A DNA stretch of 64,000 nucleotides from Trichodelitschia bisporula. Its lineage: Eukaryota. The notes below the pieces were generated by a model. That model did no database searches, was not told the DNA's origin, and was given only the letters and a program-made list of their open reading frames with translations. Made by a program: the position numbers and the translations under genes. The stretch is taken from positions 1,116,001 through 1,180,000 of the forward strand of contig ML996688.1 in the NCBI GenBank assembly GCA_010356995.1, read 5' to 3'. Shown piece after piece: positions 1 to 64,000 of the stretch (within the stretch, counting starts at the first letter, position 1; every line of letters starts with the position of its first letter).

Positions 1-909
1 GTCCCTCAATGCCTCTTCGAGTCGCACAATGGGCGGAATCTGCTTTTGAATAACGTCTTCTATCCACTCTTTGGCTTCACCGATATGACACAGATACTCG
101 TATGCCTGCAGAAATTGGCGTTGCTGGTCCATCCAGTTCCGTCCGGCCCAACCCGTGGCAGTCTTCTGGATGCGCACTGAATCTCCGCGCCGGAGCCGGT
201 GCCGGCCGTGCATGCCGACGACTTCCTCAGTCGAGGGCGTGATTGTAAGGCTGGCATTGTCGAACTTTGACAAGGTGCGCAGATGGTCCGTGGATGACTT
301 CTGAAGCTCCTTCAAGTCTGGCTTCTCGATATGGGGCGAAAAGTGGACATGATTTGACGTTGACTTGCCGCGCTCGTGCTTTGAATCGCGCACCGAGCCC
401 GACCGTCCCAGCGCATCGGAGCGAGCCACAACTATAGACTGCGGGCGCAGTTTAGGTGGAGGCGAGACGGCGCCATCGCCGGGTGATGATCTGTAGTCCT
501 CGACGCTGTGACTGCGCGAGTGCAGCGACGGTGCCTTGGTCTTCAAAGTCGGCGTCGAGAGCGGTGTGCTCGTCTGCGACCTAGAGAGCGGTTTCAACGA
601 CTGTCTAATGGACTGGTACGTTGCCGCAGGGCTGTTTCCCGTAGGACTGTATCCCGCGCTCGGACTTGGGCTGCGCATGCCATCGGCGGGTATGCGACTG
701 CTGGATGGCGTGGCGACCTCGCTCGCTCCGCGGCGACGGTTCAAGGCATTCTCCTTGGCTGCGGCTGCGGCGGATGCATTTGATGAGATGGTGCTTGATC
801 GACTAGGAGCTTCGGATGAGTTGGAGGATGCGGTGGAGGCATGGCGGAGTGGACTTGGTGCGTTTGTCGGGTGTCCGACGGCGGAACGGGGACGGGACGT
901 CAAATTCAT
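1..909 (-). CDS. IQGAP-family cytokinesis protein (Iqg1/Rng2-like), 5' part; continues past the window edge
   Basis: Minus frame from ATG at 909 is open to base 1. An S/T/P-rich N-terminus leads into WMDQQRQFLQAYEYLCHIGEAKEWIEDVIQKQIPPIVRLEEALRD, the start of the fungal IQGAP CH domain. A probable 5'UTR intron lies at 915-970. Confidence 0.85.
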   Translation of the reverse strand, partial: MNLTSRPRSAVGHPTNAPSPLRHASTASSNSSEAPSRSSTISSNASAAAAAKENALNRRRGASEVATPSSSRIPADGMRSPSPSAGYSPTGNSPAATYQSIRQSLKPLSRSQTSTPLSTPTLKTKAPSLHSRSHSVEDYRSSPGDGAVSPPPKLRPQSIVVARSDALGRSGSVRDSKHERGKSTSNHVHFSPHIEKPDLKELQKSSTDHLRTLSKFDNASLTITPSTEEVVGMHGRHRLRRGDSVRIQKTATGWAGRNWMDQQRQFLQAYEYLCHIGEAKEWIEDVIQKQIPPIVRLEEALRD

Positions 910-1823
910 GCCGACTGCGAGAAAGAGAGCGACACTGTCAGAGCAAGCGGGTCAAATCCATGTGTCGTACCGAAGATGGCCGCCGTTTGGGTCGCAGTGC
1001 TGGCAATGTTTGATGGTGTTGGTGGTGAGGGTGTGGGGTTATCGTGGACCAGGACTGTCAACCTGGTTGTGGAGGCAACGGCAGGTGACGGTTGGCGGAA
1101 AACAAGCGATGCCCTGTCTCCAAGTTCGTTGAAACAGAGAATTTATCCCCAGACAATGCGCCGTATTTCGGTCCCGCAAAGGAAAACGCAAAACGCTGAA
1201 GTTCAGAAGAAAGCGGAGCGAAGAGAATGTGCGACTGCGGGAAGTGTAATGGTTGGAGCAGGGTGGTGGGGAGCTGGAGGGTTGAGCTTCTTTTGGTGTT
1301 TATGTTTACCTTTCCGCCTTTCTTCCTCACAAAACCTCTGGTGGACAAGGGCAGAGACTGGGCTACACCGAGCGCACGGACCAATCGTAGGCCAAGTTTG
1401 CGACCCGCCTTTGTGCGCACAGCAACAGAGCCAACAACATGTCAACAGTTGCATCACCAATCCCATCCCATCCTCCTACATCTTCGTCTAAACTCTTGCA
1501 GTAGTGCGCACAATGGCCTCTACATTAACACCCACAGACGTGTGTCTAATCAGATGTCCCTCTTCTTTCTTCGCTCCCAACAATTGGAGTAATCAGTTTA
1601 GAACGGCCGCTCGATCTGGAGGAAGTGAGGCGTCAAGTCTCTCCCTGGGTTGAAGCCACTTCGGGAACAGGAAGCGCACGGCCATGATGCACTGCAGGGA
1701 CAGCGTTGCAAGAAACTCCCGAATCAGAGTAAATTAAGTACTGCGATCAGCTACCCCATACAAATGACCCCAAACACACCAACGCGTCTATCCTACTTCG
1801 CACATACTTGTACACGCTCTTCC

Positions 1824-3029
1824 CTACAGCTTAGCCTGCACCGGCCCCACCTGACTCTTCGCCTCTTCAATCAACCCCAGCGTAATGGCGGCGACGGGAT
1901 CCCGCTCCTGTCCGACCTGGTATGCAATCGGGCTGCTGGCCTGCCGCGAGGCGTAGCGCGCTGCAATGCCCTGGAAGATGATGACGTTTCGGTACATGGC
2001 GAAGGCCGTTCCCCAAGGGATGTCCGGCCGCGGGTCCCATCCTGCGAGGCTGGCGTACAGGTCGATGCACTCGGCACGCGTCGGCAGCCCGGCGAGCAGC
2101 TTTGACGGCGTGAACTCGATGCGCGAGTTGCGGCGCTGCTCGCGCGTGCGCGCCGTGATGGTGTACGGCTCGAGGAGGCAGCAGAGATCGGAGAGAGGAT
2201 GACCGATGGTGGACATTTCCCAACTGCAAAAGTTAGAAGGTATTTCGTCGCTTTCTTTGCTCGACTCACTCCAGGATGCCAATCACCCGCGGCTCCGTCT
2301 TGTGGTAGACGAGGTTGTCAATCTTGAAGTCACCGTGGATCAACGTTCCCCGGTCTTTCGGCTGAGTCTTCGTCTCCTTGAAGTACTCATTGAAGAACTC
2401 GGTATGCGGCACGAGACCGACAGCCTCACCCGTCTCAATGTCCTTGACCACCGCCTGGCTCTTGTTCAGCGTATCGAAGGTCGCGATCTGGCGGTTGTAG
2501 AAGCCAGTAGGCTTGCCAAACTTCTGCAGGCCGACGGCAGCCACGTCAACGGAGTGCAGTTTCGCGAGTGTCCGAACGGCATCCTTCCACATCTCGTTGC
2601 GCTCCTCGGGGCTAACATCGGGCATGTGCGGCTCCTCAATGATACGTCCGTCCAGGAACTCCATGATGTAGAACGCCGAGCCGATGACATTGTCGTCGGT
2701 GCAGAGGCCGTACGTCTTGGGCACCGGGACGTTGGTTTTCTCCAGTGCGTGCAGTACGCGGTACTCGCGGTCGACCTTGTGCGCCGACTTGTTGATCAGT
2801 GTGCCTGGGGGCTTCTTGCGGAGGACATATTTCTGCTTGTCGGCGGAGATCAGCTGGTATGTGGGGTTCGACTGCCCGAAGCCAAACTGTGCCTGTTAGC
2901 TGGCTATCTTTTTACTACGGCATAACTTACCTGCTTCACCGTCAACGGTGTCTTGATCTCCGGGACATTGGTGTTGAGATATCTCTCCAGTGACGGGATG
3001 TCGATCGGTTGCCTCACGGGACCGGCCAT
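1824..3029 (-). CDS. APH-family phosphotransferase, ACAD10/11 N-terminal kinase type (LvaA-like), peroxisomal
   Basis: Three exons: [10 protein letters not shown]...[12 protein letters not shown]...RKKPPG...HGDFKIDN, and [15 protein letters not shown]. Ends in PTS1 tripeptide -AKL. Confidence 0.9.
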
Positions 3030-3578
3030 TGTCAAGATGTAAGAATGATTTGATCGAGAGTTACAACTTGCAGTCTTCCTTTCTCCCAAATCCCCATGAT
3101 ATGCACCCTCTAGCCTAGTGTCCAACCTCCCATTCCCGCTCCCTCGCGGTCCGAGGATGAATTCGCCTACGCGCGGCCTGGACGCTTGGCCGAGCGCGAA
3201 GCGGGCGCGGTCCCCGGAATGCGCTATCGTGCCCGGGAGCCGGGTGTGCTTAACCGGCTCAGCCTCCCCGAAATAAGTGAATGCGGGTCCGCGCACCCAG
3301 AACTGGGCATGCTCATCCACATCGACTACTTTGCCACTAGGATAACAGCGGTCATTGAGCGCCGTGGACTAAGCGTGATGGCGCTAATGCCCCGCTGTGG
3401 GGTCGCTGCGAACTTCGGTTACCCCGCGACATGGGGTTGCTGAGAAAGGCTTGTGGAGACGGTTTCGCGGGTTCACGCGGGGAAGGGGTAGGGAGCGGGG
3501 AGCATTTGAGTGAACGCGTTTCCGGGTGCTGAGCTGATTTTTGGGTTAAGTTTTTTTGTTTGCTTTGGATTTGGAGCA

Positions 3579-4812
3579 ATGGTTGGTAAACACGCGCTTG
3601 TCTTTGGCGCCAGTGGCATCTCTGGCTGGGCCATCACGAAGGAGATCCTGCAAGGCTATCCCTCCCCCGATGTCTTCTCCAAGGTCACGGCGCTCACGAA
3701 CCGTCCGCTGAGCAAAGAGGCCAGTCTCTGGCCGGACAGCGAGAAGCTCCAGCTCGTCAGCGGGGTGGATCTGCTCACGGAGAAGGGACTGGAGGGTCTG
3801 GAAGCGGAGCTCAAGGAGCGGGTTAAGGATGTCGAGACCGTGACACACGTCTACTTCTTCGGTGCGCAGGCAATATCCCCTTCATGAGCCTCCGCTAACC
3901 GCCCGCAAAGCGTACGTCATGGACGAAGACCCTAAGAAAGAAATCGCCATCAACATCACCCTCCTCGAGCGCGCCGTCCGCTCCATCGAGCACCTCTCCC
4001 CTAAACTCGAATTCGTCGTCCTCCCCACTGGCACCAAACTCTACGGCGTACACCTCATCCGCGACTTCCCATTCAGCAACCAGCTTCCCCTCCGCGAAAC
4101 ACTCCCCGACATCCCGGAGCCCCACGCCAGCCAGATGTTTTACTACGACCAGCTGCGGGAGCTCAAGAACCTGAGCGAGGGGAAGAAGTGGACTTGGTGC
4201 GAGGTTGTGCCGGATATGATTGTGGGTTTCGTCCCGAATAACAACATCTACTGCCTTGCGCAGGCGCTGGCGCTGTACCTGTCCTTGTACCGCAAGCTTA
4301 ACGGCGAGGGCGCCGAGGTCCCGTTCCCCGGGACCGAGGATTCGTGGAGGATCTTGAGCAATGATTCGGGGCAGGACATCATCGCCCGGTTCAGCATCTT
4401 CGCCTCCTTGCACCCGGACAAATGCGGCAACGGCCGCCGGTTCAACGTCGCCGACAGCAACACCCCCAAGTCCTGGGCGGTGAAGTGGCCCGTCATCTGC
4501 GCGTTCTTCGGACTGAAGGGCGTGGCTCCGCCTCCGGGTGGGAGCGGCCCGCAGCCTATTCAGTATGTTGCTGATCACTTCGCCGAGTGGCAGAAGCTAG
4601 AGAAGGAATATGGGTTGAAGACCGGGCGGGCGGGGAATGGTCGCAGTTATAATGGGTTTCCGTACTTTATTATGACGATGTTTGATTTTGATAGGCATAT
4701 GAGCTTGAATGCTATGCATGAGGCGTGGGGGGGGGAGAGGGAGGAGACGGATGTTAAGGGGACGTGGTGGACGGCGTTTGAGAGGTTTAGGGAGGCGAAG
4801 ATTATTCCATAG
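3579..4812 (+). CDS. PRISE-family atypical SDR (progesterone 5-beta-reductase/iridoid synthase-like, SirQ-like) enone reductase, copy 1
   Basis: ALVFGASGISGW, TGTKLYG, FYYDQ, PDMIVGFVP motifs; one intron near 3862-3910. Confidence 0.85.
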
Positions 4813-5261
4813 ATTTTGGGGGGGGGATATGTTCGGTGTTTGAATGATATGCCAATGTCATGAACTCTGATGCTTCAGTTTACCATTTCTCCGCTTGATG
4901 CCACAAGAACGCCCCTGATCGTCCTGAATATCAACGAGCTCTAGGTATTCAGTCTGTAATCCGTCTATCTCAACCGCATAGAACATGCTTTCAAATATAA
5001 ACGGCAGCGGCTGGTCGAGTTGTCCTCGTTGTCGATGGTGTCACAGCCCAGCCTTGCTGCCGTCGGGGCTGACAAATTTGCCCAACCAGCCTCGTGCATC
5101 CTGGGACGTGGACGATGAGGTCGTTGATCAACAAGGCACAGCACAAGGCACAGCACAGTCATCATCCAGTCCTCAGATGCCAGTCATGTTCCATTCAAGG
5201 TTCAGATGCAATTATCAGAAAAGTATATACATAAAGCCGCTCTCGCCCCACAACCCCACAT

Positions 5262-6678
5262 CTAAAAGTCTGTCGCACCATACTTGACATACTCAACCCC
5301 CCACTTCTTGCACAACTCCTGGTGCCTCTTCTGATACGCCAGATGCCGCTCCTTAAACCCCCCCGCCGTCTTCATCTGATCCCGCCCAACCTGATGCCTA
5401 TGCGCCGAATCCGGCCCATCCGCCACCCTCACAAACCGCGCATAAGTCCACATCTCCGGCAGCGCCGTATGCTGCGTCAACCCCTGCCCGCCATACATCT
5501 GCATACACTCATCGATAACCTTCGTCGCCACATTCGGCACCAAAATCTTGCACTGCGCAATCACATACCGCCCCGCCTTGCCGCCCAGGATATCAATGGT
5601 GTCCGCGGCGTTCAGGACGAGTTGCCGCATGCTGTCGATCTCCATGCGCATGCTCGCGATCCGCTCGATGTTGCTGTCGAACTCGCCGATTAGCTTGCCG
5701 CGAGGCTTCTTTTGCGGCTCGATGCAGCGGATCAGCGCGAGCTCGTACGCCCGCTCCATTTGCCCGACCAGCCGCATGCAGTGGTGGATACGGCCCGGCC
5801 CGAGCCTGCCCTGCGCGATCTCAAACGCTCGCCCGGGCCCGAGGATGATGTTCTCGATAGGCACGCGCACGTTGTCGTACACATACTCGCCATGTCCCTC
5901 CGGCGCATGGTCATACCCCATAATCGTGATATTGCGCACCATCGTCAGGCCCTTCGCGCGCGACGGGACTACGACCGTGGTATGCCGCTTCCAAGGGTCG
6001 GGGTTGGTGGGATCGGAGCACCCCATCAAGATGTAGATGCCGAGATCGGGGTTGGCTTGCGAGTTACCGTAGAGTTTGCGGCCGTTGATGATGACTTCGG
6101 AGCCTTCGATGCGCATGCTCAGGCCGATGTTCGTGGCGTCGGAGGAGGCGACGTCCGGCTCGGTCATGCTGTAGGCGGAGGACATGGTACCGTCCATGAG
6201 GGGTTTGAGCCAGCGCTCCTTCTGCTCGGGGGTGCAGTATTTGGCGAGGAGCTCAATGTTGCCGGTTTCGGGGGCGTGGCAGTTCATCGTCTGCGGGGAT
6301 TAGCCTACGCTTCTGGGTTCAATTGAAAGGGTGAGAACGCACCTGCGCAGCCCAATAACACCGCCCCATAATCTCAGCACAGCACGCATACTCGAGATTC
6401 GTAAGCCCAGGGCTCTCCTTGAAGTGGTTCGGCAGGAAGAGATTGAACAGGCCCTGGGCCTTCGCTTTCTTGCGCAGCTCCTCGATCAGCGGCGGGGTCG
6501 TCCAGTGCTTGCCTGCGACTGCGAGCTGGGCCTTGACGACGGGCTCTGCGGGGACGCATTCTGTCTCGACCCAGTCGTGCACTTTTTGGATGGTTTCGAT
6601 GGCGTTGGGGCGGAGCTTTGCCTTGACCCAGGGAGGGATGCGGTTGAAGGCGGGGTTGTTGTCCATTGAGACGGTCAT
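5262..6678 (-). CDS. Acyl-CoA dehydrogenase, ACAD10/11 C-terminal type (LvaC-like)
   Basis: GLTNLEYA, NCHAPETGN, MTEPDVASSDATN, AQGRLGPGRIHHCMR, RVADGPD (Asp at the position of the usual catalytic Glu, as in ACAD10/11); one intron near 6291-6342. Confidence 0.92.
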
Positions 6679-7210
6679 TGTGGCGGCTCGTCAGGTAGAA
6701 TGTGAGATGGAGAGATGGCGTGAGAGTGATGATGAATTGCAAGACTGCGTGAGGATGTTTTATGAAGCTCTCTCCATCGCGCATCTCAACACAGCCTGTA
6801 GTCGGCTACGAGCCGCAAACCAGGGACGCGCCGAGGCGTGGCTGGCACCATGGTGGCCGAGGGCATGAGGTTGGACGTGGGTGAACATCTCCGTTCCGAC
6901 TTCCGAGAATACCGCCGACGTGAAGATCAGGCCTGTGGTTGGCTGTGCGATCGCTGGGCCCCGGACTCCACATTTTGACGAGCCGCTAGCCCTGTTTGAA
7001 CTGCTGATCAGGGTGCGAGGCTGGAACTGCGGAGACACACCCTGGCTCCGAGTTATACTACGTATGTGGAGACTTTATGCCGGCTACGCAGCTGGTGGGA
7101 TATTAATGAGGCTGAAGCTCCCCGCAGAGGCGGGGTAGTTTGTCACTCTTGCCTGAGACTGATCCCGCATCCAACGATATCCCCTCCTTAATCACATCCT
7201 CAGTATCAAA

Positions 7211-8321
7211 ATGGCAGATGAAGGCTTCGCCGCGCCCTGGGTGGCCGTACGTCCCCCACCCAGCTCTCTCTCCCCAACTAACCCCTTCAGTTCGAGAAAG
7301 AACTCGGCCAACGCCCCCTCCTCAAAGGCGGCCTCGAAGCGGTCTTCAAAGCCTGGGCCGCCCTCGGCGGCGCCCTCGTCTCAAAGTACACCTTCCCGGC
7401 CCCCGACCCCTCCGTCAACACAAAGGACCAAACCCTTCCGAACTCCAGCCTCAAAATCCGCATCTACACGCCCAAGGGCTACGACTCCAGCAATCCGAAG
7501 CCGGTAGGTCTGTACATCCACGGCGGCGGCTGGGCAATGGGCGACCTCGACGCCGACGACGCGACGTGCCGCGCCATCGCCGCCGGGGCTGGCGTCGTGC
7601 TCGTGTCCGTGGACTACCGGCTTGCACCGCAGAACCCGTACCCGGCGGGATTGGACGATTGTGCAGCGGCATTTCGGTGGATGCTGGAGAATGCGCGCGC
7701 CCTCGGCGGGGTAGAGGGGAAGGTGTGGACAGTGGGCGCCAGTGCCGGGGGAGGGTCGGCGCTTGGACTTGCGCTGAAGCTGGTGGATGAGGGGTTGGGA
7801 GACAAGGTAGCGGGGATTGTGAGCCAGGTGCCTGTTACGGTGCATCCGGATGCTGTGCCCGAGAGGTTGAGGGGCGAGTATACGAGTTATGAGGAGCATA
7901 AGGAGCACACGGTTAATTCGAAGGAGGCGATGTATACGTTTTGGAGTAAGTGGTTTCGTTGGGGCTTTGCGGGATGCGTGCTGACGGTTTAGATGCGTAT
8001 GGCGCGCCGCCGACGGATAAGTATGCGAGTCCGTTGCTGCATCCGAAGCTCGCGGAGCTGCCGAAGACGTACATCACTTGTGCGGGGCATGATACACTGC
8101 GGGATGATGCGAGGCTTATGAGGGCCGAACTGGAGGCCAAAGGGTGAGTTGGTTGAGACTGCGAAGAGACAGTGTTTAACAAGCATAGGGTTCCGGTCAA
8201 GTACGATGAGTTCCCCGGCTATCCGCATTACTTCTGGACGTTCCCGTCTGCGCAGTTGAAGGAGCCGGCGTCGGAGTACATTCGGAAGCTGGTGGCGGGC
8301 GTTGCGTTTGTCCTTTCGTAG
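7211..8321 (+). CDS. HSL-family alpha/beta hydrolase (esterase/lactonase)
   Basis: HGGGW oxyanion motif, DYRLAP, GASAGG nucleophile elbow, GHDTLRDD, GYPH; three introns; TAG at 8319-8321. Confidence 0.88.
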
Positions 8322-8960
8322 GCTACTGTAGATAGCAAATCGAACAAGCGGCGATTACGGCTGTATCGTCGACCCAAGATTGAGTGTGAAATGCCCAGGC
8401 GCCCCGCCCAGAATGCGAGGCCTAGCTAGCGTTGTTGTTGTGCATGCAGTAAAATCTCCAGTCTTCAAAATCTCATGACCTCACCCCTGCTCCCCCACAA
8501 AAGCTCGGGCGCCTTCTGCAAATCCTTTTCCGGTGGCACTGGCAACGCCGCCCGGGTGCCACGTTTGCAGCGGGAGGCGTTCCCAGGATGTTGACTCGTG
8601 TATGCAGATCAGATGGCATCCCTGTCTGCTAGCGGATGTCAGTGGTCGGCTTCGTTACCCATCGCGGGGCTGGGGTGAACTGCTGATGGTGGGGTCAAGT
8701 TGCTTATCCCTCCGTTGTGGTTTCCCATTATGATCCGGTGGAGGGGAGCTGTCGCTTGTGTTTCTCCTGGGTCCGGATGTGTTCTGTGGGAGGCGCGGCG
8801 TGGAAGAGTCGAATCTGTAGTCACAGGAACTGAGATGGAGGGGTGTGGGCCATGGCGAGCCATGGCAGTCCCTCATATAGGTGATGGAGGTTGAAGAGCC
8901 TGACCATCACGGTTTCCTACCAAACCCCCACTCATCAATCATCCAAAGACAGACATCAAG

Positions 8961-10064
8961 ATGAAGGCCGGCCAATTCGACTTCGTACGTCTTCCAAACC
9001 CTGATGTCCCAATCCTAACAACCCCCAGGCGACCAAAAAAGCCGTCGTCAACGATGTGCCCATCCCAGAGCCGGGCCCCAACCAGGTCCTAATCAAAGTC
9101 AAATCCGCATCGCTCTGCCATAGCGACCTGATGCCGGACTTCCGCCCGGAGGGCCCGCCGCGAACAATGGGCCACGAAGGCGTCGGCGTGATCACGAAAC
9201 TCCACCCCTCCGTCGAGGGCCGCGACTTCAAAGTCGGCGACCACGTCGGCGCCGGCTACTTCGTCGACGCGTGCTTCAAGTGTGATGGGTGCTTGACGCA
9301 CAACATGCTGTGCCAGACGAAAACGCCACGGCTGCAGGGTTTCATCGCCGATGGGTTCTTCGCTGAGTATGCGATTGTGGAGTATGAGAACTTGGCGGTG
9401 CTGCCGAAGGAGGTGGATCTTAGCCGGTATGCGCCGGTTTTCTGCGCTGGTATTACGGGTAGGTGGGCTTGGGGTTGGGGGGATTTCGGCTGACGGTGTA
9501 GCTTTCCATGCTGTTGATTCTTGCGAGCTGAAGCCGGGCGAGTGGCTCGCTGTTATCGGGTGCGGTGGCCTCGGACAGCTGGCGACGCAGTATGCTAAGG
9601 CGATGGGGCTGAAGGTCGTGGGTATTGATGTCAATGACACGACGCTCGAGGTCACGAAGGCACAAGGCGCAGACGCGATTTTTAACTCTCGTTCGAACCC
9701 GAACTACGTCGCTGAGCTGAAGAAGCTTACAGATGGGGGCGCGCACGCGGCGGCTGTGTTCAGCGATGCGGATGCGGCGTATGCGCATGCGCCGGAGGTG
9801 TTGCGTCTCCGAGGCTTGCTGATGGTGGTTGGCTTGCCGAAGAATCCGCTGAAGATTACAGCGGTGGATTTGTGCATTGGGAAGTATAGAATTAAGGGCG
9901 AGAGCACGAGCATTCCGCAGAGGATGAAGAAAGCGGTTGATTTCACAGTTAAGCATGGCATTTTGCCAGAAGTGGAGTTCAGAAAGCTTGAGGAGTTGCA
10001 GGATATGATTGATGAGATGACGGAGGGCAAGGCGACCAAGCGTATGGCGGTGGTGTTTGACTGA
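8961..10064 (+). CDS. Zn-dependent medium-chain alcohol dehydrogenase
   Basis: LCHSD, GHEGVG, structural-Zn CxxCxxC...C, FCAGIT, GCGGLG; two short introns. Confidence 0.92.
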
Positions 10065-10505
10065 GTATGTACTTTGGATATCACGACACGAATGAAAACA
10101 TGCTTCAATGAGACAGATGAGAAATGACTGAAGCGGCCAAGCATCGCCAGAATAACCAAGATCCACTGTCGGCCATTAGCTTGAACTACCCCACACAGCC
10201 CCGCCGCTCGATCCGTGCCGGAAATATGGGTCCGAAGAAACACTACCAGAAAGCGACTTCATACATCGCAGCAATGCGTCAGGGCAAGATGATCGACCTC
10301 ATGATACTGTACCCCGCATACTGTGAGGAAGGATGCATACCGATTGCCATGCGTGGGCGATCCCCATGACTGCTTTCCAGCAACCTGGCTCCCTAACACG
10401 GCAGAAGGACGTCTGGAGGGCGTATATCAACTCGACATCAGCGCATCTGTAACGGACTACCAGAATCAGATTCACCTCCTTCAACGCCTAGTACATCTGC
10501 CCATC

Positions 10506-11171
10506 ATGACCCACGCAAAGATCGATCACAAATTCAGCTACGATGAGCTCGCCTACGACACTCCGAAGAACTACCAGCGTACGTCCATCGCTGTATTCTC
10601 ACGCCTCTAACACTCCCAGCCTGTGTCAAGCTTTCCTTCTTCTTCAACAAGTTACCCAATGTCTCGTACGAGCACTTCCATCGCCACTGGGAGACGGTGC
10701 ATGCGGACCTTGCCATCTCGGCTAGAGAGTTTGGGCTGTGCGGTCTGAAGCGCTATTCTCAAGTACAACTTCCCCCCAGTTAGCAGGATGTGCGATTCTG
10801 ACCTAGTACAGCACCACCAAACGCCCGACTTCAAGGAAAAGGTCACGGCGTTAGGCATGGATCTGATGGACTACGACGGCTGCTCGGAGATCTGGGTTCG
10901 GAGCATGGACGACTGGGAGCGCTTTTTCAAGGTGCGCCTCATAGCGCGCCACCGCATTTCGGGCCTTTTCTTCGCTTCACACTGCTGACGACCCCACTAG
11001 AGCCCCGAGTACAACGCCGCTATGTCGAAGGATTGTGCGAACTTCATGGGCATGCCTATCCGTGTTATGGCGGGGAGGGAGCATCTGGTGTTCGGGAAGG
11101 CGATTCCCGGCTTGGATGGGACGGATGGAATAACGGTGCATAAGGCGACACATGGCCAGAAGGAGGGGTAG
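10506..11171 (+). CDS. EthD-domain (dimeric alpha-beta barrel) protein
   Basis: Spliced reading MTHAKIDHKF...FFFNKLPNVSYEHFHRHWETVHADL...DYDGCSEIWVRSMDDWERFFK|SPEY...DCANFM fits the EthD pattern; about three introns, with approximate boundaries. Confidence 0.72.
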
Positions 11172-11835
11172 AAGGCCTAGAGCTGGCGGTCGAAATTCTT
11201 GGATGGCGATGCAGCTCGAGATTCGAGCCATATGGTTCCTGGGAGAAGCAGGGATGGAGGATTGTGGCAGTTAGCCGAGTACGTTGAAGTGGAAGTCACT
11301 CTGGACTCAGCCAATGCTTAGACAACCGCGCTACTTCCTCGCCGTGCTCATGACTTACCCCGGAATCAAGATGACAGTAGCGCGTTACCCCACTCCTCAC
11401 TCAGTGCCAAAACTCTATCGTCCACCATCGGGCCCGTTAACCTTTACCCTCACCGCACCGTCACCTTAGGCTGTATGTACCAAGCCTGGCTTGCATTCAG
11501 TATGCACAAGGCTGAAATTCCAATTGGCCGGTCCCTCACAACGCTTAGGACACGGTTGGAAAACAACAACCGACCCAACCTCCTCAGGCCGCACGCGACA
11601 CGCTAATGTCCCGTCTCCACGGCCACCGGCCTTACCCCAGACTACGCTTCGAGCGCCACCTCCGACCCCATGGGGAACGCAGAAGGCTAGCCTGCGTGTT
11701 CGGCGAGGCGATCGGTGTAAAAAAGTTGAAATATCAGGCCTTCCCAGTCGGTGAAAGAACTGTTGCCGCCTCCTCTTGCTTGTGAGGACTCGTTGCTGCT
11801 CAATTCACAACCCATACGTCCGCAGATACTCAATT

Positions 11836-13802
11836 ATGGCGGCCGGTTCAACGGACTCAGTGTCCATCCACGGCCGCGACCCCGAGAAGCTACAAGCGGA
11901 GAAGATCGAGGACCCGCATGTTGTCGAAGTGCAGCGCCCGGAAGAAAATGAGAGAGTCACGGCAAAGACATGGCTCGTCATCTTTGTACGCTGGGCCCCT
12001 ATCGTGACAAGCTTGAACTGACTCTCAGGTTCTCTCCTCAACCTTCGGTCTCTCTTTCTGGCCTGTCCCCACGACAGGCGCCATGCAAACCGGTCTAGGG
12101 GCTCGCTGGGGGGACATCACATCAACTTACTGGTACAGTATGTACGTCCCTCCTTGCAGCGTTAAGATACTGATGAGCTAGTTCCGGCCTACACGACGGC
12201 TAACGCGCTCGGCTTCCTGCTCGCTGGTGCGAACAGTGACATATTTGGTCGCCGGCTATTCCTGTATGTCTCAGTCCACAGGGGAGATTTAGCTGACATC
12301 CCAGCCTCGCCGGCAACGTCATCTGCTGCCTTGGGTTTATCCTCAGCGCAACCGCAAAGGAGCCAATGCAATTGTACGTCCCCTACTCAACCACCACCTC
12401 CACAGCTAACCGGACAGTACCGCTGGTCTTGCCGTTACCGGCTTTGGGGGCGGCGCCTGTCAAATGGCCATGTGCTCGATCCCCGAGTTGATGCCGAACA
12501 AGTACCGACACATTGGAATCTGCATAAGCGACGGCTTCGTCTTCGTCATCGTGGTCATCGGGCCCGTCGTCGGGCGCTACGCCATCGACACCACTGACGG
12601 CTGGAAGTACATCTACTGGGGCGGCTTTGTCGCACAATTCTGCAGCTTGGTCGCCCTGGCCTTGCTCTACTATCCCCCGCGGCACCCGAAGGGCGTGCCC
12701 TGGAAGGAGGGACTGCGCGGCCTGGACTACGTGGGCTCTGTGCTTGTTGTGCCGGGCATTTGCGCAGCGCTCGTCGGCATCATCAACACGACATACAAGA
12801 GCAGCACGGATCCGAGCGTCATCGCACCAATTGTCGTTGGCTTTGCACTGCTGATTGCGTTCGGCTTCTGGGAGAACTTCGGCGGTGTCAAGTACCCGCT
12901 CTGCGAGCCGGCTATCTTCCGCAGCAACTACGGGCGGGAATTTACGGTGCCGTTCGTTATCGCTTTTATCGTCACCATGTTCTACTACGCCATCAACATC
13001 ATCTACCCGACCATGATCAACGTCTTCTACGTCACTCCAACAACCTCCCGAAGCGAGACGTTGCTCCTGACTCTCCCCGGTAACCTGGGTCTTGTGTTCG
13101 GTGCCATGCTCCTCATCTGCTTCGGCAACCTGATCGGCCATTGGAAAATTACCCTGGTCGTCTCATGGGCGGGCATGTGCTTCTGGGGCGGGATGATGGC
13201 CCTCGTCACTCCTACTAACAAGGGCATGATGATCGCATTCACTTTCCTCGAGCAGACCTTCTTCGGCTGGGCGCAGTACGAATCCGTCGCTTTCACCCAG
13301 CTGGGCGTCAAGCAAGTTGACCTTGGTATGAGCGGCGGTCTTGCGGGCGTGGCTCGCTATGCCGGCGGGAGTCTGGCACAGGCCATTTATGTCAGTATCA
13401 TGACGAATGTGCAGACCAAGAAGGCCGCGGAGCTGCTGCCCAAAGCCGCTATTGCTGCGGGTATCACACCTGCCAACGCGCAGAAGCTGCTTGCCGCCTT
13501 CCCTCTGGGAGCAACGGCCATTGGTGCCGTCGACGGCGCGAATGACACGGTGTTGGCTGCCGCGACCGAGGCGTGGAAGTGGAGCTATGCGCATGCGTTG
13601 AAGGTCACTGCGCTGTCGTCGCTGAGTTTTGGCGGCATTGGACTGATTCTCTGCTGCTTGTGCGAGAACATTGATCACAAGATGAATGAAAATATTGAGG
13701 TGTTCCTTGAGTAAGTACCTCGTTGCGTGGATGGCGGAGCTTTTGCTGACTTAATGCAGGAACGATATTAATGCGGATAAGAACGCTGCGGCGACGCATT
13801 GA
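11836..13802 (+). CDS. MFS transporter, TRI12-like (fungal trichothecene efflux pump family)
   Basis: Many hydrophobic segments; SDIFGRR, GWKYIYW, YYPPRHPKG, LDYVG motifs; several short 5' exons and one 3' intron. Confidence 0.88.
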
Positions 13803-14408
13803 GTGGGTTTTGGATGGGTGGAAAAGGGAGGCTATTTGACTTTGGAGACTATGTAGTAATGGCATAAACTTCTGCTCAGACATGATCATTTCGACCTGGG
13901 CCCGATTCCTTATTGCGGGAGTGATGTCCGTGATGTATGCCGTCTTCTTGCAAAGCTAAATGAGGTTTATGTTCAGGTGGTGATGCTGTCACAGGCAAGG
14001 AACACCCAAACCCTTGGAAGGAGCGTTCTTAGCAGGGGAAGTGACTGAGGTAATAGTGGAAGGAACTCTAGAGGACACTGCCAACAGTATATATTGAGAT
14101 ACGAGCGGCCCGTCACTCTCATCTCTCTTCCGGTTTTGTCTTTTATGACCGATTTCACTCCACATTCGTTGTAACCGTCTGACCCATGCTCCCATTAGCG
14201 GGCTACACTGTCCGAGGAATATTGTGTCAATCACCGCTGATCAGCTTTGAGCGTTAGGTTTCAGGCTTCAACCAAGTGTTCCCCGACTAAAGGACATTTC
14301 CCATGCTCCACTTGCAAGGCACCTCATATTGGAAACAAAGGTTCAGTTGAGTGAAATCGATTTGATGTCAACTTCTCTCTTGAACAAGTCTATACAAGCC
14401 ATCCCTCT

Positions 14409-15638
14409 CTACGACGGGATGATCTTCGCCTTCTTCAACCGATCAAACACCGGACCCCATGCCTCGATCGTGGTCCTCTCCTCCGTGAACCCAGTCGAAT
14501 ACATCTTGGTCATATCATACTGGCGATCGAAATCAAACTGGGTGAACAGGAAATACTCGAAGCCGGCATACGTCATCGGCGAGTCCGCAATTCCCGTCTT
14601 AAGTCCATGATTCCGCTCCAACTCCTCCCACGTCTTCCAGTGCTCCTTGATGTACGCCCGCACTTCCAGCTGCTCCTCCGCCTTCTCAGGCGGCGCCACA
14701 CCCTTCAGCCCAAAGTACCCAGCCAGCGCCGGCCACTTCTGCTCCCAGGATGACGGGTACTTAGCATCGGCGACGTTGTATCCCTCGCCCTTGTGCTCCG
14801 GGCCGAGCGTGAGTGTCAGATGCAGCGTCTGGCGGGCAATCATATCCGAGCTCGAGTCAATGCTCTTCGCGACCCACGCCTTGCGGGACCCGGGATACGG
14901 GACCGTGGCACCGGGGCCATTTACCGCCGCATACAGCGACAGGAAGACGGCGGTGCTGGTCGCCAGGCTGTAGAAGTTCTGGTTCGGCACAAAGCCGATG
15001 ATGATGTCCGGGCGCGTGTCGATCCAGTTCCATTTCTTGTCTTTGGCGTACGAGGTCACCCAGTCTAGCTGCGGGTGGTAGAAGAGTTGGTCGTGGTAGG
15101 GCTGGCGCAGGCGTGGGAAGGATTCTTTCAAAGGCACCTGGATGTAGTCTGTTGGGTGGTTCTCGAGCAGATGGCATCCGTACATCTTTGCGCCGGTTTG
15201 GAGAACTTGGAACTCGAGTGCGGGCGAGAGGTGGTCTAGCGCCGTCGCCGACCGCCGCCACATATCCACCGCGTCCTTCAGCTCCTGATCGCGGTCCTTG
15301 GACGCCTTGTACGCTGGACATGTCAGTCAAGCTTACACTTCCTACTGCTGCAGCTGCTAACCTAGGTAGTAGACGTGCGTCACTTTATCAACATCGGGAA
15401 TCTCGCGCTTGATCTCCGCCTCGAGTTCTTCCTGTGTGCCTTTGAGCAGGTCGATCCCAGACACAATGTTCAGCCGCGAGTCCGCGGGCCAGAGGCTATC
15501 TTCCTGCTTCAGAGGTCGGTTTGTGAGCGCGTGGACCTTTTCCCAGACTCCCGGCTTGGGGTAGTCGGTGAGGATCTCGTTGACGAAGGACCAGCCGGTC
15601 ACGCCGGAGGCACCGAAGACGAGGGCGACTTTGCCCAT
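14409..15638 (-). CDS. PRISE-family enone reductase, copy 2
   Basis: ALVFGASGVTGW, QTGAKMYG, LFYHPQ, RPDIIIGFVP; intron at the position equivalent to copy 1; similar C-terminus (AKIIPS). Confidence 0.85.
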
Positions 15639-16234
15639 TGCGAATACTGCGAAAGATGAAGCTTGGGGTGTAAGGGATGAGGTTGAGGGTACAGTATGTC
15701 GTCCCGCGGCAGCCAGAGTACTTGATATTGCCCCTCATTGAGGGGCACAGCCCCACCCTCCCCCTTTACCGCCGATCTAGCACACCCTTCAAACGCTCCG
15801 GCATCTCACATCCTCAGCCAAGTTTCTCGCGTCCCGCATCCAGCAACGTCGAGGAAGACGCCAGCCGAGCGCGGAAGAAGACTGCAGTGCGGGCAGGGGT
15901 ATGCTAGCGCGCGGGGCGGGGGCTGCGCGGGGCATGCCCCGTGGGGTAAGACCCCGCATCTAGCGCCTCACCCCCCCGCCAACCGCCTCACCTCTTAATC
16001 CGAACACTAAAAATGACGAAGCGAACGCAGGTGGAGATGCTTTCCCGCATCCGCTTGGGACGCCAGTCCCAGCGCGTAACCCATGATCTCAGCGGTGGCA
16101 TGGCGGAGATACGCCTTACCCCCGTCTCACCTCCAGGTAGCAGATGTGCCGAAAACGCGGCGCACATGTAAAGCGCGCGCTCGCTGACCCGGGACCTACT
16201 CGTGCCCACACAATCCAGAAAGCACCAAACAGCC

Positions 16235-16966
16235 ATGTCCTCCTTTCCCTCGTACACCGTCCCCACGGCCTCTGGGCCAGGGGTCCTGTTCGTGAACTCG
16301 AAAATCGTGTCCCCGACCCTCAGTCCTTCCGTCTACACGGAGTGGTACGAGGATGTGCACATTCGCGACATCCTCGCAACCAGCGGTATCAAAAGCGCGT
16401 ACCGGTACTACAGCACCTGTCCTGAGCAAGTGGAGAGACCGTATATGGCGCTCTACCCGCTGAAGGCGGTGGAATTTTTGCAGAGCGATGAGTTTAAGGC
16501 GATTCCGGTGGTTAATAATGTTATTCCGGGCTCCGGGATGGTGTTTGACTATGCGGACTTTGATACGAGGTACTATACGCATGTTGCGGCAAGCGAGGCG
16601 CAGGGTGCGGTGAAGGGTATGTCTGGCCTGAAGGTTGCTGGAAGGGAATGTACTGATGATACAGGTCCCGCGCCCTTCCTCGCCGTGATCGCGCTCTCGG
16701 ACCCGGCGACCGATGCCATCTTGTCCCTGGCCAAGGACTCCGTGCGCCGTGTTCGGATCGCGGAGAACTATTTCTCGAGGCAGAATCGCCTACCGGCTGA
16801 GGCGAATAAGCTGGCGGCGCCGCCGAAGTATCTGGTCATTGTGGAGGCGGATACGGAGGACGGGCTGAGGGGGGCGGTTGAGGCGGGGGAGTTGAAGGGG
16901 GGGAAGACGGCGAGTTTCAAGTTGTTGAAGGGGTTTGGGGAGAAGGAGCAGGTGTATTTTGAGTAG
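16235..16966 (+). CDS. Uncharacterised EthD/Dabb-like protein
   Basis: YTEWYEDVHIRDIL...GIKSAYRY...YMALY pattern; putative 48-nt in-frame intron at 16617-16664. Confidence 0.6.
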   Translation: MSSFPSYTVPTASGPGVLFVNSKIVSPTLSPSVYTEWYEDVHIRDILATSGIKSAYRYYSTCPEQVERPYMALYPLKAVEFLQSDEFKAIPVVNNVIPGSGMVFDYADFDTRYYTHVAASEAQGAVKGMSGLKVAGRECTDDTGPAPFLAVIALSDPATDAILSLAKDSVRRVRIAENYFSRQNRLPAEANKLAAPPKYLVIVEADTEDGLRGAVEAGELKGGKTASFKLLKGFGEKEQVYFE

Positions 16967-17102
16967 AGTTTAAAAATGAGATCGTTGAATATTCAGATTC
17001 CGTCTGCTGCTACACCTAAAATTCGGTGACTACGTCTAGCAGGTACATGAGGCTGTCTAAAATGCGATTAAGTATATGATGCTCTAGCAAACGGAGTCCA
17101 GT

Positions 17103-17220
17103 ACATACGGCCACAGATCAGAGAATGCACCAGTCCCCGTCTGCTCACTGAAGTTAAGCTCTGAATCGGTTGACTAGTAGTTGCGTGGGTGACCAGCAGC
17201 GAATCCCAACTGCTGTATGT
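17103..17220 (+). rRNA. Dispersed 5S rRNA gene
   Basis: 118 nt, ACATACGGC...GCTGTATGT terminal helix, CCCGTCTGCTC, GTTAAGC, TAGTAGTTG...GGGTGACCA...GCGAATCC; TATA at about -30 (17073); T-run immediately downstream. Confidence 0.95.
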
Positions 17221-17232
17221 TTTTGTCTTTTT
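17220..17232 (+). terminator. RNA polymerase III T-tract terminator of the 5S gene
   Basis: TTTTTGTCTTTTT directly at the 5S 3' end. Confidence 0.75.
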
Positions 17233-17503
17233 GCCATATTCCTTTGCGATTGCTACGAACTGATATCACATTCCTGAGCCCAACACGCCGGCCATCATTT
17301 TGGTCCGCGGGGGGCTGAGGAGAGGAAAGTAATGGCGCGGCTGGACGCCTTGGTGCCTTATTGCCAGTTTCAGCCTTATGGACTAGCGATATTTTAAAGC
17401 GAGTGAACGAAATCCATACGCAGCAAATGAATCACACTTGACCGCCATCATTCAGAACTCATGCCATTTCTCATTTTATGTACATTAGGCCCTGTCCAAC
17501 GGC

Positions 17504-19084
17504 CTAGTAATTCAAATTCACCATCACAGTCTTAAGCTCCGTAAACGCCCTAAGCGCATGCACACCACACTCGCGCCCCAACCCACTCTCCTTACTCCCC
17601 CCAAACGGCGCATTCATAAACATAAGACTGACGCAGTTCACGCCCACCATGCCGGACTCAAATTCGCTCGCCACGCGTAGGGCTTTGTTGATGTCCTGCG
17701 TGAAGACGCCGGCCATGAGCCCGAAGTTGGTGTTGTTGGACAGTTCCATGATTTCCTCCTCGGTGGAGAATTTACGCACAACGGACACGGGGCCGAAGAT
17801 TTCTTGCGTGTGGATTTCGGATTGCGGGTCGACGTCGGTGAAGACGGTGGGTTCGATGAAGAAGCCCTGCGGGGGGTTAGATGGTGACTGAATTGATGGA
17901 GGTTTACCTTCTCCCCGATCCGCGCACCGCCGACAAGGAGTTTGCCCTGCCCCTGCTCCTTCCCCCGCTGAATAAACCCGCTCACGCGCTTAAACTGCGC
18001 CTCATCCACCAGCGGGCCCAGCATCGTCTCCTTCTCATCCGGATCGCCCACAACACCGCTCTTCGCCTTCATCGCCTCCTTATACTTCTCAATAAACGCA
18101 TCATAAATGCCCTCTTGGACGTACACGCGCGACGCGGCAAAGCACACCTGCCCCGTGTTCCCGGTGATCGCGTTCGCAGTCCAGGTCACCGCGTTGTCCA
18201 GGTTCGCGTCGTCGAAGATTACGGCGGGAGACTTGCCGCCGAGTTCGAGGGTTACGCGCTTGAGATTGCTGCGCGCGGCCATTTCTTGGATTTTCTTTCC
18301 TGTTGGGATGGAGCCGGTGAAACTTACTTTGCGCACGCGCATGTGCGATGCGATTAGCGCGCCTGTGCTCCCGTCTCCACTCAAAACCTGGAAAACACCA
18401 GCCGGGAACCCGGCTTCTTTGATCAGCGGCCCGAGCGCCAGGGATGCAAACGGCGTCTTCTCGGAGGGCTTGAGGATAAAACAATTCCCGGTAGCGAGCG
18501 CGGGGGCAGCCTTGAGACCCACGGTGCCCAGCGGCCCGTTCCAGGGCACAATGCCCGCGGTCACGCCGAGCGGCTCGTTGCGCACGATTTTGAGGAAGCC
18601 GTCGTCTTGGGGGAAGGACTCGCCGGCGAATTTGTCGATCCAGCCGGCGTTGTAGCGGAAGGCCTTGGCCAGGATTAGCTTTGCTATCTACCGAGTGTAT
18701 GGGTGTTTAGAAGGAAAGTGGGAGACATACCTCAGCAGCCAGCCCGGCCTCGAACTTGCCAAACGACTCATACGGCGCGCCGAGCGTGATGCGCGTCAGC
18801 TCCGCGAGTTCGACGGCGTGCGCCTCTATGAGGTCGGCGAATTTGGTAAGGATCGCGCGGCGCTGGACGGCGGGGAGCTTGCGCCATGCCGGGAAGGCCT
18901 TTTCGGCGGCATCGACGGCGGCGTCGACGTCGGCAGCGTTGGCGATGGGGACGTCATCTGCGACGAGGGTGTTGTCCTTCGGGTTGTGCACCGTGAGCTT
19001 CGCGTCGCCTGTAGAGTTGACGTATTCGTTGTTGATGAAGAGCTGCTTTGGCAGGTTGGACCTGGAGAAGGTGAAGGATGACAT
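17504..19084 (-). CDS. NAD-dependent aldehyde dehydrogenase
   Basis: LFINNEYV, GIVPWNGP, LKPSEKTP, FTGS, LELGGKS, GQVC (catalytic Cys), APFGGSKESGLGRE; two introns. Confidence 0.95.
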
Positions 19085-19631
19085 TGCGGATGTTTAGGTT
19101 GAAAGGGAGAGGTAAGTGTGTAGACGGGATTGAAGAGGCGGCGCTGGTGTTCCCAAATACGCGCGCCGGACGCGCCGCGCCGTGATCGTGGGGCCGGAGG
19201 CATGGATGCTGGGAGAGGCGGCTCGAGGCGGTTTTGGTTATCCGCATGGCGGGTGGTGGGGTTAATGCTGCGTATCGCCGCGTTTCCCCACATCGGGCAT
19301 GCTTGGCGCGGCTGGCGCGGGGTACGTTTGGCGGGGCGCGGGGATGGACATGGTCTTCCGGTTGGACGGTGTCATGAGATTCATGGATTGGAGTTGGCGT
19401 GAGTTGGGGGGCGGTTGGGCGGATGATGTGTGTGCCGGGGTGAGAACGAGTGCCTGGAGTGAGATGAGGGGTTACGTGCGAGGGGTGGCAATGATGAGGG
19501 GAATGAAGAAAGGCTGAGTAGATATTTGGCGGGTTGGTTCGCTGATCGGCTGTTTAGCATCAGTTCCATTCTTCTTGCACATCACCTTCCTCAGAAACTT
19601 AGCACTCTAAGTTCTTTGATCAATTGGCGTC

Positions 19632-20543
19632 ATGGCGAAGAAAGTTGCTCTCATCACGGGTGGCGGTATGTCCTCTCCCATTAAGGCATGCCCACAACTA
19701 ACATCCCCAGCCAGCGGCATGGGCCTCGCCGTCGCCGAAGCCCTCTCCGCGCGCGGCGGCTGGGACCTACACCTGCTGGACCTGAACACCGAGCGGGGCG
19801 AAGCAGCCGCAAAGTCCGTCAGCGGCTCCTTCCACAAGACGGACGTCAACAACTACGCCTCCCTATCCAGCACTTTCGACAAGATCCACAAGACGGCCGG
19901 CCGTCTCGACTTCGTCTTCGCCAACGCCGGCATCGTCGAGCGCTGGAACTTCTACGGCAAGCAAGAGCAGACCCCGCCTCCGGAGCCAGACATGCTCTCC
20001 ATCGACATCGACCTCAAGAGTGTAGTCACCACGACCTACCTCGCGCAGCACTACTTCCGCCTCTCTCCCAATGCTGGCTCGGGGGAGCAGAACCTCGTCA
20101 TGACGGCGAGTTGTGGCGGGTTTTATCCCAGCCCGTTCTCGCCTATGTATTCGGCGGCGAAGCATGGCGTCGTGGGCCTGACGCGGTCGGTGGCGAAGCA
20201 TTTCTACCTCGCGGATCGCATCCGCGTTAATGCCATTTGTCCCGGCACGGTTAGGACGAATCTGCTCGATTCGACGGGTTGGGATCAGTGGCCGGAGGAG
20301 TACTTCACGCCCGTAGAGACGATTGTCAAGGCGGTGCTGACGCTGGTGGACGGCGGGGATATGGTGGATGCGAAGGGTGTTAAGGTGGAGGCTGGGAAGG
20401 ATTGGGGTCGCTGTGTTGAGGTTAATGGGAAGAACTTGTACTTCCGTGAGCAGATTGAGTACTGTGATGAGAATATGGCACAGGTCATGCGGATTACGGA
20501 TATTTCGGAGCGCAAGTCCGAGGATCTCAAGTTCTACAAGTAG
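19632..20543 (+). CDS. Classical SDR (15-hydroxyprostaglandin/hydroxyaverantin dehydrogenase-like)
   Basis: TGGASGMG after removing the 45-nt intron 19666-19710; FANAGI, YSAAKHG, NAICPG. Confidence 0.9.
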   Translation: MAKKVALITGGGMSSPIKACPQLTSPASGMGLAVAEALSARGGWDLHLLDLNTERGEAAAKSVSGSFHKTDVNNYASLSSTFDKIHKTAGRLDFVFANAGIVERWNFYGKQEQTPPPEPDMLSIDIDLKSVVTTTYLAQHYFRLSPNAGSGEQNLVMTASCGGFYPSPFSPMYSAAKHGVVGLTRSVAKHFYLADRIRVNAICPGTVRTNLLDSTGWDQWPEEYFTPVETIVKAVLTLVDGGDMVDAKGVKVEAGKDWGRCVEVNGKNLYFREQIEYCDENMAQVMRITDISERKSEDLKFYK

Positions 20544-21119
20544 TACAAGATGGACGGAAATGAAATTGATGACTGCTTGAGATGCATATGTTCTGCAGAG
20601 AGAAGTGTGATGTGTCGGGATGCCTGGAAGTGGTCGCTGGATAGAAAGACCGACAGCCGTGGGAGTACGTAGTACAAAACGGTCGGAACGGATATATGCA
20701 CCTCCAGGCTCTCCTTCATGGAACATCATGAATAGCTAGCATACCTTCAACATCTCGTACTTCCTCCAAACCAGCAGACGGACTCGTCTCCAAGCACGTA
20801 AGGTTAACCCGTTCTAATGCTCTTTGTAACACCGCCAAATGTTCAAAGTCCACGGGATGCCCTCAATCGATGCCGCAACGAAGCGGCCGACATACAACTG
20901 CTTCGAAGAATGAGAGTGCTGCGGAACTTCGGAAAGGCCACCCTCTTGGCTCATGTTTTTCAAAACACAGCGACATCACATTGGTGCCCGTTCAAAGGAC
21001 ATCGTCCTACATTGAGAACATGAAGTCGCACTCTGGACTTTTACCAATCGAAGCAACTGCTCAATTCGATATTACACAACTGTCCACCATATCCAAGAAG
21101 AAAGAACCATCATCACCAC

Positions 21120-22902
21120 TCACAGCCTCGCCTTCATCTTACCCTCCAAAACCGGCGCATCCCTCTTCGCCCACTCCTTCAACAACTTCCTTACAATCTT
21201 CCCACTCGCCAACTTCGGCACCTCATCCACAAACGCCACGCCACCGACGAGCTGCTTATGCTTCGCCACCTTCACCTTCATAAACTTATGAATATCCGCC
21301 TCGCCAACCTTCCCCTTCCACTCCTCCTTGAGCACCACATACCCCCGCGGCCACTCCTCTCCATGCAGCGTGACGCCCACACACGCCGCATCCGCCACGG
21401 CCTCGTGCTCCAACAACGCTGCTTCGAGCTCGGCCGGTGCAACCTGCAGCGCGTTGACCTTGATGAGCTCCTTCTTCCGGTCTACGATCCAGAACCACCC
21501 CTCTTTGTTCACGATCGCAATGTCGCCGGTCTTCAGCCATCCGTCCGCGCTTAGCGACTCCTTCGTCGCTTCCTCGTTGCGCCAGTACCCGAGACACACG
21601 TTCGGGCCCCGCACGTAGATCTCGCCCGGCTCGCCCTGCGCCACCTCTTTGCCGTCTTCGTCGAGCAGCTTGCATTCCATCCCGGGGTCCAGGAGACCCA
21701 CGCTGCCGGTGCTGGCGGGGTTAGCATGTCAACATAATAGCAGGAGGGAGGGGAGACATACTCGTCATCCGCACTAAACGGCACATGCATCGCCCCACAC
21801 GTAACCTCCGTCATCCCCCACCCCTGCGTAACCCTAATCCCAAACCTGCGCGTAATATCATTCTGCAGTTCCCTACTCAACGGCGCCGCCCCACACAGTA
21901 TATGCTTCACAGAGCTAATATCCCACTCCTTCGTCTCGGGCCTCTTACTCAGCATCACCAGAATCGGCGGCGCGGTATGCAGATGCGTAATCCGGTACGT
22001 CTGTATCACGCGCAGGAACTCTGCGAACTGGAATTGCCGCATGACGTACAGCGGCAAATTCAGTTTCGTAGCCATGATCACGTACCAGAGTTGCCCGTAC
22101 GCGTGGTACAGTGGGAGGAACCCGACCCAGCGCTCGTCCGGCCGTGTGGCCGGTGTGAAGCCCGTGCCGTGGTACTTGATTACCATGTGCTGCTCGGCGT
22201 TGGCGACGAGGTTGTAGTGGCTCACGCAGACCCCCTTTGGCAGCCCGGTAGTCCCGGACGAGTAGTTCACGGTTGCGATAGTACTTTCGGCTTCCTGGGG
22301 GGTCATGGCGGGGATGACGTGCAAGTCTGCGTCGGCGGGAGAGGCGAGCATGGACCGCCAGTCGGGGATGCCCTGAGAAGGCGCGTTGGGCCTATCGCTG
22401 AATTGGAAGATGCGGCTGTGTGGCAGGCCGGAGGCGGTTGCGGCGGCGAGGGCGGTGGTGAGCAGGTCGGGGTGCACGAGGAGGGTGCGCGCGCCGGTGT
22501 TTTTGATTTGGTGGGTAAGTTCTAGGGCAGAAAGTCAGCCTTGCGCTTGCATTCCTCATCTCCAAACTGCAGGAGGGAGCATGTACCAGAAGCCGTATAA
22601 ATCGGATTCGCAGCACTAAAAATGCGACGGCTCCCCACAATCCCCAAATACGCCGCCGGAACGAAAATATGATTCGGCGTCAGAATCATAACCACCTCCT
22701 GCGCTGCGACGCCGAGCCTATCCAGCCCGAGCGCCAGCCGCTTGACCCACTGCAGCATCTGCCGCGGACTCAGGGAATTGTCTGGGTTCGCGGCTTCGAG
22801 CCAGATGGGCGTTTCGGAGGGCGTGCTGCCGCTGGGGAAGAGGTAGGAGAGGACATCGGTTTTGGGGATGGGGGGGGCGGGGAGGGGGGATGTTAGGACC
22901 AT
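21120..22902 (-). CDS. 4-coumarate-CoA-ligase-like acyl-CoA synthetase, peroxisomal
   Basis: YSSGTTGLPKG, LPLYHAYG, QGWGMTE, GWLKTGD, DRKKELIK, VPKLASGKI; ends in PTS1 -ARL; two introns. Confidence 0.93.
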
Positions 22903-23440
22903 TTTGGCGATGGTAGATGGTAGATGGGAGGAAAGTGGGAGGTAAGCAGCAAGTTGACGACGAGATGAACAATTGAGGTTTATCTACTGGGACTGGGCTC
23001 ACTACGTGTAAAAAGTAAGCCGCAGCCTCGCGCGTCCCGGCGTTAGGCTGGCTGTTCGGTTGCGCGCGGCGACGTCGCGTGGACGCACCCGCAGAGCGAC
23101 AGCCCGCGGAGGCGAACATGCTGGACTGCACACACGACTCTCCGGGCTTACTGGCAAACACGGGAAGATGGCGGCGCGCCGCTTGCGCGTTGCTGCGCTG
23201 TGAGCAGCATGCAGGGAATCGCCTCACTGTTCCGCGCGGCCCGTGGCCGGGGTGGGACCGGGAAAGGATGGCCGGCCGAGGCCGATTGCCTGAGCCATCA
23301 TCCACAAAGTTAGGCTAGCTGGCTAGCTCGGTGGCGGGGGATGGGGGGGATTTGAAGTGCTGTTATCTTCGTTTCGTTTTTTGGGCGACTTGCTTTGGAG
23401 ATTATTGAATTGACGTTTGAGAGTTTGGGACTTTGTGAAT

Positions 23441-24438
23441 ATGTCTGATCTGGGAAACTTTGGCGGGTTGTTCCGCCTCGATGGCAAGGTTGCGGTTATC
23501 ACGGGCGGTATGTGCATTCAAGAGTATACGCGAGCAGTGGCTAATGGAGCAGGATCCCGCGGTCTCGGCCTGCACACCGCAACCGCGTTCCTCCTCGCTG
23601 GCGCATCCAAAGTCATAATCACAGCGCGCAAACTCGAAGGCGCGGAGGGAATCAACCAAGCCGTCTCCAAACTCAATGCACTCCCGGTGCAGGGACGCGC
23701 CATCGGCATCGCAGCCAACGTCGCCGACACCGCGGATATCGAGCGGCTCGTCAAAGAGATCGGCAAAACGGAGAGCAAGGTGGATATCGTGGTTGCGAAC
23801 GCGGGGGCTACGTACGGCGGCCCGTTCGACACGACGCCAGATGAATTTAATAAGAAGATTTTGGATTTGAATGTTAGGGGGGTGTTTAACCTCGTGCGGC
23901 TGTACGTCTCCCTCTCCATCCCCAATTCCTCACTGATCGATACTCCAGCCTCCTCCCGCTCCTCGAAGCAGCCGCCACGCCCACCGACCCCTCCCGGGTC
24001 ATAATCGTCTCCTCGACCGCAGGAATCAACGTCCCACACGTAGGCCAACACGGCACAATCATGTACTCCGTGTCCAAAGCCGCCGCGCACCACCTCAGCC
24101 GGAACCTAGCAATGGAGTTGGGGCCTAGGAATATCACCGTCAACACCGTGGCCCCCGGTTTCTTTCCTTCGAAGCTGGCGAAGGGATTGATTGATATCCT
24201 GGGCGGGGATGAGCAGTTGCGGGATGATAATCCGCGGAAGAGACTCGGGGAGCCAAGTGATATTGCGGGGGTTATGGTGTATTTGGCGAGTCCGGCGGGG
24301 GCGTATGTGTAAGTTGAATTCCTCCTTACCTTCGGATCGTAAGAGCGGGTGGGACTGACTGATGGGCTTAGCAATGGAGAGGACATCTCAGTTGACGGCG
24401 GGATGCGGCTGGTAACAGGGCGGCACTCGAAGATTTAG
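23441..24438 (+). CDS. Classical SDR (3-oxoacyl reductase/RhlG-like), probably peroxisomal
   Basis: TGGSRGLG after removing intron 23508-23552; ANAG, YSVSK, VAPGFFPSK; last exon NGEDISVDGGMRLVTGRHSKI ends in PTS1-like -SKI. Confidence 0.88.
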
Positions 24439-25308
24439 AACGTGAGAGAAGGAAGGAGTATGCATAGAAGCGGTGTTTACATTTACGTCGGCGTTGCCAT
24501 TCTAATTTCCACACTGTATTTTCGCGTCTCCAGTCTAGAGCCTTGCACAATGCATCTGTAGTTACCAAAAACCCTCAAATCTCAAGGCCCTAAAACGGCA
24601 AACAATTTTTTTTTTCCTCCGTCCAATTCCTAGAAAGCCTAATCCTCTGCATCTCAACCGCCCAAGCAGGAACGCACGGCATCTCGCCCTTCCCTATCCT
24701 ATCGCCCAAATTCCAGGTAACGCTTTTCCGCCCCCCTGTCGGACCGACTCCAAACATCCAGGCCAACTCCACACCCCGCCTCCTTCTCCACACTCACCCC
24801 GCATCCCACTAACCCGCACTCTACGGTACCCCACCGCCCTCCATTACCGTATCCCAGCACACGCCAAAAAAAAGGGCCGCAGATCCATATCAACGCCACT
24901 AACCCAGCAACCCACGCAGCCGAAGCATCCGAACCTCCGCGAACCTGCATCGTCAACGGATACCAAGCTGCAGCACCCCGGTCCCACGTCCCTGAGACCA
25001 CATCTAGCGCGCCCCGCCGTCCGTCCCGCAGACCTCTTGCAGCCTGTTAGCGGGCCGATAGACAGCGTCACAGGGACTAGGCGCTGGGCCGGTTATGCGC
25101 TTCCCGGCTTGTGCTGGGGGCATTACGTTGGCGGCGGTTTGGCTGGTGGGAGGTGGGGCAGGCTGAGATGGATACATAGGCTGTGAATATCACGGACTTT
25201 ATGGTCGAATTCAAGAGCACTCTCCCCAGCCCAATTCTCCCTCCTCGCTCTCCTCGCTATTCCGCCTTCCCCCTCTTCTTCTACTTTCTTGATTCCTGAG
25301 TGACTGCA

Positions 25309-27107
25309 ATGGGAGGCATCGCCGAACTCGCGCTCCCCGCCGCGGGCCTCGGCCTCGCTGCCGTGGTGCTGTATTTCGTCGGCCTCGCGGTTTACCGTCT
25401 GACATTTCACCCACTCGCGAAGTACCCGGGCCCGTGGCTTAATGCCATCTCGCCGATCCCGGGCATCATAAGCCTGCTCCGCGGGCGGCTCCCGCTGGAA
25501 ACGAAGCTCATGCACGACAAGTACGGCCCCGTGGTGCGGGTGTCGCCCATGGAGCTCAGCTTCAATGGCGCGCAGGCGTGGGAAGACATCTATGGACATC
25601 GCCAGGGGCTGAAGAATATGCACAAGGGTGAGTTTGGCGTTTGAGGGATAGGGATGGGGCTGATGGGCAGATCCGATTCATGTCGGCTCCGTGGATCCGA
25701 TTCCCGGTGTTACAACGCTCACGATGGCCGATGATGCGAACCATGCCCGGCAGCGGAGGGCGCTGGCGTACTCGTTCAGCCAGAAGGCATTGCTTGAGCA
25801 GGAATATATCGTGCAGGGCTTTGTCGATACCTTGATTGAAAAGCTGAGCCTGCGTGCCGACGCGGGTACGCCGATTAATATGGTTGACTGGCTGTGAGTT
25901 GCTACCTCCACATAAAGTGACAAAGCTGACGGGACAGTAACTTCACCACCTTCGACATCATCGGCGACCTGGCATTTGGCGAGCCCTTCGGCTGTCTGAA
26001 GGATGGTAAGTGTCCATTCCAAGGCTGAAGGGCATAACTGACCTACGAGAAATGTTCCACGACTGGGTATCCCTTATCTTCGATACCATCAAGATTGGTG
26101 CCATTGAGCAAGCGTACATTCTCCCCATTCTCCCTCCTTGACCCATCACTAACACGGGCAGCACACGGCGCTTCGCTACCGCCGGCCAACCCTTCCAAAA
26201 CTTCCTCGTCAGTATGATTCCCGCTGCCTGGCGCCAGCGGCGCCGGCTTCATCTGGTCAAGTCGCAAGAAAAGGTCCTCCGCCGTCTTGCGAACGAAAAG
26301 ACCGAACACCGCGACTTCATCTGGTACATTCTCCAGCAGCGTGAAAAGCACGACCTGAAGCAAGACGAAATCATCGTCAACGGCGCCTTGTTCATCGTCG
26401 CCGGCTCCGAAACCACGGCCAACCTGCTCTCCGGCCTCATCGCCCGGCTAGTCTGGAACCCGGACAAGCTCGCCAAACTTGTAGCCGAGCTGCGCAGCAC
26501 GTTCAAGTCCGACAAGGAAATCACCTCCGAAGCCGTGAAGCAGCTCCCCTACTTCCAAGCCTGCATCGAGGAGGGCCTGCGCATTCACCCGCCCGTGCCG
26601 GCCGGTCTGCTGCGTACAGTCCCCTCGGGCGGCGCATTTATTGACGGGAACTGGGTCGTAGAAGGGACGTCCGTGGCAGTCACCGGTTGGGCCGCGAGCC
26701 ACAACCCGGCTAGCTTTCGTGATCCCGACGCGTTTATTCCTGAGCGCTGGCTGGACGAGGCGTATGCGAGTGATAACAAGAAGGGCATGCAGCCGTTTTC
26801 GCTCGGCCCGCGTGGGTGCATTGGGCGGCAGTGAGTACTCCCGTGGGAGGTGTGTGAGAACTGGGGCTAATGAGACCAGTTTGAGTTACATGGAGATGCG
26901 TGTCATCCTCGCGCGTCTGCTGTGGAATTTTGATATTGAGAGCACGGACGGCGCGTGGCGCTGGAATCCCGAAGGCGAGATGAAGCATATGCGTGCGTTT
27001 AATACGTGGGAGAAGCCGGATTTGAACCTGAGACTGTGAGTAACCTCCGGCTTTTGGGAGAATGTTTTACTAACGGTTACAGCACCCGCGTTAAGCGTGA
27101 GGTTTGA
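25309..27107 (+). CDS. Cytochrome P450 (TRI11/averantin hydroxylase-like by overall pattern)
   Basis: N-terminal membrane anchor, [37 protein letters not shown]; about six introns. Confidence 0.93.
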
Positions 27108-27483
27108 GCGTCATTCGGAAGGCGACGAGACGAAGGCTAGACAGTTGCGAGTGAACAAGATGCGGCGCCAACGACATGATGAAGAGTTCGGACTGCGAAC
27201 AAAAATCGGGCTTGGATGAGGAGAGGATCCGGTAGTGGATAGCTGTGCCTATGAGATGAAGAACGCCTTGTCAGACTACAACTGATGATCACGGTTGAGC
27301 AGACAATACAAGCCTTCCACTTTGACATAGCGGCTTCTTTTTGCATCCTATGATTTCCTCGCTTCAAGTGGTTCGACAGTATACCAAGTGACGTCAAGCA
27401 TTCCAGGAACGAAGGAACGATTCATCGCCCTGACTTGCAACTGCCCGTCGATCTGATCGCACCTACCTATTACAGTACTCTGA

Positions 27484-27704
27484 TTGCACCTTCTTCTCGC
27501 TCCCATTGTACCTTCTTCTCGTTTCCATCGCGCTTACCTCTCGCTCCCATTGTACCTTCTTCTCGTTTCCATCGCACTTACCTCTCACTCCCATTGCACC
27601 TTCCTCTTGTTTCCATCGCACCTACCTCTCACTCCCATTGCGCCTGCCTCCGGCCCCCAATTGCACCTTCTTTTCTCTCCCATTCCGCCTGCCTCCTGCT
27701 CCCA
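27484..27704. repeat. 22-bp pyrimidine-rich minisatellite, about 10 units, with alternating A/B (44-bp) structure
   Basis: Units such as TTGTACCTTCTTCTCGTTTCCA alternate with TCGCACTTACCTCTCACTCCCA. Confidence 0.9.
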
Positions 27705-28692
27705 AACGTGCCTACCTCACGCGGCAAAGGGTAGCTGCCGTGCCTTCGCAGTGCCCATGATCATGACTAAGCCCTTCATATCTCATCTGCTTCCTTCGGA
27801 AGCTTTCTTCCAACTTTCAACATCAGACGATCAATAAATCCCTCCGTAACTATCATTCGATCACGATGGACTTGCTTTCGGTGCTCTACAACCGTCCGCG
27901 CCCACCGGAGACCTTCACTCGCCTCGCCGCACGAAAGATAGGACAGAATACCCAGCGAACACAGGAAGACCAATCCATCGAATAGACATTCTCGCAATAC
28001 CAGTAACTAAGAACTACACTATGCTCAAGTGTGGAGATCTCCAAACCCCAAACCGCGGAACAAAGCCGAACCACAAGGCTCCGTTTCACGCGCTCTGATT
28101 GGCCGCCGCCCACGGCCCGGGATGAGGCTCCTCCCGCATATCCTTCTCCGCGCGCAGGACAATCCCACCCGCCCTGCCGGGGGATCTCATCCAAATCCCC
28201 ATCGGTCGCTTTCCGCAAAGTGAAGATCCACAAGTAGGGCGAGCGGGCCCCTCCAGCGCAATTTCGTTCCAGACTGCCGTTCGCGCGCCACAAAGGACCT
28301 CTCCCGAGCACTGTACCAATCGGCAAAAGCACATGGGGAGCATGGAAATGCTCCCGCCCCGCCACCGAGCTATTTCCCCCACGCGTACCCCGCGGGAAAC
28401 GCGATCCAGCTCGGGGAAGGCAATCGCTGTGACACGCGGAGCGGGGCGCGCCCTCGGCACGCTGCCGAACATGCATCGCTTCTGCACTCCCACGCATGGC
28501 TGCCCGGAGCCGGTCTCCCATAGCAGGACGGGATCGTGTGATCTGCGCGGGCTAGGCAAGGGGGAGGGTTGATATACGACTTGCGCGCCGCCTGGCTTGT
28601 AGCACACCTACCTCTTAGCACTGCACTGCACCGCACCGCACCGCTCCTCATCTACCCCACTGTCCTCAACATCACCTCTCACCGCTGCAGCT

Positions 28693-30647
28693 ATGGGCGA
28701 CGCAACCTCCGCCGCCGCCGTTGAGACCGCGCCCCCGGCGCCTGCTGTCGAGAACTTCGCTTACCCCGAGGCGACGCCAGAGGGGCCCTACCGCGTTCTC
28801 CCGCAGTATCACAGCAAGCCGCGCAAGCTGCGCATCGCATGTGCCGGCGCGGGTGCCAGTGGTCTATGCCTGGCATACAAGCTGGAGAAGATGCTCGTGC
28901 CGGGGTCGTGGGAGCTGACGCTGTTTGAGAAGAACCCACAGTTCGGCGGGACGTGGTACGAGAACACCTACCCGGGTGTTGCGTGTGATATCCCCGCGCA
29001 TGACTATACATTCACTTGGGAGCCGAAATGGGATTGGAGTCATTTCTTTGCGCCTGGAGATGAGATTCAGCGGTACTTTGAGGACTTCGCGGAGAGGCAT
29101 GGTAAGTTTGCCCGGTTTTTCTGGCTTTCCCTCGGCAAGGCTGACGTGTTGCACAGGCAGCCATAAGTACATCAAGCTCAACAGCAAAGTGGTTGAGACG
29201 CGGTGGAACGAAGAAGAAGGCATCTGGAACATCACACTGGAGAACCAGAAAGACAAGGGCCTGTCCAAGGACTGGGCGCATGTCTTCGTCAACGGCACGG
29301 GCATTCTGAACAACTGGGCTTGGCCCGAGATCGAGGGTCTGCACGACTTCAAGGGCCCGCTCATGCACTCTGCCAAGTGGGACCATACCGTCGACTTTAC
29401 GGGCAAAACGGTGGGTGTCATTGGCACCGGGTCCACGAGTGTCCAGATCGTGCCCCAGCTGCAGAAGGTTGTCGAGAAGCTTGAGGTGTACATGCGCTCT
29501 CCCACATGGATCAGCCCGCCCTTCGGCGCGGGCGCGCTGGACGATGTGCACAAGGGTACGTTTCCCCTCCCCATTCCCAACAAAACTAACTCCCCAAGGC
29601 GAGGAAGTCAACCCGGGCCAGCGGCAATACAAGTTCAGCGAAGCGGAGAAGGAGAAGTTCCGCGACGACCCGGAGCACCACCTCATGTTCCGCAAGAAGA
29701 TCGAGGCCGAGATCAACGGCCTGTTCGGCATGTACTTCCAGGGTAGCGACCTGTCCAAGCAGTTCCGCGAGACGATCACGAACGAAATGCACCGCCGCAT
29801 GGGACCTGGGAATGAGAAGCTCAAGAGCTTTATCATCCCCAAGTGGAGCCCCGGGTGCCGCCGCATCTCACCCGGCGATGGGTACCTTGAGGCGCTGGTG
29901 CAGCCGAATGTCGAACCTGTGTACGGCGGGATTCTCAAGATCACGCCGGAGGGCATTGTTACTGCTGACGGCAAGGAACACAAGCTCGACATCATCGTCT
30001 GCGCGACCGGCTTCAAGGTCGCCTTCCAGCCGGCCTTCAAGGTGGTCAACGGGCTCGGCAAGTCGATCCAGGAGGACTGGGTCAACGGGCCGAATCTGTA
30101 CTTTGGCGTCTCGGCGCCGCGCTTCCCCAACTTCTACACCATTGTCGGCCCGGGTGCGACGTGGAGCAACGGCACGCTGCTGCCGTCCATTGAGACGACG
30201 ATTGAGTACTCGGTCAAGATGATCAAGAAGATCCAGAGCGAGCATATCAAGGCGATTGAGGTGTCGCAGGAGGCGCTGGACGAGATCTACGCGCACTTTG
30301 ACGAGTTCCACAAGGGCACTGTGTGGCAGGAGGAGTGCCGGTCGTGGTTCAAGGACGGCAAGATCAAGAACCGGATCTACCTGTGGCCGGGCGCGGTGAG
30401 TACTTTCCAACCTTTGCAACCCTTGCAAAACGAATCAGCAGAGACGAGAAGCTAACGATCTGGCTAGACCATTCACTTCCTCAAGTCGATCAAGGACCCC
30501 CGTTTCGAGGACTACAACATCCGCTACCGGTACAAGAACCGCTTTGCCTATCTTGGCAACGGCGAGGTCAAGGCACACACAACGGGCGATGTCCAGGGAC
30601 TCAGCCCGTACATTCGCAACTCGGACACCGAATGGAGTGTTGAGTAG
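28693..30647 (+). CDS. Type I Baeyer-Villiger monooxygenase (MoxY/StcW-like)
   Basis: GAGASG, GGTWYENTYPGVACD, BVMO fingerprint FKGPLMHSAKWD, GTGSTS, ATGF; three introns. Confidence 0.92.
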
Positions 30648-33035
30648 AGGGTCGGCGGTGGGCGGCGAGCGAGCGAGCGGCGACGGGCCGCGGCGGATCC
30701 ACAGTAGAGCCTGCGTGGCAACTGCGGCCCGATGTCCAAGCAGAGATGTCACCGCAGCCGCAGCAGCAGTAGCATCTCGTCCGCATCGCGAGGGGAGTGT
30801 GCGGGATGGGAGTGATGTGCATTTGGAAGGTAAATTATTCGCACATCCATTGTAGTTCGAGTAGGGTTCTAGGCGTTTTCATTTTAACACGAAGTCCAAT
30901 GCCATGAGTGTTTACAGAGACCGATTTTCGTGACAAGTCGTTGGTGGGTTTATCACCATATGAGATGCACGAGTCGGCCCGTTGAGGTTGTCGTGGCGGC
31001 CAGGCGCCTGGGCAGGCGCGGCACCGACTTCGCATTAAGCGCGAGCTACGGCGGGGACAAACGGGTCTTCGATCGGCTCTTTGGGGAATAGCGCGGGCTA
31101 GTTGAAAGTTAATATGTGGTGCTGCGAGAAGTGCATGAGGATAGGGGATCGGGTGCGGAGAGCGGAGGCGGAGAGAAGTCCGTCTCGTTGTTGAACAACA
31201 CGACTTTACTCCACCTTACAGCATCCCAATTGTCATCTTGTCTGCAAAGGCATGTTTCCGCGGTGAGGAGATGGAATTGAGCAAATGCCGTATGACGGAA
31301 GTGGTGATTGTCGTCTGTCGTCCCTGTGACACGTCGCCCGTTGTGGTCTCTGCCCCGCGCCTGCCTGCGCCACCGGCGTTATTCGGGACGGCGGGTGCTC
31401 CGCTCGCCCGTCTCGGATAATGCGGGGTAGATTTACTGCTTGAGAGTAATTCTGTGCCATTCTGAGTCCATTCTGGCGTCGCTCCCTGTGACCTTTTCGG
31501 GCTGTGCAGCATGCAGTATGCAGCCGCAGTGCGCAAGTATCAGGCAGGAGAGCCCGACGCGAGAGTGGTTCGCTGACAGAGGGAGGGGGGGACAGGGGGG
31601 GGTGTAGTGACTATGGTAACGGGGTGCGGTATCGTAGCGTGGTGGTGTTGGCTGGCGGCATGGGAGGGTGTTGAGGGGTGAGAGCTTGTTTATTGCCGGC
31701 GTTGCCGGGTGCCGTGATTGGGCATTGCGGGAATTGGGCCTAGAGTAGCGATGCTACTGCCGACGGCGCATGCATGCGTTGCACGTCATCATCGCGGAGG
31801 GTAACTACTGTAAGCGTGGCGACGGGGGACGGGGGGTGTTTGGCTTGGGGAATATTTTGGTGAGAGCTTGGGGGAGGAAGGGGGGGGGGCGATATTTTGG
31901 TTTTTGGCTCTATGATGAGGAAGGGTGGTGAGGAGGGGGAATATCAGCATGGCGCTGAAGCCCCGTTCAGCCTGCCTGCGTGGGAATGGAGTCAACCCCG
32001 CAATGTCAACTATCGCCAACTCCAGCTCGCCGCAATCTCACCACGTTTCCCCTCATCCTCACACCTTTTCCCCCGCAATTCCCTCAAGCGACCGGTCTAG
32101 TGACATACGGGATCCAGAAATCGCCTCTATCTCCCCACAGTCCCACTCCCTTCCCCAGAATATCGCAACACCCAGAATTCCACGGTATCTAAATCGGCAC
32201 CGTCGGTGGAGACATAAGAGTAACATCAACTCCACCCCGCAGAGCTCCACCCCCAGATCCACTTCTTCTCGCCTTCATGAACCGTTGCCTTGCGTGGTTT
32301 GCGGGGAAGCCAAGCGGACAAGCGAATATCCCCGCAATCAATGACATGACAGCAGCTTCTGAAGTGGAAGACGAAGTAAATCACACCTCAACACCCAACC
32401 AATCTCCACCGATATTCGCACCCACCAAACAATGCTCCCAACGTCTCCCGGACGAGCGCAAAAAAATATCCCCCCAGTCCTAGTCTACGCTTGTCCGTTC
32501 CGCATACCTCGCCCACGGGCCCGTGGATCGCCCGGCTTATTTTAGCGGCAACGCAAGGCTAGCACCTACGCAGTAGGTAGGACCAACGTGGGTGGCGTGG
32601 TCTGCAGGACACTCCACAAGCCCAAGGCCCAGCATCACGCACACCCCTGCCCGGCCACTTCACCAATTCCTTCCTCTTACTGGCCGGAGCGGAACTGTAG
32701 CCTCGCCCCTTCGCTGCCATCCCCGCGGGGATCCCACAGTGAGACGCGAAGGCCACGCTCGCTGGCGCTCGCTGGGCACGACTGGGCGGCCTGGGCTGGC
32801 TTCCGTCGGCTGGGGTGCCGGGCGAAATGTGGAGGGGAGGGAGGGTTTTCTATGACATTGCCCGGCTTCCGCGCATGTCTTGATCTGCATCTTTTTCGCC
32901 TCGTCCTCCTCTCCACTCCTCCTCTTTGCAAACTCTTCATCCAGATACCCCATTCGTGCTCGTCGTGCCTCAATTATCCGTAGACCTCAGTTCGTAGCCA
33001 ATATCAACACTCCACCTCACGGTGCTATCCACATC

Positions 33036-35837
33036 ATGGCCCCCTCCGCCGCAGACACCACCCAGCCGGACGCCAGCATCGTCCCCTCGACGGAGAAAGA
33101 ACATTCAGACCAAAATTCTTCCAGCTCCAAACGTCAGAAATCCCGCCATAGGGCCTCCGTCGCCTGTGCCAGCTGCCGCGACCGGCGCATTCGCGTAAGC
33201 CCCTCATCCCCCCGTCCTCTTCCCAAACCACCAAACTAACACAGCACAGTGCGTCGTCCCCCCCGGCGAAACAGAATGCACGCAATGCAAGCGCTCAGGC
33301 ATAGAATGCATCATCAAAAACGACGACGAGCGGCGGCGGTGCGTCTTCCCCTTTCCCCCATGAACCCCATTTCCCACCCCCCAAACCCTCTCCCGGACCC
33401 GAGCTGAGCCTGCCTAGCCCCATCTCCCGCGCCTACATGTGCTCCCTGACCGACCGCGTCGCCCTCCTAGAATCCATGCTCCGCGAAGCCGGCTCCGAAC
33501 CGCCCCCCGCCAACCACCCCCCTATGACGCGGCACGGGCCGCCTAGAATCGACGACCCCTCCCCAGCACGCAAAGTTAAAAACCCGCACAACGCGCCTGC
33601 GAGCAATCCTTCCGGCGCGAGCCACTCCAGCCCTGGGAGCCAGCATGATGATTTCATGGATGCGGAGGGCGAGGGCGGGCAGGATGGGGGGAGTGTGCAC
33701 AGCGCCCCAAGCCCGCCTATGCTCCCGCCGCCAAGGAGGGATGGGATGGTGAGCAGACTGTTGAGTACGAGGGGGCATTTGAGTTTTGATCAGTTGAGTG
33801 GACGGCTGAGGTATTTTGGGCCGACGACGAATTGCCATATCCATACTACGCTCGGTGGTCCACCGGAGGAGAGTTCCGAAGGGCTGGAGCAAGTTCGGCG
33901 CGCGGAGAAGACGATCCGGTACCTGAGCGGGGAGACGCACGAGTACCTCATGGAGCTGTTTTGGACGTATTATAACAGTGTCCTGCATGTGTTGCACAAG
34001 GATGCGTTTTATGAGGATAGGGAGCAGGGGCGGACGCAGTTTTATTCTCCTTTCTTGCATATTTGTGTTCTGGCGATGGGGTACAGGTTTGCGGATAAGA
34101 CGAGGCCGGATATGCAGCGCATATCGATGCCGGGACGGGAGAGTACGTTGCATCGCGAGGCGAAGTACATGATGGATTTTGAGCTCGAGAGGCCGGGGGG
34201 TATTCCGTCTGTCGTTGCGCTGCTGCTGCTTGGCGATTTGGAATGCGGTGTTGGACGGGACAATCTGGGGTGGTTATACGCTGGCATCGCTGTTCGGTGA
34301 GCCCCCCCTTCCTCCCCTTAATCCCCTCAAACCTAACGGAATCAGCATCGCCTTCGACATCGGCCTCCACCTCGACACACAAAACACCGGTCTCCCAGAC
34401 CGCGAAGTCGAAATCCGCCGCATGACGCTGTGGGCCTGCGTCATCTACGACAAGTACTGGGCGCTCTTCCTCGGCCGCCCCACGAGCATGAAGTCCTCCG
34501 ACCTAGAAGTCTACCACCTGAGCAAGCAATTCGAGCGGCTGGGGACGTGTCGCCCCGCGGGGCCTGAAAAAGCCCTCGAGACGCAGATCTACGAGGCTTT
34601 ACTCGATTTGATGGAGCTGGCGGGGAAAATAACCGAGAACATGGATCCGCGCTCCCAGGCCGATGCCACGATCGACCGCGACGCGTATCTGCGCATGGCG
34701 GCCCTAGACCGCGAGTTTGGGAACTGGTACGCGCGCTTACCAGAACCCCTCCGCTGGACGCCGCACAACATCAACACCGCCCCATTCTCCTTCTTCCTCC
34801 TCCACCAACAATACCACGCCGCGCTCATCCTCCTCCACCGCCCCTTCGCCATGTACGAAGACACCTCGGACTCGCACGAAGAGTCCAATTCCCCGGATAA
34901 CCATTTCAGCGCGCTGAGCCGCACGGTCTGCACCAAGCACGCCATCCGCGTCGCGCGCATCTTCTGGCAGCACAGGCAGCGCTTCGATACACGCCGCATC
35001 TTCGTCACCGGGCTGCAACACGCTGGCACCGCGGCCACCGCCCTGGTGGCCGCGCTCGCCTTCCTCAAAGACGCGACCGATAGATCCAACAACATGCAGT
35101 ATTTGGAGTGCTTGACCGCGGCGCTCCAGGACATGGCGTACACGTACCAGCCCGCCGAGCGCATGTTCCTGGTCCTACAAGCCGTCGTCTCCGAATTGCG
35201 GGGCACCACCGATCCCGGCGGCTTCAGGCCTCGCGCCGTGGTCCCGGCCCGGCGCGGCAGTAACACGGTCGACGAGCCCGAAGCCCCAGGACTGGCGAAA
35301 CGGCGCCACGTGGCGCGCGCACGAGGGCAGAGTAAAAGCCACATCGGGGGCGGGGACATGGCCATCGACCCTGCGCTTGGGGGACTGAAGCCGTTGGACG
35401 AGGGGGACGGGTTCGTTATGATTACGCCGCGGAGCGATTTGAGTGGGTGGCCGGGGGATGTCATGTTAGGTGATACCCTTGGGACGCCGGGGGGGTTGAG
35501 CGGGCTGGCGGCGGCGGCGAGGGGGGGGAATGCGTGGATGGGGGCGGAGATGGAGAGTCATGATATTGGGCATTTGGCTAGTGTGCATTTTCCCGAGTTG
35601 AGGGATATACCCGGCGTGGGCGAGGGGGAGAACGGAGGGGGTGGGGGAGGGGCGCCTGGCGGGGCTAATTTGGATTTCATGGCCATTGGGGAGGAGTGGA
35701 AGGAGTGGAATGGAAGTGCGGTGCAGCCGGGGAGTGAGATGGAGGGTTTCGCGAGTGGTGCGAATGGGTTTGGTGGGTTTGGAGGCGGGCAGGAGGGATT
35801 TGGGGAGGGAAAGATGGGGTTTGCGGAGACGGTTTAG
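33036..35837 (+). CDS. Zn(II)2Cys6 transcription factor with fungal-specific TF domain; candidate cluster regulator
   Basis: CASCRDRRIR|CVVPPGETECTQCKRSGIEC binuclear cluster split by an intron; middle region FDIGLHLD...RRMTLWACVIYDKYWALFLGRP; acidic Gly-rich C-terminus. Confidence 0.92.
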
Positions 35838-36861
35838 GATCTCGGGGAGGTGGTCTTTGTTGGTGTTGCTGGTCTGATCTGGCGGGGCGTTTGGTTGGAA
35901 TAGTGTGTTGTAATGCTGTGATGCTGGGTTCGGGCAGGATACTGTCGTTTCGCAGCGTTGGTGCTTGCTTTTTATACCTGTGTTGCGGCGTGATTAGGGT
36001 GATGACTGGTGCTGCGGTGTTAGCTTTTCTGGTTAGTGTGAGAGAATGGAAAAGTCTCTTATTCCGGCTGTTCTTACGATGAATGCCCAGCTGCTGTAGA
36101 TATTTGAGTATACTTTCCATCGTGAGGTGAAGTTGCCTATGTCGCAACGGACCGAAAAGTCGAGCCAGGCGCGAGTCTTTTTGGATACCGTAATTTCAGA
36201 AGATGCACAAGTCTCTTATCTGCCCTCATTAGGTCTCGCTTGCAATAATCCGTCTAGGTCTTGTATTCCTCGTGTCCTTGGAATCGCGTGGTGAAGTTGT
36301 AGGTGAAGTTGCCCTGATGTTGTACCGGTCCGGAAAACCGGGGCCCTACCGTTGGCTCTCTTCGCTTGATGGGAGCCGCGTCAGGCGCCCTGCATAAACG
36401 CCCGGAGATTGCCGGATTGGAACGTGCAACGTCGCTTCACGGCCGGTGAACGGTGTTCTACCGTTAAGTGACGTTATACCGTATCTTCATATCGTCGATA
36501 TCGGGTCCGGAGGAAATCCCGGCGGCAGTCGAACCTGCTGATTCCTACGAGTTCAGCCTTTAAAGATGCCCGAGAGCTGTGAAAGACCGGATTGCAAGGG
36601 AAGAGGGCATCCTTCCGAGTCCGGACACTGGGGCGGTTTTGTGACCGGTGACGGTCTTGAGCATGGCGCGGCTGTGAGACAGGTCCGGCTTTAAAATAAG
36701 CGCGGCTGCGAGCCGGGTGCGGGTCTTTAGGATGTGCTACTCGGGAGAGTGAAGCTCTTCAGATAGGCATCCTGTAGCCGCAATCGATCCCGACTTTCCT
36801 TGTGAGCAGTTCATTTCGCAGGCGGTGATTCTGTTCTCGACGGCGGTTTTTTTTCTCGGTC

Positions 36862-37020
36862 GTGATTGCTTTGTTCGGTGGCGATTCTGTTCTTGGTAGC
36901 GATTCCGTTCTTGGTAGCGATTCCTTCCTCAGCCTCGATACCTTCCTTATGCGCCATTCCTTCCCCGTGGGCGATTCCTTCTTCTGGGGCGATTCCTGCC
37001 CCGCGAGCGATCTCTTTCGT
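36862..37020. repeat. Degenerate 18-bp tandem repeat, about 9 units
   Basis: GCGATTCC core recurs every 18 nt; minus frame reads xxGIA hexapeptides (EEGIAH, KNGIAT). Confidence 0.75.
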
Positions 37021-37742
37021 GTGAGTGTCCCCCCCCCTGGGTGATGCCTTCCTCCCGCTGATACGGCTCTCAAACCAAAGGTCTTCCTCACTCCTCTGGC
37101 TTTTGGGGTTCTTGCGTGTCACGATCTTATCTCCACCAGTACCCCGTATGTGTTGCCCTGCGCTCTCATGGCTAAGTCCGTGCCGATGCAATCCGGACGA
37201 CGTTGCTTCGTGATGCTATGGTATCGTTCGGAGTGATGCTTCTCGTATTGTGACTGACTCGGTCTCTAGGATGTGTGCTCGTGAGGAGAGAAGATCTCAC
37301 GGTCCTAAAATGATAATATGTTAGCCTTAACCATTGTCTCAGCAAAGCACTTTCTTTCTTAATGAGCGCATCACGGAGAAGCAATCTCTTCTGGTTCCAG
37401 GACAGGACTGTATGAGCCTTAGCCGAAGTATTTACCCTCCTGGTGGGCGATGCTCTCCTGCTGAAGCTGCCCTCGGGCCAAGCGCCTTGCACCGTCCCTT
37501 CAGTTTCTTAGGATCCGCTCGTACTCCATCATGGTCTCCACTCAGGATCGGAATTCCTCAGCCTCGCCCGAAGTATCAGCCTTCCTCGCCAGCAACCCCT
37601 TTCAGGAACCGGAGCCGCTTTTGGCCAAAGGACCTGCCCCACCGCTTTGGCTCTCAGGTCTCGCATGTTCCTTGGATGTGCTCTCAGCAGAAGACAGCTC
37701 GTATGGTCTCTGAATTGGTGTGTTAGCCTCAGCCTCCGCATT

Positions 37743-38168
37743 GATCAATCTCGTGAGCGATGCGTTCCTCGGAAGCGACACCTCCTCGGGGCGGCGCCCC
37801 TCACGTTGAAGCAGCGTTTCTGGCCCAGTATTCTCCTTTCCAACTGGCCACTACCGGTAGGACTCGCGCCCATTGTGCTCAGCAATGATCGATCTCGTCA
37901 GCGATGCGTTCCGCTGAAGCGACACCTCCTTGGGGCGGTGTCCTCCCACCGAAACAGCTTGTATGGCCCAGTGTTCTTCTCTTCTATCTGGCCATTACCG
38001 GTAGGACTCGCGCCCATCGTGCTCAGCGACGATCAATCTCGTGAGCGATGCGTTCCTCGGAAGCGACACTTCTTGGGGCGGCGCCTGCCTTCCGCTGAAA
38101 CAGTCTCTCTGGCCCAGTGTTCTTCTCTTCCGTCTGGACGCCACCGGTAGGACTTGTGCCTATCCTGT
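37743..38168. repeat. 144-bp tandem repeat, three copies
   Basis: GATCRATCTCGTSAGCGATGCGTTCC begins at 37743, 37887 and 38031; each copy includes ACCGGTAGGACT. Confidence 0.92.
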
Positions 38169-40078
38169 TTTGGTCTTCACAAGGCATGTGTGAACCACGA
38201 TCTGGTCGCCCCTACGCTTCTCCTTATGCCCTCGTGGCTCGGACCACTCTGAAGCAACTCAGATCACGACGATGCTATCGCCTCAAGATTCCACTGCATC
38301 GCGCCTCATCCCTCAGTATGTTATTGTGCCTGGTGCGGCCATTGTCCACGGGTTACGGCTTGCGGCTTGTTCGAACTTGGTTCTGGCTCCACTAGTCAGT
38401 ATTCGCGATCTTTCCATTCTCATCGCTGGTTCTGTAGAGTGCTCACTGGTGATCCAGTGTCTCTATAATGGTTGCCCTCCTCCAAAAGTACCTCTCTGAC
38501 CAAGAGCCTTGCCAAGCACCTATTGTTTCTTCCGTAGGACTTGGTTGTACTGTGGGTCGATCTCAGTCAGGATCCTGTGCGTTTCTCTCCGCACCCTCGC
38601 GCTTTTTTCAGTGTTGGTGCAATTCGGATAGCGTTGCTTCATGCTGTCAAAGTATGAAGCCTCATCCCCTTGTACGGTGCTGTGCTGGTGTCGCCCTTGT
38701 CCGCGGCTGACTCTATCGACGCAGTGAACGCGCAGGTAAGTCCTTTTGATCTCCTCCTCCCTCTCTCCCCCTTCTGTGTAGTATTTTCGCATGCGATCCA
38801 GTGCCCATGCGACGCTTGACTTAATCGCAAGAGTTTAATGGCCGGTGATGCGCGTTCGAAGCGGAAGGAGTGAGAAATTTCGGTGTTTTGCTACCGGAGC
38901 GTCAGTCAAGTTCTTCAGTCGTTACATGCCTTGTAAGTCTTACCTTCTTCATCTAATGCCTTTGCGTTACTCGTCTTTATTTTTAGTGGACGGCGCCCGG
39001 TGGTGCGCTTCGAAGTAGAAAGAGTGGGAAATGAGGGGCTCTGCTGCAGCATCGTCCGTCGAGGCTTTTCAAGCCACGATGTCTTTCTCATCTTGACTTT
39101 CATTCTCCATGGTCTATGCGAGGATGGTCTTGTTATGCAGCGTAGGCTGCATGGTGCTGCGCTTTGCGGTGGAAGGATGGAGAAGTGGCGGCTTCCTGGG
39201 CAAGGTCGTCGATCAAGCTTTTGAGCGCTCTGATGCCTTTCCAGTCTTTCACCCCTTTCTCGCATGGAGTTCAAGAGTGTGAGATCGAGCGCTGGGTATT
39301 TTTGAAGCTGTGTGGAGCCTCAGACGCAGGGAGGGAATTCTCGCGATGCGTGGGTTGTGGTGTTGCTGCTTGCAGCTAACGCGATACAGTTTCGTCTGGA
39401 GTGCTCGAAGCTTCACATCACCTCCTATGGATAGGAGTATAATTTCTCCTTGGAACTTGGAAGATGGCACTCGAATTTAGCTTCATCGTTTGCTATGGCT
39501 TTCTGCTAGTTGCTAAGGGCTGGTGCTCTACCTCGTCGCCTTCGTACAAGCTGTGCTGAAGCTTTTGGCGTCGAAAGCCACAACTCTACAGTGACCACCA
39601 CGGTCCTAGCTTCCATATCATCAAGGCTGGAAGATCCAAAGTATTGAAAGTACCCAGGACGAGCCTCGGCGCGCCTGAGTCATCGCATCATTACTCTCAC
39701 TGCCTCATATCCACCAGCCGCACTAGATAATGGTCAGCCTGAGGCCCCCCTCTGGATACCCCCACTGCCCCGCCCCTTCCTCAACAGCCTCGCCCATGAC
39801 CTCAAGTCTGCTATCCCCCGCCAAGGGGAGGTATAACTCACCACCAACCATGGGGCTGGGTGAGAGGAAGGCTCTGCCCTTTCCCTACTTGGAAGGGGAG
39901 GGGGTGAGCACCTTCCTCACCAGTTCTCAAATCAGCCCACAAAGCAGTATAAATTCCTCTGACTGTTTCCTCCAAACTCTTCCACCTCCATCTCACCTTT
40001 CTACGACAACGCCTCACCTTCTTACGACAACACCTTCACTCATTACACCCATTTACTTTCCAATTCGATCTTAAGTAC

Positions 40079-41188
40079 ATGATGTCTTCCTCATCTTCAC
40101 ACACCCCATCAGCGCTCTCACCGACCTCTCTCCCAGTGGACAGTGCGCCTGCTTGTACCTGCTCTCCTCAGTCCCTCCCAGACCCCAACTGTCATCACAC
40201 CACAGCTGCAATAGCCCAGGCCCAGGCCGATGATGCAGAACTGCACGTAGCCTTCAGCTCAAACACCATCTCCCCGCGCCCTCACTATTCGCTTCGCGCG
40301 CCCTCGCCATACCCCACCACGGCGCGTCGCACACTCAGTGCGCGCCTGCGTGCCCGCATCGCGGCGCTGCCTGCTCGGATGATGTGCCGTGCTGCTCGGA
40401 CGCTGCGCGGCCGTGGCCTGCGTGGCGCGGCGAGCGATGGCGATAGCTCGTCCACCCGTTCTGTCAACAACTCGAACGGAACCATCGCCGGCCCAGAGTA
40501 CCGCCCGAGCGATGATGGAACCACCACTAATGTCCCGAGTTTGGGTGATGGAACCACCGATACCGTCTCGACTTCAGATGATGCCACCAACCGCAGCAGC
40601 CTGCCGACGGGCCAGCTTCCTCCTCACGCCCCCGCCGACCTGCTCGACCGCCAGACGGCCACGGTCAACGACGAGCTTATGGACGAAGGTGAGAACACCA
40701 ACCAGTCCGACGTAACCGCGACTGAGAGCCAGGTTCCGGTCCGCATTATCGACCCCAACTATCTTCGGGAACCCGAGCCCGTCCCTTTCCTCATCCCGCG
40801 TCGCCCCCTCCCCTCGCCCCGCATATCGCTGGGCCTCACCTTCTATGGCACTCAGTCTCTGACTGAGACGCTTGGTTGGGGTTACAGCTTTATGCAGGCG
40901 GGGGCGGGCGCCAACGCGCCTGTTGCGGATGAGGCGGAGGGTGTCCCCGGACCCTCGGAGCCTCGCTCCCTCAGCTACGCTGTGGGAATGAACGACGTCA
41001 TTGCCGGTACCTTTGAGGACGGTGACGCCCAGGACGGCCAGAATGTGGAGGGCCCGCGTGCGCCACCGGGGACGCCCGTCACCTCGCCGTTTGCCGATGC
41101 GTTTGCCCTGAACGGGTCGCTGGAGGAGGAGGATGACGAGGAGCGAGGAGTACCTCTTCTGTCGCGTAACAACGATGCTGCGCACTAG
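40079..41188 (+). CDS. Hypothetical S/T/P/D-rich protein with no recognised domain
   Basis: 369-codon ORF; TATAAAT near 39948 followed by a CT-rich leader; canonical intron signals at the 3' end. Confidence 0.6.
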   Translation: MMSSSSSHTPSALSPTSLPVDSAPACTCSPQSLPDPNCHHTTAAIAQAQADDAELHVAFSSNTISPRPHYSLRAPSPYPTTARRTLSARLRARIAALPARMMCRAARTLRGRGLRGAASDGDSSSTRSVNNSNGTIAGPEYRPSDDGTTTNVPSLGDGTTDTVSTSDDATNRSSLPTGQLPPHAPADLLDRQTATVNDELMDEGENTNQSDVTATESQVPVRIIDPNYLREPEPVPFLIPRRPLPSPRISLGLTFYGTQSLTETLGWGYSFMQAGAGANAPVADEAEGVPGPSEPRSLSYAVGMNDVIAGTFEDGDAQDGQNVEGPRAPPGTPVTSPFADAFALNGSLEEEDDEERGVPLLSRNNDAAH

Positions 41189-42408
41189 TAAGTTATCTCG
41201 TGTGAGAAGGGGTGTGCTGGGCTAACAGCTTTTCCAGGCGTCGTTCTCAGGTTCTCTACACGGTGTGGACGGGTGTTTGTATGTGTTTAAAATGGTATCA
41301 TTAGCGATGGAGTTTGGGCGCTGTGTTTCTTCAAACAGCATTATTATGAAGCGTAAAGGGCGGCGATGGAGGAAGGCGTTCAAGGACTACGGCAAGATAC
41401 CCCTTTCGGTTCTCGCGTGGGATGTTCTTCTGCTGCTCACTTTGAGCGGCTGGTCTGTCTGCGATCTACAATGGGTATGGTTGCGATGTGTGTCGAGGCG
41501 CTGGTGTGGGTGTTTCTTTGCGATGTTTGTTGTTTTCATGATGCGTTCCGTACAATAAAATGGAGTTTAATGGCTCTTGCTTAATCTGTGTCTCTGACGC
41601 TGTGCTCTGACTACCTACTCTCACTGACCTTTTCTTGGACGCTCTCTCATTCTTGCGCTCTGAAACTAGCTGCCTTTCCGCTTCTCAGCCTCCACACACC
41701 ACCACAGATTACAGAAAGCTCCAATCCCCGTGGGCTCACTGAAGTGAACCTATGAACCGGCTGACTATCAGTGAGTCTTGGCTACTATAATTTGTGCCAT
41801 TTCGATGGTTGTGAAGCTGCAGTCTTGCATTTGGTGGGCTGCGGAAGAGATGGGCAGTGCTTTAGTTGCGGGAAGGACACGCATTTAATGCAACTTAGGC
41901 TTAGGACATCTTATAATGAAGAGCGAGGGAAGAATGGGGACGAGGGCCTTCTTCCATACGGCGGAGTGTTGCATCACCTTGTGAAGCCTTTTTCACATTG
42001 TGGAGTGTGCCTCACGGGTGGCGTGCCTCATGGGTGGGTGACATCATAACTGCGGGTTGGCGCCCTTAAGTATCTAGGCGTGGCCTACAAACCGACGTAG
42101 GTATATCATTAGGGTGAATACGGACGCCTCCGCAACGTGCGCGAAGTTGCAGATGTCTAGCTCGCACCCTACGACTACAGTCATGCAGTAGAGTATCCAT
42201 CACCGATTTTATGGTAGCATCATGACACAAGTCTTTTATTGAACCGGCTTTGGATTGCCCACTCACTGGCCCGATCCGCTTTCCCTGAAGCATAAAGCAG
42301 CACAGCCATGTAGCACCATCCGTAGATCTCAAGTCTGCCCGCAGCTTCCCAAATTGCACGCACAGCAACACACCCCAAGCCCATCAAGCCCATAAGGCAC
42401 TGTTAAAT

Positions 42409-43605
42409 CTATTCAGTCCAACCCCCGCGCTCTTCCTCATCCGGCTCCTCCCCTCCCAACCCGTACTCACTGTCATCATACTCCCCTTCATCAGCACTCT
42501 CCCCCCACTCCCTCCGCTCCATCCTCCGCCCAATCACCGCTCTCAACCTCGGATCATAAGAGTCCATATCCTCCAACAAGAAGGTAAGCACCTCCATATA
42601 CTGCGCAATCAAACCCCGAAGCGGGCGCTCTAGCCTCTGCGCCCGGTCCTCTCCTGCTGTCCCCTGTAGCTCGTCTATCAATACTGCTATTTCGTGCTCC
42701 CAGCGCTGTTCCAGGTCCTCCCGTGCGTCGGTGTAGATGGCGACGAGGAAGCCGAAGAAGGAGCGCGGTTCGTTGGGTGAATTGAAGCTGAAGCCGCGGA
42801 ACTCGAACGGGTTGGTGGTGGGTAAGAATGTGTCGGTGCCGGGCGAGGATATGCGGCTGCCGAAGGTTCCGTATGCGTCTACGCCGTTGACAAGATTTGT
42901 GTCCAGACCGTTGACACCGTGGTGGTCTGCGCCGTTGACCACGTGGTGGTTCGCACTGTTAACGCCGTGGTAGTTCACACCATTGACGCCGTGGCGGTGC
43001 ACACCATTGACGCCGTGGTGGTTCACACCATTGACGCCGTGGTGGTTCACACCATTGACGCCGTGGTGGTTCACACCATTGATGCCGTGGTGGTTCACAC
43101 CGTTGACACCGTGGTGGTCCACACCGTTGACACCATGGTGGTCTGCACCGTTGACGGCGTGGTGGTATACACCGTTGTCTTCGGGTTCTTCCTCGTTGCT
43201 CACAGAGTCGCTCTTGTCGCCCGACGAAGCCTCGGGGAACTCAAACCGTTGGTTCAGGGTATGGAGTAGGATGAGGTAGTCGAGATTGCTGAGGTAGTTG
43301 AGATTGTTGAGAATATCTGCGGCGATTGGCATTGTCAAGGGGGAGATGACATCGGAGCTGCTGTCGCGAGATGCGGTAGAGGGGACATTGCTGCGGTTAG
43401 CTTCTGTGCGGGCCTCGCTGATGCTGGTGGTTTCCGTGTGAGGAGTGCCGTTAACGCCGTTGGTAAGGGGGCGGAGTGCGCCACTGGTGCCATTTGTGAG
43501 ATGATCAGTTCCGTCATGAGCGTTCACCCGATGTAACCGTTCCCCATCATAAGTTTCGCAGTCCGATACCATCTCCTCGTAGTAGTATGAGCTCGGGAAT
43601 GACAT
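42409..43605 (-). CDS. Hypothetical protein with NGVNHHGV octapeptide repeats and acidic C-terminus
   Basis: 398-codon ATG-initiated ORF; the repeat keeps the reading frame. Confidence 0.65.
   Translation of the reverse strand: MSFPSSYYYEEMVSDCETYDGERLHRVNAHDGTDHLTNGTSGALRPLTNGVNGTPHTETTSISEARTEANRSNVPSTASRDSSSDVISPLTMPIAADILNNLNYLSNLDYLILLHTLNQRFEFPEASSGDKSDSVSNEEEPEDNGVYHHAVNGADHHGVNGVDHHGVNGVNHHGINGVNHHGVNGVNHHGVNGVNHHGVNGVHRHGVNGVNYHGVNSANHHVVNGADHHGVNGLDTNLVNGVDAYGTFGSRISSPGTDTFLPTTNPFEFRGFSFNSPNEPRSFFGFLVAIYTDAREDLEQRWEHEIAVLIDELQGTAGEDRAQRLERPLRGLIAQYMEVLTFLLEDMDSYDPRLRAVIGRRMERREWGESADEGEYDDSEYGLGGEEPDEEERGGWTE
42877..43176 (-). repeat. 24-bp coding tandem repeat, about 12.5 units
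   Basis: On the plus strand CACACCATTGACGCCGTGGTGGTT recurs with 24-nt period. Confidence 0.92.
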
Positions 43606-45279
43606 TGTGTCCGTCGCTTCTGGAGTGCGGCAAAGTTAAGATTGTAGCTTCGATTGCAGGATACAAACAACAGAGCTCTGATTGTGTGGTGATGCATTTC
43701 GACGGCAAACCATGCTCGCGGTCGAATATAAGGGGCTGAAGACTGAGTGACCGAAATACATCCGTGAAGTATAGTTCCCAAAACGGACGCCTGGGGCACG
43801 TGATATGGGCGTGCGCAGAGGTATATCGAGGAAGGAACGGCCGCCGGTCGTCCAGCGCCGAGGGACGGCACGAAAATCAGTGACGCGTGCCATGGGAGGC
43901 TGTTTGCTCGCTGGTGCACAGGGCACAGTCTGTGAGGGGCAAAGGTGCTGGACTGCTTTGTTGTTGATGATATCTCCTCCACAACACAACCATCATCCTT
44001 CCACTGTCCTTTTTGATCTTCCAGTACTCTTAATCGCAACCACGGTGCGTCCCCACTTCTTCCCTCGTGCGTTCCCGTTACACCGATACTGACAGGAGAA
44101 TAGGTTAATGTTCGCACTATCACCGACTCGCCTCATTTTGAGTTCTTGTGGCAACTCTTCGCGGGCATCATGATGATGATGCTGGCTAGGTTCATTGTAC
44201 GGAAGTGGTTGATCCTGTCTGCAGGAAACCTGGAAATTCCTGTTCGCATCAACCGAGAGCGCCTGAGGACCATCATATGGTATCTCGAGACGTTCACCTG
44301 GGGCGCCACCATGTTCAAGGGGACCATATTCTCGTGGACTCTCCTGCGCCGCTTCAGCTTCTTTGGCGAGTTGATTCCCTCCGTTGCCATGGGTTCTTCC
44401 GCTTGGGAAATGATCGCGCTCTTCTTGCCGCTCGCGCTCATGCTAATGCCTTTGGCGTTCAGTAAGTCCCCTAGTTCTAGGCGAAGGGTGGTCAGGACTA
44501 ATCTCCTTAGACATGACGCACAGCGTCCGGAGCTGCGAGAGGGTGGATTGTACCATCTGCACTCCCACAGCTGCCGAGTCTGACGCGGCCTTCGAGTTCG
44601 GCACGTGAGCGAGACCGATACATCTGGCGAGTCTGCTGGAGAGAACGGTTCCACCAGCGCTCGACCCCTGAGCCGGATACGCGCCCGATGTTAGGCAGGA
44701 GGTTTGGAGTGTGGTCCTGATATGGCTGTTCGGGATCTGTCACGCGTGGGACTGGCGGGTGTGCGTTGCTAGTTCAGATGTCTGGCGGTGGGTTTGGTGC
44801 TGCCGATACTGTTGAGTTTACGTATGGAGTGCCTGTAGTCCAACTAGGCTGTGCTCGTCAGCTCTGATGTCACGAGGCGACAGTGTTCTCACGCGTGATG
44901 TGATATGATATACCTAAGAGATGGTTCAGCGGTGATGGGATGCACCGGTACGTGCCCGTAGCTACGTCATACTAGGTGAACTGGATCGATGCTGATATGA
45001 ACCAGTGCTGGAGTTTATTGATGCCAAAAGCTCAAGTTCTTTCGGACGATGCCTGGTATTGAATAGTCTCCCGGAGTCACTCTTCTGGTTGCGACTATGC
45101 CGTTCGCTTTTGATAATCGTACATGATATCTGACTGTTCGCTGTTTGTAAGCTCCAGTTTGCAGCTTATACGAGACTGTCATACCTGGCAAGAGCTTCAT
45201 CCAATCCCCCCACGTTCCTGAACATAAATTATGCGCCTCCGATACCGGCCATGATGATTCAAACGCTACAAATGCCTCC

Positions 45280-46503
45280 TCAGTCACTGTCGCTATCACT
45301 CCCATACCCCACAAGCGGTCCTGCCTGTGCAGGCGCCTTCGGCTGCGCAGTCGTAAACGCGACACCTCGACTCCGCAGCGCCGCCAGCGTCGACCCGGCG
45401 AAGATGCCACCCGCATCCTGCTCCATCTCCTGCTGCTCCACGGGCGGTGCCTCAATCATCCCCATCTCCTCCCCCCCCTCCAACAACCCCTGCTGCTCTC
45501 CCTCCTCAATCCCACGTTGCTGCGCAATCCAATCCCCCTTCTCTTTCGCATACCACACATCATCCGGCGCCTCATACCCCGGCAACCCAAACGACCCCTC
45601 AATCTTCCTCCTCTTCTTCGCCTCCGGATCGCGGCCCTCAAGCTCAGCCACATACGCCGCAGGCAGCGCCTTGCGAATCGCCTCCGCAGCCTGTTCTTCA
45701 ATCTTAGCGGCCTCGCGCTTCGCAGCCTGGGGGTTAGGATCCATAGTCGCCCAGCGCACGTTCAGCACCTCCTCGTGATCGAGGGGCTGGTGCGCCATGG
45801 CCTCCTTCGCGAACTCGCTGTTTGCAAGGTTGGAATATGTCACGAAGGCCACGCCGCGGTTGTTGAGTACGCGGATGCGCTCCACCTGTCCCCACTCCGC
45901 GAAATGCCGCGCAACGATTTCTTCAATATCGTCTGTGACGTGAATCCGCCCCACATACAGCGTCCGGTTCTGCCGCATGAAGCTCCCCACCCCGCCCATA
46001 TCATCTCTATAATCTGCGAACTTGTCCCGCCCGAAACAATCCACGTTCGGATTGAAAATATCATGCAACCCGGGCAGGCGATGTAGGTACTCGCACTCTT
46101 TCCCACGGGGACAAACCCCCCTCGCAAAGAACAAGCAGAAGAAGGAGCCGGGCACGTTGTCTGCGCGCGTGTACCCACTGTCGCGCGCGATGTTGCACCG
46201 GCTCGCAGCGGCGTGTTGCGTATTGGCGTCCCTGTCGCCGCCGGACCATTTGTTGTACCAGATGTTGAAGATAGTGCCTGTTTGGGGCGGGGGCTCGGAT
46301 TTGAAGGTTGCGGGGTCGACCTGGGGGCGGGCAGGGCGGCGTTTCTTGACTTTCTTGATGATTTTCTTTACTTTTTTGGTGCCCGTTGTTGTGGTGAGGG
46401 CGGAGGCGGAGGAGGACTCGGTGGCTTCGGCGGGGAGTTGGAAGGCATCTTCGGTGGCGGCGGGGGGTGAGAGGACTTGTGTGGTATTTTCTGGGGAGGC
46501 CAT
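45280..46503 (-). CDS. CWC2: Pre-mRNA splicing factor Cwc2 (torus/CCCH zinc finger plus RRM)
   Basis: FNIWYNKWSGG, FCLFFARGVCPRGKECEYLH, DCFGRDKFADYRDDMGGVGSF, RTLYVG, FAKEAM, LNVRWA; intronless. Confidence 0.95.
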   Translation of the reverse strand: MASPENTTQVLSPPAATEDAFQLPAEATESSSASALTTTTGTKKVKKIIKKVKKRRPARPQVDPATFKSEPPPQTGTIFNIWYNKWSGGDRDANTQHAAASRCNIARDSGYTRADNVPGSFFCLFFARGVCPRGKECEYLHRLPGLHDIFNPNVDCFGRDKFADYRDDMGGVGSFMRQNRTLYVGRIHVTDDIEEIVARHFAEWGQVERIRVLNNRGVAFVTYSNLANSEFAKEAMAHQPLDHEEVLNVRWATMDPNPQAAKREAAKIEEQAAEAIRKALPAAYVAELEGRDPEAKKRRKIEGSFGLPGYEAPDDVWYAKEKGDWIAQQRGIEEGEQQGLLEGGEEMGMIEAPPVEQQEMEQDAGGIFAGSTLAALRSRGVAFTTAQPKAPAQAGPLVGYGSDSDSD

Positions 46504-48675
46504 GGTTGTGGATGGGGAGGGAATGGATGGAGAGGTGTAGATGCGCGTCGTGGTTGTCGTCGCTGAACGAGGTGGTGTAGTTGAACTTCAGATGGCGTGG
46601 CTGAGTTGGCAGGGGAGTGAGGCGGCAGTGGCGCATCGCTTAGGTAATTTTCCATGCCTCAGGCATGCATTTGGTGCCTCACTGCATCTTGTCAGATCTC
46701 AAACTACGTGGACGGCGATGTCTATTTTCCGACGACTCCATTCCTCGGATCTTCGCCGTATTATGACACCGCAATATGATAGCAGACACCGAAACCCGGT
46801 ATTCCCGCCCTCAACAATCAATCTCCTCGCCGTAAGAGGCAATTCGCGAATCATACTACGTGTGTTATCGGCTTCATCGCCAGGAAGGCGAGGGGTGCTC
46901 CTTGCACGATAATTTGCGACAAAAACAACATCAACGTCTCCAACCTCCCTGATTTTCGGTTACAACTCTGAACTCTATTGCGGCGTGATCATCATCCAAT
47001 TTGAACCATTGTCAGTTCAGCCGTTTCACGCTGCAACTCGACAGTTTGAACCTTGCGTAAGAACTTCGACCTCTCATGGGAGCTGTTTGACCAACAACGG
47101 TTCCCATCCCACGGGATCCCCGCGTCGGACAAGCGCCTTTTGCATAACTCACCATACCCTCGGCATTCCAACACCCAACATGCAACATATCGAATCGGAG
47201 ACTTTCTTTTATGTTTCTGGTCTCGAAGCGGAGACCGGTTCTGGCAAGGTGCAGGCTCGTTGCGGAGTCCATACAGAGTAAGTCTAGTGACCCTAGCGTC
47301 GCAAAATATGCCCCACTCGTATTCCTCGCATTGCATCGTTCAAGCTTTACGTCGCTGCAAACCCACGATCCCACGGCTGTTGAAGGATGCCGTGTGTGGG
47401 TCGGGAATTACCGACGTGTGCCGACGTGCAGGCATGCCCGAAGCCAGGCGACTGGTTGACCGTGAAACGGGCTCCTCTCGCTTGTTCGCCCTTCGGTTCT
47501 AGTAGCTCGCTTCGCCGACAGCTAGGCGCCACCTTTTCGCAAGCGGGCGTTGAGCCGCCCATGGCGCCGCGGCGCATCTTTGGGATACGTCTTTCAGCTT
47601 CAGGCAGCAAGAACATGTACATAATAACTATCTTGCACCTGGACCATTCCACGGAAGCACGAAGATACAGATGGCCCGTCTTCTTCGTGTTCGTCGCGAT
47701 GGCCAGGCTGCCATGCGTACAATGTTTGACATGTTGGTTGTGCTTGTCCTACTGGCACCCGCACGGGGCCAGGGGTTGCGATTAGCCCATCTCAACTTCG
47801 CCTTCGCTAACTCCAGAGTCCCTGGACGAAACAGGATAATACGGGGTTGAAGCGAACAGTCTGGAGCTCGGAGGCGAGATCTCGGATTCGTTCACGATGG
47901 TCAATTGCGGCAAGAGGCTCTTCCCAGTGACCTGCGTCCGTTCATACCCGATTTTCCTCACATCATGACCGCTTTTGAGCTCTTTCTATCGCGGGGATGG
48001 ACCTACCGTAGAGAAAGTTATACAAATTAAATCGGCATCTCACCCTTCCGACCATTTTCGACCTCTCACGGTTATCCCGCGAAGTCTAGGCGCGTCAAAG
48101 GCCGGGATTGTGCAAAGCTGCATGCGCCCCACGCCTCCCGCGCCGCTCTCCGCGTGTGCACGATTTCTGGAAACCGGAAGAGCCAGATGTTCAAGATTAG
48201 TGCAGGCCTTGTGCAACCCCCTCTCGCTTCCCCCCAAGCCCACACGGTCCCCCCGCCAGCCTGAGCCCTTCCCGCCAGCCCGCTCTAACCCCCCCCAGCG
48301 ACCGGTCGCCCAGAGAAGCTTACCTTTGTAGGCACATATAGATTGCTCCGTCACCCCAGAAATTCCTCTCGTGTATTGACGTCGGCATTCTTCCCCCCAC
48401 TCCCATTTATCTCTCCTACTATTCCCTATTATCTTTAATTGCTTCCTTCTACTTTTCTGCTCCCTTCGTCATATGTGCGGGTAGACCATGCGCTGAGCCG
48501 GCATCATTATCCCCACACTACATGTCCTCACGCCACTCGAGGCTCCACTTCATAGCGTAACTATAATTCCACTTCCACGCGGCGCGCGTCCGCCCATACT
48601 CTCTCTTCCCTTTTCTCCAATTGAGTGTCCTTGGTCGCCAGCATACAGCCTCACCCCGACCGGGACGCCAGCACA

Positions 48676-51600
48676 ATGGCGGGAGACGACGTCTCCGAGA
48701 AGCACTCGCCCACGGCGTTGAAGCGCGAATCTAGCCGCTCGTCCTCCTCCGCCGGCGGCGATGCGCCGGAGAAGGGCGCCGGCCCGACCATGGCGCCCAT
48801 CCAACCTGCGGCCGACAAGGAGAATGCCTTGACGAAGCTCGATTCCAAGGTCGTGTCAATTGGGGACCAGGAGGAGGCCGATCCGTTTGCGCATCTGCCG
48901 GCGCACGAGAAGGAGATTTTGAAGAAGCAGATTCACACTCCGGATGTCAAGGTTGGGTACTTTACGCTGTACCGCTATGCTACCAAGTGGGATATTGTTA
49001 TCTTCGTAGTTAGCTGCATTTGCACGATCGCAGCTGGTGCGGCTATGCCGCTCATGACGGTACGTCCCAGAGTCCGCATGTTCACCATTTCTAACGCCGC
49101 AGGTCGTCTTCGGTAATCTCACGGGAATGTTCGCCAACTACTTCAATAATGTCATCAGCTACAAGCAGTTCCTCCACGAGCTCACTCACACGGTGCTCTA
49201 CTTCATCTACCTCGCGGTCGGCGAGTTCGTCACTGTCTACATCTCAACCGTCGGCTTCATCTACGTCGGCGAACACTGCACACAGAAGATCCGCGAGAAC
49301 TACCTGCGCGCCATGCTCCGGCAGAACGTCGCCTTCTTCGACAAGCTGGGTGCGGGCGAGATCACGACACGTATCACGGCGGATACGAATACTATCCAGG
49401 ACGGTATCTCGGAGAAGTTCGGCCTGACGCTCAACGCGTTCGCGACTTTCATCGCTGCCTTTGTTATCGCCTTCGTCAAGTACTGGAAGCTGACGCTCAT
49501 TCTCACGTCTACTGTGTTCGCCATTGTCTTCTCCATGGGCTTTGGGTCTACCTTCGTGGTCAACTGGACCGCGCGCTCGCAGCAGGAGTATGCTATGGGC
49601 GGTACCGTGGCCGAGGAAGTGCTCAGCTCGATCCGCAACGCGACGGCCTTCAACACGCAGGAAAAGCTCGCGCGGCAGTACGATGGGTTCCTCCAGAAAG
49701 CAGAGAAATGGGGTCGCAAGCTGCAGTACGCCCTGGGAACCATGATCGCCACCATGATGACAATCGTCTACCTCAACTACGGTGAGTCCTCGTGCCCCCC
49801 CTCGTACCACTGTGCTACGCACCCCGCGTGCGCGCACCCGTACCACGCTTTGTGGCTCCAGGTCGTGCACCGCGCCAAGTCAACGGGTGGCCCTATCTTC
49901 AGCCTTGCGTTCATTAGCTAATCAACGCACAGCACTCACCTTCTGGCAGGGCTCGCGCTACCTCGTTAAGGGCGAGCTGACCGTCAGCCATCTGCTCACC
50001 ATCCTCTTCAGCGTCATGATCGGCGCCTTTTCGCTCGGCAACGTGGCGCCTAACATGAAGGCCTTCACGTCTGCAGTTGCCGCGGGGCGCAAAATCTTCG
50101 CTGCTATCGAGCGCGACTCGCCTATAAACCCGGAGTCGGAGGATGGGGATAAGCCGGCTACTTTCGAGGGCGTGATTGAGCTGCGCCATGTTAAGCATAT
50201 TTACCCGTCCCGCCCGGAGGTCGTGGTCATGGAGGACGTCAACCTGCTGATCCCCGCCGGGAAGCAGACCGCGCTCGTCGGCGCCTCGGGGTCCGGCAAG
50301 AGCACCATCGTCGGCATGGTGGAGCGCTTCTACGACCCGGTGGGCGGCGAAGTCCTGCTCGACGGGCGCAACATCCAAACCCTCAACGTGCGCTGGCTGC
50401 GGCAACACATCAGCCTCGTGCAGCAAGAGCCCGTCCTCTTCTCCGTCACCATCTACGAGAACATCCGGTACGGGCTTCTGGGCACGGAATTCGAGCACGC
50501 GGCGCCGGAAAAACAGCGACAAATGATCGAGGACGCAGCGCGGATGGCGAATGCACATGATTTCATAGTCGCCCTGCCGGAGGGGTATGAGACTAATGTT
50601 GGCGATCGTGGGTTTTTGTTGAGTGGAGGCCAGAAGCAGCGCGTGGCAATTGCGCGGGCAGTGGTTAGTGATCCGCGGATTCTGCTCTTAGATGAGGCGA
50701 CGAGTGCGCTTGATACGAAGAGCGAGGGCGTGGTGCAGGCGGCGCTGGATCGGGCGGCGGAGGGACGGACGACGATTGTGATTGCGCATCGGTTGAGTAC
50801 GATAAGGCATGCGGATAATATCGTTGTCATGCAGCAGGGGCGGATTATCGAGCAAGGCAAGCATGACGAGCTGCTCGATAGCAAGGGCGCGTACTACAAC
50901 CTCGTCGAGGCGCAACGGATCGCGGCGCAGGTGGCGGGCGATGAGGCTGCGGTCGAGGAAGAAGAGGCCGAAGTACTGCCCGAGAGCGCAGAGCTCGGTC
51001 CGACGATCAGCCGCAAGAAGAGCCAGAATTACGAGGAAGATCCCGACGACGCCGATCCTGCGGGCCGTCTCCGCCGCATCCAATCCGGCAAGTCGCTCTC
51101 CAGCCTACAACTCGAGAAGCGGCAGCCCGAGAAACAGCCCGAATACAGCCTATGGCAGCTCCTAGGCGTGGTGTGGAGTTTCAACAAATCCGAGTGGTAC
51201 CTCATGGTCCTCGGCTTCTTCTTCAGCGCCGTCGCCGGCGCCGCGAATCCCATCCAAGCTATCTTGTTCTCCCGCGCGCTGCAATCTCTCTCGCTCCCGC
51301 CCCCCCGGTATGGTAAACTCCGCCACGACATCAATTTCTGGTCGGGCATGTACGTCATCCTCGCCGCGTCGCAGTTCATCAGCATGGCCGGCCAAGCCTG
51401 GGCCTTCGGATACTGCTCCGAGCGGCTCATCCACCGCGCGCGCAACCAAGCCTTCCGCACCATGCTCCGGCAGGACATCGCCTACTTCGACGCCGACATT
51501 AACTCCGCCGGCAGTCTGACTAGCTTCCTGTCCACCAGCGTGACGCACCTTGCCGGGCTGAGCGGGCCCACGCTGGGGACTATCCTCATGGTGAGCACGA

Positions 51601-52976
51601 CGCTCGTGATCGCGCTCACGATATCGCTGGTCACGGGCTGGAAACTCGCGCTAGTGTGCATCGCCACAATCCCCATCCTGCTCGCCTGCGGCTTCCTGCG
51701 CTTCTGGATGCTAGCCCGGTTCCAACAGCGCAGTAAACGCGTGTACGAACAATCCGCGGGGTTCGCGTGCGAGGCCACGTCCGCTATCCGCACCGTCGCG
51801 TCGCTCACCCGCGAGGGAGACGTGTGGGAAAAATACCACAGCCAACTGGACCGCCAGGCCCACGCCAGCCTTATCTCCGTCCTCTGGTCCAGTTCGCTAT
51901 ATGCCATGTCCCAGTCCTTCGTGTTCCTGTGCATAGCCCTCGGGTTCTGGTACGGCGGGACGCTGATCGCGAAGCGCGAATACAGTCTGCAGGATTTCTA
52001 CCTCGTGTTCATATCCCTCGTCTTCGGCGCCCAGTCCGCCGGCACCATCTTCAGTTTCGCGCCGGATATGGGGAAGGCCAAACACGCGGCCGCAGAACTG
52101 AAAGCGCTGTTCGACCGCGTGCCCGCTATTGATTCGTGGTCGCAGGAAGGCGAGGCACTGGACCACGTCGAGGGGCACATCGAGTTCCGCGACGTGCACT
52201 TCCGGTACCCGAGTAGACCCGAACAACCCGTCCTCCGGGGTCTCAATTTCTCTGTCAAGCCCGGGCAGTACGTCGCGCTTGTCGGTGCGAGCGGGTGCGG
52301 TAAGAGCACGTCCATCGCTTTGCTAGAGCGTTTCTACGATCCCCTCGCCGGAGGTGTCTTCGTCGACGGGAAAGAAATCAGCAAGTTGCGGATTAACGAC
52401 TACAGGCGCTTCCTCGCGCTGGTGAGTCAGGAGCCGACGCTGTACCAGGGGACGATTAGGGATAATGTCCTCTTGGGCGCGGATCGGGAGGGCGTGCCAG
52501 AGGAGGAGATTGAGAGGGCGTGTCGGGATGCAAATATTTATGAGTTTATTGTTTCGCTGCCGTAAGTCCCGCCTTCCCCCTTTTCTACCCTTTGACGATA
52601 GGCTAATGATGATTCTAGTGAGGGCTTCAACACCATCTGCGGCAGCAAAGGCGCACTCCTCTCCGGCGGACAAAAGCAGCGCATCGCCATCGCGCGCGCG
52701 CTACTGCGGAACCCCAAGATCCTACTTCTGGACGAGGCGACCAGCGCGCTGGACAGCGAGAGCGAAAAGGTAGTCCAAGCGGCACTAGACGCCGCCGCCA
52801 AAGGGCGGACGACGATCGCGGTTGCGCACCGGCTGAGTACGATCCAGAAGGCGGATGTGATTTATGTGATTGATGGGGGGCGGGTGGTGGAGGAGGGGAA
52901 TCATGGAGAGTTGTTGGCGAAGAAGGGGAGGTATGCGGAGCTTGTTACTATGCAGAGCCTTGAGAGGGGCGCTTAG
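48676..52976 (+). CDS. Full-size ABCB (MDR1/P-glycoprotein-type) multidrug transporter
   Basis: TMD-NBD-TMD-NBD layout; GASGSGKST and [17 protein letters not shown] twice, [10 protein letters not shown] twice; three introns. Confidence 0.96.
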
Positions 52977-53192
52977 AAGAAGTGGTTTTGCTTTGCATGG
53001 CGTTCATCATTCGGGTTGGAATCTGGAAGGGGCTTGCATTGGGGCGGATAGGGGGTTACCGCTTGGTGGGTGGGTCACTTGTTGCAGCCTATGGCTGTTA
53101 GAGCTGTCATTTAAGACTAATATTGACCGTTGCCGCGGTTTTTTCTTTGCGGATCATGGCTGTGGTGAATGTGAAGAGCGGTCTATTTGACA

Positions 53193-54887
53193 TTATGTAC
53201 GTATTCCCCCCTTGCCATCCTTCCGAGGTGTATCAGCCTTCCCTCCAGCCTTATCCAATGTCCCAGCGCCATCATCCTTCCCCACAACTCCATTCCCAGT
53301 CTTCGATAACTCCTCATGCTTCCCCACGGTGCCATTTCCAGTCCTCAAGGACCCCTCACACTTCCCCACAGCCTTTAAACCAACGGGCTTTGCTCCAGAC
53401 CATGCTTCCACCCCCCTCGCCGCCACCGCCGCAACCGCAACCAGCACAAGTACAACCCACCCAATATGCACCGCCCACCAAACATGCTGCACCCCCAACC
53501 CACACATCCCCACCTCAACCCTCCACTCCCCCTTATCCCCATCCCACCACGCACTCACAAGCCCCGCATTCCCGCCAAACTCCCCCATCATGCTGCGGAC
53601 CGTAACCTCGCGTACACCCGGCGTGTCCTGCTCCACCAGCTCCTTAACCTCACCCCATCGGCCCGCACGCCACGTCTCCTCCTCCCTATCAGCGTAATGA
53701 TACGTATCACACCCTTCATGATCATGCCCAGTGAGTATGAGCCCGTTCCTCCCCAACCCCCGCATCGGCGCACGCTCGTCCGGACTAAAGCCAAACAAAC
53801 CCTGCAACACAGCGCCGGTACTCAGCTCCGGACTCAACATATTCTGCTCCCGCACACCCGCACCCTCTCCCTCAGGGAAAAAGGTAAAAAGCGGGCCGTC
53901 GACGCACACACCCTCCTCTTTATGCAGCGGTATATGCGTCAGCAGAATCGTCAGACTTGACTTATCTTCGACGGGCGGACTGTGCGTTATGGCTGAGTTC
54001 AGGAAAGCGTAGGTTTGCGATTGCAGATCGGGGTCCAGGGCGGGGGTGTCCAGGTTCATGCTGTTGAGGACGAGGAGGCGCAGCGTAGGGGGCGCGGTGG
54101 TGCTGTTGGAGGTATTGGCGGGGGGGAGGCTAAAGCGAATCTCCCCGTTAACCGGCCCAAAGGCCTTTTCGAAGCGCTCGATGCGTGCGGTGTCGACGTC
54201 GCCCGCGTACCCGATGTCGTGGTTGCCAGCGACGCAGATGATGAGGTCAGCCCAGTCGCGTTCCCCAAGAACCTCAGTGATCGCCTCCCTCCCCTCCCCC
54301 TCCTTATACTCCTCTAGCAGCCCCTCCGGAACCCTCTCCGCCCCCCAAAAAACCTTCCCCCAAAACCGTCCCGCCCGATCCTCAAACTCCCCCTCCCCAA
54401 TCCACTGACTCCCCAGCAAATCGCCCAGGACAACAACATGACTTGGGCGCATCCAGCCCCTCATCGCGCGGTACACATGTCTTAAATATAAATCATTGCC
54501 CCACAAATCCATTACCTTCCGCGCATACCTCGCCCTCCACAAAACCTCCGCGCGCACATCCGCCAGCCCTGCGCCCAGCGCCTCGTGCACCCCCTCGAGA
54601 TGCCCCGCTTGTACATCCTCCCATGCGCGCTCGAGGCCGGGGAATGTGTGTTCTGGTGGGTGGGGCAGCGAGGTATCGCCTTCGAGCTGCGGGTCGGCGA
54701 GCGCGAGGAGGCGGAAGGGTGCGGGATGCGGGTCCCAGGGCCAGGGCGCGTGCGCCACATTATCTGCCGATGGGGACGGGAAGGCGCAGCGGTGGAAGAG
54801 CGGGTAAGTGTAGAGGTAGAGGGTGCTGAGCGCACAGAGGGGGAGGAGGAGGCGGAGGGCGCGGGTGAGAGTTTTAGAGGGTGTCAT
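53193..54887 (-). CDS. TED1: Membrane-anchored calcineurin-like metallophosphoesterase, Ted1-like GPI remodelase
   Basis: LADPQLEGD, LGDLLGSQWI, GNHDIGY, LTHIPL, TGHDHEGC, VRSMMGEFGGN; hydrophobic segments at both ends. Confidence 0.8.
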   Translation of the reverse strand: MTPSKTLTRALRLLLPLCALSTLYLYTYPLFHRCAFPSPSADNVAHAPWPWDPHPAPFRLLALADPQLEGDTSLPHPPEHTFPGLERAWEDVQAGHLEGVHEALGAGLADVRAEVLWRARYARKVMDLWGNDLYLRHVYRAMRGWMRPSHVVVLGDLLGSQWIGEGEFEDRAGRFWGKVFWGAERVPEGLLEEYKEGEGREAITEVLGERDWADLIICVAGNHDIGYAGDVDTARIERFEKAFGPVNGEIRFSLPPANTSNSTTAPPTLRLLVLNSMNLDTPALDPDLQSQTYAFLNSAITHSPPVEDKSSLTILLTHIPLHKEEGVCVDGPLFTFFPEGEGAGVREQNMLSPELSTGAVLQGLFGFSPDERAPMRGLGRNGLILTGHDHEGCDTYHYADREEETWRAGRWGEVKELVEQDTPGVREVTVRSMMGEFGGNAGLVSAWWDGDKGEWRVEVGMCGLGVQHVWWAVHIGWVVLVLVAVAAVAARGVEAWSGAKPVGLKAVGKCEGSLRTGNGTVGKHEELSKTGNGVVGKDDGAGTLDKAGGKADTPRKDGKGGIRT

Positions 54888-56130
54888 CGAGACATTGGCG
54901 TTCAAGGAATGTGAGAGGTTGTGACGGAATTAAGGGGCGCGTCGAATTGCGCTTCGTATGAGAGTGTGAAAGTGTGAGAATTGGTGTTGTTGGGGTCAGA
55001 TGGCCACTTTCATGCGCGTGGACAAAGCGTGTTGCTCGCGGCGGTTACGTAGGGGCACGTGATAGGGGTTAGGGGTTCGCGCCATGTGCTCGGGAGACCC
55101 GATAAACTCGTAGCAGCCTTGCCTGGCCGTTTTTGCAGCTGGTGACGGCCATGCCATCTTACAAAGACCGTTGCGACGATATTTCGAGGTCCCCATTCGG
55201 ATATCAAAAGCTTCAAGCACCAACTGCCAATTATGGATATACTTTTCAAAAGTATTTAGATAAGCCGTGATTCTGGCATTCCTTGGCATTGGGCATCATC
55301 AGCCTGGCAGATACATGTAAGGTTATGCCACGTCAAACCTCAGCCTCATCAGCCTGCCAAATATATGTAGTGCCACACCAGACCTCAACCCCACCGAACA
55401 CCACTTTCCTCCTCCCAAAACCTCACCACGAATCGCCCCAAATCGGTGCGACGCCTCCACCCGGGCTCAGTTCCGTGCCATAAAGTCTTCTCGTATAGCC
55501 GGTGCGGAATTCTCCTTCCGAAATGCCATCTTTGTCGCCTTAAGCTCAAATCAGTACGACATTGCCACGCGGGCTCAGATCATTACCATGAGGGTTATGG
55601 GCCTTTCGGAAGCCTAAATCAGCCAAGAAACGGGTGTCCCGAAAGCCGCAGTTGGGACTATCTGTCGAACGGCTCGTGCTCGGGGGTTTGACCCTCACGC
55701 CACTCCATTTCGCGTTAGGGACGAACATGTGTCCGATTCTCCAAAGTCCGGCCAGTCACCAAAAGACGAGAACAAGGACACCGACGAAGACGCCTGGGAA
55801 GACGGCTCCGAGCCAGCTAAGACTTCTCGGAGACGTCGCGCCTAGCGCCTCAGACGGCGACATCGTTAACACATGACACGACTCGAAGGGTGACGAAATC
55901 TTAGGCAAAGCAGGTAGCAGCTTTGGGCGCTAGATGTCAAAAACATGCTGGATGGAGTGAAGCGGCTAGAGGATGCGAGAGGGGAGGTGAAGGGGCGGGA
56001 TGAGATGGCTGTGAAGCGCATACTGGGGATGGTGAGGGATAAAGGGGGCGCGGGGGAGATTGAGGCGAGATAGTTACGGTACTTCTGGACCACGTCCTTC
56101 CCATCATTACCAAATACGAATACACGATTC

Positions 56131-57060
56131 CTAAATCCTAGCCTTGCCCTCCACCGTCCCCAAATACCCATACTTCGTCGGATTATCCCTAGCCCACTCC
56201 CAATCATGCGCCAGCACAACCTCAACCTCATCCGCCAGCTTCCGTATCCTCCCCAAATGCTCCTCCGCCAACTCCTTATCAATATGCGCGTTCCTGATGA
56301 CCCCCGTCTCGGGATCACGGTACACGCTCGTCTCGCACTGCCCGCACAGAATCCGCACATCATGGCACGAGTCCCCGCCTAGCAGCACCCATTTCTCCCT
56401 CTCCACTCGCACCAGCAGGTTCACATGCCCAGGTAAGTGTCCCGGCGCATTAACAACGTATACGCTCCCGTCGCCGAACCAGTCCCTCGCCGCGGGGAAC
56501 GGCCCCAGGGGGGACCAGAAACTCCCATCCGTGCCGGGGGGCAGTTCAGTCGTGCGCTCGCGCGGCAGCAGATTCGAATCAAAATGGCTGTTTGGGTCCG
56601 CCGGATAACTCGCCGGGCCCGTAATCAAGCCCAGCGCCCCAGGCCCAACCACATACTTCGTCCGCGGCCCAAACCCGCGCGGAAAGCCAATATGATCGTA
56701 ATGCAGGTGCGAGAATATAACCGTGTCGATATCGGTCGCTGGATCTAGGCCCGCGCGCTGAAGCCCGTCGAACACGTCTTCCCTAACCTCGACTTTGGCG
56801 ACGGTGGTGATGCGCTTTTGGATCGCGGGCGTGTAGCAAGTTGGGTCTTTAGGGATTCCCAGGTCGAAGATGAGGCGTGTGCCGCTGGGCGGGTGCGTGA
56901 TGAGCCAGGACATGGAGGGGCAGACGTTGATTTCGTTTTTCGGGGCGCCAGACACGAAGAGCCAAGCTCGGAGGTGAATATCGCCTGCGGGGAGGCGGCG
57001 GAGGTTTATTGTGGGTTGAGAAGGGGAAGCGGCCGGGAGGGGAGGGTTGGTTGGCGCCAT
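56131..57060 (-). CDS. Metallo-beta-lactamase-fold lactonase/lactamase (AHL-lactonase AttM/AiiA-like)
   Basis: FDLG, SHLHYDHIG (HxHxDH), DWFGDGS, PGHLPGH, GGDSCH, LAHD; intronless. Confidence 0.88.
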   Translation of the reverse strand: MAPTNPPLPAASPSQPTINLRRLPAGDIHLRAWLFVSGAPKNEINVCPSMSWLITHPPSGTRLIFDLGIPKDPTCYTPAIQKRITTVAKVEVREDVFDGLQRAGLDPATDIDTVIFSHLHYDHIGFPRGFGPRTKYVVGPGALGLITGPASYPADPNSHFDSNLLPRERTTELPPGTDGSFWSPLGPFPAARDWFGDGSVYVVNAPGHLPGHVNLLVRVEREKWVLLGGDSCHDVRILCGQCETSVYRDPETGVIRNAHIDKELAEEHLGRIRKLADEVEVVLAHDWEWARDNPTKYGYLGTVEGKARI

Positions 57061-57427
57061 GGTGAACGGAGTCAAAAAGTCGCGATGAAGAGAGCTTCCA
57101 CCAAATGTCGATATTCACGAAGCCTCAATATTCTGCCTGAAGCTGTATGTGGTACTGGCATCCGCAAGAGCTCATCAATATATAACTGGCCATACCTGCG
57201 GGGAAGCTGCAGAGCCCTGCAGTTTGCCTTACTCGTCCCGGAAATAGTCGCAGGGTAGCTTTGGCGACGCAGCGACCCCGCCTTCATGGATGTGGCAGCT
57301 CCGGCCTCGGGATCCATGGTCGCGATTAGGCCGAGTACGGCTGGAGACGCATAAATATTCGTCATTATTAGTACGAAAGAACGGAAACCAGATCCGGACC
57401 CTAAAATTCAACCACTGTCTTAACGCC

Positions 57428-59035
57428 ATGGCAGAGAACTTCATCAAAAAGAGCATTCCTTACACAGTATGCATGCGCGAGTATCCGGACAGATGTGTAC
57501 TGAGGACTCCAGTTCAAAGATCCCTCCCTCCTCGACCACCGGTCCTTTATCGGTGGAAAATGGGTCGAGGCTTCTTCAGGAAAGACCTTTCCTGTCTATG
57601 GTAATCAGCACTTCCCAATCCCTCACACCTACTCACGCCCCCAGATCCCACCGACGACCAAGTTGCCTTCTCCGTCGCCGACCTCTCCCGCGACGACACC
57701 CGAGCCGCCGTTGAAGCCGCGCACGCAGCCTTCCTAACCTACCGCCACACACCCCCCCGCACCCGCCGCGCCCTCCTCAACAAATGGGCCTCCCTAATCC
57801 GCGCCTCAACCGACGACCTAGCCGCAATCTGCACTCTCGAGCTCGGCAAGCCCTTCACCGAGTCCATCGTGACCGTAAACTACGGTCTCAGCTTCCTAGA
57901 CTGGTTCGAAGGCGGCATCGAGCGGCTAGGCGGCGAAACCATCCCCGCAGCCCGCGGTGACAACCGCATCGTCACGATCCGGCAGCCGCAGGGCGTGGTG
58001 GCTGCTATCACGCCATGGAACTCGCCCATCGCGATGATTACGCGCAAGGTGGGCGCTGCAATTGCGGCGGGGAATACGGTGGTGTGCAAGCCGGCGCCCG
58101 AGACGCCGCTGTGCGCTATCGCTTTGGCGAAACTGTTCGAGCGCGCTGGATACCCACCCGGCGTGTTCAATGTGGTCACTGGTTCGGCGGAGTCGACGCC
58201 GGGGATCGGGGCTGAGCTGTGTGAGAACCGGTTGGTGCGGCATTTGAGCTTCACAGGGTCGACGCCGATTGGGAAGTTCCTGAACACTGAGTGCGCCAAA
58301 ACGATGAAGCGGATAAGCATGGAACTCGGGGGCAATGCGCCGTTTCTCATCTTTGAGGACGCTGATATACCCAAGGCTGTGGAGGGGCTGATCACGAGCA
58401 AGTGGCGCTCGTCGGGGCAGACGTGTGTTTGCGCGAACCGCATCTTGGTTCATGAGTCCATTATCGACCAGTTCAAGAGCCAGCTACAAAAGCGACTAGG
58501 TGAAGTGCTCGTTCCCGGCTCGGTTTGGGACCGAAAGACAAACTTTGGGCCTCTGTACTCCGGAAAAGCTGTCGAAAAGGTAAAGAGGCATCTGGAAGAC
58601 GCAACTAGCAATGGCGCCGAGCTTATAACAGGTGGACTCCCAGCTCCCGATGAGGAAGGGGGACCGAACTTCATTCCACCAACTCTGCTTGTTCAGCCAC
58701 CAGGCTCCGTCGAGTGGGATGCACTGGCATTCTCTAAAGAAGAGACTTTTGGGCCTCTGGCTACACTCCTACCTTTCAAGGATGAGAAGGAAGCCATCGA
58801 GTACGCAAACAGGACGGAGGCGGGACTAGCAGCGTACTTGTACACCAATGATATTGGCCGTATGTGGCGCGTAGCTGAAGCTCTAGAAGCGGGTATGGTG
58901 GGCGTCCGCGTTGGGCTGGTCAGTGCCTGCGAGATGCCCTTTGGCGGAATCAAGGAGAGCGGTATCGGACGTGAAGGCGGGGGTCACTGCCTTGAGGAGT
59001 ATACCGAAGTGAAAGCCATCACTTTTGGTCTGTGA
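57428..59035 (+). CDS. Succinate-semialdehyde dehydrogenase-like ALDH
   Basis: ITPWNSPIAMITRK, KPAPETP, FTGST, MELGGNAP, SGQTCVCANR, EETFGP, PFGGIKESGIGREG; two 5' introns. Confidence 0.9.
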
Positions 59036-59354
59036 TCTGCTAGGTGGAACTAGTTGCCGAATTCTGTTCCGTAATTAGCTCAAGGGCAATGCCAGACACA
59101 TGGGTGTCAAATCCTGAGCTCGAATGCCGCGCATCCAACACCGTATGCGGAAGGCGTTCACCTTGGCAGTCTGTTTGATAGACCACTCGGGATAGAGTCA
59201 TCCGTCGGATTAGGGCTGGACCCAGTTGATGCTGGTCCTGTGAGCTTGACGGCATCCGGCCCAAGCCCCTCGGGCGGATGACCCCGCACGCGGGGGGGCT
59301 TAAGAGCTCAAGCAAGTTGGTTCTGTTGCTGCCCCAAAACACATCGTTCACACC

Positions 59355-60175
59355 ATGGGTCGTCTTCAAGGAAAGGTTGCCATTGTCACCGGCGGAGGGT
59401 CTGGGTTCGGGGAGGGCATCGCCAAAGCATTCGCCAAAGAGGGCGCCAATGTAATCATAGCCGATATCGCAGTGGAGGGCGGCAAGCGTGTCGAAAGCGA
59501 GATCGAGGCTGAGAAGGTCCAAGGCGGAGGCTCAGCAGTATTCCTCGAATTCGACTGCACGAAGCGCGAGGCATGGGAGAAGGGCCTCGAAGTCGCCAAA
59601 GAGAAGTTCGGAAAGCTGGACATCGTGGTCAACAATGCGGGGACAACCTACCGGAAAAAGCCGAGCATAGAAGTCACAGATGCCGAGTTCGACAAGATCC
59701 TCAACGTCAACATCAAAAGCATCTACCTCAGCGTCTCGGTCGTGATGCCTTACTTCGTGGAGCGCAAGTACGGCGTTTACTTGAACACGTCCTCCGTGGC
59801 CGGAACTCGCGTGCGGCCGGGACAGGTATTCTACGGAGGCACGAAAGGCTTCCTCAACACTGTCAGCATAACTTCCTCCAATTGAACAGCACTAATCTTG
59901 GACAGGTCACACAGGGCCTGGCAGCTGAGTACGGCCCAGATGGCGTCCGCGTCAACTCTATCTGCCCGCTCCGCGGGGCAACTGGGCTCCTGGAGATGTT
60001 TTCTGGGGTGCCCGACACGCCCGAAGAGCGTGCTCGCTTTGCGCAGAGCGTGCCTCTCCGAAGAATGTCGTTTCCAGAAGATATCGCAGCGGCAGCCATC
60101 TATCTCGCAAGCGACGAGGCGGCGTTCGTGTCTGGTGTCAATTTGCCCGTGGATGGCGGTCGCTTGACGGTTTAA
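59355..60175 (+). CDS. Classical SDR (FabG/TsaC-like)
   Basis: TGGGSGFG, NNAG, YGGTK, VNSICP, VSGVNLPVDGG; one intron near 59863-59905. Confidence 0.9.
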
Positions 60176-60845
60176 GGAGAATCTTATGGCACCTACCCCG
60201 TAGACGCGAACAGTATGAAAGAAGGCATATTCTTGAGCGTAGCGTTGGTGTTATTTCCCATAGTATGAAAGTGACAGCACGACGGGCGACTTGTAGTGGA
60301 AGGTGCGCACGGACACGCGGGTGAGACCCACAAAACACCAGACTACCCGATGGCATTCACTTCAGTACACAATACGCCCATGTGAGACAGACTATCAAGA
60401 TGTTGCTTGCAGTTCATAGTCATACATTGGTTCATATCCACGCTTCAAAGTTCGAAACAGGCCCGTAAACACCAGCCTAACATACGAAGACAAGAGCCGC
60501 TATCCGCCACCCGATAACTCCACCCGTCCAAGAACCGGTATGCACATCTATAAACAACGAAAGCATGAATTGATCACCACCGACAGAAGGTACATCCAGG
60601 CGAACACGGGCGCTGGTGGAGTGGATGACGTTCCGTTTTTCTGTCAGGGGCTTTGAGGGTGATCGCCCGAGGATGGGGGGCATTGCCTTGAGGAGGTGCG
60701 AAACTCTGAGCAGATGGGTTGAGCTGTGTTTCCCCAGGCTGACGTCCGTCATCGACAGGTTGAGGCAGAAAAGTGATGGCTATTCGCATGTTTTCGTTAA
60801 GAGAACTAGGCCGCCTGAAAAGAGTGAGCAAACCGCGTGGACACA

Positions 60846-62402
60846 TTATTTCCCATACTGAAAGTTGCCAAACACACCACCCGCCCCAGGGGTCAGATTT
60901 GCGCTCTGGTAGCCCTGTGAGGATGGGCCAGGAGTGGTAGCCAAGCCCGCGGGGTTGGTAGTTGGCGTGCTGGGACCGCCGTCGCGATGTCCGCCCGGAG
61001 TATGGCCAGTATGGTAGCCCATAGCGCTGGCCATGCCGTTCGAGGCAGCTGCGGCAGCCGCAGCAGCAGCATGACCTTGTGCGGCGGCAAGGACAGCGGC
61101 TTGAGTAGAAGATGAAGCTGGTTCACCAACACCAGTAAGGCCCCATATCTCACCGTTAAGTTCCCCCGGAAACTGGCCATCGAACACACGGCCTCGCATC
61201 TGAAAGAAGACGGACCCAGACATGTGTGCGTCAGATGCCGTACCGTTTGTGACCCCGATGCGCTGACACCCGAGTTCCTCTGCCATATCATGCAGGCCGG
61301 CCTTGTTGCCCACGTTATTCATGATGGCTGCGCCTTGTGCAGACAAGCTACCAGTCGCATTCAACCGCTGAGCCTGGCGCAGGATGAACTTAACATCCCA
61401 CAGGTTCGGGAAGAAAATGCGGACCAGCTGCTGAAACTCTTCCTCATTTGGCGGCATCATTTGGGGCCGCACCAGCTTCAGCAGATAGCCAATGTCGTAG
61501 CCCGCATGAAAGCTGATCCAGTGCACGTCGTCGTCAAGAATCAGTCCGGAATCCATGAGCAGGGCCCCAAACTTCTGTCGATCAATGCCCATTGTCTTGT
61601 GCTTCTCCATATCGGCGCCGATCTTCTTCATCAACGCGAGCAAATCGTCGTTGCACATGTCTTCATCGGTTGAAAACTGAAAATGGAACGTCCAGGTACA
61701 AGGGCAGACTGAGATATTGCTCGGCAGGCTGTTGCGCGAGAAGTTAACGCTCCGCAAGGCACTTGACGGGACCGGATCCCCCTCGATGCTGAACAGTGTT
61801 ATCCCCATCTGGATGACCTTGAGGAGGTCGACATTCGCGCGAAGAGTTTGGTAGTGATAGCTAGCTTTGGTAGGAAAGTTGCCTATGGGCCGCGCGACCA
61901 CGCCGGGAAAAGCAGTGTCCTGAAATTGATCAGCCCAAGCTCAAGCCACTGAGACTGTCAAACCCACCACGCTGATGTATGGGAATTGCAGAATCAACTC
62001 TCTCAGAATGGCAAACTCCTGATCCAGGTTGTGCGACCAGACATCTCTCGCACGAGCACTTGGTTGGGCGAGGGCATTCGCAGCAATCGTAGCGGCCTGT
62101 TGTACTTGCAGTGAGGCTCCATGTGCAAAGCTCATCTGTGCAGCATGACTGGCGAGTCCTGTACCGCCTCCACCAAGCCCACCGACTCCCCCAAACATCG
62201 GAGGACCTGCGCTTCCTGACTGAGGTGCGAATATGTTATTCGGTGTACCTGCGCCGAAGCCAGGATGTCCAGGAAGACTGTGCATTTGCAGATTTGAGTT
62301 TGGATGTTGCGGGTGTGACGCCTGGTGTAACGACTGTTGGTTTATGTGGGCGAAAGGGTTGGAGACATTTTGCGCTGGATAGCGCGACGCCTGGGGAGGC
62401 AT
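60846..62402 (-). CDS. POP2: CCR4-NOT subunit Caf1/Pop2
   Basis: DVWSHNL, ISV|DTAFPGVVARP, YQTLRANVDLLKVIQMG, LLMDSGL, WISFHAGYDIGY; one intron. Confidence 0.92.
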
Positions 62403-62964
62403 CGTGCGAATCGGTAAGGCGAACGCCTTGTAAACGAAGAGACGCCCGAAGCGCGTAGAGCAATAGCGCCTAAGATGCGAACGATATCGCTAGACTGTCG
62501 GACTAAGGATACTGTTGTATCAAACAATAGTGAGGATGGCGCGGGGATCTGCGCGACGTAAGAGATGGTGGCGGGGGGGGATGCGGTGGATCGGGTCAGC
62601 ACTCGAAAGGAGGGAAAGGAGCCTTGTCGGAAGCTGAGAGTTAAGGCGTTGATGTAAAGAGAAGTAGCTGCTGGAAGCTGCTGACGTGCTGGTGGGGGGT
62701 AAATGCGTGGAAGGTGTTTTGGTGTTGTTGCGGAGACAGTAGGAGCTTTGGCAAGCCCTGGATGCTACATGCCAAGAGACCCCGGATACACGGGTTGTTC
62801 CGACGGCTTTGGTGGCTGGCCGTCTTCAACGGAGCATCACCACTAGGCACTGCTTACTGGAGCTCCAGTCGTAAGTCTCGCAACCTTCACTCTGCTTACG
62901 CAGCACGTAAGTGTAACTTCTGCTCCACTTGCTACTTAAACTTATCCTCTTTATAGGCACCGCA

Positions 62965-63275
62965 ATGGCTCCCAACCTCACTGGATTCGACCCCAAAAAG
63001 TTCGCAGCTGCCGCAGGGCAACCAGCAAACGACCCGTGGCGGAGAGCGTAAGTGCCGATGATCCTGCTACACCTTTTGCGCATCTCTGACAGTGTAATAG
63101 GGAGGCATGGCGCTACACCGGCCCTTTTAACCGCTTCAACCGCTTCCGCCGTTCCTTCCCCGGCCTCGGAATCGGCGCTGCGGCTTTTGGCATTTACTAT
63201 GCCTATGATACCCTCGTCGCGCAAGACGATCATAGTCACGGCCATGGTGGTGAGCACAGCAGCACGGGCCATTGA
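62965..63275 (+). CDS. NADH:ubiquinone oxidoreductase B12 subunit (NDUFB3-like)
   Basis: Spliced product MAPNLTGFDPKKF...DPWRRA|EAWRYTGPFNRFNRFRRSFPGLGIG...His-rich tail; intron about 63048-63100. Missed by the ORF track. Confidence 0.9.
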
Positions 63276-64000
63276 TGACGTGCCAAGGGCATACGGCGTT
63301 TGGGTGGGCTCTTATCACGTCAAAACGTGTGTACATAGGTGACAAGGTCGTCTGGTGAAGGGAATAGATTCCGATCAAACCGAAGTTGCCTGACTGCTGC
63401 GGTGCGCACCTATGCTTCGTCTTCTCGAGCATCGAGATGTGGTCGGGGTACGGTGAGGATTGAGCGGTATGGCCTCAAGCCCCGTCGTAGCCACGAGTAT
63501 TCTACTATGAAGCCATTCTTGGTGATACGCCATATGGCATAGTTCCTCTGCCGGTGATGTGAGCCGGCTCGGTGACAACACCTCTCCTTTCACATGCCCC
63601 CATGCTTCTTGCTATAAATTTCACAGGAGACCTTAAGGTGGACATATGAAGACTCATTATTCGAGATACTATTTTTTGTAAGAAAGCGTCTACCCTTACT
63701 CTACAGGACATAATACTCTAGGCTTCATTTGTTGTCCTCACAAGTCGCAGGAGACACGCTTGGGGCTTCTGAACCCGATTTGGCTAAGCGCGACTTGGCA
63801 CACCAAGCCACTTATCAAAGCGGAGTGCGGAACGCTTCCATCTCAAACCGGTTGCCCGCTTTCAATGTGTTGAGAGCCATCTGATTCTACCACAATTCTC
63901 GGTAGTGTTCGTCGACTTGTAGCTCTGTCTACAGCTCTGCCATATCCAACCTCAACACAGCATGCCAAACTTTGCGACTCACCAACCAACGACATGTCGC

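Follow-up and report, generated by a model that had tools for sequence, protein, structure and literature searches.

Sixteen adjacent genes lie between positions 1824 and 35837 of the 64-kb Trichodelitschia bisporula sequence analysed here (the window), the first coordinate being the stop of an APH-family kinase gene and the second that of a Zn2Cys6 factor gene. Delineated by gene models and by Pfam scans of stop-to-stop open reading frames (ORFs; at least 70 aa in 1-38.5 kb, at least 80 aa elsewhere in the window), they comprise 13 enzyme-family genes together with an MFS transporter, a Zn2Cys6 factor and an unknown of EthD-like type, in the following order:

1824..3029, minus strand: APH-family kinase, 371 aa (exons 1824-2223, 2270-2886, 2931-3029)
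3579..4812, plus strand: PRISE1, 394 aa (exons 3579-3861, 3911-4812; Pfam PRISE 1.5e-126)
5262..6678, minus strand: ACAD11/LvaC-type acyl-CoA dehydrogenase-fold protein (ACAD), 454 aa (exons 5262-6290, 6343-6678)
7211..8321, plus strand: Abhydrolase_3 (HSL/GDXG-type) esterase or lactone hydrolase (HYD), 324 aa, 4 exons (Pfam 1e-34)
8961..10064, plus strand: Zn-dependent alcohol dehydrogenase (Zn-ADH), 338 aa, 3 exons, the short first one a prediction only (Pfam ADH_N 7e-21, ADH_zinc_N 7e-22)
10506..10988, plus strand: EthD-domain protein, about 130 aa, 3 exons, 3' end uncertain (Pfam EthD on two exon ORFs, 2e-4 and 1.4e-5)
11826..13714, plus strand: MFS transporter, TRI12 type (Pfam TRI12 1.2e-28 over 417 residues); rough model with last exon 12410/12608-13714 and 5' exons not fixed
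14409..15638, minus strand: PRISE2, 393 aa (exons 14409-15313, 15362-15638; Pfam PRISE 1e-120)
16235..16966, plus strand: single-exon ORF, 243 aa, divergent from PRISE2
17504..19084, minus strand: aldehyde dehydrogenase (ALDH), 490 aa, 3 exons (Pfam Aldedh on three exon ORFs)
19632..20543, plus strand: SDR1, classical short-chain dehydrogenase, 288 aa (Pfam adh_short 5e-28)
21120..22902, minus strand: acyl-CoA ligase, 4CL/luciferase-type AMP-binding, 555 aa, 3 exons (Pfam AMP-binding, AMP-binding_C)
23441..24438, plus strand: SDR2, ketoacyl-reductase-type SDR, 280 aa (Pfam adh_short, adh_short_C2)
25309..27039, plus strand: cytochrome P450, 500 aa, 6 exons, N-terminal membrane anchor (Pfam p450 1.2e-44)
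28693..30647, plus strand: type I Baeyer-Villiger monooxygenase (BVMO), 594 aa, 4 exons (Pfam NAD_binding_8, FMO-like)
33036..35837, plus strand: Zn2Cys6/Fungal_trans transcription factor, 872 aa, 4 exons (Pfam Fungal_trans; Cys6 motif in the model)

An earlier note on this DNA had described 16 adjacent genes with no housekeeping gene among them, and the scans and gene models bear this out; the closest gene of clearly housekeeping type, at 45283-46587, encodes a Cwc2-like Torus/RRM protein. Also as stated there, PKS, NRPS and terpene synthase genes are lacking: the ketosynthase, NRPS condensation domain and terpene synthase families gave zero Pfam matches across the whole 64 kb, where the stand-alone 555-aa ligase is the sole AMP-binding protein. 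The gene models correspond to real genes, because those of PRISE2 and ACAD equal deposited proteins in length (393 and 454 aa, the former from T. bisporula) with query exons matching at 100% (exon 2 for PRISE2), and because 15 GT..AG joints were seen in RNA contigs X3/X4 and were missing from the DNA run X1. These spliced contigs, which represent one sample and are uninformative on co-regulation, cover six genes: ALDH (both introns), SDR1 (intron 19666-19710), SDR2 (three, the last in X4 only), P450 (three, the others being predicted), BVMO (three) and the Zn2Cys6 factor (three, with contigs starting 0.8-1.1 kb upstream of its ATG).

The assignments previously made for PRISE, BVMO and hydrolase were upheld by family motifs. 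PRISE1, whose best PDB matches are 3-oxo-delta4,5-steroid 5beta-reductase (1e-11) and iridoid synthase, shows the TGTKLY and FYY motifs and is a putative NAD(P)H 1,4-enone reductase. PRISE2 is 41% identical to it and matches 5beta-reductases at 4e-15; its FYH motif has a His in place of one of the two tyrosines of the FYY found in plant enzymes and PRISE1. The BVMO (PDB matches CHMO, PAMO and steroid monooxygenase, 1e-22 to 1e-13) carries both motifs, GGTWYENTYPGVACD and FKGPLMHSAKWD, and the hydrolase (PDB matches to family IV esterases, down to 8e-29) has HGGG and GASAG. Family motifs are likewise visible in the models of the ligase, the kinase and the P450, the last including its haem motif.

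The 243-aa ORF had zero Pfam match up to E=5. Its nearest ESM Atlas cluster scores 0.92 and has EthD on 36% of its members, a lead only towards an EthD/DUF4286-like alpha+beta barrel; the related locus L007 encodes a copy with 44% identity, divergently oriented to a PRISE2 ortholog. As for the transporter, TRI12 is a family named after an efflux pump and more typical of toxin export. The proposal that the substrate is taken up is not supported, the sequence giving no direction of transport.

A kinase and acyl-CoA dehydrogenase pair with predicted peroxisomal partners

The APH kinase (Pfam APH 5e-36) matched 3dxp at 8e-45 and the kinase domain of mouse ACAD11 at 7e-37, and its HGDFKIDN motif retains the catalytic Asp, the residue mutated in 8v3u. 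It is the predicted counterpart of the kinase half of ACAD10/11 and of LvaA. The ACAD protein, encoded on the other side of PRISE1, matched 4hr3 (7e-83) and ACAD11 (3e-73 and 3e-72), and MCAD at only 5e-23. Its sequence conserves the counterparts of mouse R626, H634, R637 and D753, which are named as phosphoacyl-pocket residues in an excerpt of PMC12440821, and it is a putative 4-phosphoacyl-CoA phosphate eliminase. With these five key residues kept, the two proteins are, as judged from sequence, the separate kinase and phosphate eliminase halves of a 4-hydroxyacyl-CoA system of ACAD10/11 or LvaA/LvaC type. According to excerpts of PMC12440821 and PMC11342911, such pairs convert 4-hydroxyacyl-CoA via 4-phosphoacyl-CoA to 2-enoyl-CoA, and the two halves function as separate proteins in LvaA/LvaC and in cleaved ACAD10.

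The likeness extends to the Pseudomonas putida lva (levulinate) operon LvaA-E, as the cluster also encodes an acyl-CoA ligase (best PDB match 4-coumarate-CoA ligase, 3e-27) for the LvaE role and, divergently transcribed from it, the ketoreductase-type SDR2 (RhlG, 1e-10) for the LvaD role; ligase, SDR2, kinase and ACAD would form an Lva-like module. Three of these proteins end in peroxisomal targeting signals (PTS1) or PTS1-like tripeptides which recur in all orthologs recovered: the kinase in -AKL (orthologs -ARL, -AKL and -SKL; 3/3), the ligase in -ARL (orthologs -ARL in three and -AKL in one; 4/4) and SDR2 in -SKI (orthologs -AKL, -TKL in two, -AKM in two and -SKM; 6/6). These conserved ends back the CoA activation and peroxisomal degradation foreseen in the earlier note. 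Inspection of C-termini revealed no PTS1 on PRISE, ADH, ALDH, BVMO or SDR1. ACAD11 is itself set in the peroxisome (PMC12440821, in excerpt), the setting predicted here from PTS1. The fungal pair differs from ACAD11 in being encoded by two separate genes, as in bacteria, parted by a PRISE gene, and in that the ACAD half lacks a PTS1 in T. bisporula (C-terminus -TDF), a signal present in just 7 of 34 ACAD orthologs. It is further set apart from both lva and ACAD10/11 by its place within a cluster of 16 genes that also includes BVMO, hydrolase, P450 and PRISE.

The hexamer CCTCGG, read as a Far/CTF1 site (PMC5068947), occurs in promoters of the module and upstream of BVMO:

6831..6862: two CCTCGG (Far/CTF1-type) boxes in the divergent ACAD/HYD promoter
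3151: single CCTCGG box, APH/PRISE1
23276: single CCTCGG box, ligase/SDR2
28452: single CCTCGG box, upstream of BVMO

The hexamer occurs in 14/19 non-redundant related HYD/ACAD intergenic regions, with a density of 1.87 per kb compared with 0.48 per kb elsewhere in the same loci, and in 4/4 ligase/SDR2 intergenic regions, the window's own included; the 7-mer CCTCGGC is found in 13/20 regions (shuffle maximum, 7). The earlier note had placed the cluster under its own Zn2Cys6 factor; the conserved box, being of the Far/CTF1 type, points at least partly to general fatty-acid regulators. The window-specific promoter motif GYGGGGTA showed no replication in the promoters of relatives.

Co-localisation of the cluster families in other fungi

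Co-localisation of these genes is conserved, but their order is shuffled. In species of three classes, NCBI locus tags place cluster homologues 2-12 genes apart: Polytolypa hystricis (BVMO 01931, PRISE 01938, ACAD 01941), Vermiconidia (010020/010026), Saxophila (005751/005757), Paraphaeosphaeria (002078/002080), Coniosporium (06610/06604), Recurvomyces (002565/002571), Myotisia (003681/003687) and Pycnora (004668/004671), the classes having been looked up for Polytolypa (eurotiomycete), Saxophila (dothideomycete) and Pycnora (candelariomycete). In Verruconis, the distance from the BVMO tag to the ACAD tag is 69. Reading of two match tables gave a longest contig of the same size for BVMO and PRISE in at least 17 organisms. 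Among 23 ACAD-anchored metagenomic loci of at least 9 kb, further cluster families (matches at 45% identity or more) numbered at least one in 21, at least three in 8 and at least five in 5; two loci had none at this identity and several had one only. L023 and L030 are collinear, L013, L014, L036 and L045 are shuffled, and the BVMO-then-TF arrangement is also seen in L045. The earlier note had regarded a lack of conserved co-localisation as fatal to its reading; the families do co-occur, in several fungal classes.

A fortuitous juxtaposition of metabolic genes that are unrelated and do not act together is hardly credible: every family is common in fungal genomes and expression data do not link the genes, but the same orthologs lie together in many species and metagenomic contigs, and the divergent pairs HYD/ACAD (26/53 related loci) and ligase/SDR2 are conserved. 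Clustering thus goes beyond chance, as other fungi show the same families alongside their ACAD ortholog.

Two or more separable modules side by side, with no single substrate, are a possibility we hold to be doubtful, though deserving of weight. One, peroxisomal (ligase, SDR2, kinase, ACAD and perhaps hydrolase), would serve 4-hydroxy/4-oxo acids and gamma-lactones of any origin, and the other would be an unrelated cytosolic ketone/xenobiotic set (P450, SDR1, PRISE, BVMO, ADH, ALDH). Loci of about 20 kb with ACAD and SDR2 only (L012, L032), ACAD, SDR2 and ligase (L006) or ACAD and hydrolase (L009, L025) fit such a division, as do the concentration of Far boxes above all at CoA-module promoters and the shuffled order of the remaining genes between species. 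Against it, BVMO, PRISE, ADH and P450 orthologs adjoin ACAD, ligase and SDR2 in L013, L014, L036, L045 and L010, which are independent loci with differing gene orders, and the same families stand within 2-12 locus tags in the species named above. Association is thus kept despite rearrangement, as predicted by selection for joint function.

The cluster might also tailor a secondary metabolite whose backbone synthase is encoded elsewhere. P450, BVMO, SDRs, EthD-like proteins, TRI12-type MFS and Zn2Cys6 factors are all common in fungal biosynthetic clusters, and some BVMO homologues have database names reading 'stcW-like'. We nevertheless consider this very unlikely, given that a backbone gene is absent from the 64 kb and from the otherwise unexplained flanks of six related loci, that the cluster includes the ACAD11-type catabolic pair and peroxisomal targeting, that Far boxes occupy its promoters, and that identities across fungal classes of 70-83% for BVMO and 66-82% for ACAD (among the matches listed) were judged unusually high for tailoring enzymes.

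Proposed pathway and related catabolic systems

Overall, we favour (probability about 0.6) a conserved modular catabolic cluster of filamentous ascomycetes, the likeliest substrate being an alcohol, enone or ketone of terpenoid-like, cyclic or branched structure. A ketone-type compound would be converted to acyl-CoA units for peroxisomal beta-oxidation, in a succession of steps and substrates that we infer, the order from family names only. The P450 would hydroxylate the compound and SDR1 oxidise the alcohol to an enone or ketone (step 1), the two PRISE paralogs would reduce the conjugated C=C bond (step 2), the type I BVMO would insert oxygen beside the carbonyl to give a lactone or ester (step 3), and the HSL-type hydrolase would open this to a hydroxy acid (step 4). 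Zn-ADH and ALDH may then oxidise primary alcohol and aldehyde ends (step 5) and the peroxisomal ligase make the CoA ester (step 6), after which peroxisomal SDR2, in the LvaD role, would interconvert oxo- and hydroxy-acyl-CoA (step 7). A C4 hydroxyl remaining after chain shortening would be phosphorylated by the peroxisomal APH kinase (step 8a), and the ACAD11/LvaC-type protein would eliminate the phosphate to yield a normal 2-enoyl-CoA (step 8b). Accessory roles would fall to the two EthD-like proteins, the Zn2Cys6 factor and the TRI12-type MFS gene. Points that count against this reading are the missing PTS1 on the ACAD, the TRI12 family of the transporter, the His in the PRISE2 motif, the lack of GYGGGGTA in relatives and the varying cluster content, owing to which the 16 genes may not be one pathway. 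The catabolic reading of the earlier note is supported as regards gene content, missing backbone, co-localisation and CoA/peroxisomal chemistry, and falls short as regards uptake.

Related loci also bear on a further explanation, namely detoxification of endogenous or host lipid-peroxidation and oxylipin products (4-hydroxy-/4-oxo-2-alkenals, vinyl ketones), in which PRISE would reduce the C=C bond, ALDH would form the acid, and ligase, kinase and ACAD would feed the 4-hydroxy acid into beta-oxidation. All five of these enzymes are encoded, 4-hydroxy acids are demonstrated ACAD10/11 substrates (PMC12440821, in excerpt), and Far fatty-acid boxes are compatible with lipid metabolism. This explanation seems unlikely, as it leaves BVMO, hydrolase and P450 without a role, though BVMO and hydrolase are among the most constant neighbours, and does not account for an AtuA-family gene (Pfam 1e-164) that neighbours HYD/ACAD in 9/53 related fungal loci. 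That gene, whose presence there speaks for the favoured terpenoid-like reading, recalls the Pseudomonas Atu system of acyclic terpene utilisation, a route that likewise goes from an alcohol by way of the aldehyde and the acid to the CoA ester and has a step of the ACAD family. The window differs in lacking the AtuA family, which counts against that reading, and Pfam scans of its 64 kb gave no match to geranyl-CoA carboxylase families.

The favoured catabolic route has bacterial parallels. The Acinetobacter chn cyclohexanol pathway is reportedly a BVMO ring-opening route with the same sequence of enzyme types, and the cluster hydrolase probably shares its GDXG/HSL family with MlhB, a monoterpene lactone hydrolase. 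The carveol route of Rhodococcus erythropolis DCL14 employs in turn a hydroxylase, a dehydrogenase, carvone reductase, a BVMO, an epsilon-lactone hydrolase and further dehydrogenases before the CoA ester enters beta-oxidation (PMC4097962, in excerpt), and by analogy the enzyme logic of the cluster would equal this limonene/carveol route. The likeness is by enzyme type: unlike DCL14 and chn, the cluster is eukaryotic, would have its steps distributed over cytosol and peroxisome, relies on reductases of the PRISE type and has the 4-hydroxyacyl-CoA kinase/eliminase in addition.

Among fungi, Grosmannia clavigera has a terpene-induced, backbone-less cluster of about 30 genes linked to monoterpene use, with BVMOs reported to be peroxisomal (excerpt of PMC8120277). 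It contains the BVMOs CMQ_6956 and CMQ_7007 and the acyl-CoA ligase CMQ_6959, three tags from CMQ_6956, which is the BVMO-ligase spacing of the Trichodelitschia cluster; on monoterpenes, expression of the ligase rises 1107-fold (PMC4368105, Table 3). The two clusters are probably not the same, because Ophiostoma piceae has homologs of the Trichodelitschia BVMO (72% identical) and ACAD (73%) and of only 5/30 Grosmannia cluster genes (PMC3680317, in excerpt), and because G. clavigera is absent from the best 120 matches of the BVMO search and from those of the ACAD search. The earlier note did not recognise a described cluster here, and our literature searches likewise found no description of one. 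Fungi go unmentioned in the two papers on ACAD10/11, with zero occurrences of 'fungi' in PMC12440821 and of 'fung' in PMC11342911. The split APH and ACAD module, unrecognised in the earlier note, is the most specific mechanistic clue to the function of the cluster, and would bring to the fungi a 4-hydroxyacyl-CoA kinase/eliminase step described so far only from mammals and bacteria.

Gene content of the block

All stop-to-stop open reading frames (ORFs) of at least 70-80 aa were scanned against Pfam over the 64 kb, and gene models were assembled by joining the frames of the ORFs across GT..AG introns, with the help of RNA contigs. The genes bear introns, and the base composition of the window lies at 53-62% GC per 2 kb. 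The 16-gene block that the earlier note had placed at 1824-35837 was recovered by the scan and the models as exactly 16 genes, its ends being the outer stop codons.

Genes of the block (window positions, strand, product)
1824-3029, minus: gene 1, APH kinase, 371 aa, C-terminus -AKL
3579-4812, plus: gene 2, PRISE1, 394 aa
5262-6678, minus: gene 3, ACAD, 454 aa
7211-8321, plus: gene 4, Abhydrolase_3 hydrolase, 324 aa
8961-10064, plus: gene 5, Zn-ADH, 338 aa
10506-10988, plus: gene 6, EthD, ~130 aa, 3' end uncertain
~11826-13714, plus: gene 7, TRI12-type MFS, 5' exons uncertain
14409-15638, minus: gene 8, PRISE2, 393 aa
16235-16966, plus: gene 9, ORF without Pfam family, 243 aa
17504-19084, minus: gene 10, ALDH, 490 aa
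19632-20543, plus: gene 11, SDR1, 288 aa
21120-22902, minus: gene 12, acyl-CoA ligase, 555 aa, C-terminus -ARL
23441-24438, plus: gene 13, SDR2, 280 aa, C-terminus -SKI
25309-27039, plus: gene 14, P450, 500 aa
28693-30647, plus: gene 15, type I BVMO, 594 aa
33036-35837, plus: gene 16, Zn2Cys6 factor, 872 aa

The models of PRISE2 (393 aa) and ACAD (454 aa) are equal in length to deposited Trichodelitschia bisporula proteins, to which the query exons are 100% identical, and this assigns the window to that dothideomycete or to a strain nearly identical to it. Contigs of two runs (X3 and X4) skip 15 introns (GT..AG; CT..AC on minus-strand genes) that are retained in a DNA run (X1), which confirms the splicing of the ALDH, SDR1, SDR2, P450, BVMO and Zn2Cys6 factor genes; these two runs are not recorded as RNA, their RNA nature being read from the skipped introns, and the check spans window positions 16000-35999, with contigs that give no expression ranking. 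The RNA contigs of the Zn2Cys6 factor start at 31939 and 32235, 0.8-1.1 kb 5' of the ATG, an unusually long leader, and no recognisable gene was found at 30648-31900, 3' of the BVMO. Between the 243-aa ORF and the 3' end of the ALDH gene, at 17103-17235, DNA contig depth reaches ~29,758 as against ~415 in the neighbouring sequence; because of this extreme depth, and of the many contigs that break there with differing flanks, we take the segment for a high-copy dispersed repeat, which also occurs in RNA contigs. The single-sequence AlphaFold2 model of the 243-aa ORF reached a pLDDT of only 36.6, and an ESM Atlas query with an exon of the Zn2Cys6 factor returned generic Fungal_trans clusters only.

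Type I BVMOs are recognised by the fingerprints FxGxxxHxxxW[P/D] and [A/G]GxWxxxx[F/Y]P[G/M]xxxD, together with two Rossmann motifs. Both fingerprints are present in the gene model, as FKGPLMHSAKWD and GGTWYENTYPGVACD, and its PDB matches include CHMO, PAMO and steroid monooxygenase. The Pfam PRISE domain is full-length in both PRISE1 (1e-126) and PRISE2 (1e-120). The residues with a putative catalytic role in this family are the Lys of TGxKxY and a Tyr of FYY; the Lys is kept in both paralogs, while PRISE1 shares FYY with the plant enzymes and PRISE2 has FYH. The two paralogs (3579-4812 and 14409-15638) are only 41% identical, and both types recur in related clusters.

The usual cluster finders are blind to backbone-less catabolic clusters, few of which are, to our knowledge, understood in fungi. 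The absence of a backbone enzyme from the block, also claimed in the earlier note, was upheld, as none of the ORFs scanned over the 64 kb (minimum length 70-80 aa) matched a PKS, NRPS, terpene synthase or DMATS family. The genes might instead tailor the product of a distant synthase, which we consider distinctly unlikely; a Pfam scan likewise found no backbone enzyme in the unexplained flanks of six related fungal loci on metagenome contigs (L007, L014, L023, L036, L039 and L045).

A Pfam-free stretch lies beyond 36 kb; past it are found a gene for a Cwc2-like splicing protein, one for an ABC transporter and a group of three for a metallo-beta-lactamase, an ALDH and an SDR. The ~9 kb at 36000-45000 are markedly richer in T than in A (AT skew of -0.21 to -0.22 between 36 and 40 kb), and the long ORFs at 39953-41185 (plus) and 42412-43635 (minus) are Pfam-unmatched even at E = 5. 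The ABC transporter (~49058-52973, plus) is full-size, with two ABC_membrane and two ABC_tran regions, and is followed by a 578-aa ORF without an assigned family (53196-54929, minus). The metallo-beta-lactamase-fold gene, a second ALDH and a third SDR stand side by side at 56134-60172 and may form another small metabolic group.

Conservation of the gene neighbourhood and of promoter motifs

Homologs of the BVMO that are 70-83% identical occur, among the best 120 matches, across Dothideomycetes, Eurotiomycetes, Sordariomycetes and Leotiomycetes. Co-localisation in other fungi, on which the earlier note had made its reading depend, was found with a shuffled gene order, both by NCBI locus tags, where those of the BVMO, PRISE and ACAD homologs served as the measure of proximity, and in metagenome loci.

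Locus tags of BVMO/PRISE/ACAD homologs in other fungi
Polytolypa hystricis (eurotiomycete): BVMO 01931, PRISE 01938, ACAD 01941
Vermiconidia calcicola: 010020 / 010026
Saxophila tyrrhenica (dothideomycete): 005751 / 005757
Paraphaeosphaeria minitans: 002078 / 002080
Coniosporium apollinis: 06610 / 06604
Recurvomyces mirabilis: 002565 / 002571
Myotisia sp.: 003681 / 003687
Pycnora praestabilis (candelariomycete): 004668 / 004671

By our own reading of the homolog tables, the BVMO and PRISE records share an equal-sized longest contig in 17 organisms and differ in at least 4, and in Verruconis gallopava the tags of BVMO and ACAD lie 69 apart. A deposited 802-aa protein of Halenospora varia (P0075) combines BVMO and AMP-binding domains. 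Its most likely origin is the merging, in gene modelling, of a BVMO gene with a ligase gene next to it, which would further point to these genes lying side by side in a leotiomycete.

With the ACAD exon as query, metagenome contigs yielded 53 fungal loci, which were then compared with the gene models by local tblastn. Twenty-three loci are 9 kb or longer; of these, 21 carry at least one further cluster family at 45% identity or more, 8 carry at least three and 5 at least five. Two are collinear with the window, L023 over PRISE2, MFS, EthD, ADH, hydrolase, ACAD and kinase, and L030 over ALDH, PRISE2, MFS, EthD, ADH, hydrolase and ACAD. Others hold the same families in a different order: ADH, hydrolase, ACAD, BVMO, ligase, SDR2, P450 and PRISE in L013 and L014, and the Zn2Cys6 factor, BVMO, PRISE, ACAD, ADH and ALDH in L036 and L045. 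A divergent hydrolase/ACAD pair is present in 26 of the 53 loci. Set beside this recurrence, a chance run of genes is hardly credible. The block could also consist of two separable modules that share no substrate, a minor possibility that should be weighed against the loci carrying BVMO, ligase and ACAD genes together. In 9 of the 53 loci (L003, L004, L005, L007, L013, L014, L016, L039 and L042) the hydrolase/ACAD genes are adjoined by a gene of the AtuA ("acyclic terpene utilisation") family (PF07287, up to 1e-164), which also carries the AtuA ferredoxin-like domain; AtuA was not found in the window.

The Far/CTF1 fatty-acid regulators bind to the motif CCTCGG (PMC5068947). This motif occurs in 14 of 19 related hydrolase/ACAD intergenic regions, at 1.87 per kb as against 0.48 per kb elsewhere in the same loci, and in all four ligase/SDR2 intergenic regions, that of the window included; the longer CCTCGGC occurs in 13 of 20 non-redundant hydrolase/ACAD intergenic regions, compared with at most 7 in mononucleotide shuffles. 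Within the window, CCTCGG is found twice between ACAD and hydrolase and once each between kinase and PRISE1, between ligase and SDR2, and upstream of the BVMO; over the window as a whole it is not enriched (43 observed, 52 expected). CGG/CCG dyads were without clear enrichment (at most 1.9-fold). The window holds 14 copies of GYGGGGTA where 3.2 are expected, a count reached in 0 of 100 shuffles, with 12 sites within 3420-31429 and two more at 40310 and 45305; 11 sites lie in promoter regions of the cluster. Having been found post hoc, and being carried by only 1 of 26 related hydrolase/ACAD intergenic regions, this motif was rejected as a conserved element, and is peculiar to the species or else an artefact of the post-hoc search.

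The idea that the window comes from Grosmannia clavigera, or carries the terpene-induced cluster of this species, another backbone-less fungal cluster, was dropped: the 100% protein matches are to T. bisporula, and G. clavigera is absent among the best 120 matches. Only 5 of the 30 genes of that cluster are reported to have homologs in O. piceae (PMC3680317), yet this species has homologs of the window BVMO and ACAD that are 72-73% identical, so that, judged indirectly by homology, the cluster is probably not that of G. clavigera. Full-text literature searches of main texts turned up no description of the cluster.

The kinase/ACAD pair and peroxisomal targeting signals

The most specific clue to the mechanism of the cluster is the pair formed by the APH and ACAD genes which, by their sequence, are the two halves of an ACAD10/11-type enzyme flanking PRISE1. 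In the PDB, the APH protein hits the mouse ACAD11 kinase domain with E = 7e-37, and it keeps the catalytic Asp (mouse D220), its HGDFKIDN aligning to HGDFKLDN of ACAD11. The ACAD is nearer to the ACAD10/11/LvaC subgroup (4hr3, 7e-83; ACAD11, 3e-73 and 3e-72) than to the best classical ACAD (MCAD, 5e-23), and all four residues of the phosphoacyl pocket (mouse R626, H634, R637 and D753) are kept, with QGRLGPGRIHHCMR and RVADGPD aligned. These residues are named in PMC12440821, from whose numbering that of the mouse chains differs by minus 1 in our own count; the position of D220 is marked by the D-to-A mutant chain 8v3u and that of the ACAD Asp by the D753N mutant chain 8v3v. Every sequence feature examined thus places the pair in the ACAD10/11-Lva family except the fusion of the halves, the animal form, which was not encountered: kinase (1824-3029) and ACAD (5262-6678) are separate genes with PRISE1 in between, and are likewise separate in LvaA/LvaC of the Pseudomonas putida levulinate operon. 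Bacterial LvaA/LvaC and the cleaved halves of ACAD10 are active as separate proteins (PMC12440821; PMC11342911). The ligase and the ketoreductase-type SDR2, which are divergently transcribed and recur with ACAD in L006, L013, L014 and L036, correspond to LvaE and LvaD, respectively, only at the level of the family.

The kinase of ACAD10/11 turns 4-hydroxyacyl-CoA into 4-phosphoacyl-CoA, from which the ACAD domain removes the phosphate to give 2-enoyl-CoA (PMC12440821, PMC11342911), and the enzymes have been suggested to act on hydroxy acids that chain shortening converts to 4-hydroxy acids (PMC12440821). Such chemistry might belong to the detoxification of oxylipins or 4-hydroxyalkenals, which for this block we regard as rather unlikely. 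Fungi are absent from both papers ("fungi" 0 times in PMC12440821, "fung" 0 times in PMC11342911).

The kinase (-AKL), the ligase (-ARL) and SDR2 (-SKI) of the window end in PTS1-like tripeptides, and their orthologs were compared in the related loci. The PTS1 consensus is a C-terminal tripeptide of the [SAC][KRH][LMI] type.

Orthologs with a PTS1-like end
Kinase: 3/3 (-ARL, -AKL, -SKL)
Ligase: 4/4 (-ARL in 3, -AKL in 1)
SDR2: 6/6 (-AKL, -TKL in 2, -AKM in 2, -SKM)
ACAD: 7/34 (-SKL, -AKL or -PKL; L006, L013, L014, L018, L020, L039, L043)
Hydrolase: 3/10 (-ARL in 2, -TKL)

No such signal was found on the window ACAD, nor on any PRISE, ADH, ALDH or BVMO, orthologs in the related loci included. 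This distribution predicts that the early steps take place in the cytosol or ER and the CoA steps in the peroxisome. We speculate that the signal-less ACAD is imported piggy-back on the PTS1-bearing kinase.

A proposed route and its meaning

By analogy, the cluster would combine a BVMO ring-opening pathway of the bacterial kind with an Lva/ACAD11 module. We favour, with a probability of about 0.6, a general mechanism in which BVMO-type opening of a ketone is followed by CoA activation and a peroxisomal kinase/ACAD step, and within it we give cyclic or terpenoid ketones more weight than acyclic ones formed by sub-terminal oxidation. What the scheme builds on is observed, namely the families of the enzymes, the residues of the ACAD11 type, the targeting signals and a conserved neighbourhood; the remainder we infer. 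The catabolic pathway read by the earlier note is largely borne out, and is sharpened by the ACAD10/11-type pair.

The simplest scheme giving every enzyme a role would follow the logic of the carveol route of Rhodococcus erythropolis DCL14 (reviewed in PMC4097962). The P450 would hydroxylate the substrate, SDR1 would oxidise the alcohol to an enone, the PRISE enzymes would perform a 1,4-reduction, and the BVMO would insert oxygen in a Baeyer-Villiger reaction; the resulting lactone or ester would be hydrolysed, ADH and ALDH would oxidise the primary alcohol ends, and CoA activation would follow. A ring-opened substituted cyclic ketone would keep a secondary hydroxyl, which chain shortening would put on C4, blocking beta-oxidation; the kinase/ACAD pair would remove this hydroxyl, and SDR2 would handle the oxo form. 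The presence of the pair in the cluster would explain how this known block is overcome. More tentatively, several classes of filamentous ascomycetes may share an undescribed pathway that mineralises plant or volatile cyclic terpenoid ketones, in which reduction by PRISE in the cytosol and Baeyer-Villiger ring opening would feed a split kinase/eliminase of the ACAD11/Lva type in the peroxisome.

The cluster is common to several ascomycete classes, among rock-inhabiting black fungi, plant pathogens and dung fungi, and this conservation therefore probably reflects a common ecological substrate. The BVMO (70-83% conserved across classes), the two PRISE enone reductases and the HSL-type lactone hydrolase are, by their putative activities, of biocatalytic interest. 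The recently discovered kinase/eliminase chemistry of 4-hydroxyacyl-CoA, described for mouse ACAD10/11 and the bacterial levulinate operon, gains a fungal pathway context that is predicted to be peroxisomal. Widespread and directly testable, the cluster would bring 4-hydroxy-acid chemistry into fungal peroxisomes; should the more tentative reading, a shared pathway for cyclic terpenoid ketones, be true, the catabolism of monoterpenoids by fungi would gain a genetic basis, and this would be the first physiological context of the 4-hydroxy-acid pathway outside animals and bacteria.

Follow-up and report, generated by a model that had tools for sequence, protein, structure and literature searches.

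A probable catabolic gene cluster of Trichodelitschia bisporula with a split ACAD10/11-type kinase and dehydrogenase

The window analyzed here is a 64,000-nucleotide stretch of Trichodelitschia bisporula contig ML996688.1 (positions 1,116,001 to 1,180,000, forward strand). The genes and spacers that concern us, in coordinates of the window, are as follows.

1824..3029, minus strand: kinase, stand-alone, ACAD10/11-type with an APH fold, 3 exons, 371 aa, ending in -AKL
3579..4812, plus strand: PRISE1 reductase, 2 exons, 394 aa, in the gap between kinase and ACAD
5262..6678, minus strand: ACAD, a stand-alone ACAD10/11-type acyl-CoA dehydrogenase, 2 exons, 454 aa, ending in -TDF
6679..7210: spacer between the divergent ACAD and esterase genes
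7211..8321, plus strand: esterase, Abhydrolase_3 (GDXG/HSL-type), 4 exons, 324 aa
9005..10064 (approximate), plus strand: zinc alcohol dehydrogenase (Zn-ADH), Pfam ADH_N and ADH_zinc_N
12166..13714 (approximate), plus strand: MFS transporter, TRI12-like, Pfam TRI12 1.2e-28
14409..15734 (approximate), minus strand: PRISE2 reductase, Pfam PRISE 1.1e-120 and 9.9e-38
16172..16966, plus strand: conserved open frame without known family
17504..19000 (approximate), minus strand: aldehyde dehydrogenase (ALDH), Pfam Aldedh 7.1e-89 and 1.9e-41
19632..20543, plus strand: SDR_A, short-chain dehydrogenase, Pfam adh_short 5e-28
21120..22902, minus strand: acyl-CoA ligase, 4-coumarate-ligase-like, 3 exons, 555 aa, ending in -ARL
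22903..23440: spacer of 538 bp between the divergent ligase and SDR_B genes
23441..24438, plus strand: SDR_B, short-chain dehydrogenase, Pfam adh_short, 4 exons, 280 aa, ending in -SKI
25300..27100 (approximate), plus strand: cytochrome P450, Pfam p450 1.2e-44
28600..30640 (approximate), plus strand: type I Baeyer-Villiger monooxygenase (BVMO), Pfam FMO-like and NAD_binding_8
33305..35834, plus strand: fungal-specific transcription factor, Pfam Fungal_trans

The initial annotation had singled out the kinase, the ACAD, the ligase and SDR_B, and gene models built from the window showed that all four genes are intact where it had placed them. The coding sequences of the kinase (3029..2931, 2886..2270, 2223..1824), the ACAD (6678..6343, 6290..5262) and the ligase (22902..22587, 22521..21762, 21711..21120) lie on the minus strand and are identical to database proteins P0271, P0001 and P0393, respectively; that of SDR_B lies on the plus strand (23441..23507, 23553..23901, 23949..24308, 24372..24438). 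The gap between kinase and ACAD, put earlier at about 2 kb, measured 2.2 kb and contains PRISE1, which the initial annotation did not name, and the outer coordinates of the divergent ligase/SDR pair, 21120 and 24438, agreed exactly. Spliced contigs from two runs of one study skipped exactly 2224-2269 and 2887-2930 in the kinase and 6291-6342 in the ACAD, all bounded by GT..AG when read on the strand of the gene, as well as the PRISE1 intron 3861-3909 and three esterase introns, which shows that the kinase, PRISE1, ACAD and esterase genes are transcribed and spliced as modelled.

The assignment of the kinase to the ACAD10/11 type was borne out by the Pfam domain APH (E=5.1e-36 with exon 2 alone, 4.8e-46 with the full-length protein), by the PDB matches of exon 2 to 3dxp (8e-45) and to the ACAD11 structure 8v3v (7e-37), and by the conserved kinase motifs HGDxK..N and DWE. 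Residues R56, E74, D219, K221, N224, D239 and E241 were invariant or nearly so among 36 aligned sequences. The nearest relatives in a 50%-identity library were stand-alone proteins of 350-400 aa, and the fused kinase-ACAD proteins there were just 43-49% identical to the window kinase.

The ACAD likewise belongs where it had been placed: its exon 2 matched 4hr3 at 7e-83 and ACAD11 structures at 3e-73 (2wbi) and 3e-72, whereas ordinary acyl-CoA dehydrogenases followed only at 5e-23 (MCAD). The ADGPD motif reported earlier is present as VADGPD at residues 401-406. R626, H634, R637 and the catalytic D753 of mouse ACAD11, as named in PMC12440821, were mapped by hand from the PDB-match alignments to R274, H282, R285 and D403 of the window ACAD, and all four residues were invariant in 34 of 34 sequences, two of them bacterial. 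Judged from these alignments, both the catalytic Asp and the phosphate helix with its Arg/His/Arg set are retained in the ACAD. By sequence, kinase and ACAD fall in the ACAD10/11-LvaA/LvaC clade with every signature residue that we checked, and represent a split ACAD10/11 in which kinase and flavoenzyme, fused in animals, are separate fungal genes, and a counterpart of bacterial LvaA/LvaC. Fungal homologues of ACAD10/11 are already known; our literature search found no paper describing this fungal cluster.

The ligase carries Pfam AMP-binding and AMP-binding_C, and its PDB matches, the best of which was 4CL2 (2.8e-27), are 4-coumarate-ligase/luciferase-like. The spacer that it shares with SDR_B may have promoter function, and the spacer between ACAD and esterase is likely a shared promoter. 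The esterase model contains HGGG and GASAG motifs and matched Abhydrolase_3 at 1.2e-34, making it a candidate lactone or ester hydrolase. PRISE1 matched Pfam PF22917 (1.6e-37 and 1.5e-126), and the Zn-ADH carries CHSD, GHE and a Cys-rich structural-zinc stretch. In the BVMO we saw GAGASG and FKGPLMHSAKWD, with PDB matches to cyclohexanone and phenylacetone monooxygenases at 1e-18 to 1e-22. The open frame at 16172..16966 gave zero Pfam matches at E up to 1. The transcription factor is a possible regulator.

We then compared the locus with other genomes. Twenty-six fungal records were reduced to 20 distinct loci (contigs), whose nearest named relatives belong to four classes, Dothideo-, Leotio-, Sordario- and Eurotiomycetes. 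At 16 of these 20 loci the ACAD had at least one orthologue of the window cluster alongside (45-84% identity): a divergent esterase at 10, PRISE1 at 7 (adjoining, 56-70% identity), the BVMO at 4 (L002, L004, L005, L013; 77-84%), the Zn-ADH at 4 (L002, L004, L013, L017), ligase plus SDR_B at 3 (L001, L002, L004, again as a divergent pair), SDR_B alone at 1, the P450 at 2 (L002, L004; 63-64%) and the kinase at 2. In L011, the orthologue of PRISE2 (74%) adjoins both that of SDR_A (54%) and a 44% match of the open frame at 16172..16966; L011 and L005 also have TRI12/MFS genes, a match at family level. No orthologues of the ALDH, the MFS transporter or the transcription factor were found in the related loci compared. 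Counted by locus tags, the ligase lies 2 genes from the ACAD in Pycnora, 3 in a Pleosporales sp. and 10 in Coniosporium. Related fungal loci further carry an AtuA gene, and glycoside hydrolases adjoin the cluster in relatives. These data show recurrent linkage of orthologous ACADs in other fungi to the ligase-SDR pair, to the esterase and to the BVMO. Gene order varies among the loci, and within flanks of 7-10 kb some are nearly bare, L003 and L012 having the esterase only and L015 SDR_B only, so the large cluster is not universal.

Linkage of the kinase to the ACAD is rarer. It lay inside the available ACAD flanks in only 2 of the 20 contigs and was absent from about 10 kb on either side of the ACAD in L002, L004, L011, L012 and L015. 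By locus tags, Myotisia and Polytolypa each have it 2 genes away from the ACAD, and in Pycnora the two are on different contigs. Both genes occur across Pezizomycotina at about 60-80% identity, and between classes they are about 70-80% identical, as expected for general-purpose genes.

Peroxisomal-type C-termini end the kinase (-AKL), the ligase (-ARL) and SDR_B (-SKI), and they recur among orthologues: a strict PTS1-type ending in 77 of 114 kinases, [SAC][KRH][LM] in 67 of 89 full-length ligases, and a PTS1-type ending in all five SDR_B records with the last exon located (L001 -SKL, L002 and L004 -AKL, L015 and L024 -AKM). Strict PTS1 was found in just 10 of 59 full-length ACADs, and the window ACAD may not be peroxisomal. 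PRISE1, PRISE2, Zn-ADH and ALDH lack a PTS1-type ending in their last open frames, as do the esterase model and the BVMO reading, and so does SDR_A as far as its open frame reaches. The upper and lower halves of the pathway may thus be in different compartments. What these results show are the gene models, the families and signature residues of the proteins, their targeting-type termini and the conserved linkage.

From them we infer a pathway, in its individual catalytic steps, their order and the substrate. The ligase would form an acyl-CoA; SDR_B would interconvert 4-oxo- and 4-hydroxyacyl-CoA, in a direction that is itself inferred; the stand-alone kinase would use ATP to phosphorylate the 4-hydroxyl; and the flavoenzyme would remove the phosphate to give a 2-enoyl-CoA for beta-oxidation. 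The kinase and ACAD very probably carry out this phosphorylation and elimination, and the ligase and SDR_B probably act together with them. Upstream, the P450, Zn-ADH, SDR_A, the two PRISE reductases, BVMO, GDXG esterase and ALDH resemble a route of cycloalkanol/ketone ring opening, in which a ketone or enone would be converted to a lactone or ester, from which the hydroxy or oxo acid used by the module would arise. No gene accompanies the ACAD more constantly than the esterase, with which it has a common spacer; this agrees with a lactone being hydrolysed to the hydroxy acid. On common five- and six-membered ring ketones, BVMOs give 5- or 6-hydroxy acids and not 4-hydroxy acids, so an extra step, for example one round of beta-oxidation, would be needed. 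Gene linkage is the basis for having the BVMO/esterase branch supply the substrate, and we regard this as evenly balanced. Beta-oxidation of ricinoleic acid proceeds via a 4-hydroxyacyl-CoA. According to PMC5922974, Rhodosporidium failed to grow on this acid when an ACAD11-like gene was mutated.

The most serious alternative is that kinase and ACAD assist peroxisomal beta-oxidation in general by removing 4-hydroxyacyl-CoAs whatever their origin, for instance from hydroxy fatty acids or from products of lipid peroxidation like 4-hydroxyalkenals, with the adjoining reductases, ADH and ALDH detoxifying reactive enals and enones, and the BVMO, P450 and esterase forming a separate pathway nearby. 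The spread of both genes across Pezizomycotina and the few contigs with the kinase around the ACAD agree with it, as does the failure of the Rhodosporidium mutant on ricinoleic acid, a plain hydroxy fatty acid (PMC5922974). A homologue is also among the conidial genes that need the oxidative-stress factor NapA, a set that includes a 12-oxophytodienoate reductase, alcohol dehydrogenases and a 'steroid monooxygenase'. Yet ACAD and esterase have a common spacer in 10 distinct contigs, orthologues of the BVMO and P450 (63-84%) recur near the ACAD in differently ordered loci, and detoxification of enals leaves the BVMO, the esterase, the P450 and the relatives' AtuA without a role. We consider this explanation unlikely, if worth keeping in mind.

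P450s, BVMOs, SDRs, CoA ligases, TRI12-type MFS transporters and fungal transcription factors, all present in the window, are common in fungal biosynthetic clusters, and the locus might instead build a secondary metabolite tailored by the ligase, SDRs, P450, BVMO and ACAD and exported by the MFS transporter. This is very improbable: none of 153 open frames scanned throughout the window had polyketide synthase, peptide synthetase or terpene cyclase domains, none of 86 frames scanned from related loci had core synthase domains, the AtuA gene of relatives belongs to a family named after terpene utilisation, glycoside hydrolases adjoin the cluster there, and the central enzymes are helpers of beta-oxidation.

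According to a preprint (bioRxiv 10.1101/2025.09.10.675409), alkylglycerols are phosphorylated by ACAD10 and, in the case of several prokaryotic homologues, by their purified kinase domains; the residues named there, R61, E78, D214, K216, N219, D234 and E236, are matched in the window kinase. The kinase could hence be a 1-O-alkylglycerol kinase of ether-lipid salvage rather than a 4-hydroxyacyl-CoA kinase, but we give this little credence, as it is linked to a phosphate-eliminating ACAD here, in two contigs and, two genes away, in two named genomes, and shares its type of peroxisomal signal with the ligase and SDR_B; both activities could also coexist. Plant IBR3 serves the beta-oxidation of an acid of the aryl- or indole-butyric type, and such a role for the ACAD, with activation by the 4-coumarate-ligase-like enzyme, is the least credible of all, since the label 'putative acyl-CoA dehydrogenase IBR3' on an Exophiala kinase orthologue in one source and the 4-coumarate-ligase name of the ligase, though the latter also scored as such, are automatic, the phosphate-binding residues and dedicated kinase point to a phosphorylated substrate, and the rest of the cluster has no sign of aromatic chemistry.

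Taken together, we favor, with moderate confidence, the reading that the window holds a conserved fungal catabolic cluster at about 1.8-30.6 kb, and that the four-gene module is real and forms its lower half, a peroxisomal entry for 4-hydroxy/4-oxo acids. The proposal that these genes perform lva/ACAD10-11 chemistry stands in part: the clade and residues of kinase and ACAD and the recurrent linkage support it, with the qualification that these two, conserved throughout Pezizomycotina, are not peculiar to the cluster.

Among known systems, the bacterial routes for cycloalkanols and monoterpene ketones (Acinetobacter chn genes; Rhodococcus erythropolis DCL14) combine an alcohol dehydrogenase, a BVMO, a GDXG-type lactone hydrolase, a Zn-ADH, an ALDH and a CoA ligase, to which the terpene-ketone route of DCL14 adds an enone reductase; we know of no ACAD10/11-type kinase and ACAD in them. 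Their likeness to the fungal cluster is at the level of enzyme class and not of orthology. The module also resembles alphaproteobacterial operons (L022, L023, L030-L034) with ligase, ACAD and kinase in a row (runs in L022, L023, L030, L032 and L034), the ACAD 44-48% and the kinase 31-38% identical to those of the window; near L022/L030, L033 and L034 there is also an SDR with 39-43% identity to the C-terminal half of SDR_B. These operons differ in being bacterial and co-directional, some with a class-III aminotransferase and a second SDR upstream, and their available flanks hold no BVMO or esterase orthologues. In Rhodosporidium toruloides, the ACAD11 homologues RTO4_14567 and RTO4_10408 have a hydroxy fatty acid phenotype, which fits a 4-hydroxyacyl-CoA role; this fungus is a basidiomycete, and PMC5922974 predates the 4-hydroxy-acid function.

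Pseudomonas putida's lva operon, LvaABCDE (Rand et al. 2017, following the accounts in PMC12440821 and PMC11342911), also encodes a CoA ligase, an SDR, a kinase and an ACAD10/11-like ACAD close together, and its 4-phosphoacyl-CoA route is the one we propose for the fungus. The fungal cluster differs in being eukaryotic and intron-bearing, with peroxisomal signals on its enzymes and extra enzymes upstream; it lacks LvaB, its ligase is 4-coumarate-ligase-like, the likeness to LvaD and LvaE is one of function class, and its kinase is of the ACAD10/11/3dxp kind, unlike LvaA, which PMC11342911 gives as 29% identical to ACAD10/11 kinase domains. The same text reports that a Burkholderia kinase, itself a stand-alone protein and closer to ACAD10, substituted for the ACAD10 kinase part in vitro, so the missing LvaB is no obstacle.

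With mammalian ACAD10/ACAD11 the fungal proteins share the kinase fold, the ACAD subgroup, the catalytic Asp, the Arg/His/Arg helix and the kinase motifs. Mammalian ACAD11 is peroxisomal (PMC12440821 and PMC11342911), and the fungal kinase likewise has a peroxisomal signal. In the fungus, however, kinase and ACAD are encoded separately, on either side of a reductase gene, and no HAD domain is present; the signal is on the kinase and mostly missing from the ACAD, and both genes are part of a cluster that also has a ligase, an SDR, an esterase and a BVMO.

A Pfam scan of 153 open frames across the window (77 + 76), which is fungal DNA with short introns, identified the following genes. Database proteins identical to the gene models all bear one and the same Dothideomycete species label.

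1824-3029, minus strand, APH-type kinase
3579-4812, plus strand, PRISE reductase (PRISE1)
5262-6678, minus strand, acyl-CoA dehydrogenase (ACAD)
7211-8321, plus strand, Abhydrolase_3 esterase
about 9005-10064, plus strand, zinc alcohol dehydrogenase (Zn-ADH)
about 12166-13714, plus strand, TRI12-type MFS transporter
about 14409-15734, minus strand, second PRISE reductase (PRISE2)
about 17504-19000, minus strand, aldehyde dehydrogenase (ALDH)
19632-20543, plus strand, short-chain dehydrogenase SDR_A
21120-22902, minus strand, AMP-binding CoA ligase
23441-24438, plus strand, short-chain dehydrogenase SDR_B
about 25300-27100, plus strand, P450
about 28600-30640, plus strand, flavin monooxygenase (BVMO)
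33305-35834, plus strand, fungal transcription factor

The kinase, ACAD, ligase and SDR on which the initial annotation had built a 4-hydroxy-acid module were thus all present where it had placed them, both as gene models and as Pfam matches. The kinase was modelled with 3 exons (371 aa), the ACAD with 2 (454 aa), the ligase with 3 (555 aa) and SDR_B with 4 (280 aa); the ligase and SDR_B did form a divergent pair, with a spacer of 538 bp. Contigs from two runs of one study exactly skipped the introns of the kinase, PRISE1, ACAD and esterase genes, each bounded by GT..AG on the gene strand, showing that these four genes are transcribed and spliced as modelled. That the runs are RNA is a guess; their spliced joints show that they include contigs derived from mRNA. 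Expression levels cannot be ranked from them. A single transcript contig (window 1700-4877) spanned the kinase and PRISE1 including their common 5' spacer, suggesting that the two divergent transcripts overlap or abut. A 264-aa frame at window 16172-16963 gave no Pfam match; a 44% match to it adjoined PRISE2 in L011, one of the related contigs carrying ACAD orthologues (L001 to L034). Outside the cluster, window 49058-52973 and 56134-60172 held a full-length ABC transporter and a metallo-beta-lactamase-fold gene, together with a second aldehyde dehydrogenase (57605-59032) and a further SDR (59304-60172).

The assignment of the ACAD to the ACAD10/11 type was borne out by fold, sequence closeness and signature residues. 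The three-domain ACAD fold was seen in the precomputed Pfam matches of the ACAD database protein P0001 (PF02771, PF02770 and PF00441), and exon 2 of the window gene matched Acyl-CoA_dh_1 at 3.9e-24 and Acyl-CoA_dh_M at 33.2 bits, slightly below the 33.3-bit cut-off. Against solved structures, exon 2 scored 7e-83 with the bacterial 4hr3 and 3e-73 and 3e-72 with chains of ACAD11, whereas the best ordinary ACAD reached only 5e-23. According to PMC12440821, conservation of a catalytic Asp (D753 in mouse ACAD11) and of R626/H634/R637 on the neighbouring helix is unique to ACAD10/11 and LvaC. We mapped the mouse numbering onto the window ACAD by hand via the ACAD11 structure alignments. D403, within VADGPD (which includes the ADGPD noted in the initial annotation), corresponds to D753 and replaces the usual catalytic Glu; D403 and R274, H282 and R285 (within GRLGPGRIHHCMR) were invariant in 34 aligned ACADs, 32 fungal and 2 bacterial.

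The kinase likewise proved to be of the ACAD10/11 type in fold, motifs and nearest solved relatives. The whole protein matched Pfam APH at 4.8e-46, and exon 2 hit five solved structures in total: 3dxp (8e-45), the ACAD11 kinase domain (7e-37) and three weaker ones (including 9e-18 and 2e-5). Across 36 sequences, R56, E74, H217-G218-D219, K221, N224 and D239-W240-E241 were either invariant or conserved to 90% or more; an Arg-Glu pair, HGDxK..N and DWE are reported to be needed for kinase activity in a preprint (bioRxiv 10.1101/2025.09.10.675409). In ACAD10/11, as set out in PMC12440821 and PMC11342911, the kinase phosphorylates a 4-hydroxyacyl-CoA and the ACAD then eliminates the phosphate to give a 2-enoyl-CoA. 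Judging from family membership, the window kinase and ACAD likely share this phosphorylation-elimination chemistry.

We asked how common the two-gene form is, using a library of 1.84 billion representatives for relatives of the kinase. Most of the nearest ones (50-65% identity) stand alone, with a length of about 350-400 aa. Among 13 longer representatives scanned, 4 carried ACAD domains, with kinase parts 43-49% identical to that of the window, and 5 (P0147, P0152, P0161, P0174 and P0216) carried DUF7064 or DUF7065 instead. The best kinase representative, P0121 (1062 aa), also one of the 13, was considered as a kinase-ACAD fusion and rejected: its extra part is a YVC1-type channel, and it is probably a merged gene model. 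The orthologues P0324 and P0347 are annotated inside very long proteins rich in repeat-type domains, and one of these proteins carries the name of a WD-domain protein; they too are probably merged models. Among the best 120 longer proteins, nearly all kinase orthologues had 360-460 aa, their sources being many different Pezizomycotina, and ACAD orthologues (66-82% identity) were spread as widely. Stand-alone kinases and equally widespread ACADs suggest that the two-gene form is the rule in Pezizomycotina. Kinase and ACAD are conserved general genes and not inventions of the window cluster.

We next examined which genes accompany the ACAD elsewhere. Scanning metagenomes with the ACAD returned 27 loci, of which 25 are fungal and 2 bacterial, and a genome scan with narrow patterns gave 7, one fungal-like contig and 6 bacterial, none from Pseudomonas. 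The 26 fungal records were collapsed by near-identity of the ACAD region to 20 distinct loci, whose nearest named ACADs are from Dothideo-, Leotio-, Sordario- and Eurotiomycetes. The fungal-like contig L028, filed under a 'Deltaproteobacteria' MAG, has an ACAD gene that contains introns and encodes a protein 73% identical to the window ACAD, and an SDR_B orthologue adjoins it. Over the ACAD region L028 matches metagenome locus L015 at 100% identity, and it is probably a mis-binned fungal contig.

In 16 of the 20 loci the ACAD was adjoined by one or more orthologues (45-84% identity) of other window genes. The esterase was the most frequent neighbour, divergent as in the window in 10/20, followed by PRISE1 (7/20), BVMO and Zn-ADH (4/20 each), the divergent ligase-SDR_B pair (3/20), P450 and kinase (2/20 each), and SDR_B alone and PRISE2 with SDR_A (1/20 each). 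The four loci without such a neighbour had flanks of only 3 kb or less. One of these, L020, has a short EthD-like match of 56% adjoining the ACAD; the corresponding stretch, window 10547-10780, shows a weak EthD-domain hint (E=2e-4). Gene order varied among the fungal loci. The pairing of kinase and ACAD, which the initial annotation had treated as part of the module, held in the window (2.2 kb apart), in L016, where the two are adjacent, in the organism of L008/L019, which shows the window's arrangement, and in two named genomes, Myotisia and Polytolypa, where locus tags place the kinase two genes from the ACAD; it did not hold in most other contigs. By locus tags, the distance between ACAD and ligase is two genes in Pycnora, three genes in one Pleosporales species and ten genes in Coniosporium, whereas Pseudogymnoascus sp. 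03VT05 has ACAD and ligase on separate contigs. The esterase was the sole window-gene neighbour in L003 and L012 (flanks of 7-10 kb) and SDR_B the sole one in L015, five distinct loci had no kinase found within about 10 kb either side of the ACAD, and no orthologue of the ALDH, MFS or transcription factor gene was found in any related locus examined. These observations argue against a tight, universal cluster.

One frequent neighbour was absent from the window: an AtuA-family gene (PF07287) adjoined the esterase or the ACAD in eight records, or six distinct loci (L002:6006-7991, L004:5996-7981, and also L008, L009, L010, L011, L017 and L026). AtuA stands for 'acyclic terpene utilisation', and these neighbours hint at a terpenoid substrate. 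In one contig only, a PEX11 gene (peroxisome biogenesis; L001:13165-13758) lies 8.6 kb downstream of the ACAD and about 4.5 kb past the ligase, a position that may be due to chance.

The strongest rival to a dedicated pathway is a general role of kinase and ACAD in handling any 4-hydroxyacyl-CoA, the nearby reductases, ADH and ALDH serving in enal or enone detoxification. The ricinoleate phenotype in Rhodosporidium, as described in PMC5922974, and the NapA dependence of AN5287 in A. nidulans are consistent with this; the main text of PMC5371717 mentions none of the immediate AN5287 neighbours (AN5284-5290). A general role leaves the recurrent esterase, BVMO and P450 unexplained. It is also possible that the kinase is an alkylglycerol kinase, an activity that bioRxiv 10.1101/2025.09.10.675409 reports for the same kinase family, and an IBR3-like role is possible as well. 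A biosynthetic (secondary-metabolite) cluster is unlikely for lack of a core synthase: none of the 153 window open frames matched a Pfam domain of polyketide synthases, peptide synthetases or terpene cyclases.

Type I BVMOs carry two dinucleotide-binding motifs and the fingerprint FxGxxxHxxxW[P/D]; the window enzyme has GAGASG at 28846 and the fingerprint as FKGPLMHSAKWD at 29348, and its PDB matches included cyclohexanone and phenylacetone monooxygenases. GDXG/HSL-type esterases have an HGGG oxyanion motif and a GxSxG nucleophile, seen here as HGGGW and GASAGG in the spliced model (Pfam Abhydrolase_3, E=1.2e-34), features that do not distinguish lactone from ester preference. The Zn-ADH retains its zinc ligands. 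Bacterial cycloalkanol and monoterpene-ketone routes use enzyme classes like these, and the upper enzymes probably match those routes class for class. By this analogy, the P450 would hydroxylate the substrate, Zn-ADH or SDR_A would give the ketone, the PRISE enzymes would saturate an enone, the BVMO would insert oxygen and the esterase would open the resulting lactone or ester. Once in the peroxisome, the acid would be activated, its C4 would be reduced or oxidised, and phosphorylation and elimination would follow. A difficulty is that common ketones with five- or six-membered rings yield 5- or 6-hydroxy acids; a 4-hydroxyl would arise only if one round of beta-oxidation came first, if the ring ketone bore an acetic-acid side chain, or if gamma-lactones were taken up directly. 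The esterase is so constant a neighbour of the ACAD that hydrolysis of a lactone to the hydroxy acid is favoured as the step just upstream.

The C-termini bear on where these steps would take place. The PTS1 consensus is [SAC][KRH][LM], which we used as the strict form. The kinase ends in -AKL, and 77 of 114 orthologues have a strict PTS1, the remainder ending mostly in -GKL, -PKL, -ASL or similar. The ligase ends in -ARL, an ending shared by the L001, L002 and L004 orthologues, and 67 of 89 full-length orthologues have a strict PTS1. SDR_B ends in -SKI, and the five orthologue records in which the last exon was found end in -SKL, -AKL, -AKL, -AKM and -AKM. The ACAD ends in -TDF, with a strict PTS1 in only 10 of 59 full-length orthologues and -PKL in 5 more; the Exophiala and Penicillium orthologues that were read end in -PKL and -AKL, respectively. 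A hand check against the consensus showed no PTS2-type signal at the ACAD N-terminus. PTS1-type endings were not found in PRISE1, PRISE2, Zn-ADH or ALDH, each read by its last open frame, in the esterase model or in the BVMO reading, nor in SDR_A as far as its open frame goes. These endings fit a predicted peroxisomal lower pathway with the upper pathway elsewhere, the location of the ACAD being left aside. It is possible that the ACAD is imported bound to the kinase; the predicted ACAD-kinase complex scored 0.00 in two runs in which alignments were left unused, a result that carries no weight for or against.

The fullest reading that we can offer is speculative, and we would ourselves sooner bet against it as a whole: that this is an ancient, modular catabolic cluster of Pezizomycotina, in which cytosolic P450, ADH, PRISE ene-reductases, BVMO and lactone hydrolase would open a common natural cyclic ketone (a monoterpene ketone, for example, or a cyclopentanone oxylipin of the jasmonate type), and peroxisomal ligase, SDR, kinase and ACAD would feed the resulting 4-oxo or 4-hydroxy acid to beta-oxidation via a 4-phosphoacyl-CoA. 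Because most ACADs lack a targeting signal, the ACAD would in such a cluster enter peroxisomes bound to the signal-bearing kinase, a non-covalent complex replacing the animal fusion.

The ACAD10/11 group was already known to include fungal proteins, which are listed in a figure legend of PMC11817166 and in PMC5922974. Our literature search, with subscription journals and supplements outside it, turned up no description of a fungal gene cluster in which ACAD10/11 members accompany ligase, SDR, esterase and BVMO, and none of fungal levulinate catabolism via an ACAD. The novelty lies in the conservation of the cluster and in its pattern of targeting signals. The 4-hydroxy-acid phosphorylation-elimination route has been worked out recently, in one bacterium and in mammals only, and its natural feed is largely open; the genetic tie to a lactone or ester hydrolase, a BVMO and ene-reductases gives a testable proposal for the origin of the 4-hydroxy or 4-oxo acid. 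Studies of gamma-lactones, levulinate and cyclic ketones could also draw on the cluster as a ready set of co-evolved enzymes.

The set of functions that the initial annotation had compared with the Pseudomonas putida lva operon was also seen in bacterial contigs. Ligase, ACAD10/11-type ACAD and kinase are consecutive in the bacterial contigs L022, L023, L030, L032 and L034; in L033 the kinase lies 3.5 kb further on, and L029 has only kinase and ACAD. Nearby in L022/L030, L033 and L034 there is an SDR that shares 39-43% identity with SDR_B over the C-terminal half of the latter. The match values of L022 are those of L030, and the two are probably one organism. Bacterial runs of ligase, ACAD and kinase with a nearby SDR indicate that the four grouped functions recur together beyond fungi. 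One form of the operon (L022:606-6793 and L023:2005-8211) comprises an SDR, a class-III aminotransferase, a CoA ligase, an ACAD10/11-type ACAD and a kinase, and could convert a 4-amino acid to a 4-oxo and then a 4-hydroxy acid. Among solved structures, the nearest to the window ligase are 4-coumarate ligases and luciferases, and SDR_B has distant matches only. Set against the fused animal proteins, the separate fungal genes offer a natural experiment on why the two activities are joined in animals, with the targeting signal on the kinase and mostly none on the ACAD.

Follow-up and report, generated by a model that had tools for sequence, protein, structure and literature searches.

A lactonase-type hydrolase, an SSADH paralogue and an SDR at one locus

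Does a fungus carry its own gene set for the use of small γ-lactones, comparable to the blcABC (attKLM) genes of Agrobacterium, which take a lactone via the 4-hydroxy acid and the semialdehyde to a diacid (PMC5924552, in part)? The question is raised by a locus in a 64,000-nucleotide stretch of the Trichodelitschia bisporula genome (contig ML996688.1, positions 1,116,001 to 1,180,000; hereafter, the window), for which an earlier note had proposed a γ-lactone unit with an SDR in place of BlcB. We retain from this proposal the conservation of the unit, its probable lactone-to-diacid logic and its independent assembly, and find plain γ-butyrolactone less well supported as the main substrate.

The three genes were found as that note had described them. 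A lactonase-type MBL hydrolase gene (56131..57060, minus strand; 309 aa, intronless; PF00753) is divergent from a gene for an SSADH-family aldehyde dehydrogenase paralogue (57428..59035, plus strand; 505 aa, two introns), and an SDR gene of the NAD-type classical group, probably of the PRK07231/TsaC subfamily, lies downstream (59355..60175, plus strand; 258 aa, one intron). We infer that the 367 bp between the two divergent start codons (57061..57427) are a shared promoter region. The SSADH gene has exons at 57428-57466, 57513-57600 and 57645-59035 (introns 57467-57512 and 57601-57644), and its spliced translation is identical to the deposited protein P0398; the SDR exons are 59355-59861 and 59906-60175, with the intron at 59862-59905. 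All three GT..AG introns are spliced out of the contigs of one run (X1) and two of the three out of those of a second run of the same sample (X2), both runs being presumed to be RNA and neither recorded as such. The MBL gene is covered by contigs of both runs, the depth of which cannot reveal co-expression.

The flanking genes, which we take to encode a Ted1-like phosphoesterase and a POP2/CAF1-like protein, are housekeeping in appearance; Pfam gave no match for the Ted1-like gene and NCBIfam none for either flank. Compared with the metagenomic contig L035, which carries homologues of all three genes, the SSADH upstream region showed no motif conservation beyond chance expectation (the observed count was reached in 155 of 300 null runs), and the SDR upstream region shared weak motifs (9 of 300 null runs) in an order that is not preserved. 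Neither informative repeats at the locus nor a regulator gene adjoining the trio in the window were seen.

Properties of the three proteins

The MBL protein has metal ligands of the di-zinc type (H118, H120, D122, H123, H208, D230 and H285). Its model (pLDDT 94) has AiiA, AhlX and 4-pyridoxolactonase as top fold matches, with TM of about 0.62-0.67 by query for AiiA and AhlX, and 4-pyridoxolactonase is its best PDB sequence match (E 7e-11). In a tree of 120 members, a clade of 45 (support 0.999) contains every linked copy, and the HxHxDH~H~D~H motif is kept within it, with the first six ligands in 45/45 members and H285 in 43/45. All 45 carry His233, three residues past the bridging Asp, and lack the active-site Tyr; the aligned 4-pyridoxolactonase and AhlX have Tyr at this position, presumably the catalytic Tyr of bacterial AHL lactonases. 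Against NF045700 (AttM) the protein scores 55.4 bits (cut-off 390), and a tblastn search of plasmids with it gave best matches that were only 31-32% identical, in two records. Distant members of the family bear the source names mpaDE and andK.

The linked SSADHs form their own 46-member clade (support 0.96), apart from GabD-like enzymes and not sister to the Sinorhizobium blcA-like protein; matches from 50% representatives served solely as tree comparators. Ser169 takes the place of the conserved Phe of the PWNFP motif (Phe157 equivalent), a residue that we take to line the substrate pocket, so that the linked clade reads PWNSP: Ser is found in 46/46 clade members and Phe in 16/16 GabD-like sequences. 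One clade member (P0483) is fused in its gene model to a β-hydroxyacid dehydrogenase, a family that includes SSA/GHB reductases. The best PDB match is E. coli GabD (E 1e-138), and exon 3 alone scores 546 bits against TIGR01780 (cut-off 646). The protein retains R176, R297, S469, C303 and E269 and keeps the equivalents of R164, R282 and S445, which bind SSA in the E. coli enzyme (PMC2823781, in part); because these are kept, its substrate is probably a carboxylated semialdehyde. The earlier note had asked for a separate housekeeping SSADH, and GabD-like genes are indeed present elsewhere in the genome (L002, L009 and L010, with PWNFP and outside the linked clade). The separate clade and the PWNSP motif set the linked enzyme apart from the housekeeping GABA-shunt SSADH (UGA2/GabD type).

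The SDR has the NAD-type Asp (D37) and the N-S-Y-K tetrad (N119, S147, Y160 and K164). NF005559 is the top family of both exons, scored separately at 179.5 and 107.3 bits (whole-protein cut-off 215), and TsaC (8SY8) is the best PDB match (profile E 2e-74). Val148 and Arg154 are found in 27/27 fungal orthologues, where TsaC has Thr143 and Gly149 (positions matched through an inferred 20-residue tag offset), and the aromatic gate of TsaC is thus missing from the fungal enzyme. TsaC converts a hydroxymethyl acid into its aldehyde upstream of an ALDH step; its gate residue Gly149 favours aromatic substrates, and it has no activity on 2-(hydroxymethyl)benzoate and low activity on 5-hydroxypentanoate (PMC10579966, in part). 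ESM Atlas searches gave the same families again.

Linkage across fungi

The trio is a conserved gene cluster in fungi, and its genes are widely linked in other genomes, contrary to the lack of linkage that the earlier note had named as refuting its proposal. Complete trios, judged by consecutive or near-consecutive gene numbers, are present in Tothia (KAF2434645/46/47), Uncinocarpus (UREG_01845/46/48), C. posadasii and C. immitis; L035 has all three genes, with the MBL gene 4.5 kb off and frameshifted. Gene pairs are linked in 15 further species, and the cluster is spread over four ascomycete classes. In nine named genomes SSADH and SDR are adjacent with no close-clade MBL found beside them, and in six species MBL and SSADH are linked with the SDR not seen linked; the listed homologues are unlinked in Helicocarpus, Trichoderma (SDR), Fonsecaea erecta, Scytalidium and Emmonsiellopsis. 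On contigs of at least 5 kb, 14/30 close-clade MBL matches had an SDR or SSADH match on an equally long contig, against 1/48 distant MBLs, which excludes chance adjacency; accession numbers provide separate confirmation that the genes are neighbours. We propose that SSADH and SDR are the core of the cluster and that the lactonase is a frequent third member.

Of the 77 loci that a metagenome scan yielded, 76 held distant MBLs (best segment 34-45%) and lacked partners of the cluster type; L035 (52%) was the one informative locus. L035 also has a ketopantoate-reductase-like gene next to its SDR, which we do not include in the cluster because the T. bisporula orthologue, although on the contig of the trio, is about 690 kb distant from it. 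Gaps in gene numbers point to a fourth gene between SSADH and SDR, or near the MBL gene, in many genomes. We found no description of the cluster in the literature searched; its locus tags are absent from the main texts searched, and supplements may list the genes.

Bacterial relatives and known systems

Bacterial relatives of the SDR are 44-52% identical to it. One orthologous ALDH, which shares 31-34% identity with the fungal SSADH and belongs to another subfamily, adjoins the SDR relative in 8/11 regions, and 4/11 regions hold 3-5 genes of the methylsuccinate/itaconate cluster, which consists of Ict, Ich, Ccl, Mcd and Msi (PMC12290011, in part). A lactonase is present in only 1/11 of the SDR regions and in 0/8 ALDH-centred regions. 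The plasmid of Chelatococcus sp. CO-6 carries an ALDH-SDR-MBL lactonase module, which the accessible part of PMC12290011 does not describe (nor ALDH-SDR alone as an addition), within a methylsuccinate/itaconate-type cluster: the SDR is of the same subfamily as the fungal one (47% identity), the ALDH (31%) and the MBL (24%) are of others. Unlike in the bacterial methylsuccinate cluster, no CoA-pathway genes are linked to the trio in the fungus. An Ensifer plasmid locus combines an ALDH, an SDR of the same family (only 40% identical), an amidase and a LeuB-type gene, and a Sinorhizobium plasmid combines Fe-ADH, SSADH and an MBL of the Chelatococcus family. As the bacterial SDR contexts vary (methylsuccinate-type, amidase with LeuB-type, tetronate and TRAP-only), they do not fix a single substrate.

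A bacterial origin, for which the earlier note had suggested a phylogeny, is unsupported as a recent operon transfer: MBL and SSADH fall within fungal clades, and the fungal SDRs cluster with two paralogues from the T. bisporula genome itself (support 1.0, with a weak root). An old transfer of single genes from bacteria is possible, given that the bacterial sampling is small. When prokaryotic genomes were scanned with an alignment of the fungal SDRs, the fungal-specific patterns gave three weak loci, an uninformative outcome.

The trio appears to work like blcABC because its likely chemistry also runs from lactone through 4-hydroxy acid and semialdehyde to dicarboxylate, and both units comprise an MBL-fold lactonase, a hydroxy-acid dehydrogenase and an SSADH-family enzyme. 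The trio differs in that an SDR replaces the Fe-ADH BlcB, the lactonase belongs to a fungal clade rather than to the BlcC/AttM family, the SSADH is a fungal paralogue with the Phe-to-Ser change, and the genes are spliced, eukaryotic and divergently arranged, with no linked regulator seen. Given the AttM score, the lack of an Fe-ADH and trees without bacterial operon transfer, we do not count it as a blc member. Pantothenate/pantoate degradation (pantothenase, pantoate 4-dehydrogenase, aldopantoate dehydrogenase and dimethylmalate dehydrogenase) is alike in oxidising a substituted 4-hydroxybutyrate via the semialdehyde, with the Ensifer locus as a point of comparison; the trio differs in its lactonase and in the lack of a linked amidase or decarboxylating dehydrogenase. 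Comamonas TsaC/TsaD includes the best solved relative of the SDR, likewise acting ahead of an ALDH, and differs in its aromatic substrates, its upstream Rieske oxygenase, Gly149 for the fungal Arg154, and the lack of a lactonase. AsPLa, Fusarium MBL1 and MpaE-like domains, compared by description, share fold and HxHxDH~H~D~H motif with the MBL protein, and the accessible parts of their sources report none of them with SSADH and SDR.

A candidate pathway and its alternatives

The reading that we favour, if tentatively, is that the trio would serve inside the cell to break down or detoxify a small γ-lactone with a substituted C4 backbone, leading via the hydroxy acid and the semialdehyde to a substituted succinate. 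We infer the reactions, their order and the substrate from the observed genes, splicing, linkage, families and residues: the di-zinc MBL would open the ring to the 4-hydroxy acid, the NAD-dependent SDR would turn the primary alcohol into the semialdehyde while Arg154 grips the carboxylate, and the SSADH paralogue would yield a substituted succinate that enters central metabolism. The substituent may be methyl, methylene, hydroxy or gem-dimethyl. Candidate lactones are α- or β-methyl-γ-butyrolactone, tulipalin A or B, pantolactone and tetronolactones, and candidate diacids are methylsuccinate, itaconate, malate, tartrate and dimethylmalate. In favour of this reading are the linkage, the dedicated MBL and SSADH clades, the SSADH and SDR residues and the neighbourhoods of the bacterial SDR relatives. 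Against it count the other subfamily of the bacterial ALDH, the varied bacterial contexts and the rarity of a lactonase in them, the CoA-transferase III and HpcH/HpaI lyase genes that are unlinked here, and the genomes with unlinked homologues. It is unlikely, though conceivable, that fungi and proteobacteria each built a hitherto undescribed pathway from a common natural branched butyrolactone or 4-hydroxy acid to methylsuccinate or itaconate around one SDR subfamily, with lactonases and aldehyde dehydrogenases that differ between them. If true, the C5 diacids consumed by the widespread methylsuccinate cluster would have a natural source under aerobic conditions, and the fungal trio would be the first eukaryotic form of this pathway.

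The main substrate is probably something other than plain γ-butyrolactone, because of the clade-wide Phe-to-Ser change in the SSADH and the bacterial SDR relatives that neighbour methylsuccinate-type, branched-C5 diacid genes. For these reasons, and with ordinary GabD-like SSADHs already in the genome, we consider it unlikely that the trio is an exact equivalent of blcABC, making succinate from plain γ-butyrolactone or 4-hydroxybutyrate, for which THF or 1,4-butanediol may be the source, with an SDR that might also turn 2-hydroxy-THF into the lactone; the intact SSA-binding residues, the fusion in P0483, the gene content of the Sinorhizobium plasmid and the growth of some ascomycetes on THF and GBL (PMC7464125, in part) speak for it. 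The nine genomes with an SDR-SSADH pair and no close-clade MBL beside it, together with the displaced and frameshifted MBL of L035 and the names mpaDE and andK among distant relatives, would fit a true unit of SDR and SSADH acting on a free hydroxy acid, with the MBL as an accessory of other specificity (e.g. for phthalide-type aromatic lactones, like the MpaE-like branch of its family). We regard this as quite unlikely, since six species link MBL to SSADH, all linked MBLs fall in a single clade, pure chance adjacency is excluded, and the gate of the fungal SDR is Arg, with TsaC itself inactive on 2-(hydroxymethyl)benzoate (PMC10579966, in part).

No monooxygenase is seen linked to the trio in L035, housekeeping genes stand between the trio and a large cluster in the window, and that cluster has an esterase and an ALDH of its own, all of which count against a Cpn/Chn-like lower pathway from C5-C6 ω-lactones (δ-valerolactone or ε-caprolactone), made by a Baeyer-Villiger monooxygenase, to glutarate or adipate. 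This reading, an equally slim prospect, draws on the flavin-monooxygenase, esterase, ADH and ALDH genes of the large cluster, 20-50 kb off, on the low activity of TsaC on 5-hydroxypentanoate, and on the acceptance of glutarate semialdehyde by GabD-type enzymes. The lactam alternative of the earlier note, here widened to cyclic imides (2-pyrrolidone, 5-hydroxypyrrolidone/succinimide or benzoxazolinone-type rings), is very unlikely: we found no evidence for it, no amidase or transaminase was seen linked, and opening of pyrrolidone gives GABA, which requires a transaminase and not an SDR. The lactamase MBL1 of Fusarium (FDB1) does have a model similar to the AHL lactonase AiiB (PMC5610705, in part), but the FDB1/FDB2 gene lists hold amidases, a dienelactone hydrolase and NAT and no SSADH (PMC10512309, in part), and in neither the window nor L035 does any of these partners (amidase, dienelactone hydrolase, NAT1) adjoin the trio. 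Least likely of all is interference, by AHL quorum quenching or by detoxification of patulin-type lactones, as the selected function. The modelled MBL fold is nearest to AHL lactonases, and one fungal lactonase of the MBL type, AsPLa, can hydrolyse both AHLs and patulin (PMC13413597, in part); such a role would leave two conserved dehydrogenases superfluous and unexplained, the protein scores far under the AttM, AiiA and AidB cut-offs, has His for the AHL-lactonase Tyr and no predicted signal peptide, and two further MBL paralogues, unlinked to the trio, could fill the role. Quorum quenching, which the earlier note had offered as a purpose, would be a side activity at most.

Under the favoured reading of a substituted γ-lactone module, the trio supplies concrete candidate genes for the consumption of small lactones by fungi, in which conserved catabolic clusters are uncommon and usually mark an ecologically important compound. 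It also offers a testable role for a large SDR group that bears no assignment beyond 'glucose 1-dehydrogenase' or 'alcohol dehydrogenase', and the three enzymes would amount to an NAD-linked cascade from lactone to diacid that might be useful in biocatalysis. Papers on THF- and GBL-degrading fungi name, in their accessible parts, metabolites and not genes. For methylsuccinate, no natural production pathway was known before gut itaconate reduction (PMC12290011, 2025, in part), and the trio points to a possible natural source.

Genome background

The earlier note had placed the trio about 20 kb from the large cluster. This holds for the near end of that cluster (a transcription-factor gene, 33.3-35.8 kb) but not for its 4-hydroxy-acid-type ACAD/APH genes (2.3-6.3 kb), which are about 50 kb away, and we found no evidence of a functional link. 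The contig of the window has no PF03446, PF03328, PF02515 or PF00465 genes, and neither the CoA-transferase III genes nor the HpcH/HpaI lyase genes elsewhere in the genome are linked to the trio. Two PF00465 (Fe-ADH) genes are on other contigs; a genomic Fe-ADH, which we take to be HOT, could together with the unlinked GabD-like SSADHs serve plain 4-hydroxybutyrate.

Gene structure and linkage of the trio across fungi

The earlier note had proposed a unit of three genes, and gene models from the window sequence bear this out: at 56131-60175, on mixed strands, lie an intronless MBL-fold hydrolase gene of the lactonase type (309 aa, minus strand), an SSADH-like aldehyde dehydrogenase gene diverging from it on the opposite strand 367 bp apart (505 aa, two introns) and, in tandem with the latter on the same strand, a PRK07231/TsaC-type SDR gene (258 aa, one intron). 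In contigs from two sequencing runs of one sample, which we only guess to be RNA and whose depth is uninformative on co-regulation of the trio, the introns are removed at GT..AG ends (three of three in run X1, two of three in run X2) and the MBL gene is covered. The contig covering the MBL gene also spans a short degenerate reading frame at 55400-55850, whose similarity to a locus on contig C15 is 42%. This frame had no match in a Pfam search; we take it to resemble a transposase helix-turn-helix.

Linkage in other genomes, on which the earlier note had staked its proposal, was found. With gene numbers read as gene order, here and in all named genomes below, the full trio is present in Tothia fuscella (KAF2434645/46/47), Uncinocarpus reesii (UREG_01845/46/48), Coccidioides posadasii (D8B26_003967/68/70) and C. 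immitis (TPX21292/93/95). It is also present on the metagenomic contig L035, the sole close-clade member (the MBL clade holding the linked copies) among 77 metagenomic MBL loci. On L035, SSADH (77%) and SDR (72%) form a tandem pair, with a divergent, frameshifted MBL (52%) 4.5 kb off beyond a HET-domain gene; the frameshift is either an assembly error or decay. At L035:5500-10900, the HET-domain gene and a phosphatase-like fragment separate SSADH from MBL.

Homologue searches returned the best 99-120 matches each, so that a gene missing there is not necessarily absent. Among the matches listed, MBL and SSADH are 2-3 numbers apart in Penicillium paradoxum, Aspergillus bertholletiae and four Trichoderma species, and SSADH and SDR are 1-2 numbers apart in Bogoriella, Bathelium, Rhizodiscina, Eremomyces, Aulographum, Rhinocladiella, Cladophialophora chaetospira, Xylogone and Venustampulla. 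Linked genomes belong to Dothideomycetes, Eurotiomycetes, Sordariomycetes and Leotiomycetes (class looked up for five species and presumed for the others), and one or two further genes often lie between members. All linked MBLs fall inside one clade of 45 of the 120 sequences in the tree (support 0.999). As a rough control, again among the matches listed, 14 of 30 close-clade MBL matches on contigs of at least 5 kb sit on a contig equal in length to that of an SDR or SSADH match; for distant MBL matches the count is 1 of 48, and that one is 141 accessions off. For SDR matches, the contig equals that of an SSADH match in length in 12 of 66 cases. No linkage is seen for the listed homologues of Helicocarpus, Fonsecaea erecta, Scytalidium and Emmonsiellopsis, or for the listed Trichoderma SDR; in these cases paralogues may have been compared. 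We conclude that the trio is a real, conserved fungal catabolic cluster.

Features of the three enzymes

The hydrolase matches PF00753 and retains the full set of metal ligands. Its best solved sequence relatives (11 sequences, E ≤ 0.001) are 4-pyridoxolactonase and AHL lactonases, and AiiA, AhlX and 4-pyridoxolactonase are the top fold matches of its predicted model (pLDDT 94). It scores 55 bits, far under the curated AttM cut-off of 390; the AiiA, AidB and 4-pyridoxolactonase cut-offs are likewise far above its scores. His233 occupies the position where bacterial enzymes align Tyr, and no hydrophobic stretch was found at the N-terminus. Two unlinked MBL paralogues in the genome show 33-36% identity to it. 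The protein ends in a C-terminal extension bearing a weak peroxisomal-signal-like tripeptide (56134-56142), not shared by its 46 close relatives.

The window is fungal: a dothideomycete, Trichodelitschia bisporula, has a deposited protein to which its aldehyde dehydrogenase is identical. The structures nearest to this enzyme are GabD and SSADH, and its R176, R297, S469, C303 and E269 align with E. coli R164, R282, S445, C288 and E254 (roles as given in PMC2823781). It falls inside a 46-member clade (support 0.96) of a 66-sequence tree, a share inflated by picking the clade through a search with this enzyme. Outside the clade, this genome has three GabD-like genes, candidates for the separate housekeeping SSADH that the earlier note asked about. 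PWNSP is found in 46/46 clade members and PWNFP in 16/16 GabD-like comparators. The Phe (E. coli F157) presumably lines the substrate channel; if so, its replacement by Ser would make the pocket wider or more polar beside the aldehyde. P0248, sister to the SSADH clade, has PWNSP, with Lys and Asn replacing the two substrate arginines, and its specificity may be further changed. In P0483 (Sporothrix bragantina), one gene model joins a clade SSADH with a β-hydroxyacid dehydrogenase (PF03446/PF14833). Whether the two are really fused or are adjacent genes, one sub-clade may thus use a third type of dehydrogenase.

The SDR is nearest to NF005559/PRK07231 by family search and to TsaC by structure search, and carries an NAD-type Asp37 and the N-S-Y-K tetrad. 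Its Arg154 is conserved in 27/27 fungal orthologues and 15/15 aligned proteobacterial relatives; TsaC has Gly149 there, described in PMC10579966 as a gate residue favouring aromatic substrates.

Bacterial relatives and origin

The SDR search of plasmids gave 53 records at E ≤ 1e-50, of which 11 regions were examined. One orthologous ALDH adjoins the SDR in 8/11, and four (Acinetobacter, Shinella, Chelatococcus, Palleronia) carry 3-5 genes resembling members of the itaconate/methylsuccinate cluster (functions from PMC12290011). On one, the Chelatococcus sp. CO-6 plasmid, ALDH, SDR and MBL lactonase lie within a complete five-gene methylsuccinate/itaconate cluster; the ALDH, PRK07231-type SDR, AidB-like MBL and an ABC transporter (L116:5488-9680, L120:7169-12732) make a candidate for an undescribed bacterial lactone-to-methylsuccinate pathway.

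In eight further regions centred on the ALDH, an SDR adjoins it in four, threonate genes occur in one and an MBL in none. Zinc dehydrogenase, CoA transferase and CoA-ester lyase occur in three; on Skermanella, Ancylobacter and Caballeronia plasmids (L143, L145, L148) these accompany the ALDH with a TRAP transporter, the zinc enzyme apparently taking the place of the SDR. One of the four with an SDR, on an Ensifer canadensis plasmid (L146:9001-19378), carries ALDH, SDR, peptide-type ABC transporter, amidase and LeuB-type dehydrogenase, a set that looks like the classical pantothenate/pantoate degradation route. Relatives of the Chelatococcus lactonase were taken as the centre of three regions, one of which has the blc layout (Fe-ADH, AidB-like MBL and SSADH; Sinorhizobium meliloti plasmid pC, L118:6658-10469).

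Because identity to the fungal counterparts is low (ALDH only 31-34%, MBL only 24%) and fungal SDRs cluster with fungal paralogues (tree with a weak root), the three genes most likely came together within fungi; import as an operon, the bacterial origin raised earlier, is not favoured.

Proposed chemistry and substrate

The trio resembles Agrobacterium blcABC in its mode of working (PMC5924552), but two defining features of that operon are absent, and so it is an analogue, not a member. As the simplest reading of the enzyme set, the lactonase would open the ring, freeing a primary alcohol that an alcohol dehydrogenase and a semialdehyde dehydrogenase would take through two NAD-linked oxidations. 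We regard this outline, as drawn in the earlier note, as probable; the substrate named there was probably too narrow. That the carboxylate-binding residues are kept suggests a short diacid as the product.

For the substrate we tentatively favour a substituted butyrolactone, at nearly an even chance, over plain GBL, because of the Phe-to-Ser swap, the ordinary SSADHs and unlinked Fe-ADH already in the genome, and the bacterial gene contexts. Fungi are known to grow on GBL (PMC7464125); as the substrate here it is rather unlikely. The Fe-ADH (L151:754-2508, contig C19) is single-exon with an N-terminal extension, presumably resembles hydroxyacid-oxoacid transhydrogenase, and is a possible housekeeping route for 4-hydroxybutyrate.

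A merely accessory MBL and a C5-C6 lactone substrate are both improbable. A lactam is slightly less probable still; FDB lactamase clusters are already known (PMC5610705, PMC10512309). Quorum quenching has the slimmest chance; fungal MBL lactonases are already known to act on AHLs and patulin (PMC13413597). A 2-hydroxyparaconate lactonase that is not an MBL is also known (PMC9875883). No description of the cluster was found in the main texts of the open-licence literature, and it is apparently not yet described.

Elsewhere in the window, a large metabolic cluster (2200-35900) contains two PRISE-family genes, esterase, zinc ADH, TRI12-type MFS, ALDH, SDR, AMP-binding ligase, P450, flavin monooxygenase and fungal transcription-factor domains, together with separate APH-kinase and acyl-CoA dehydrogenase genes, which we take to be an ACAD10/11-like split.
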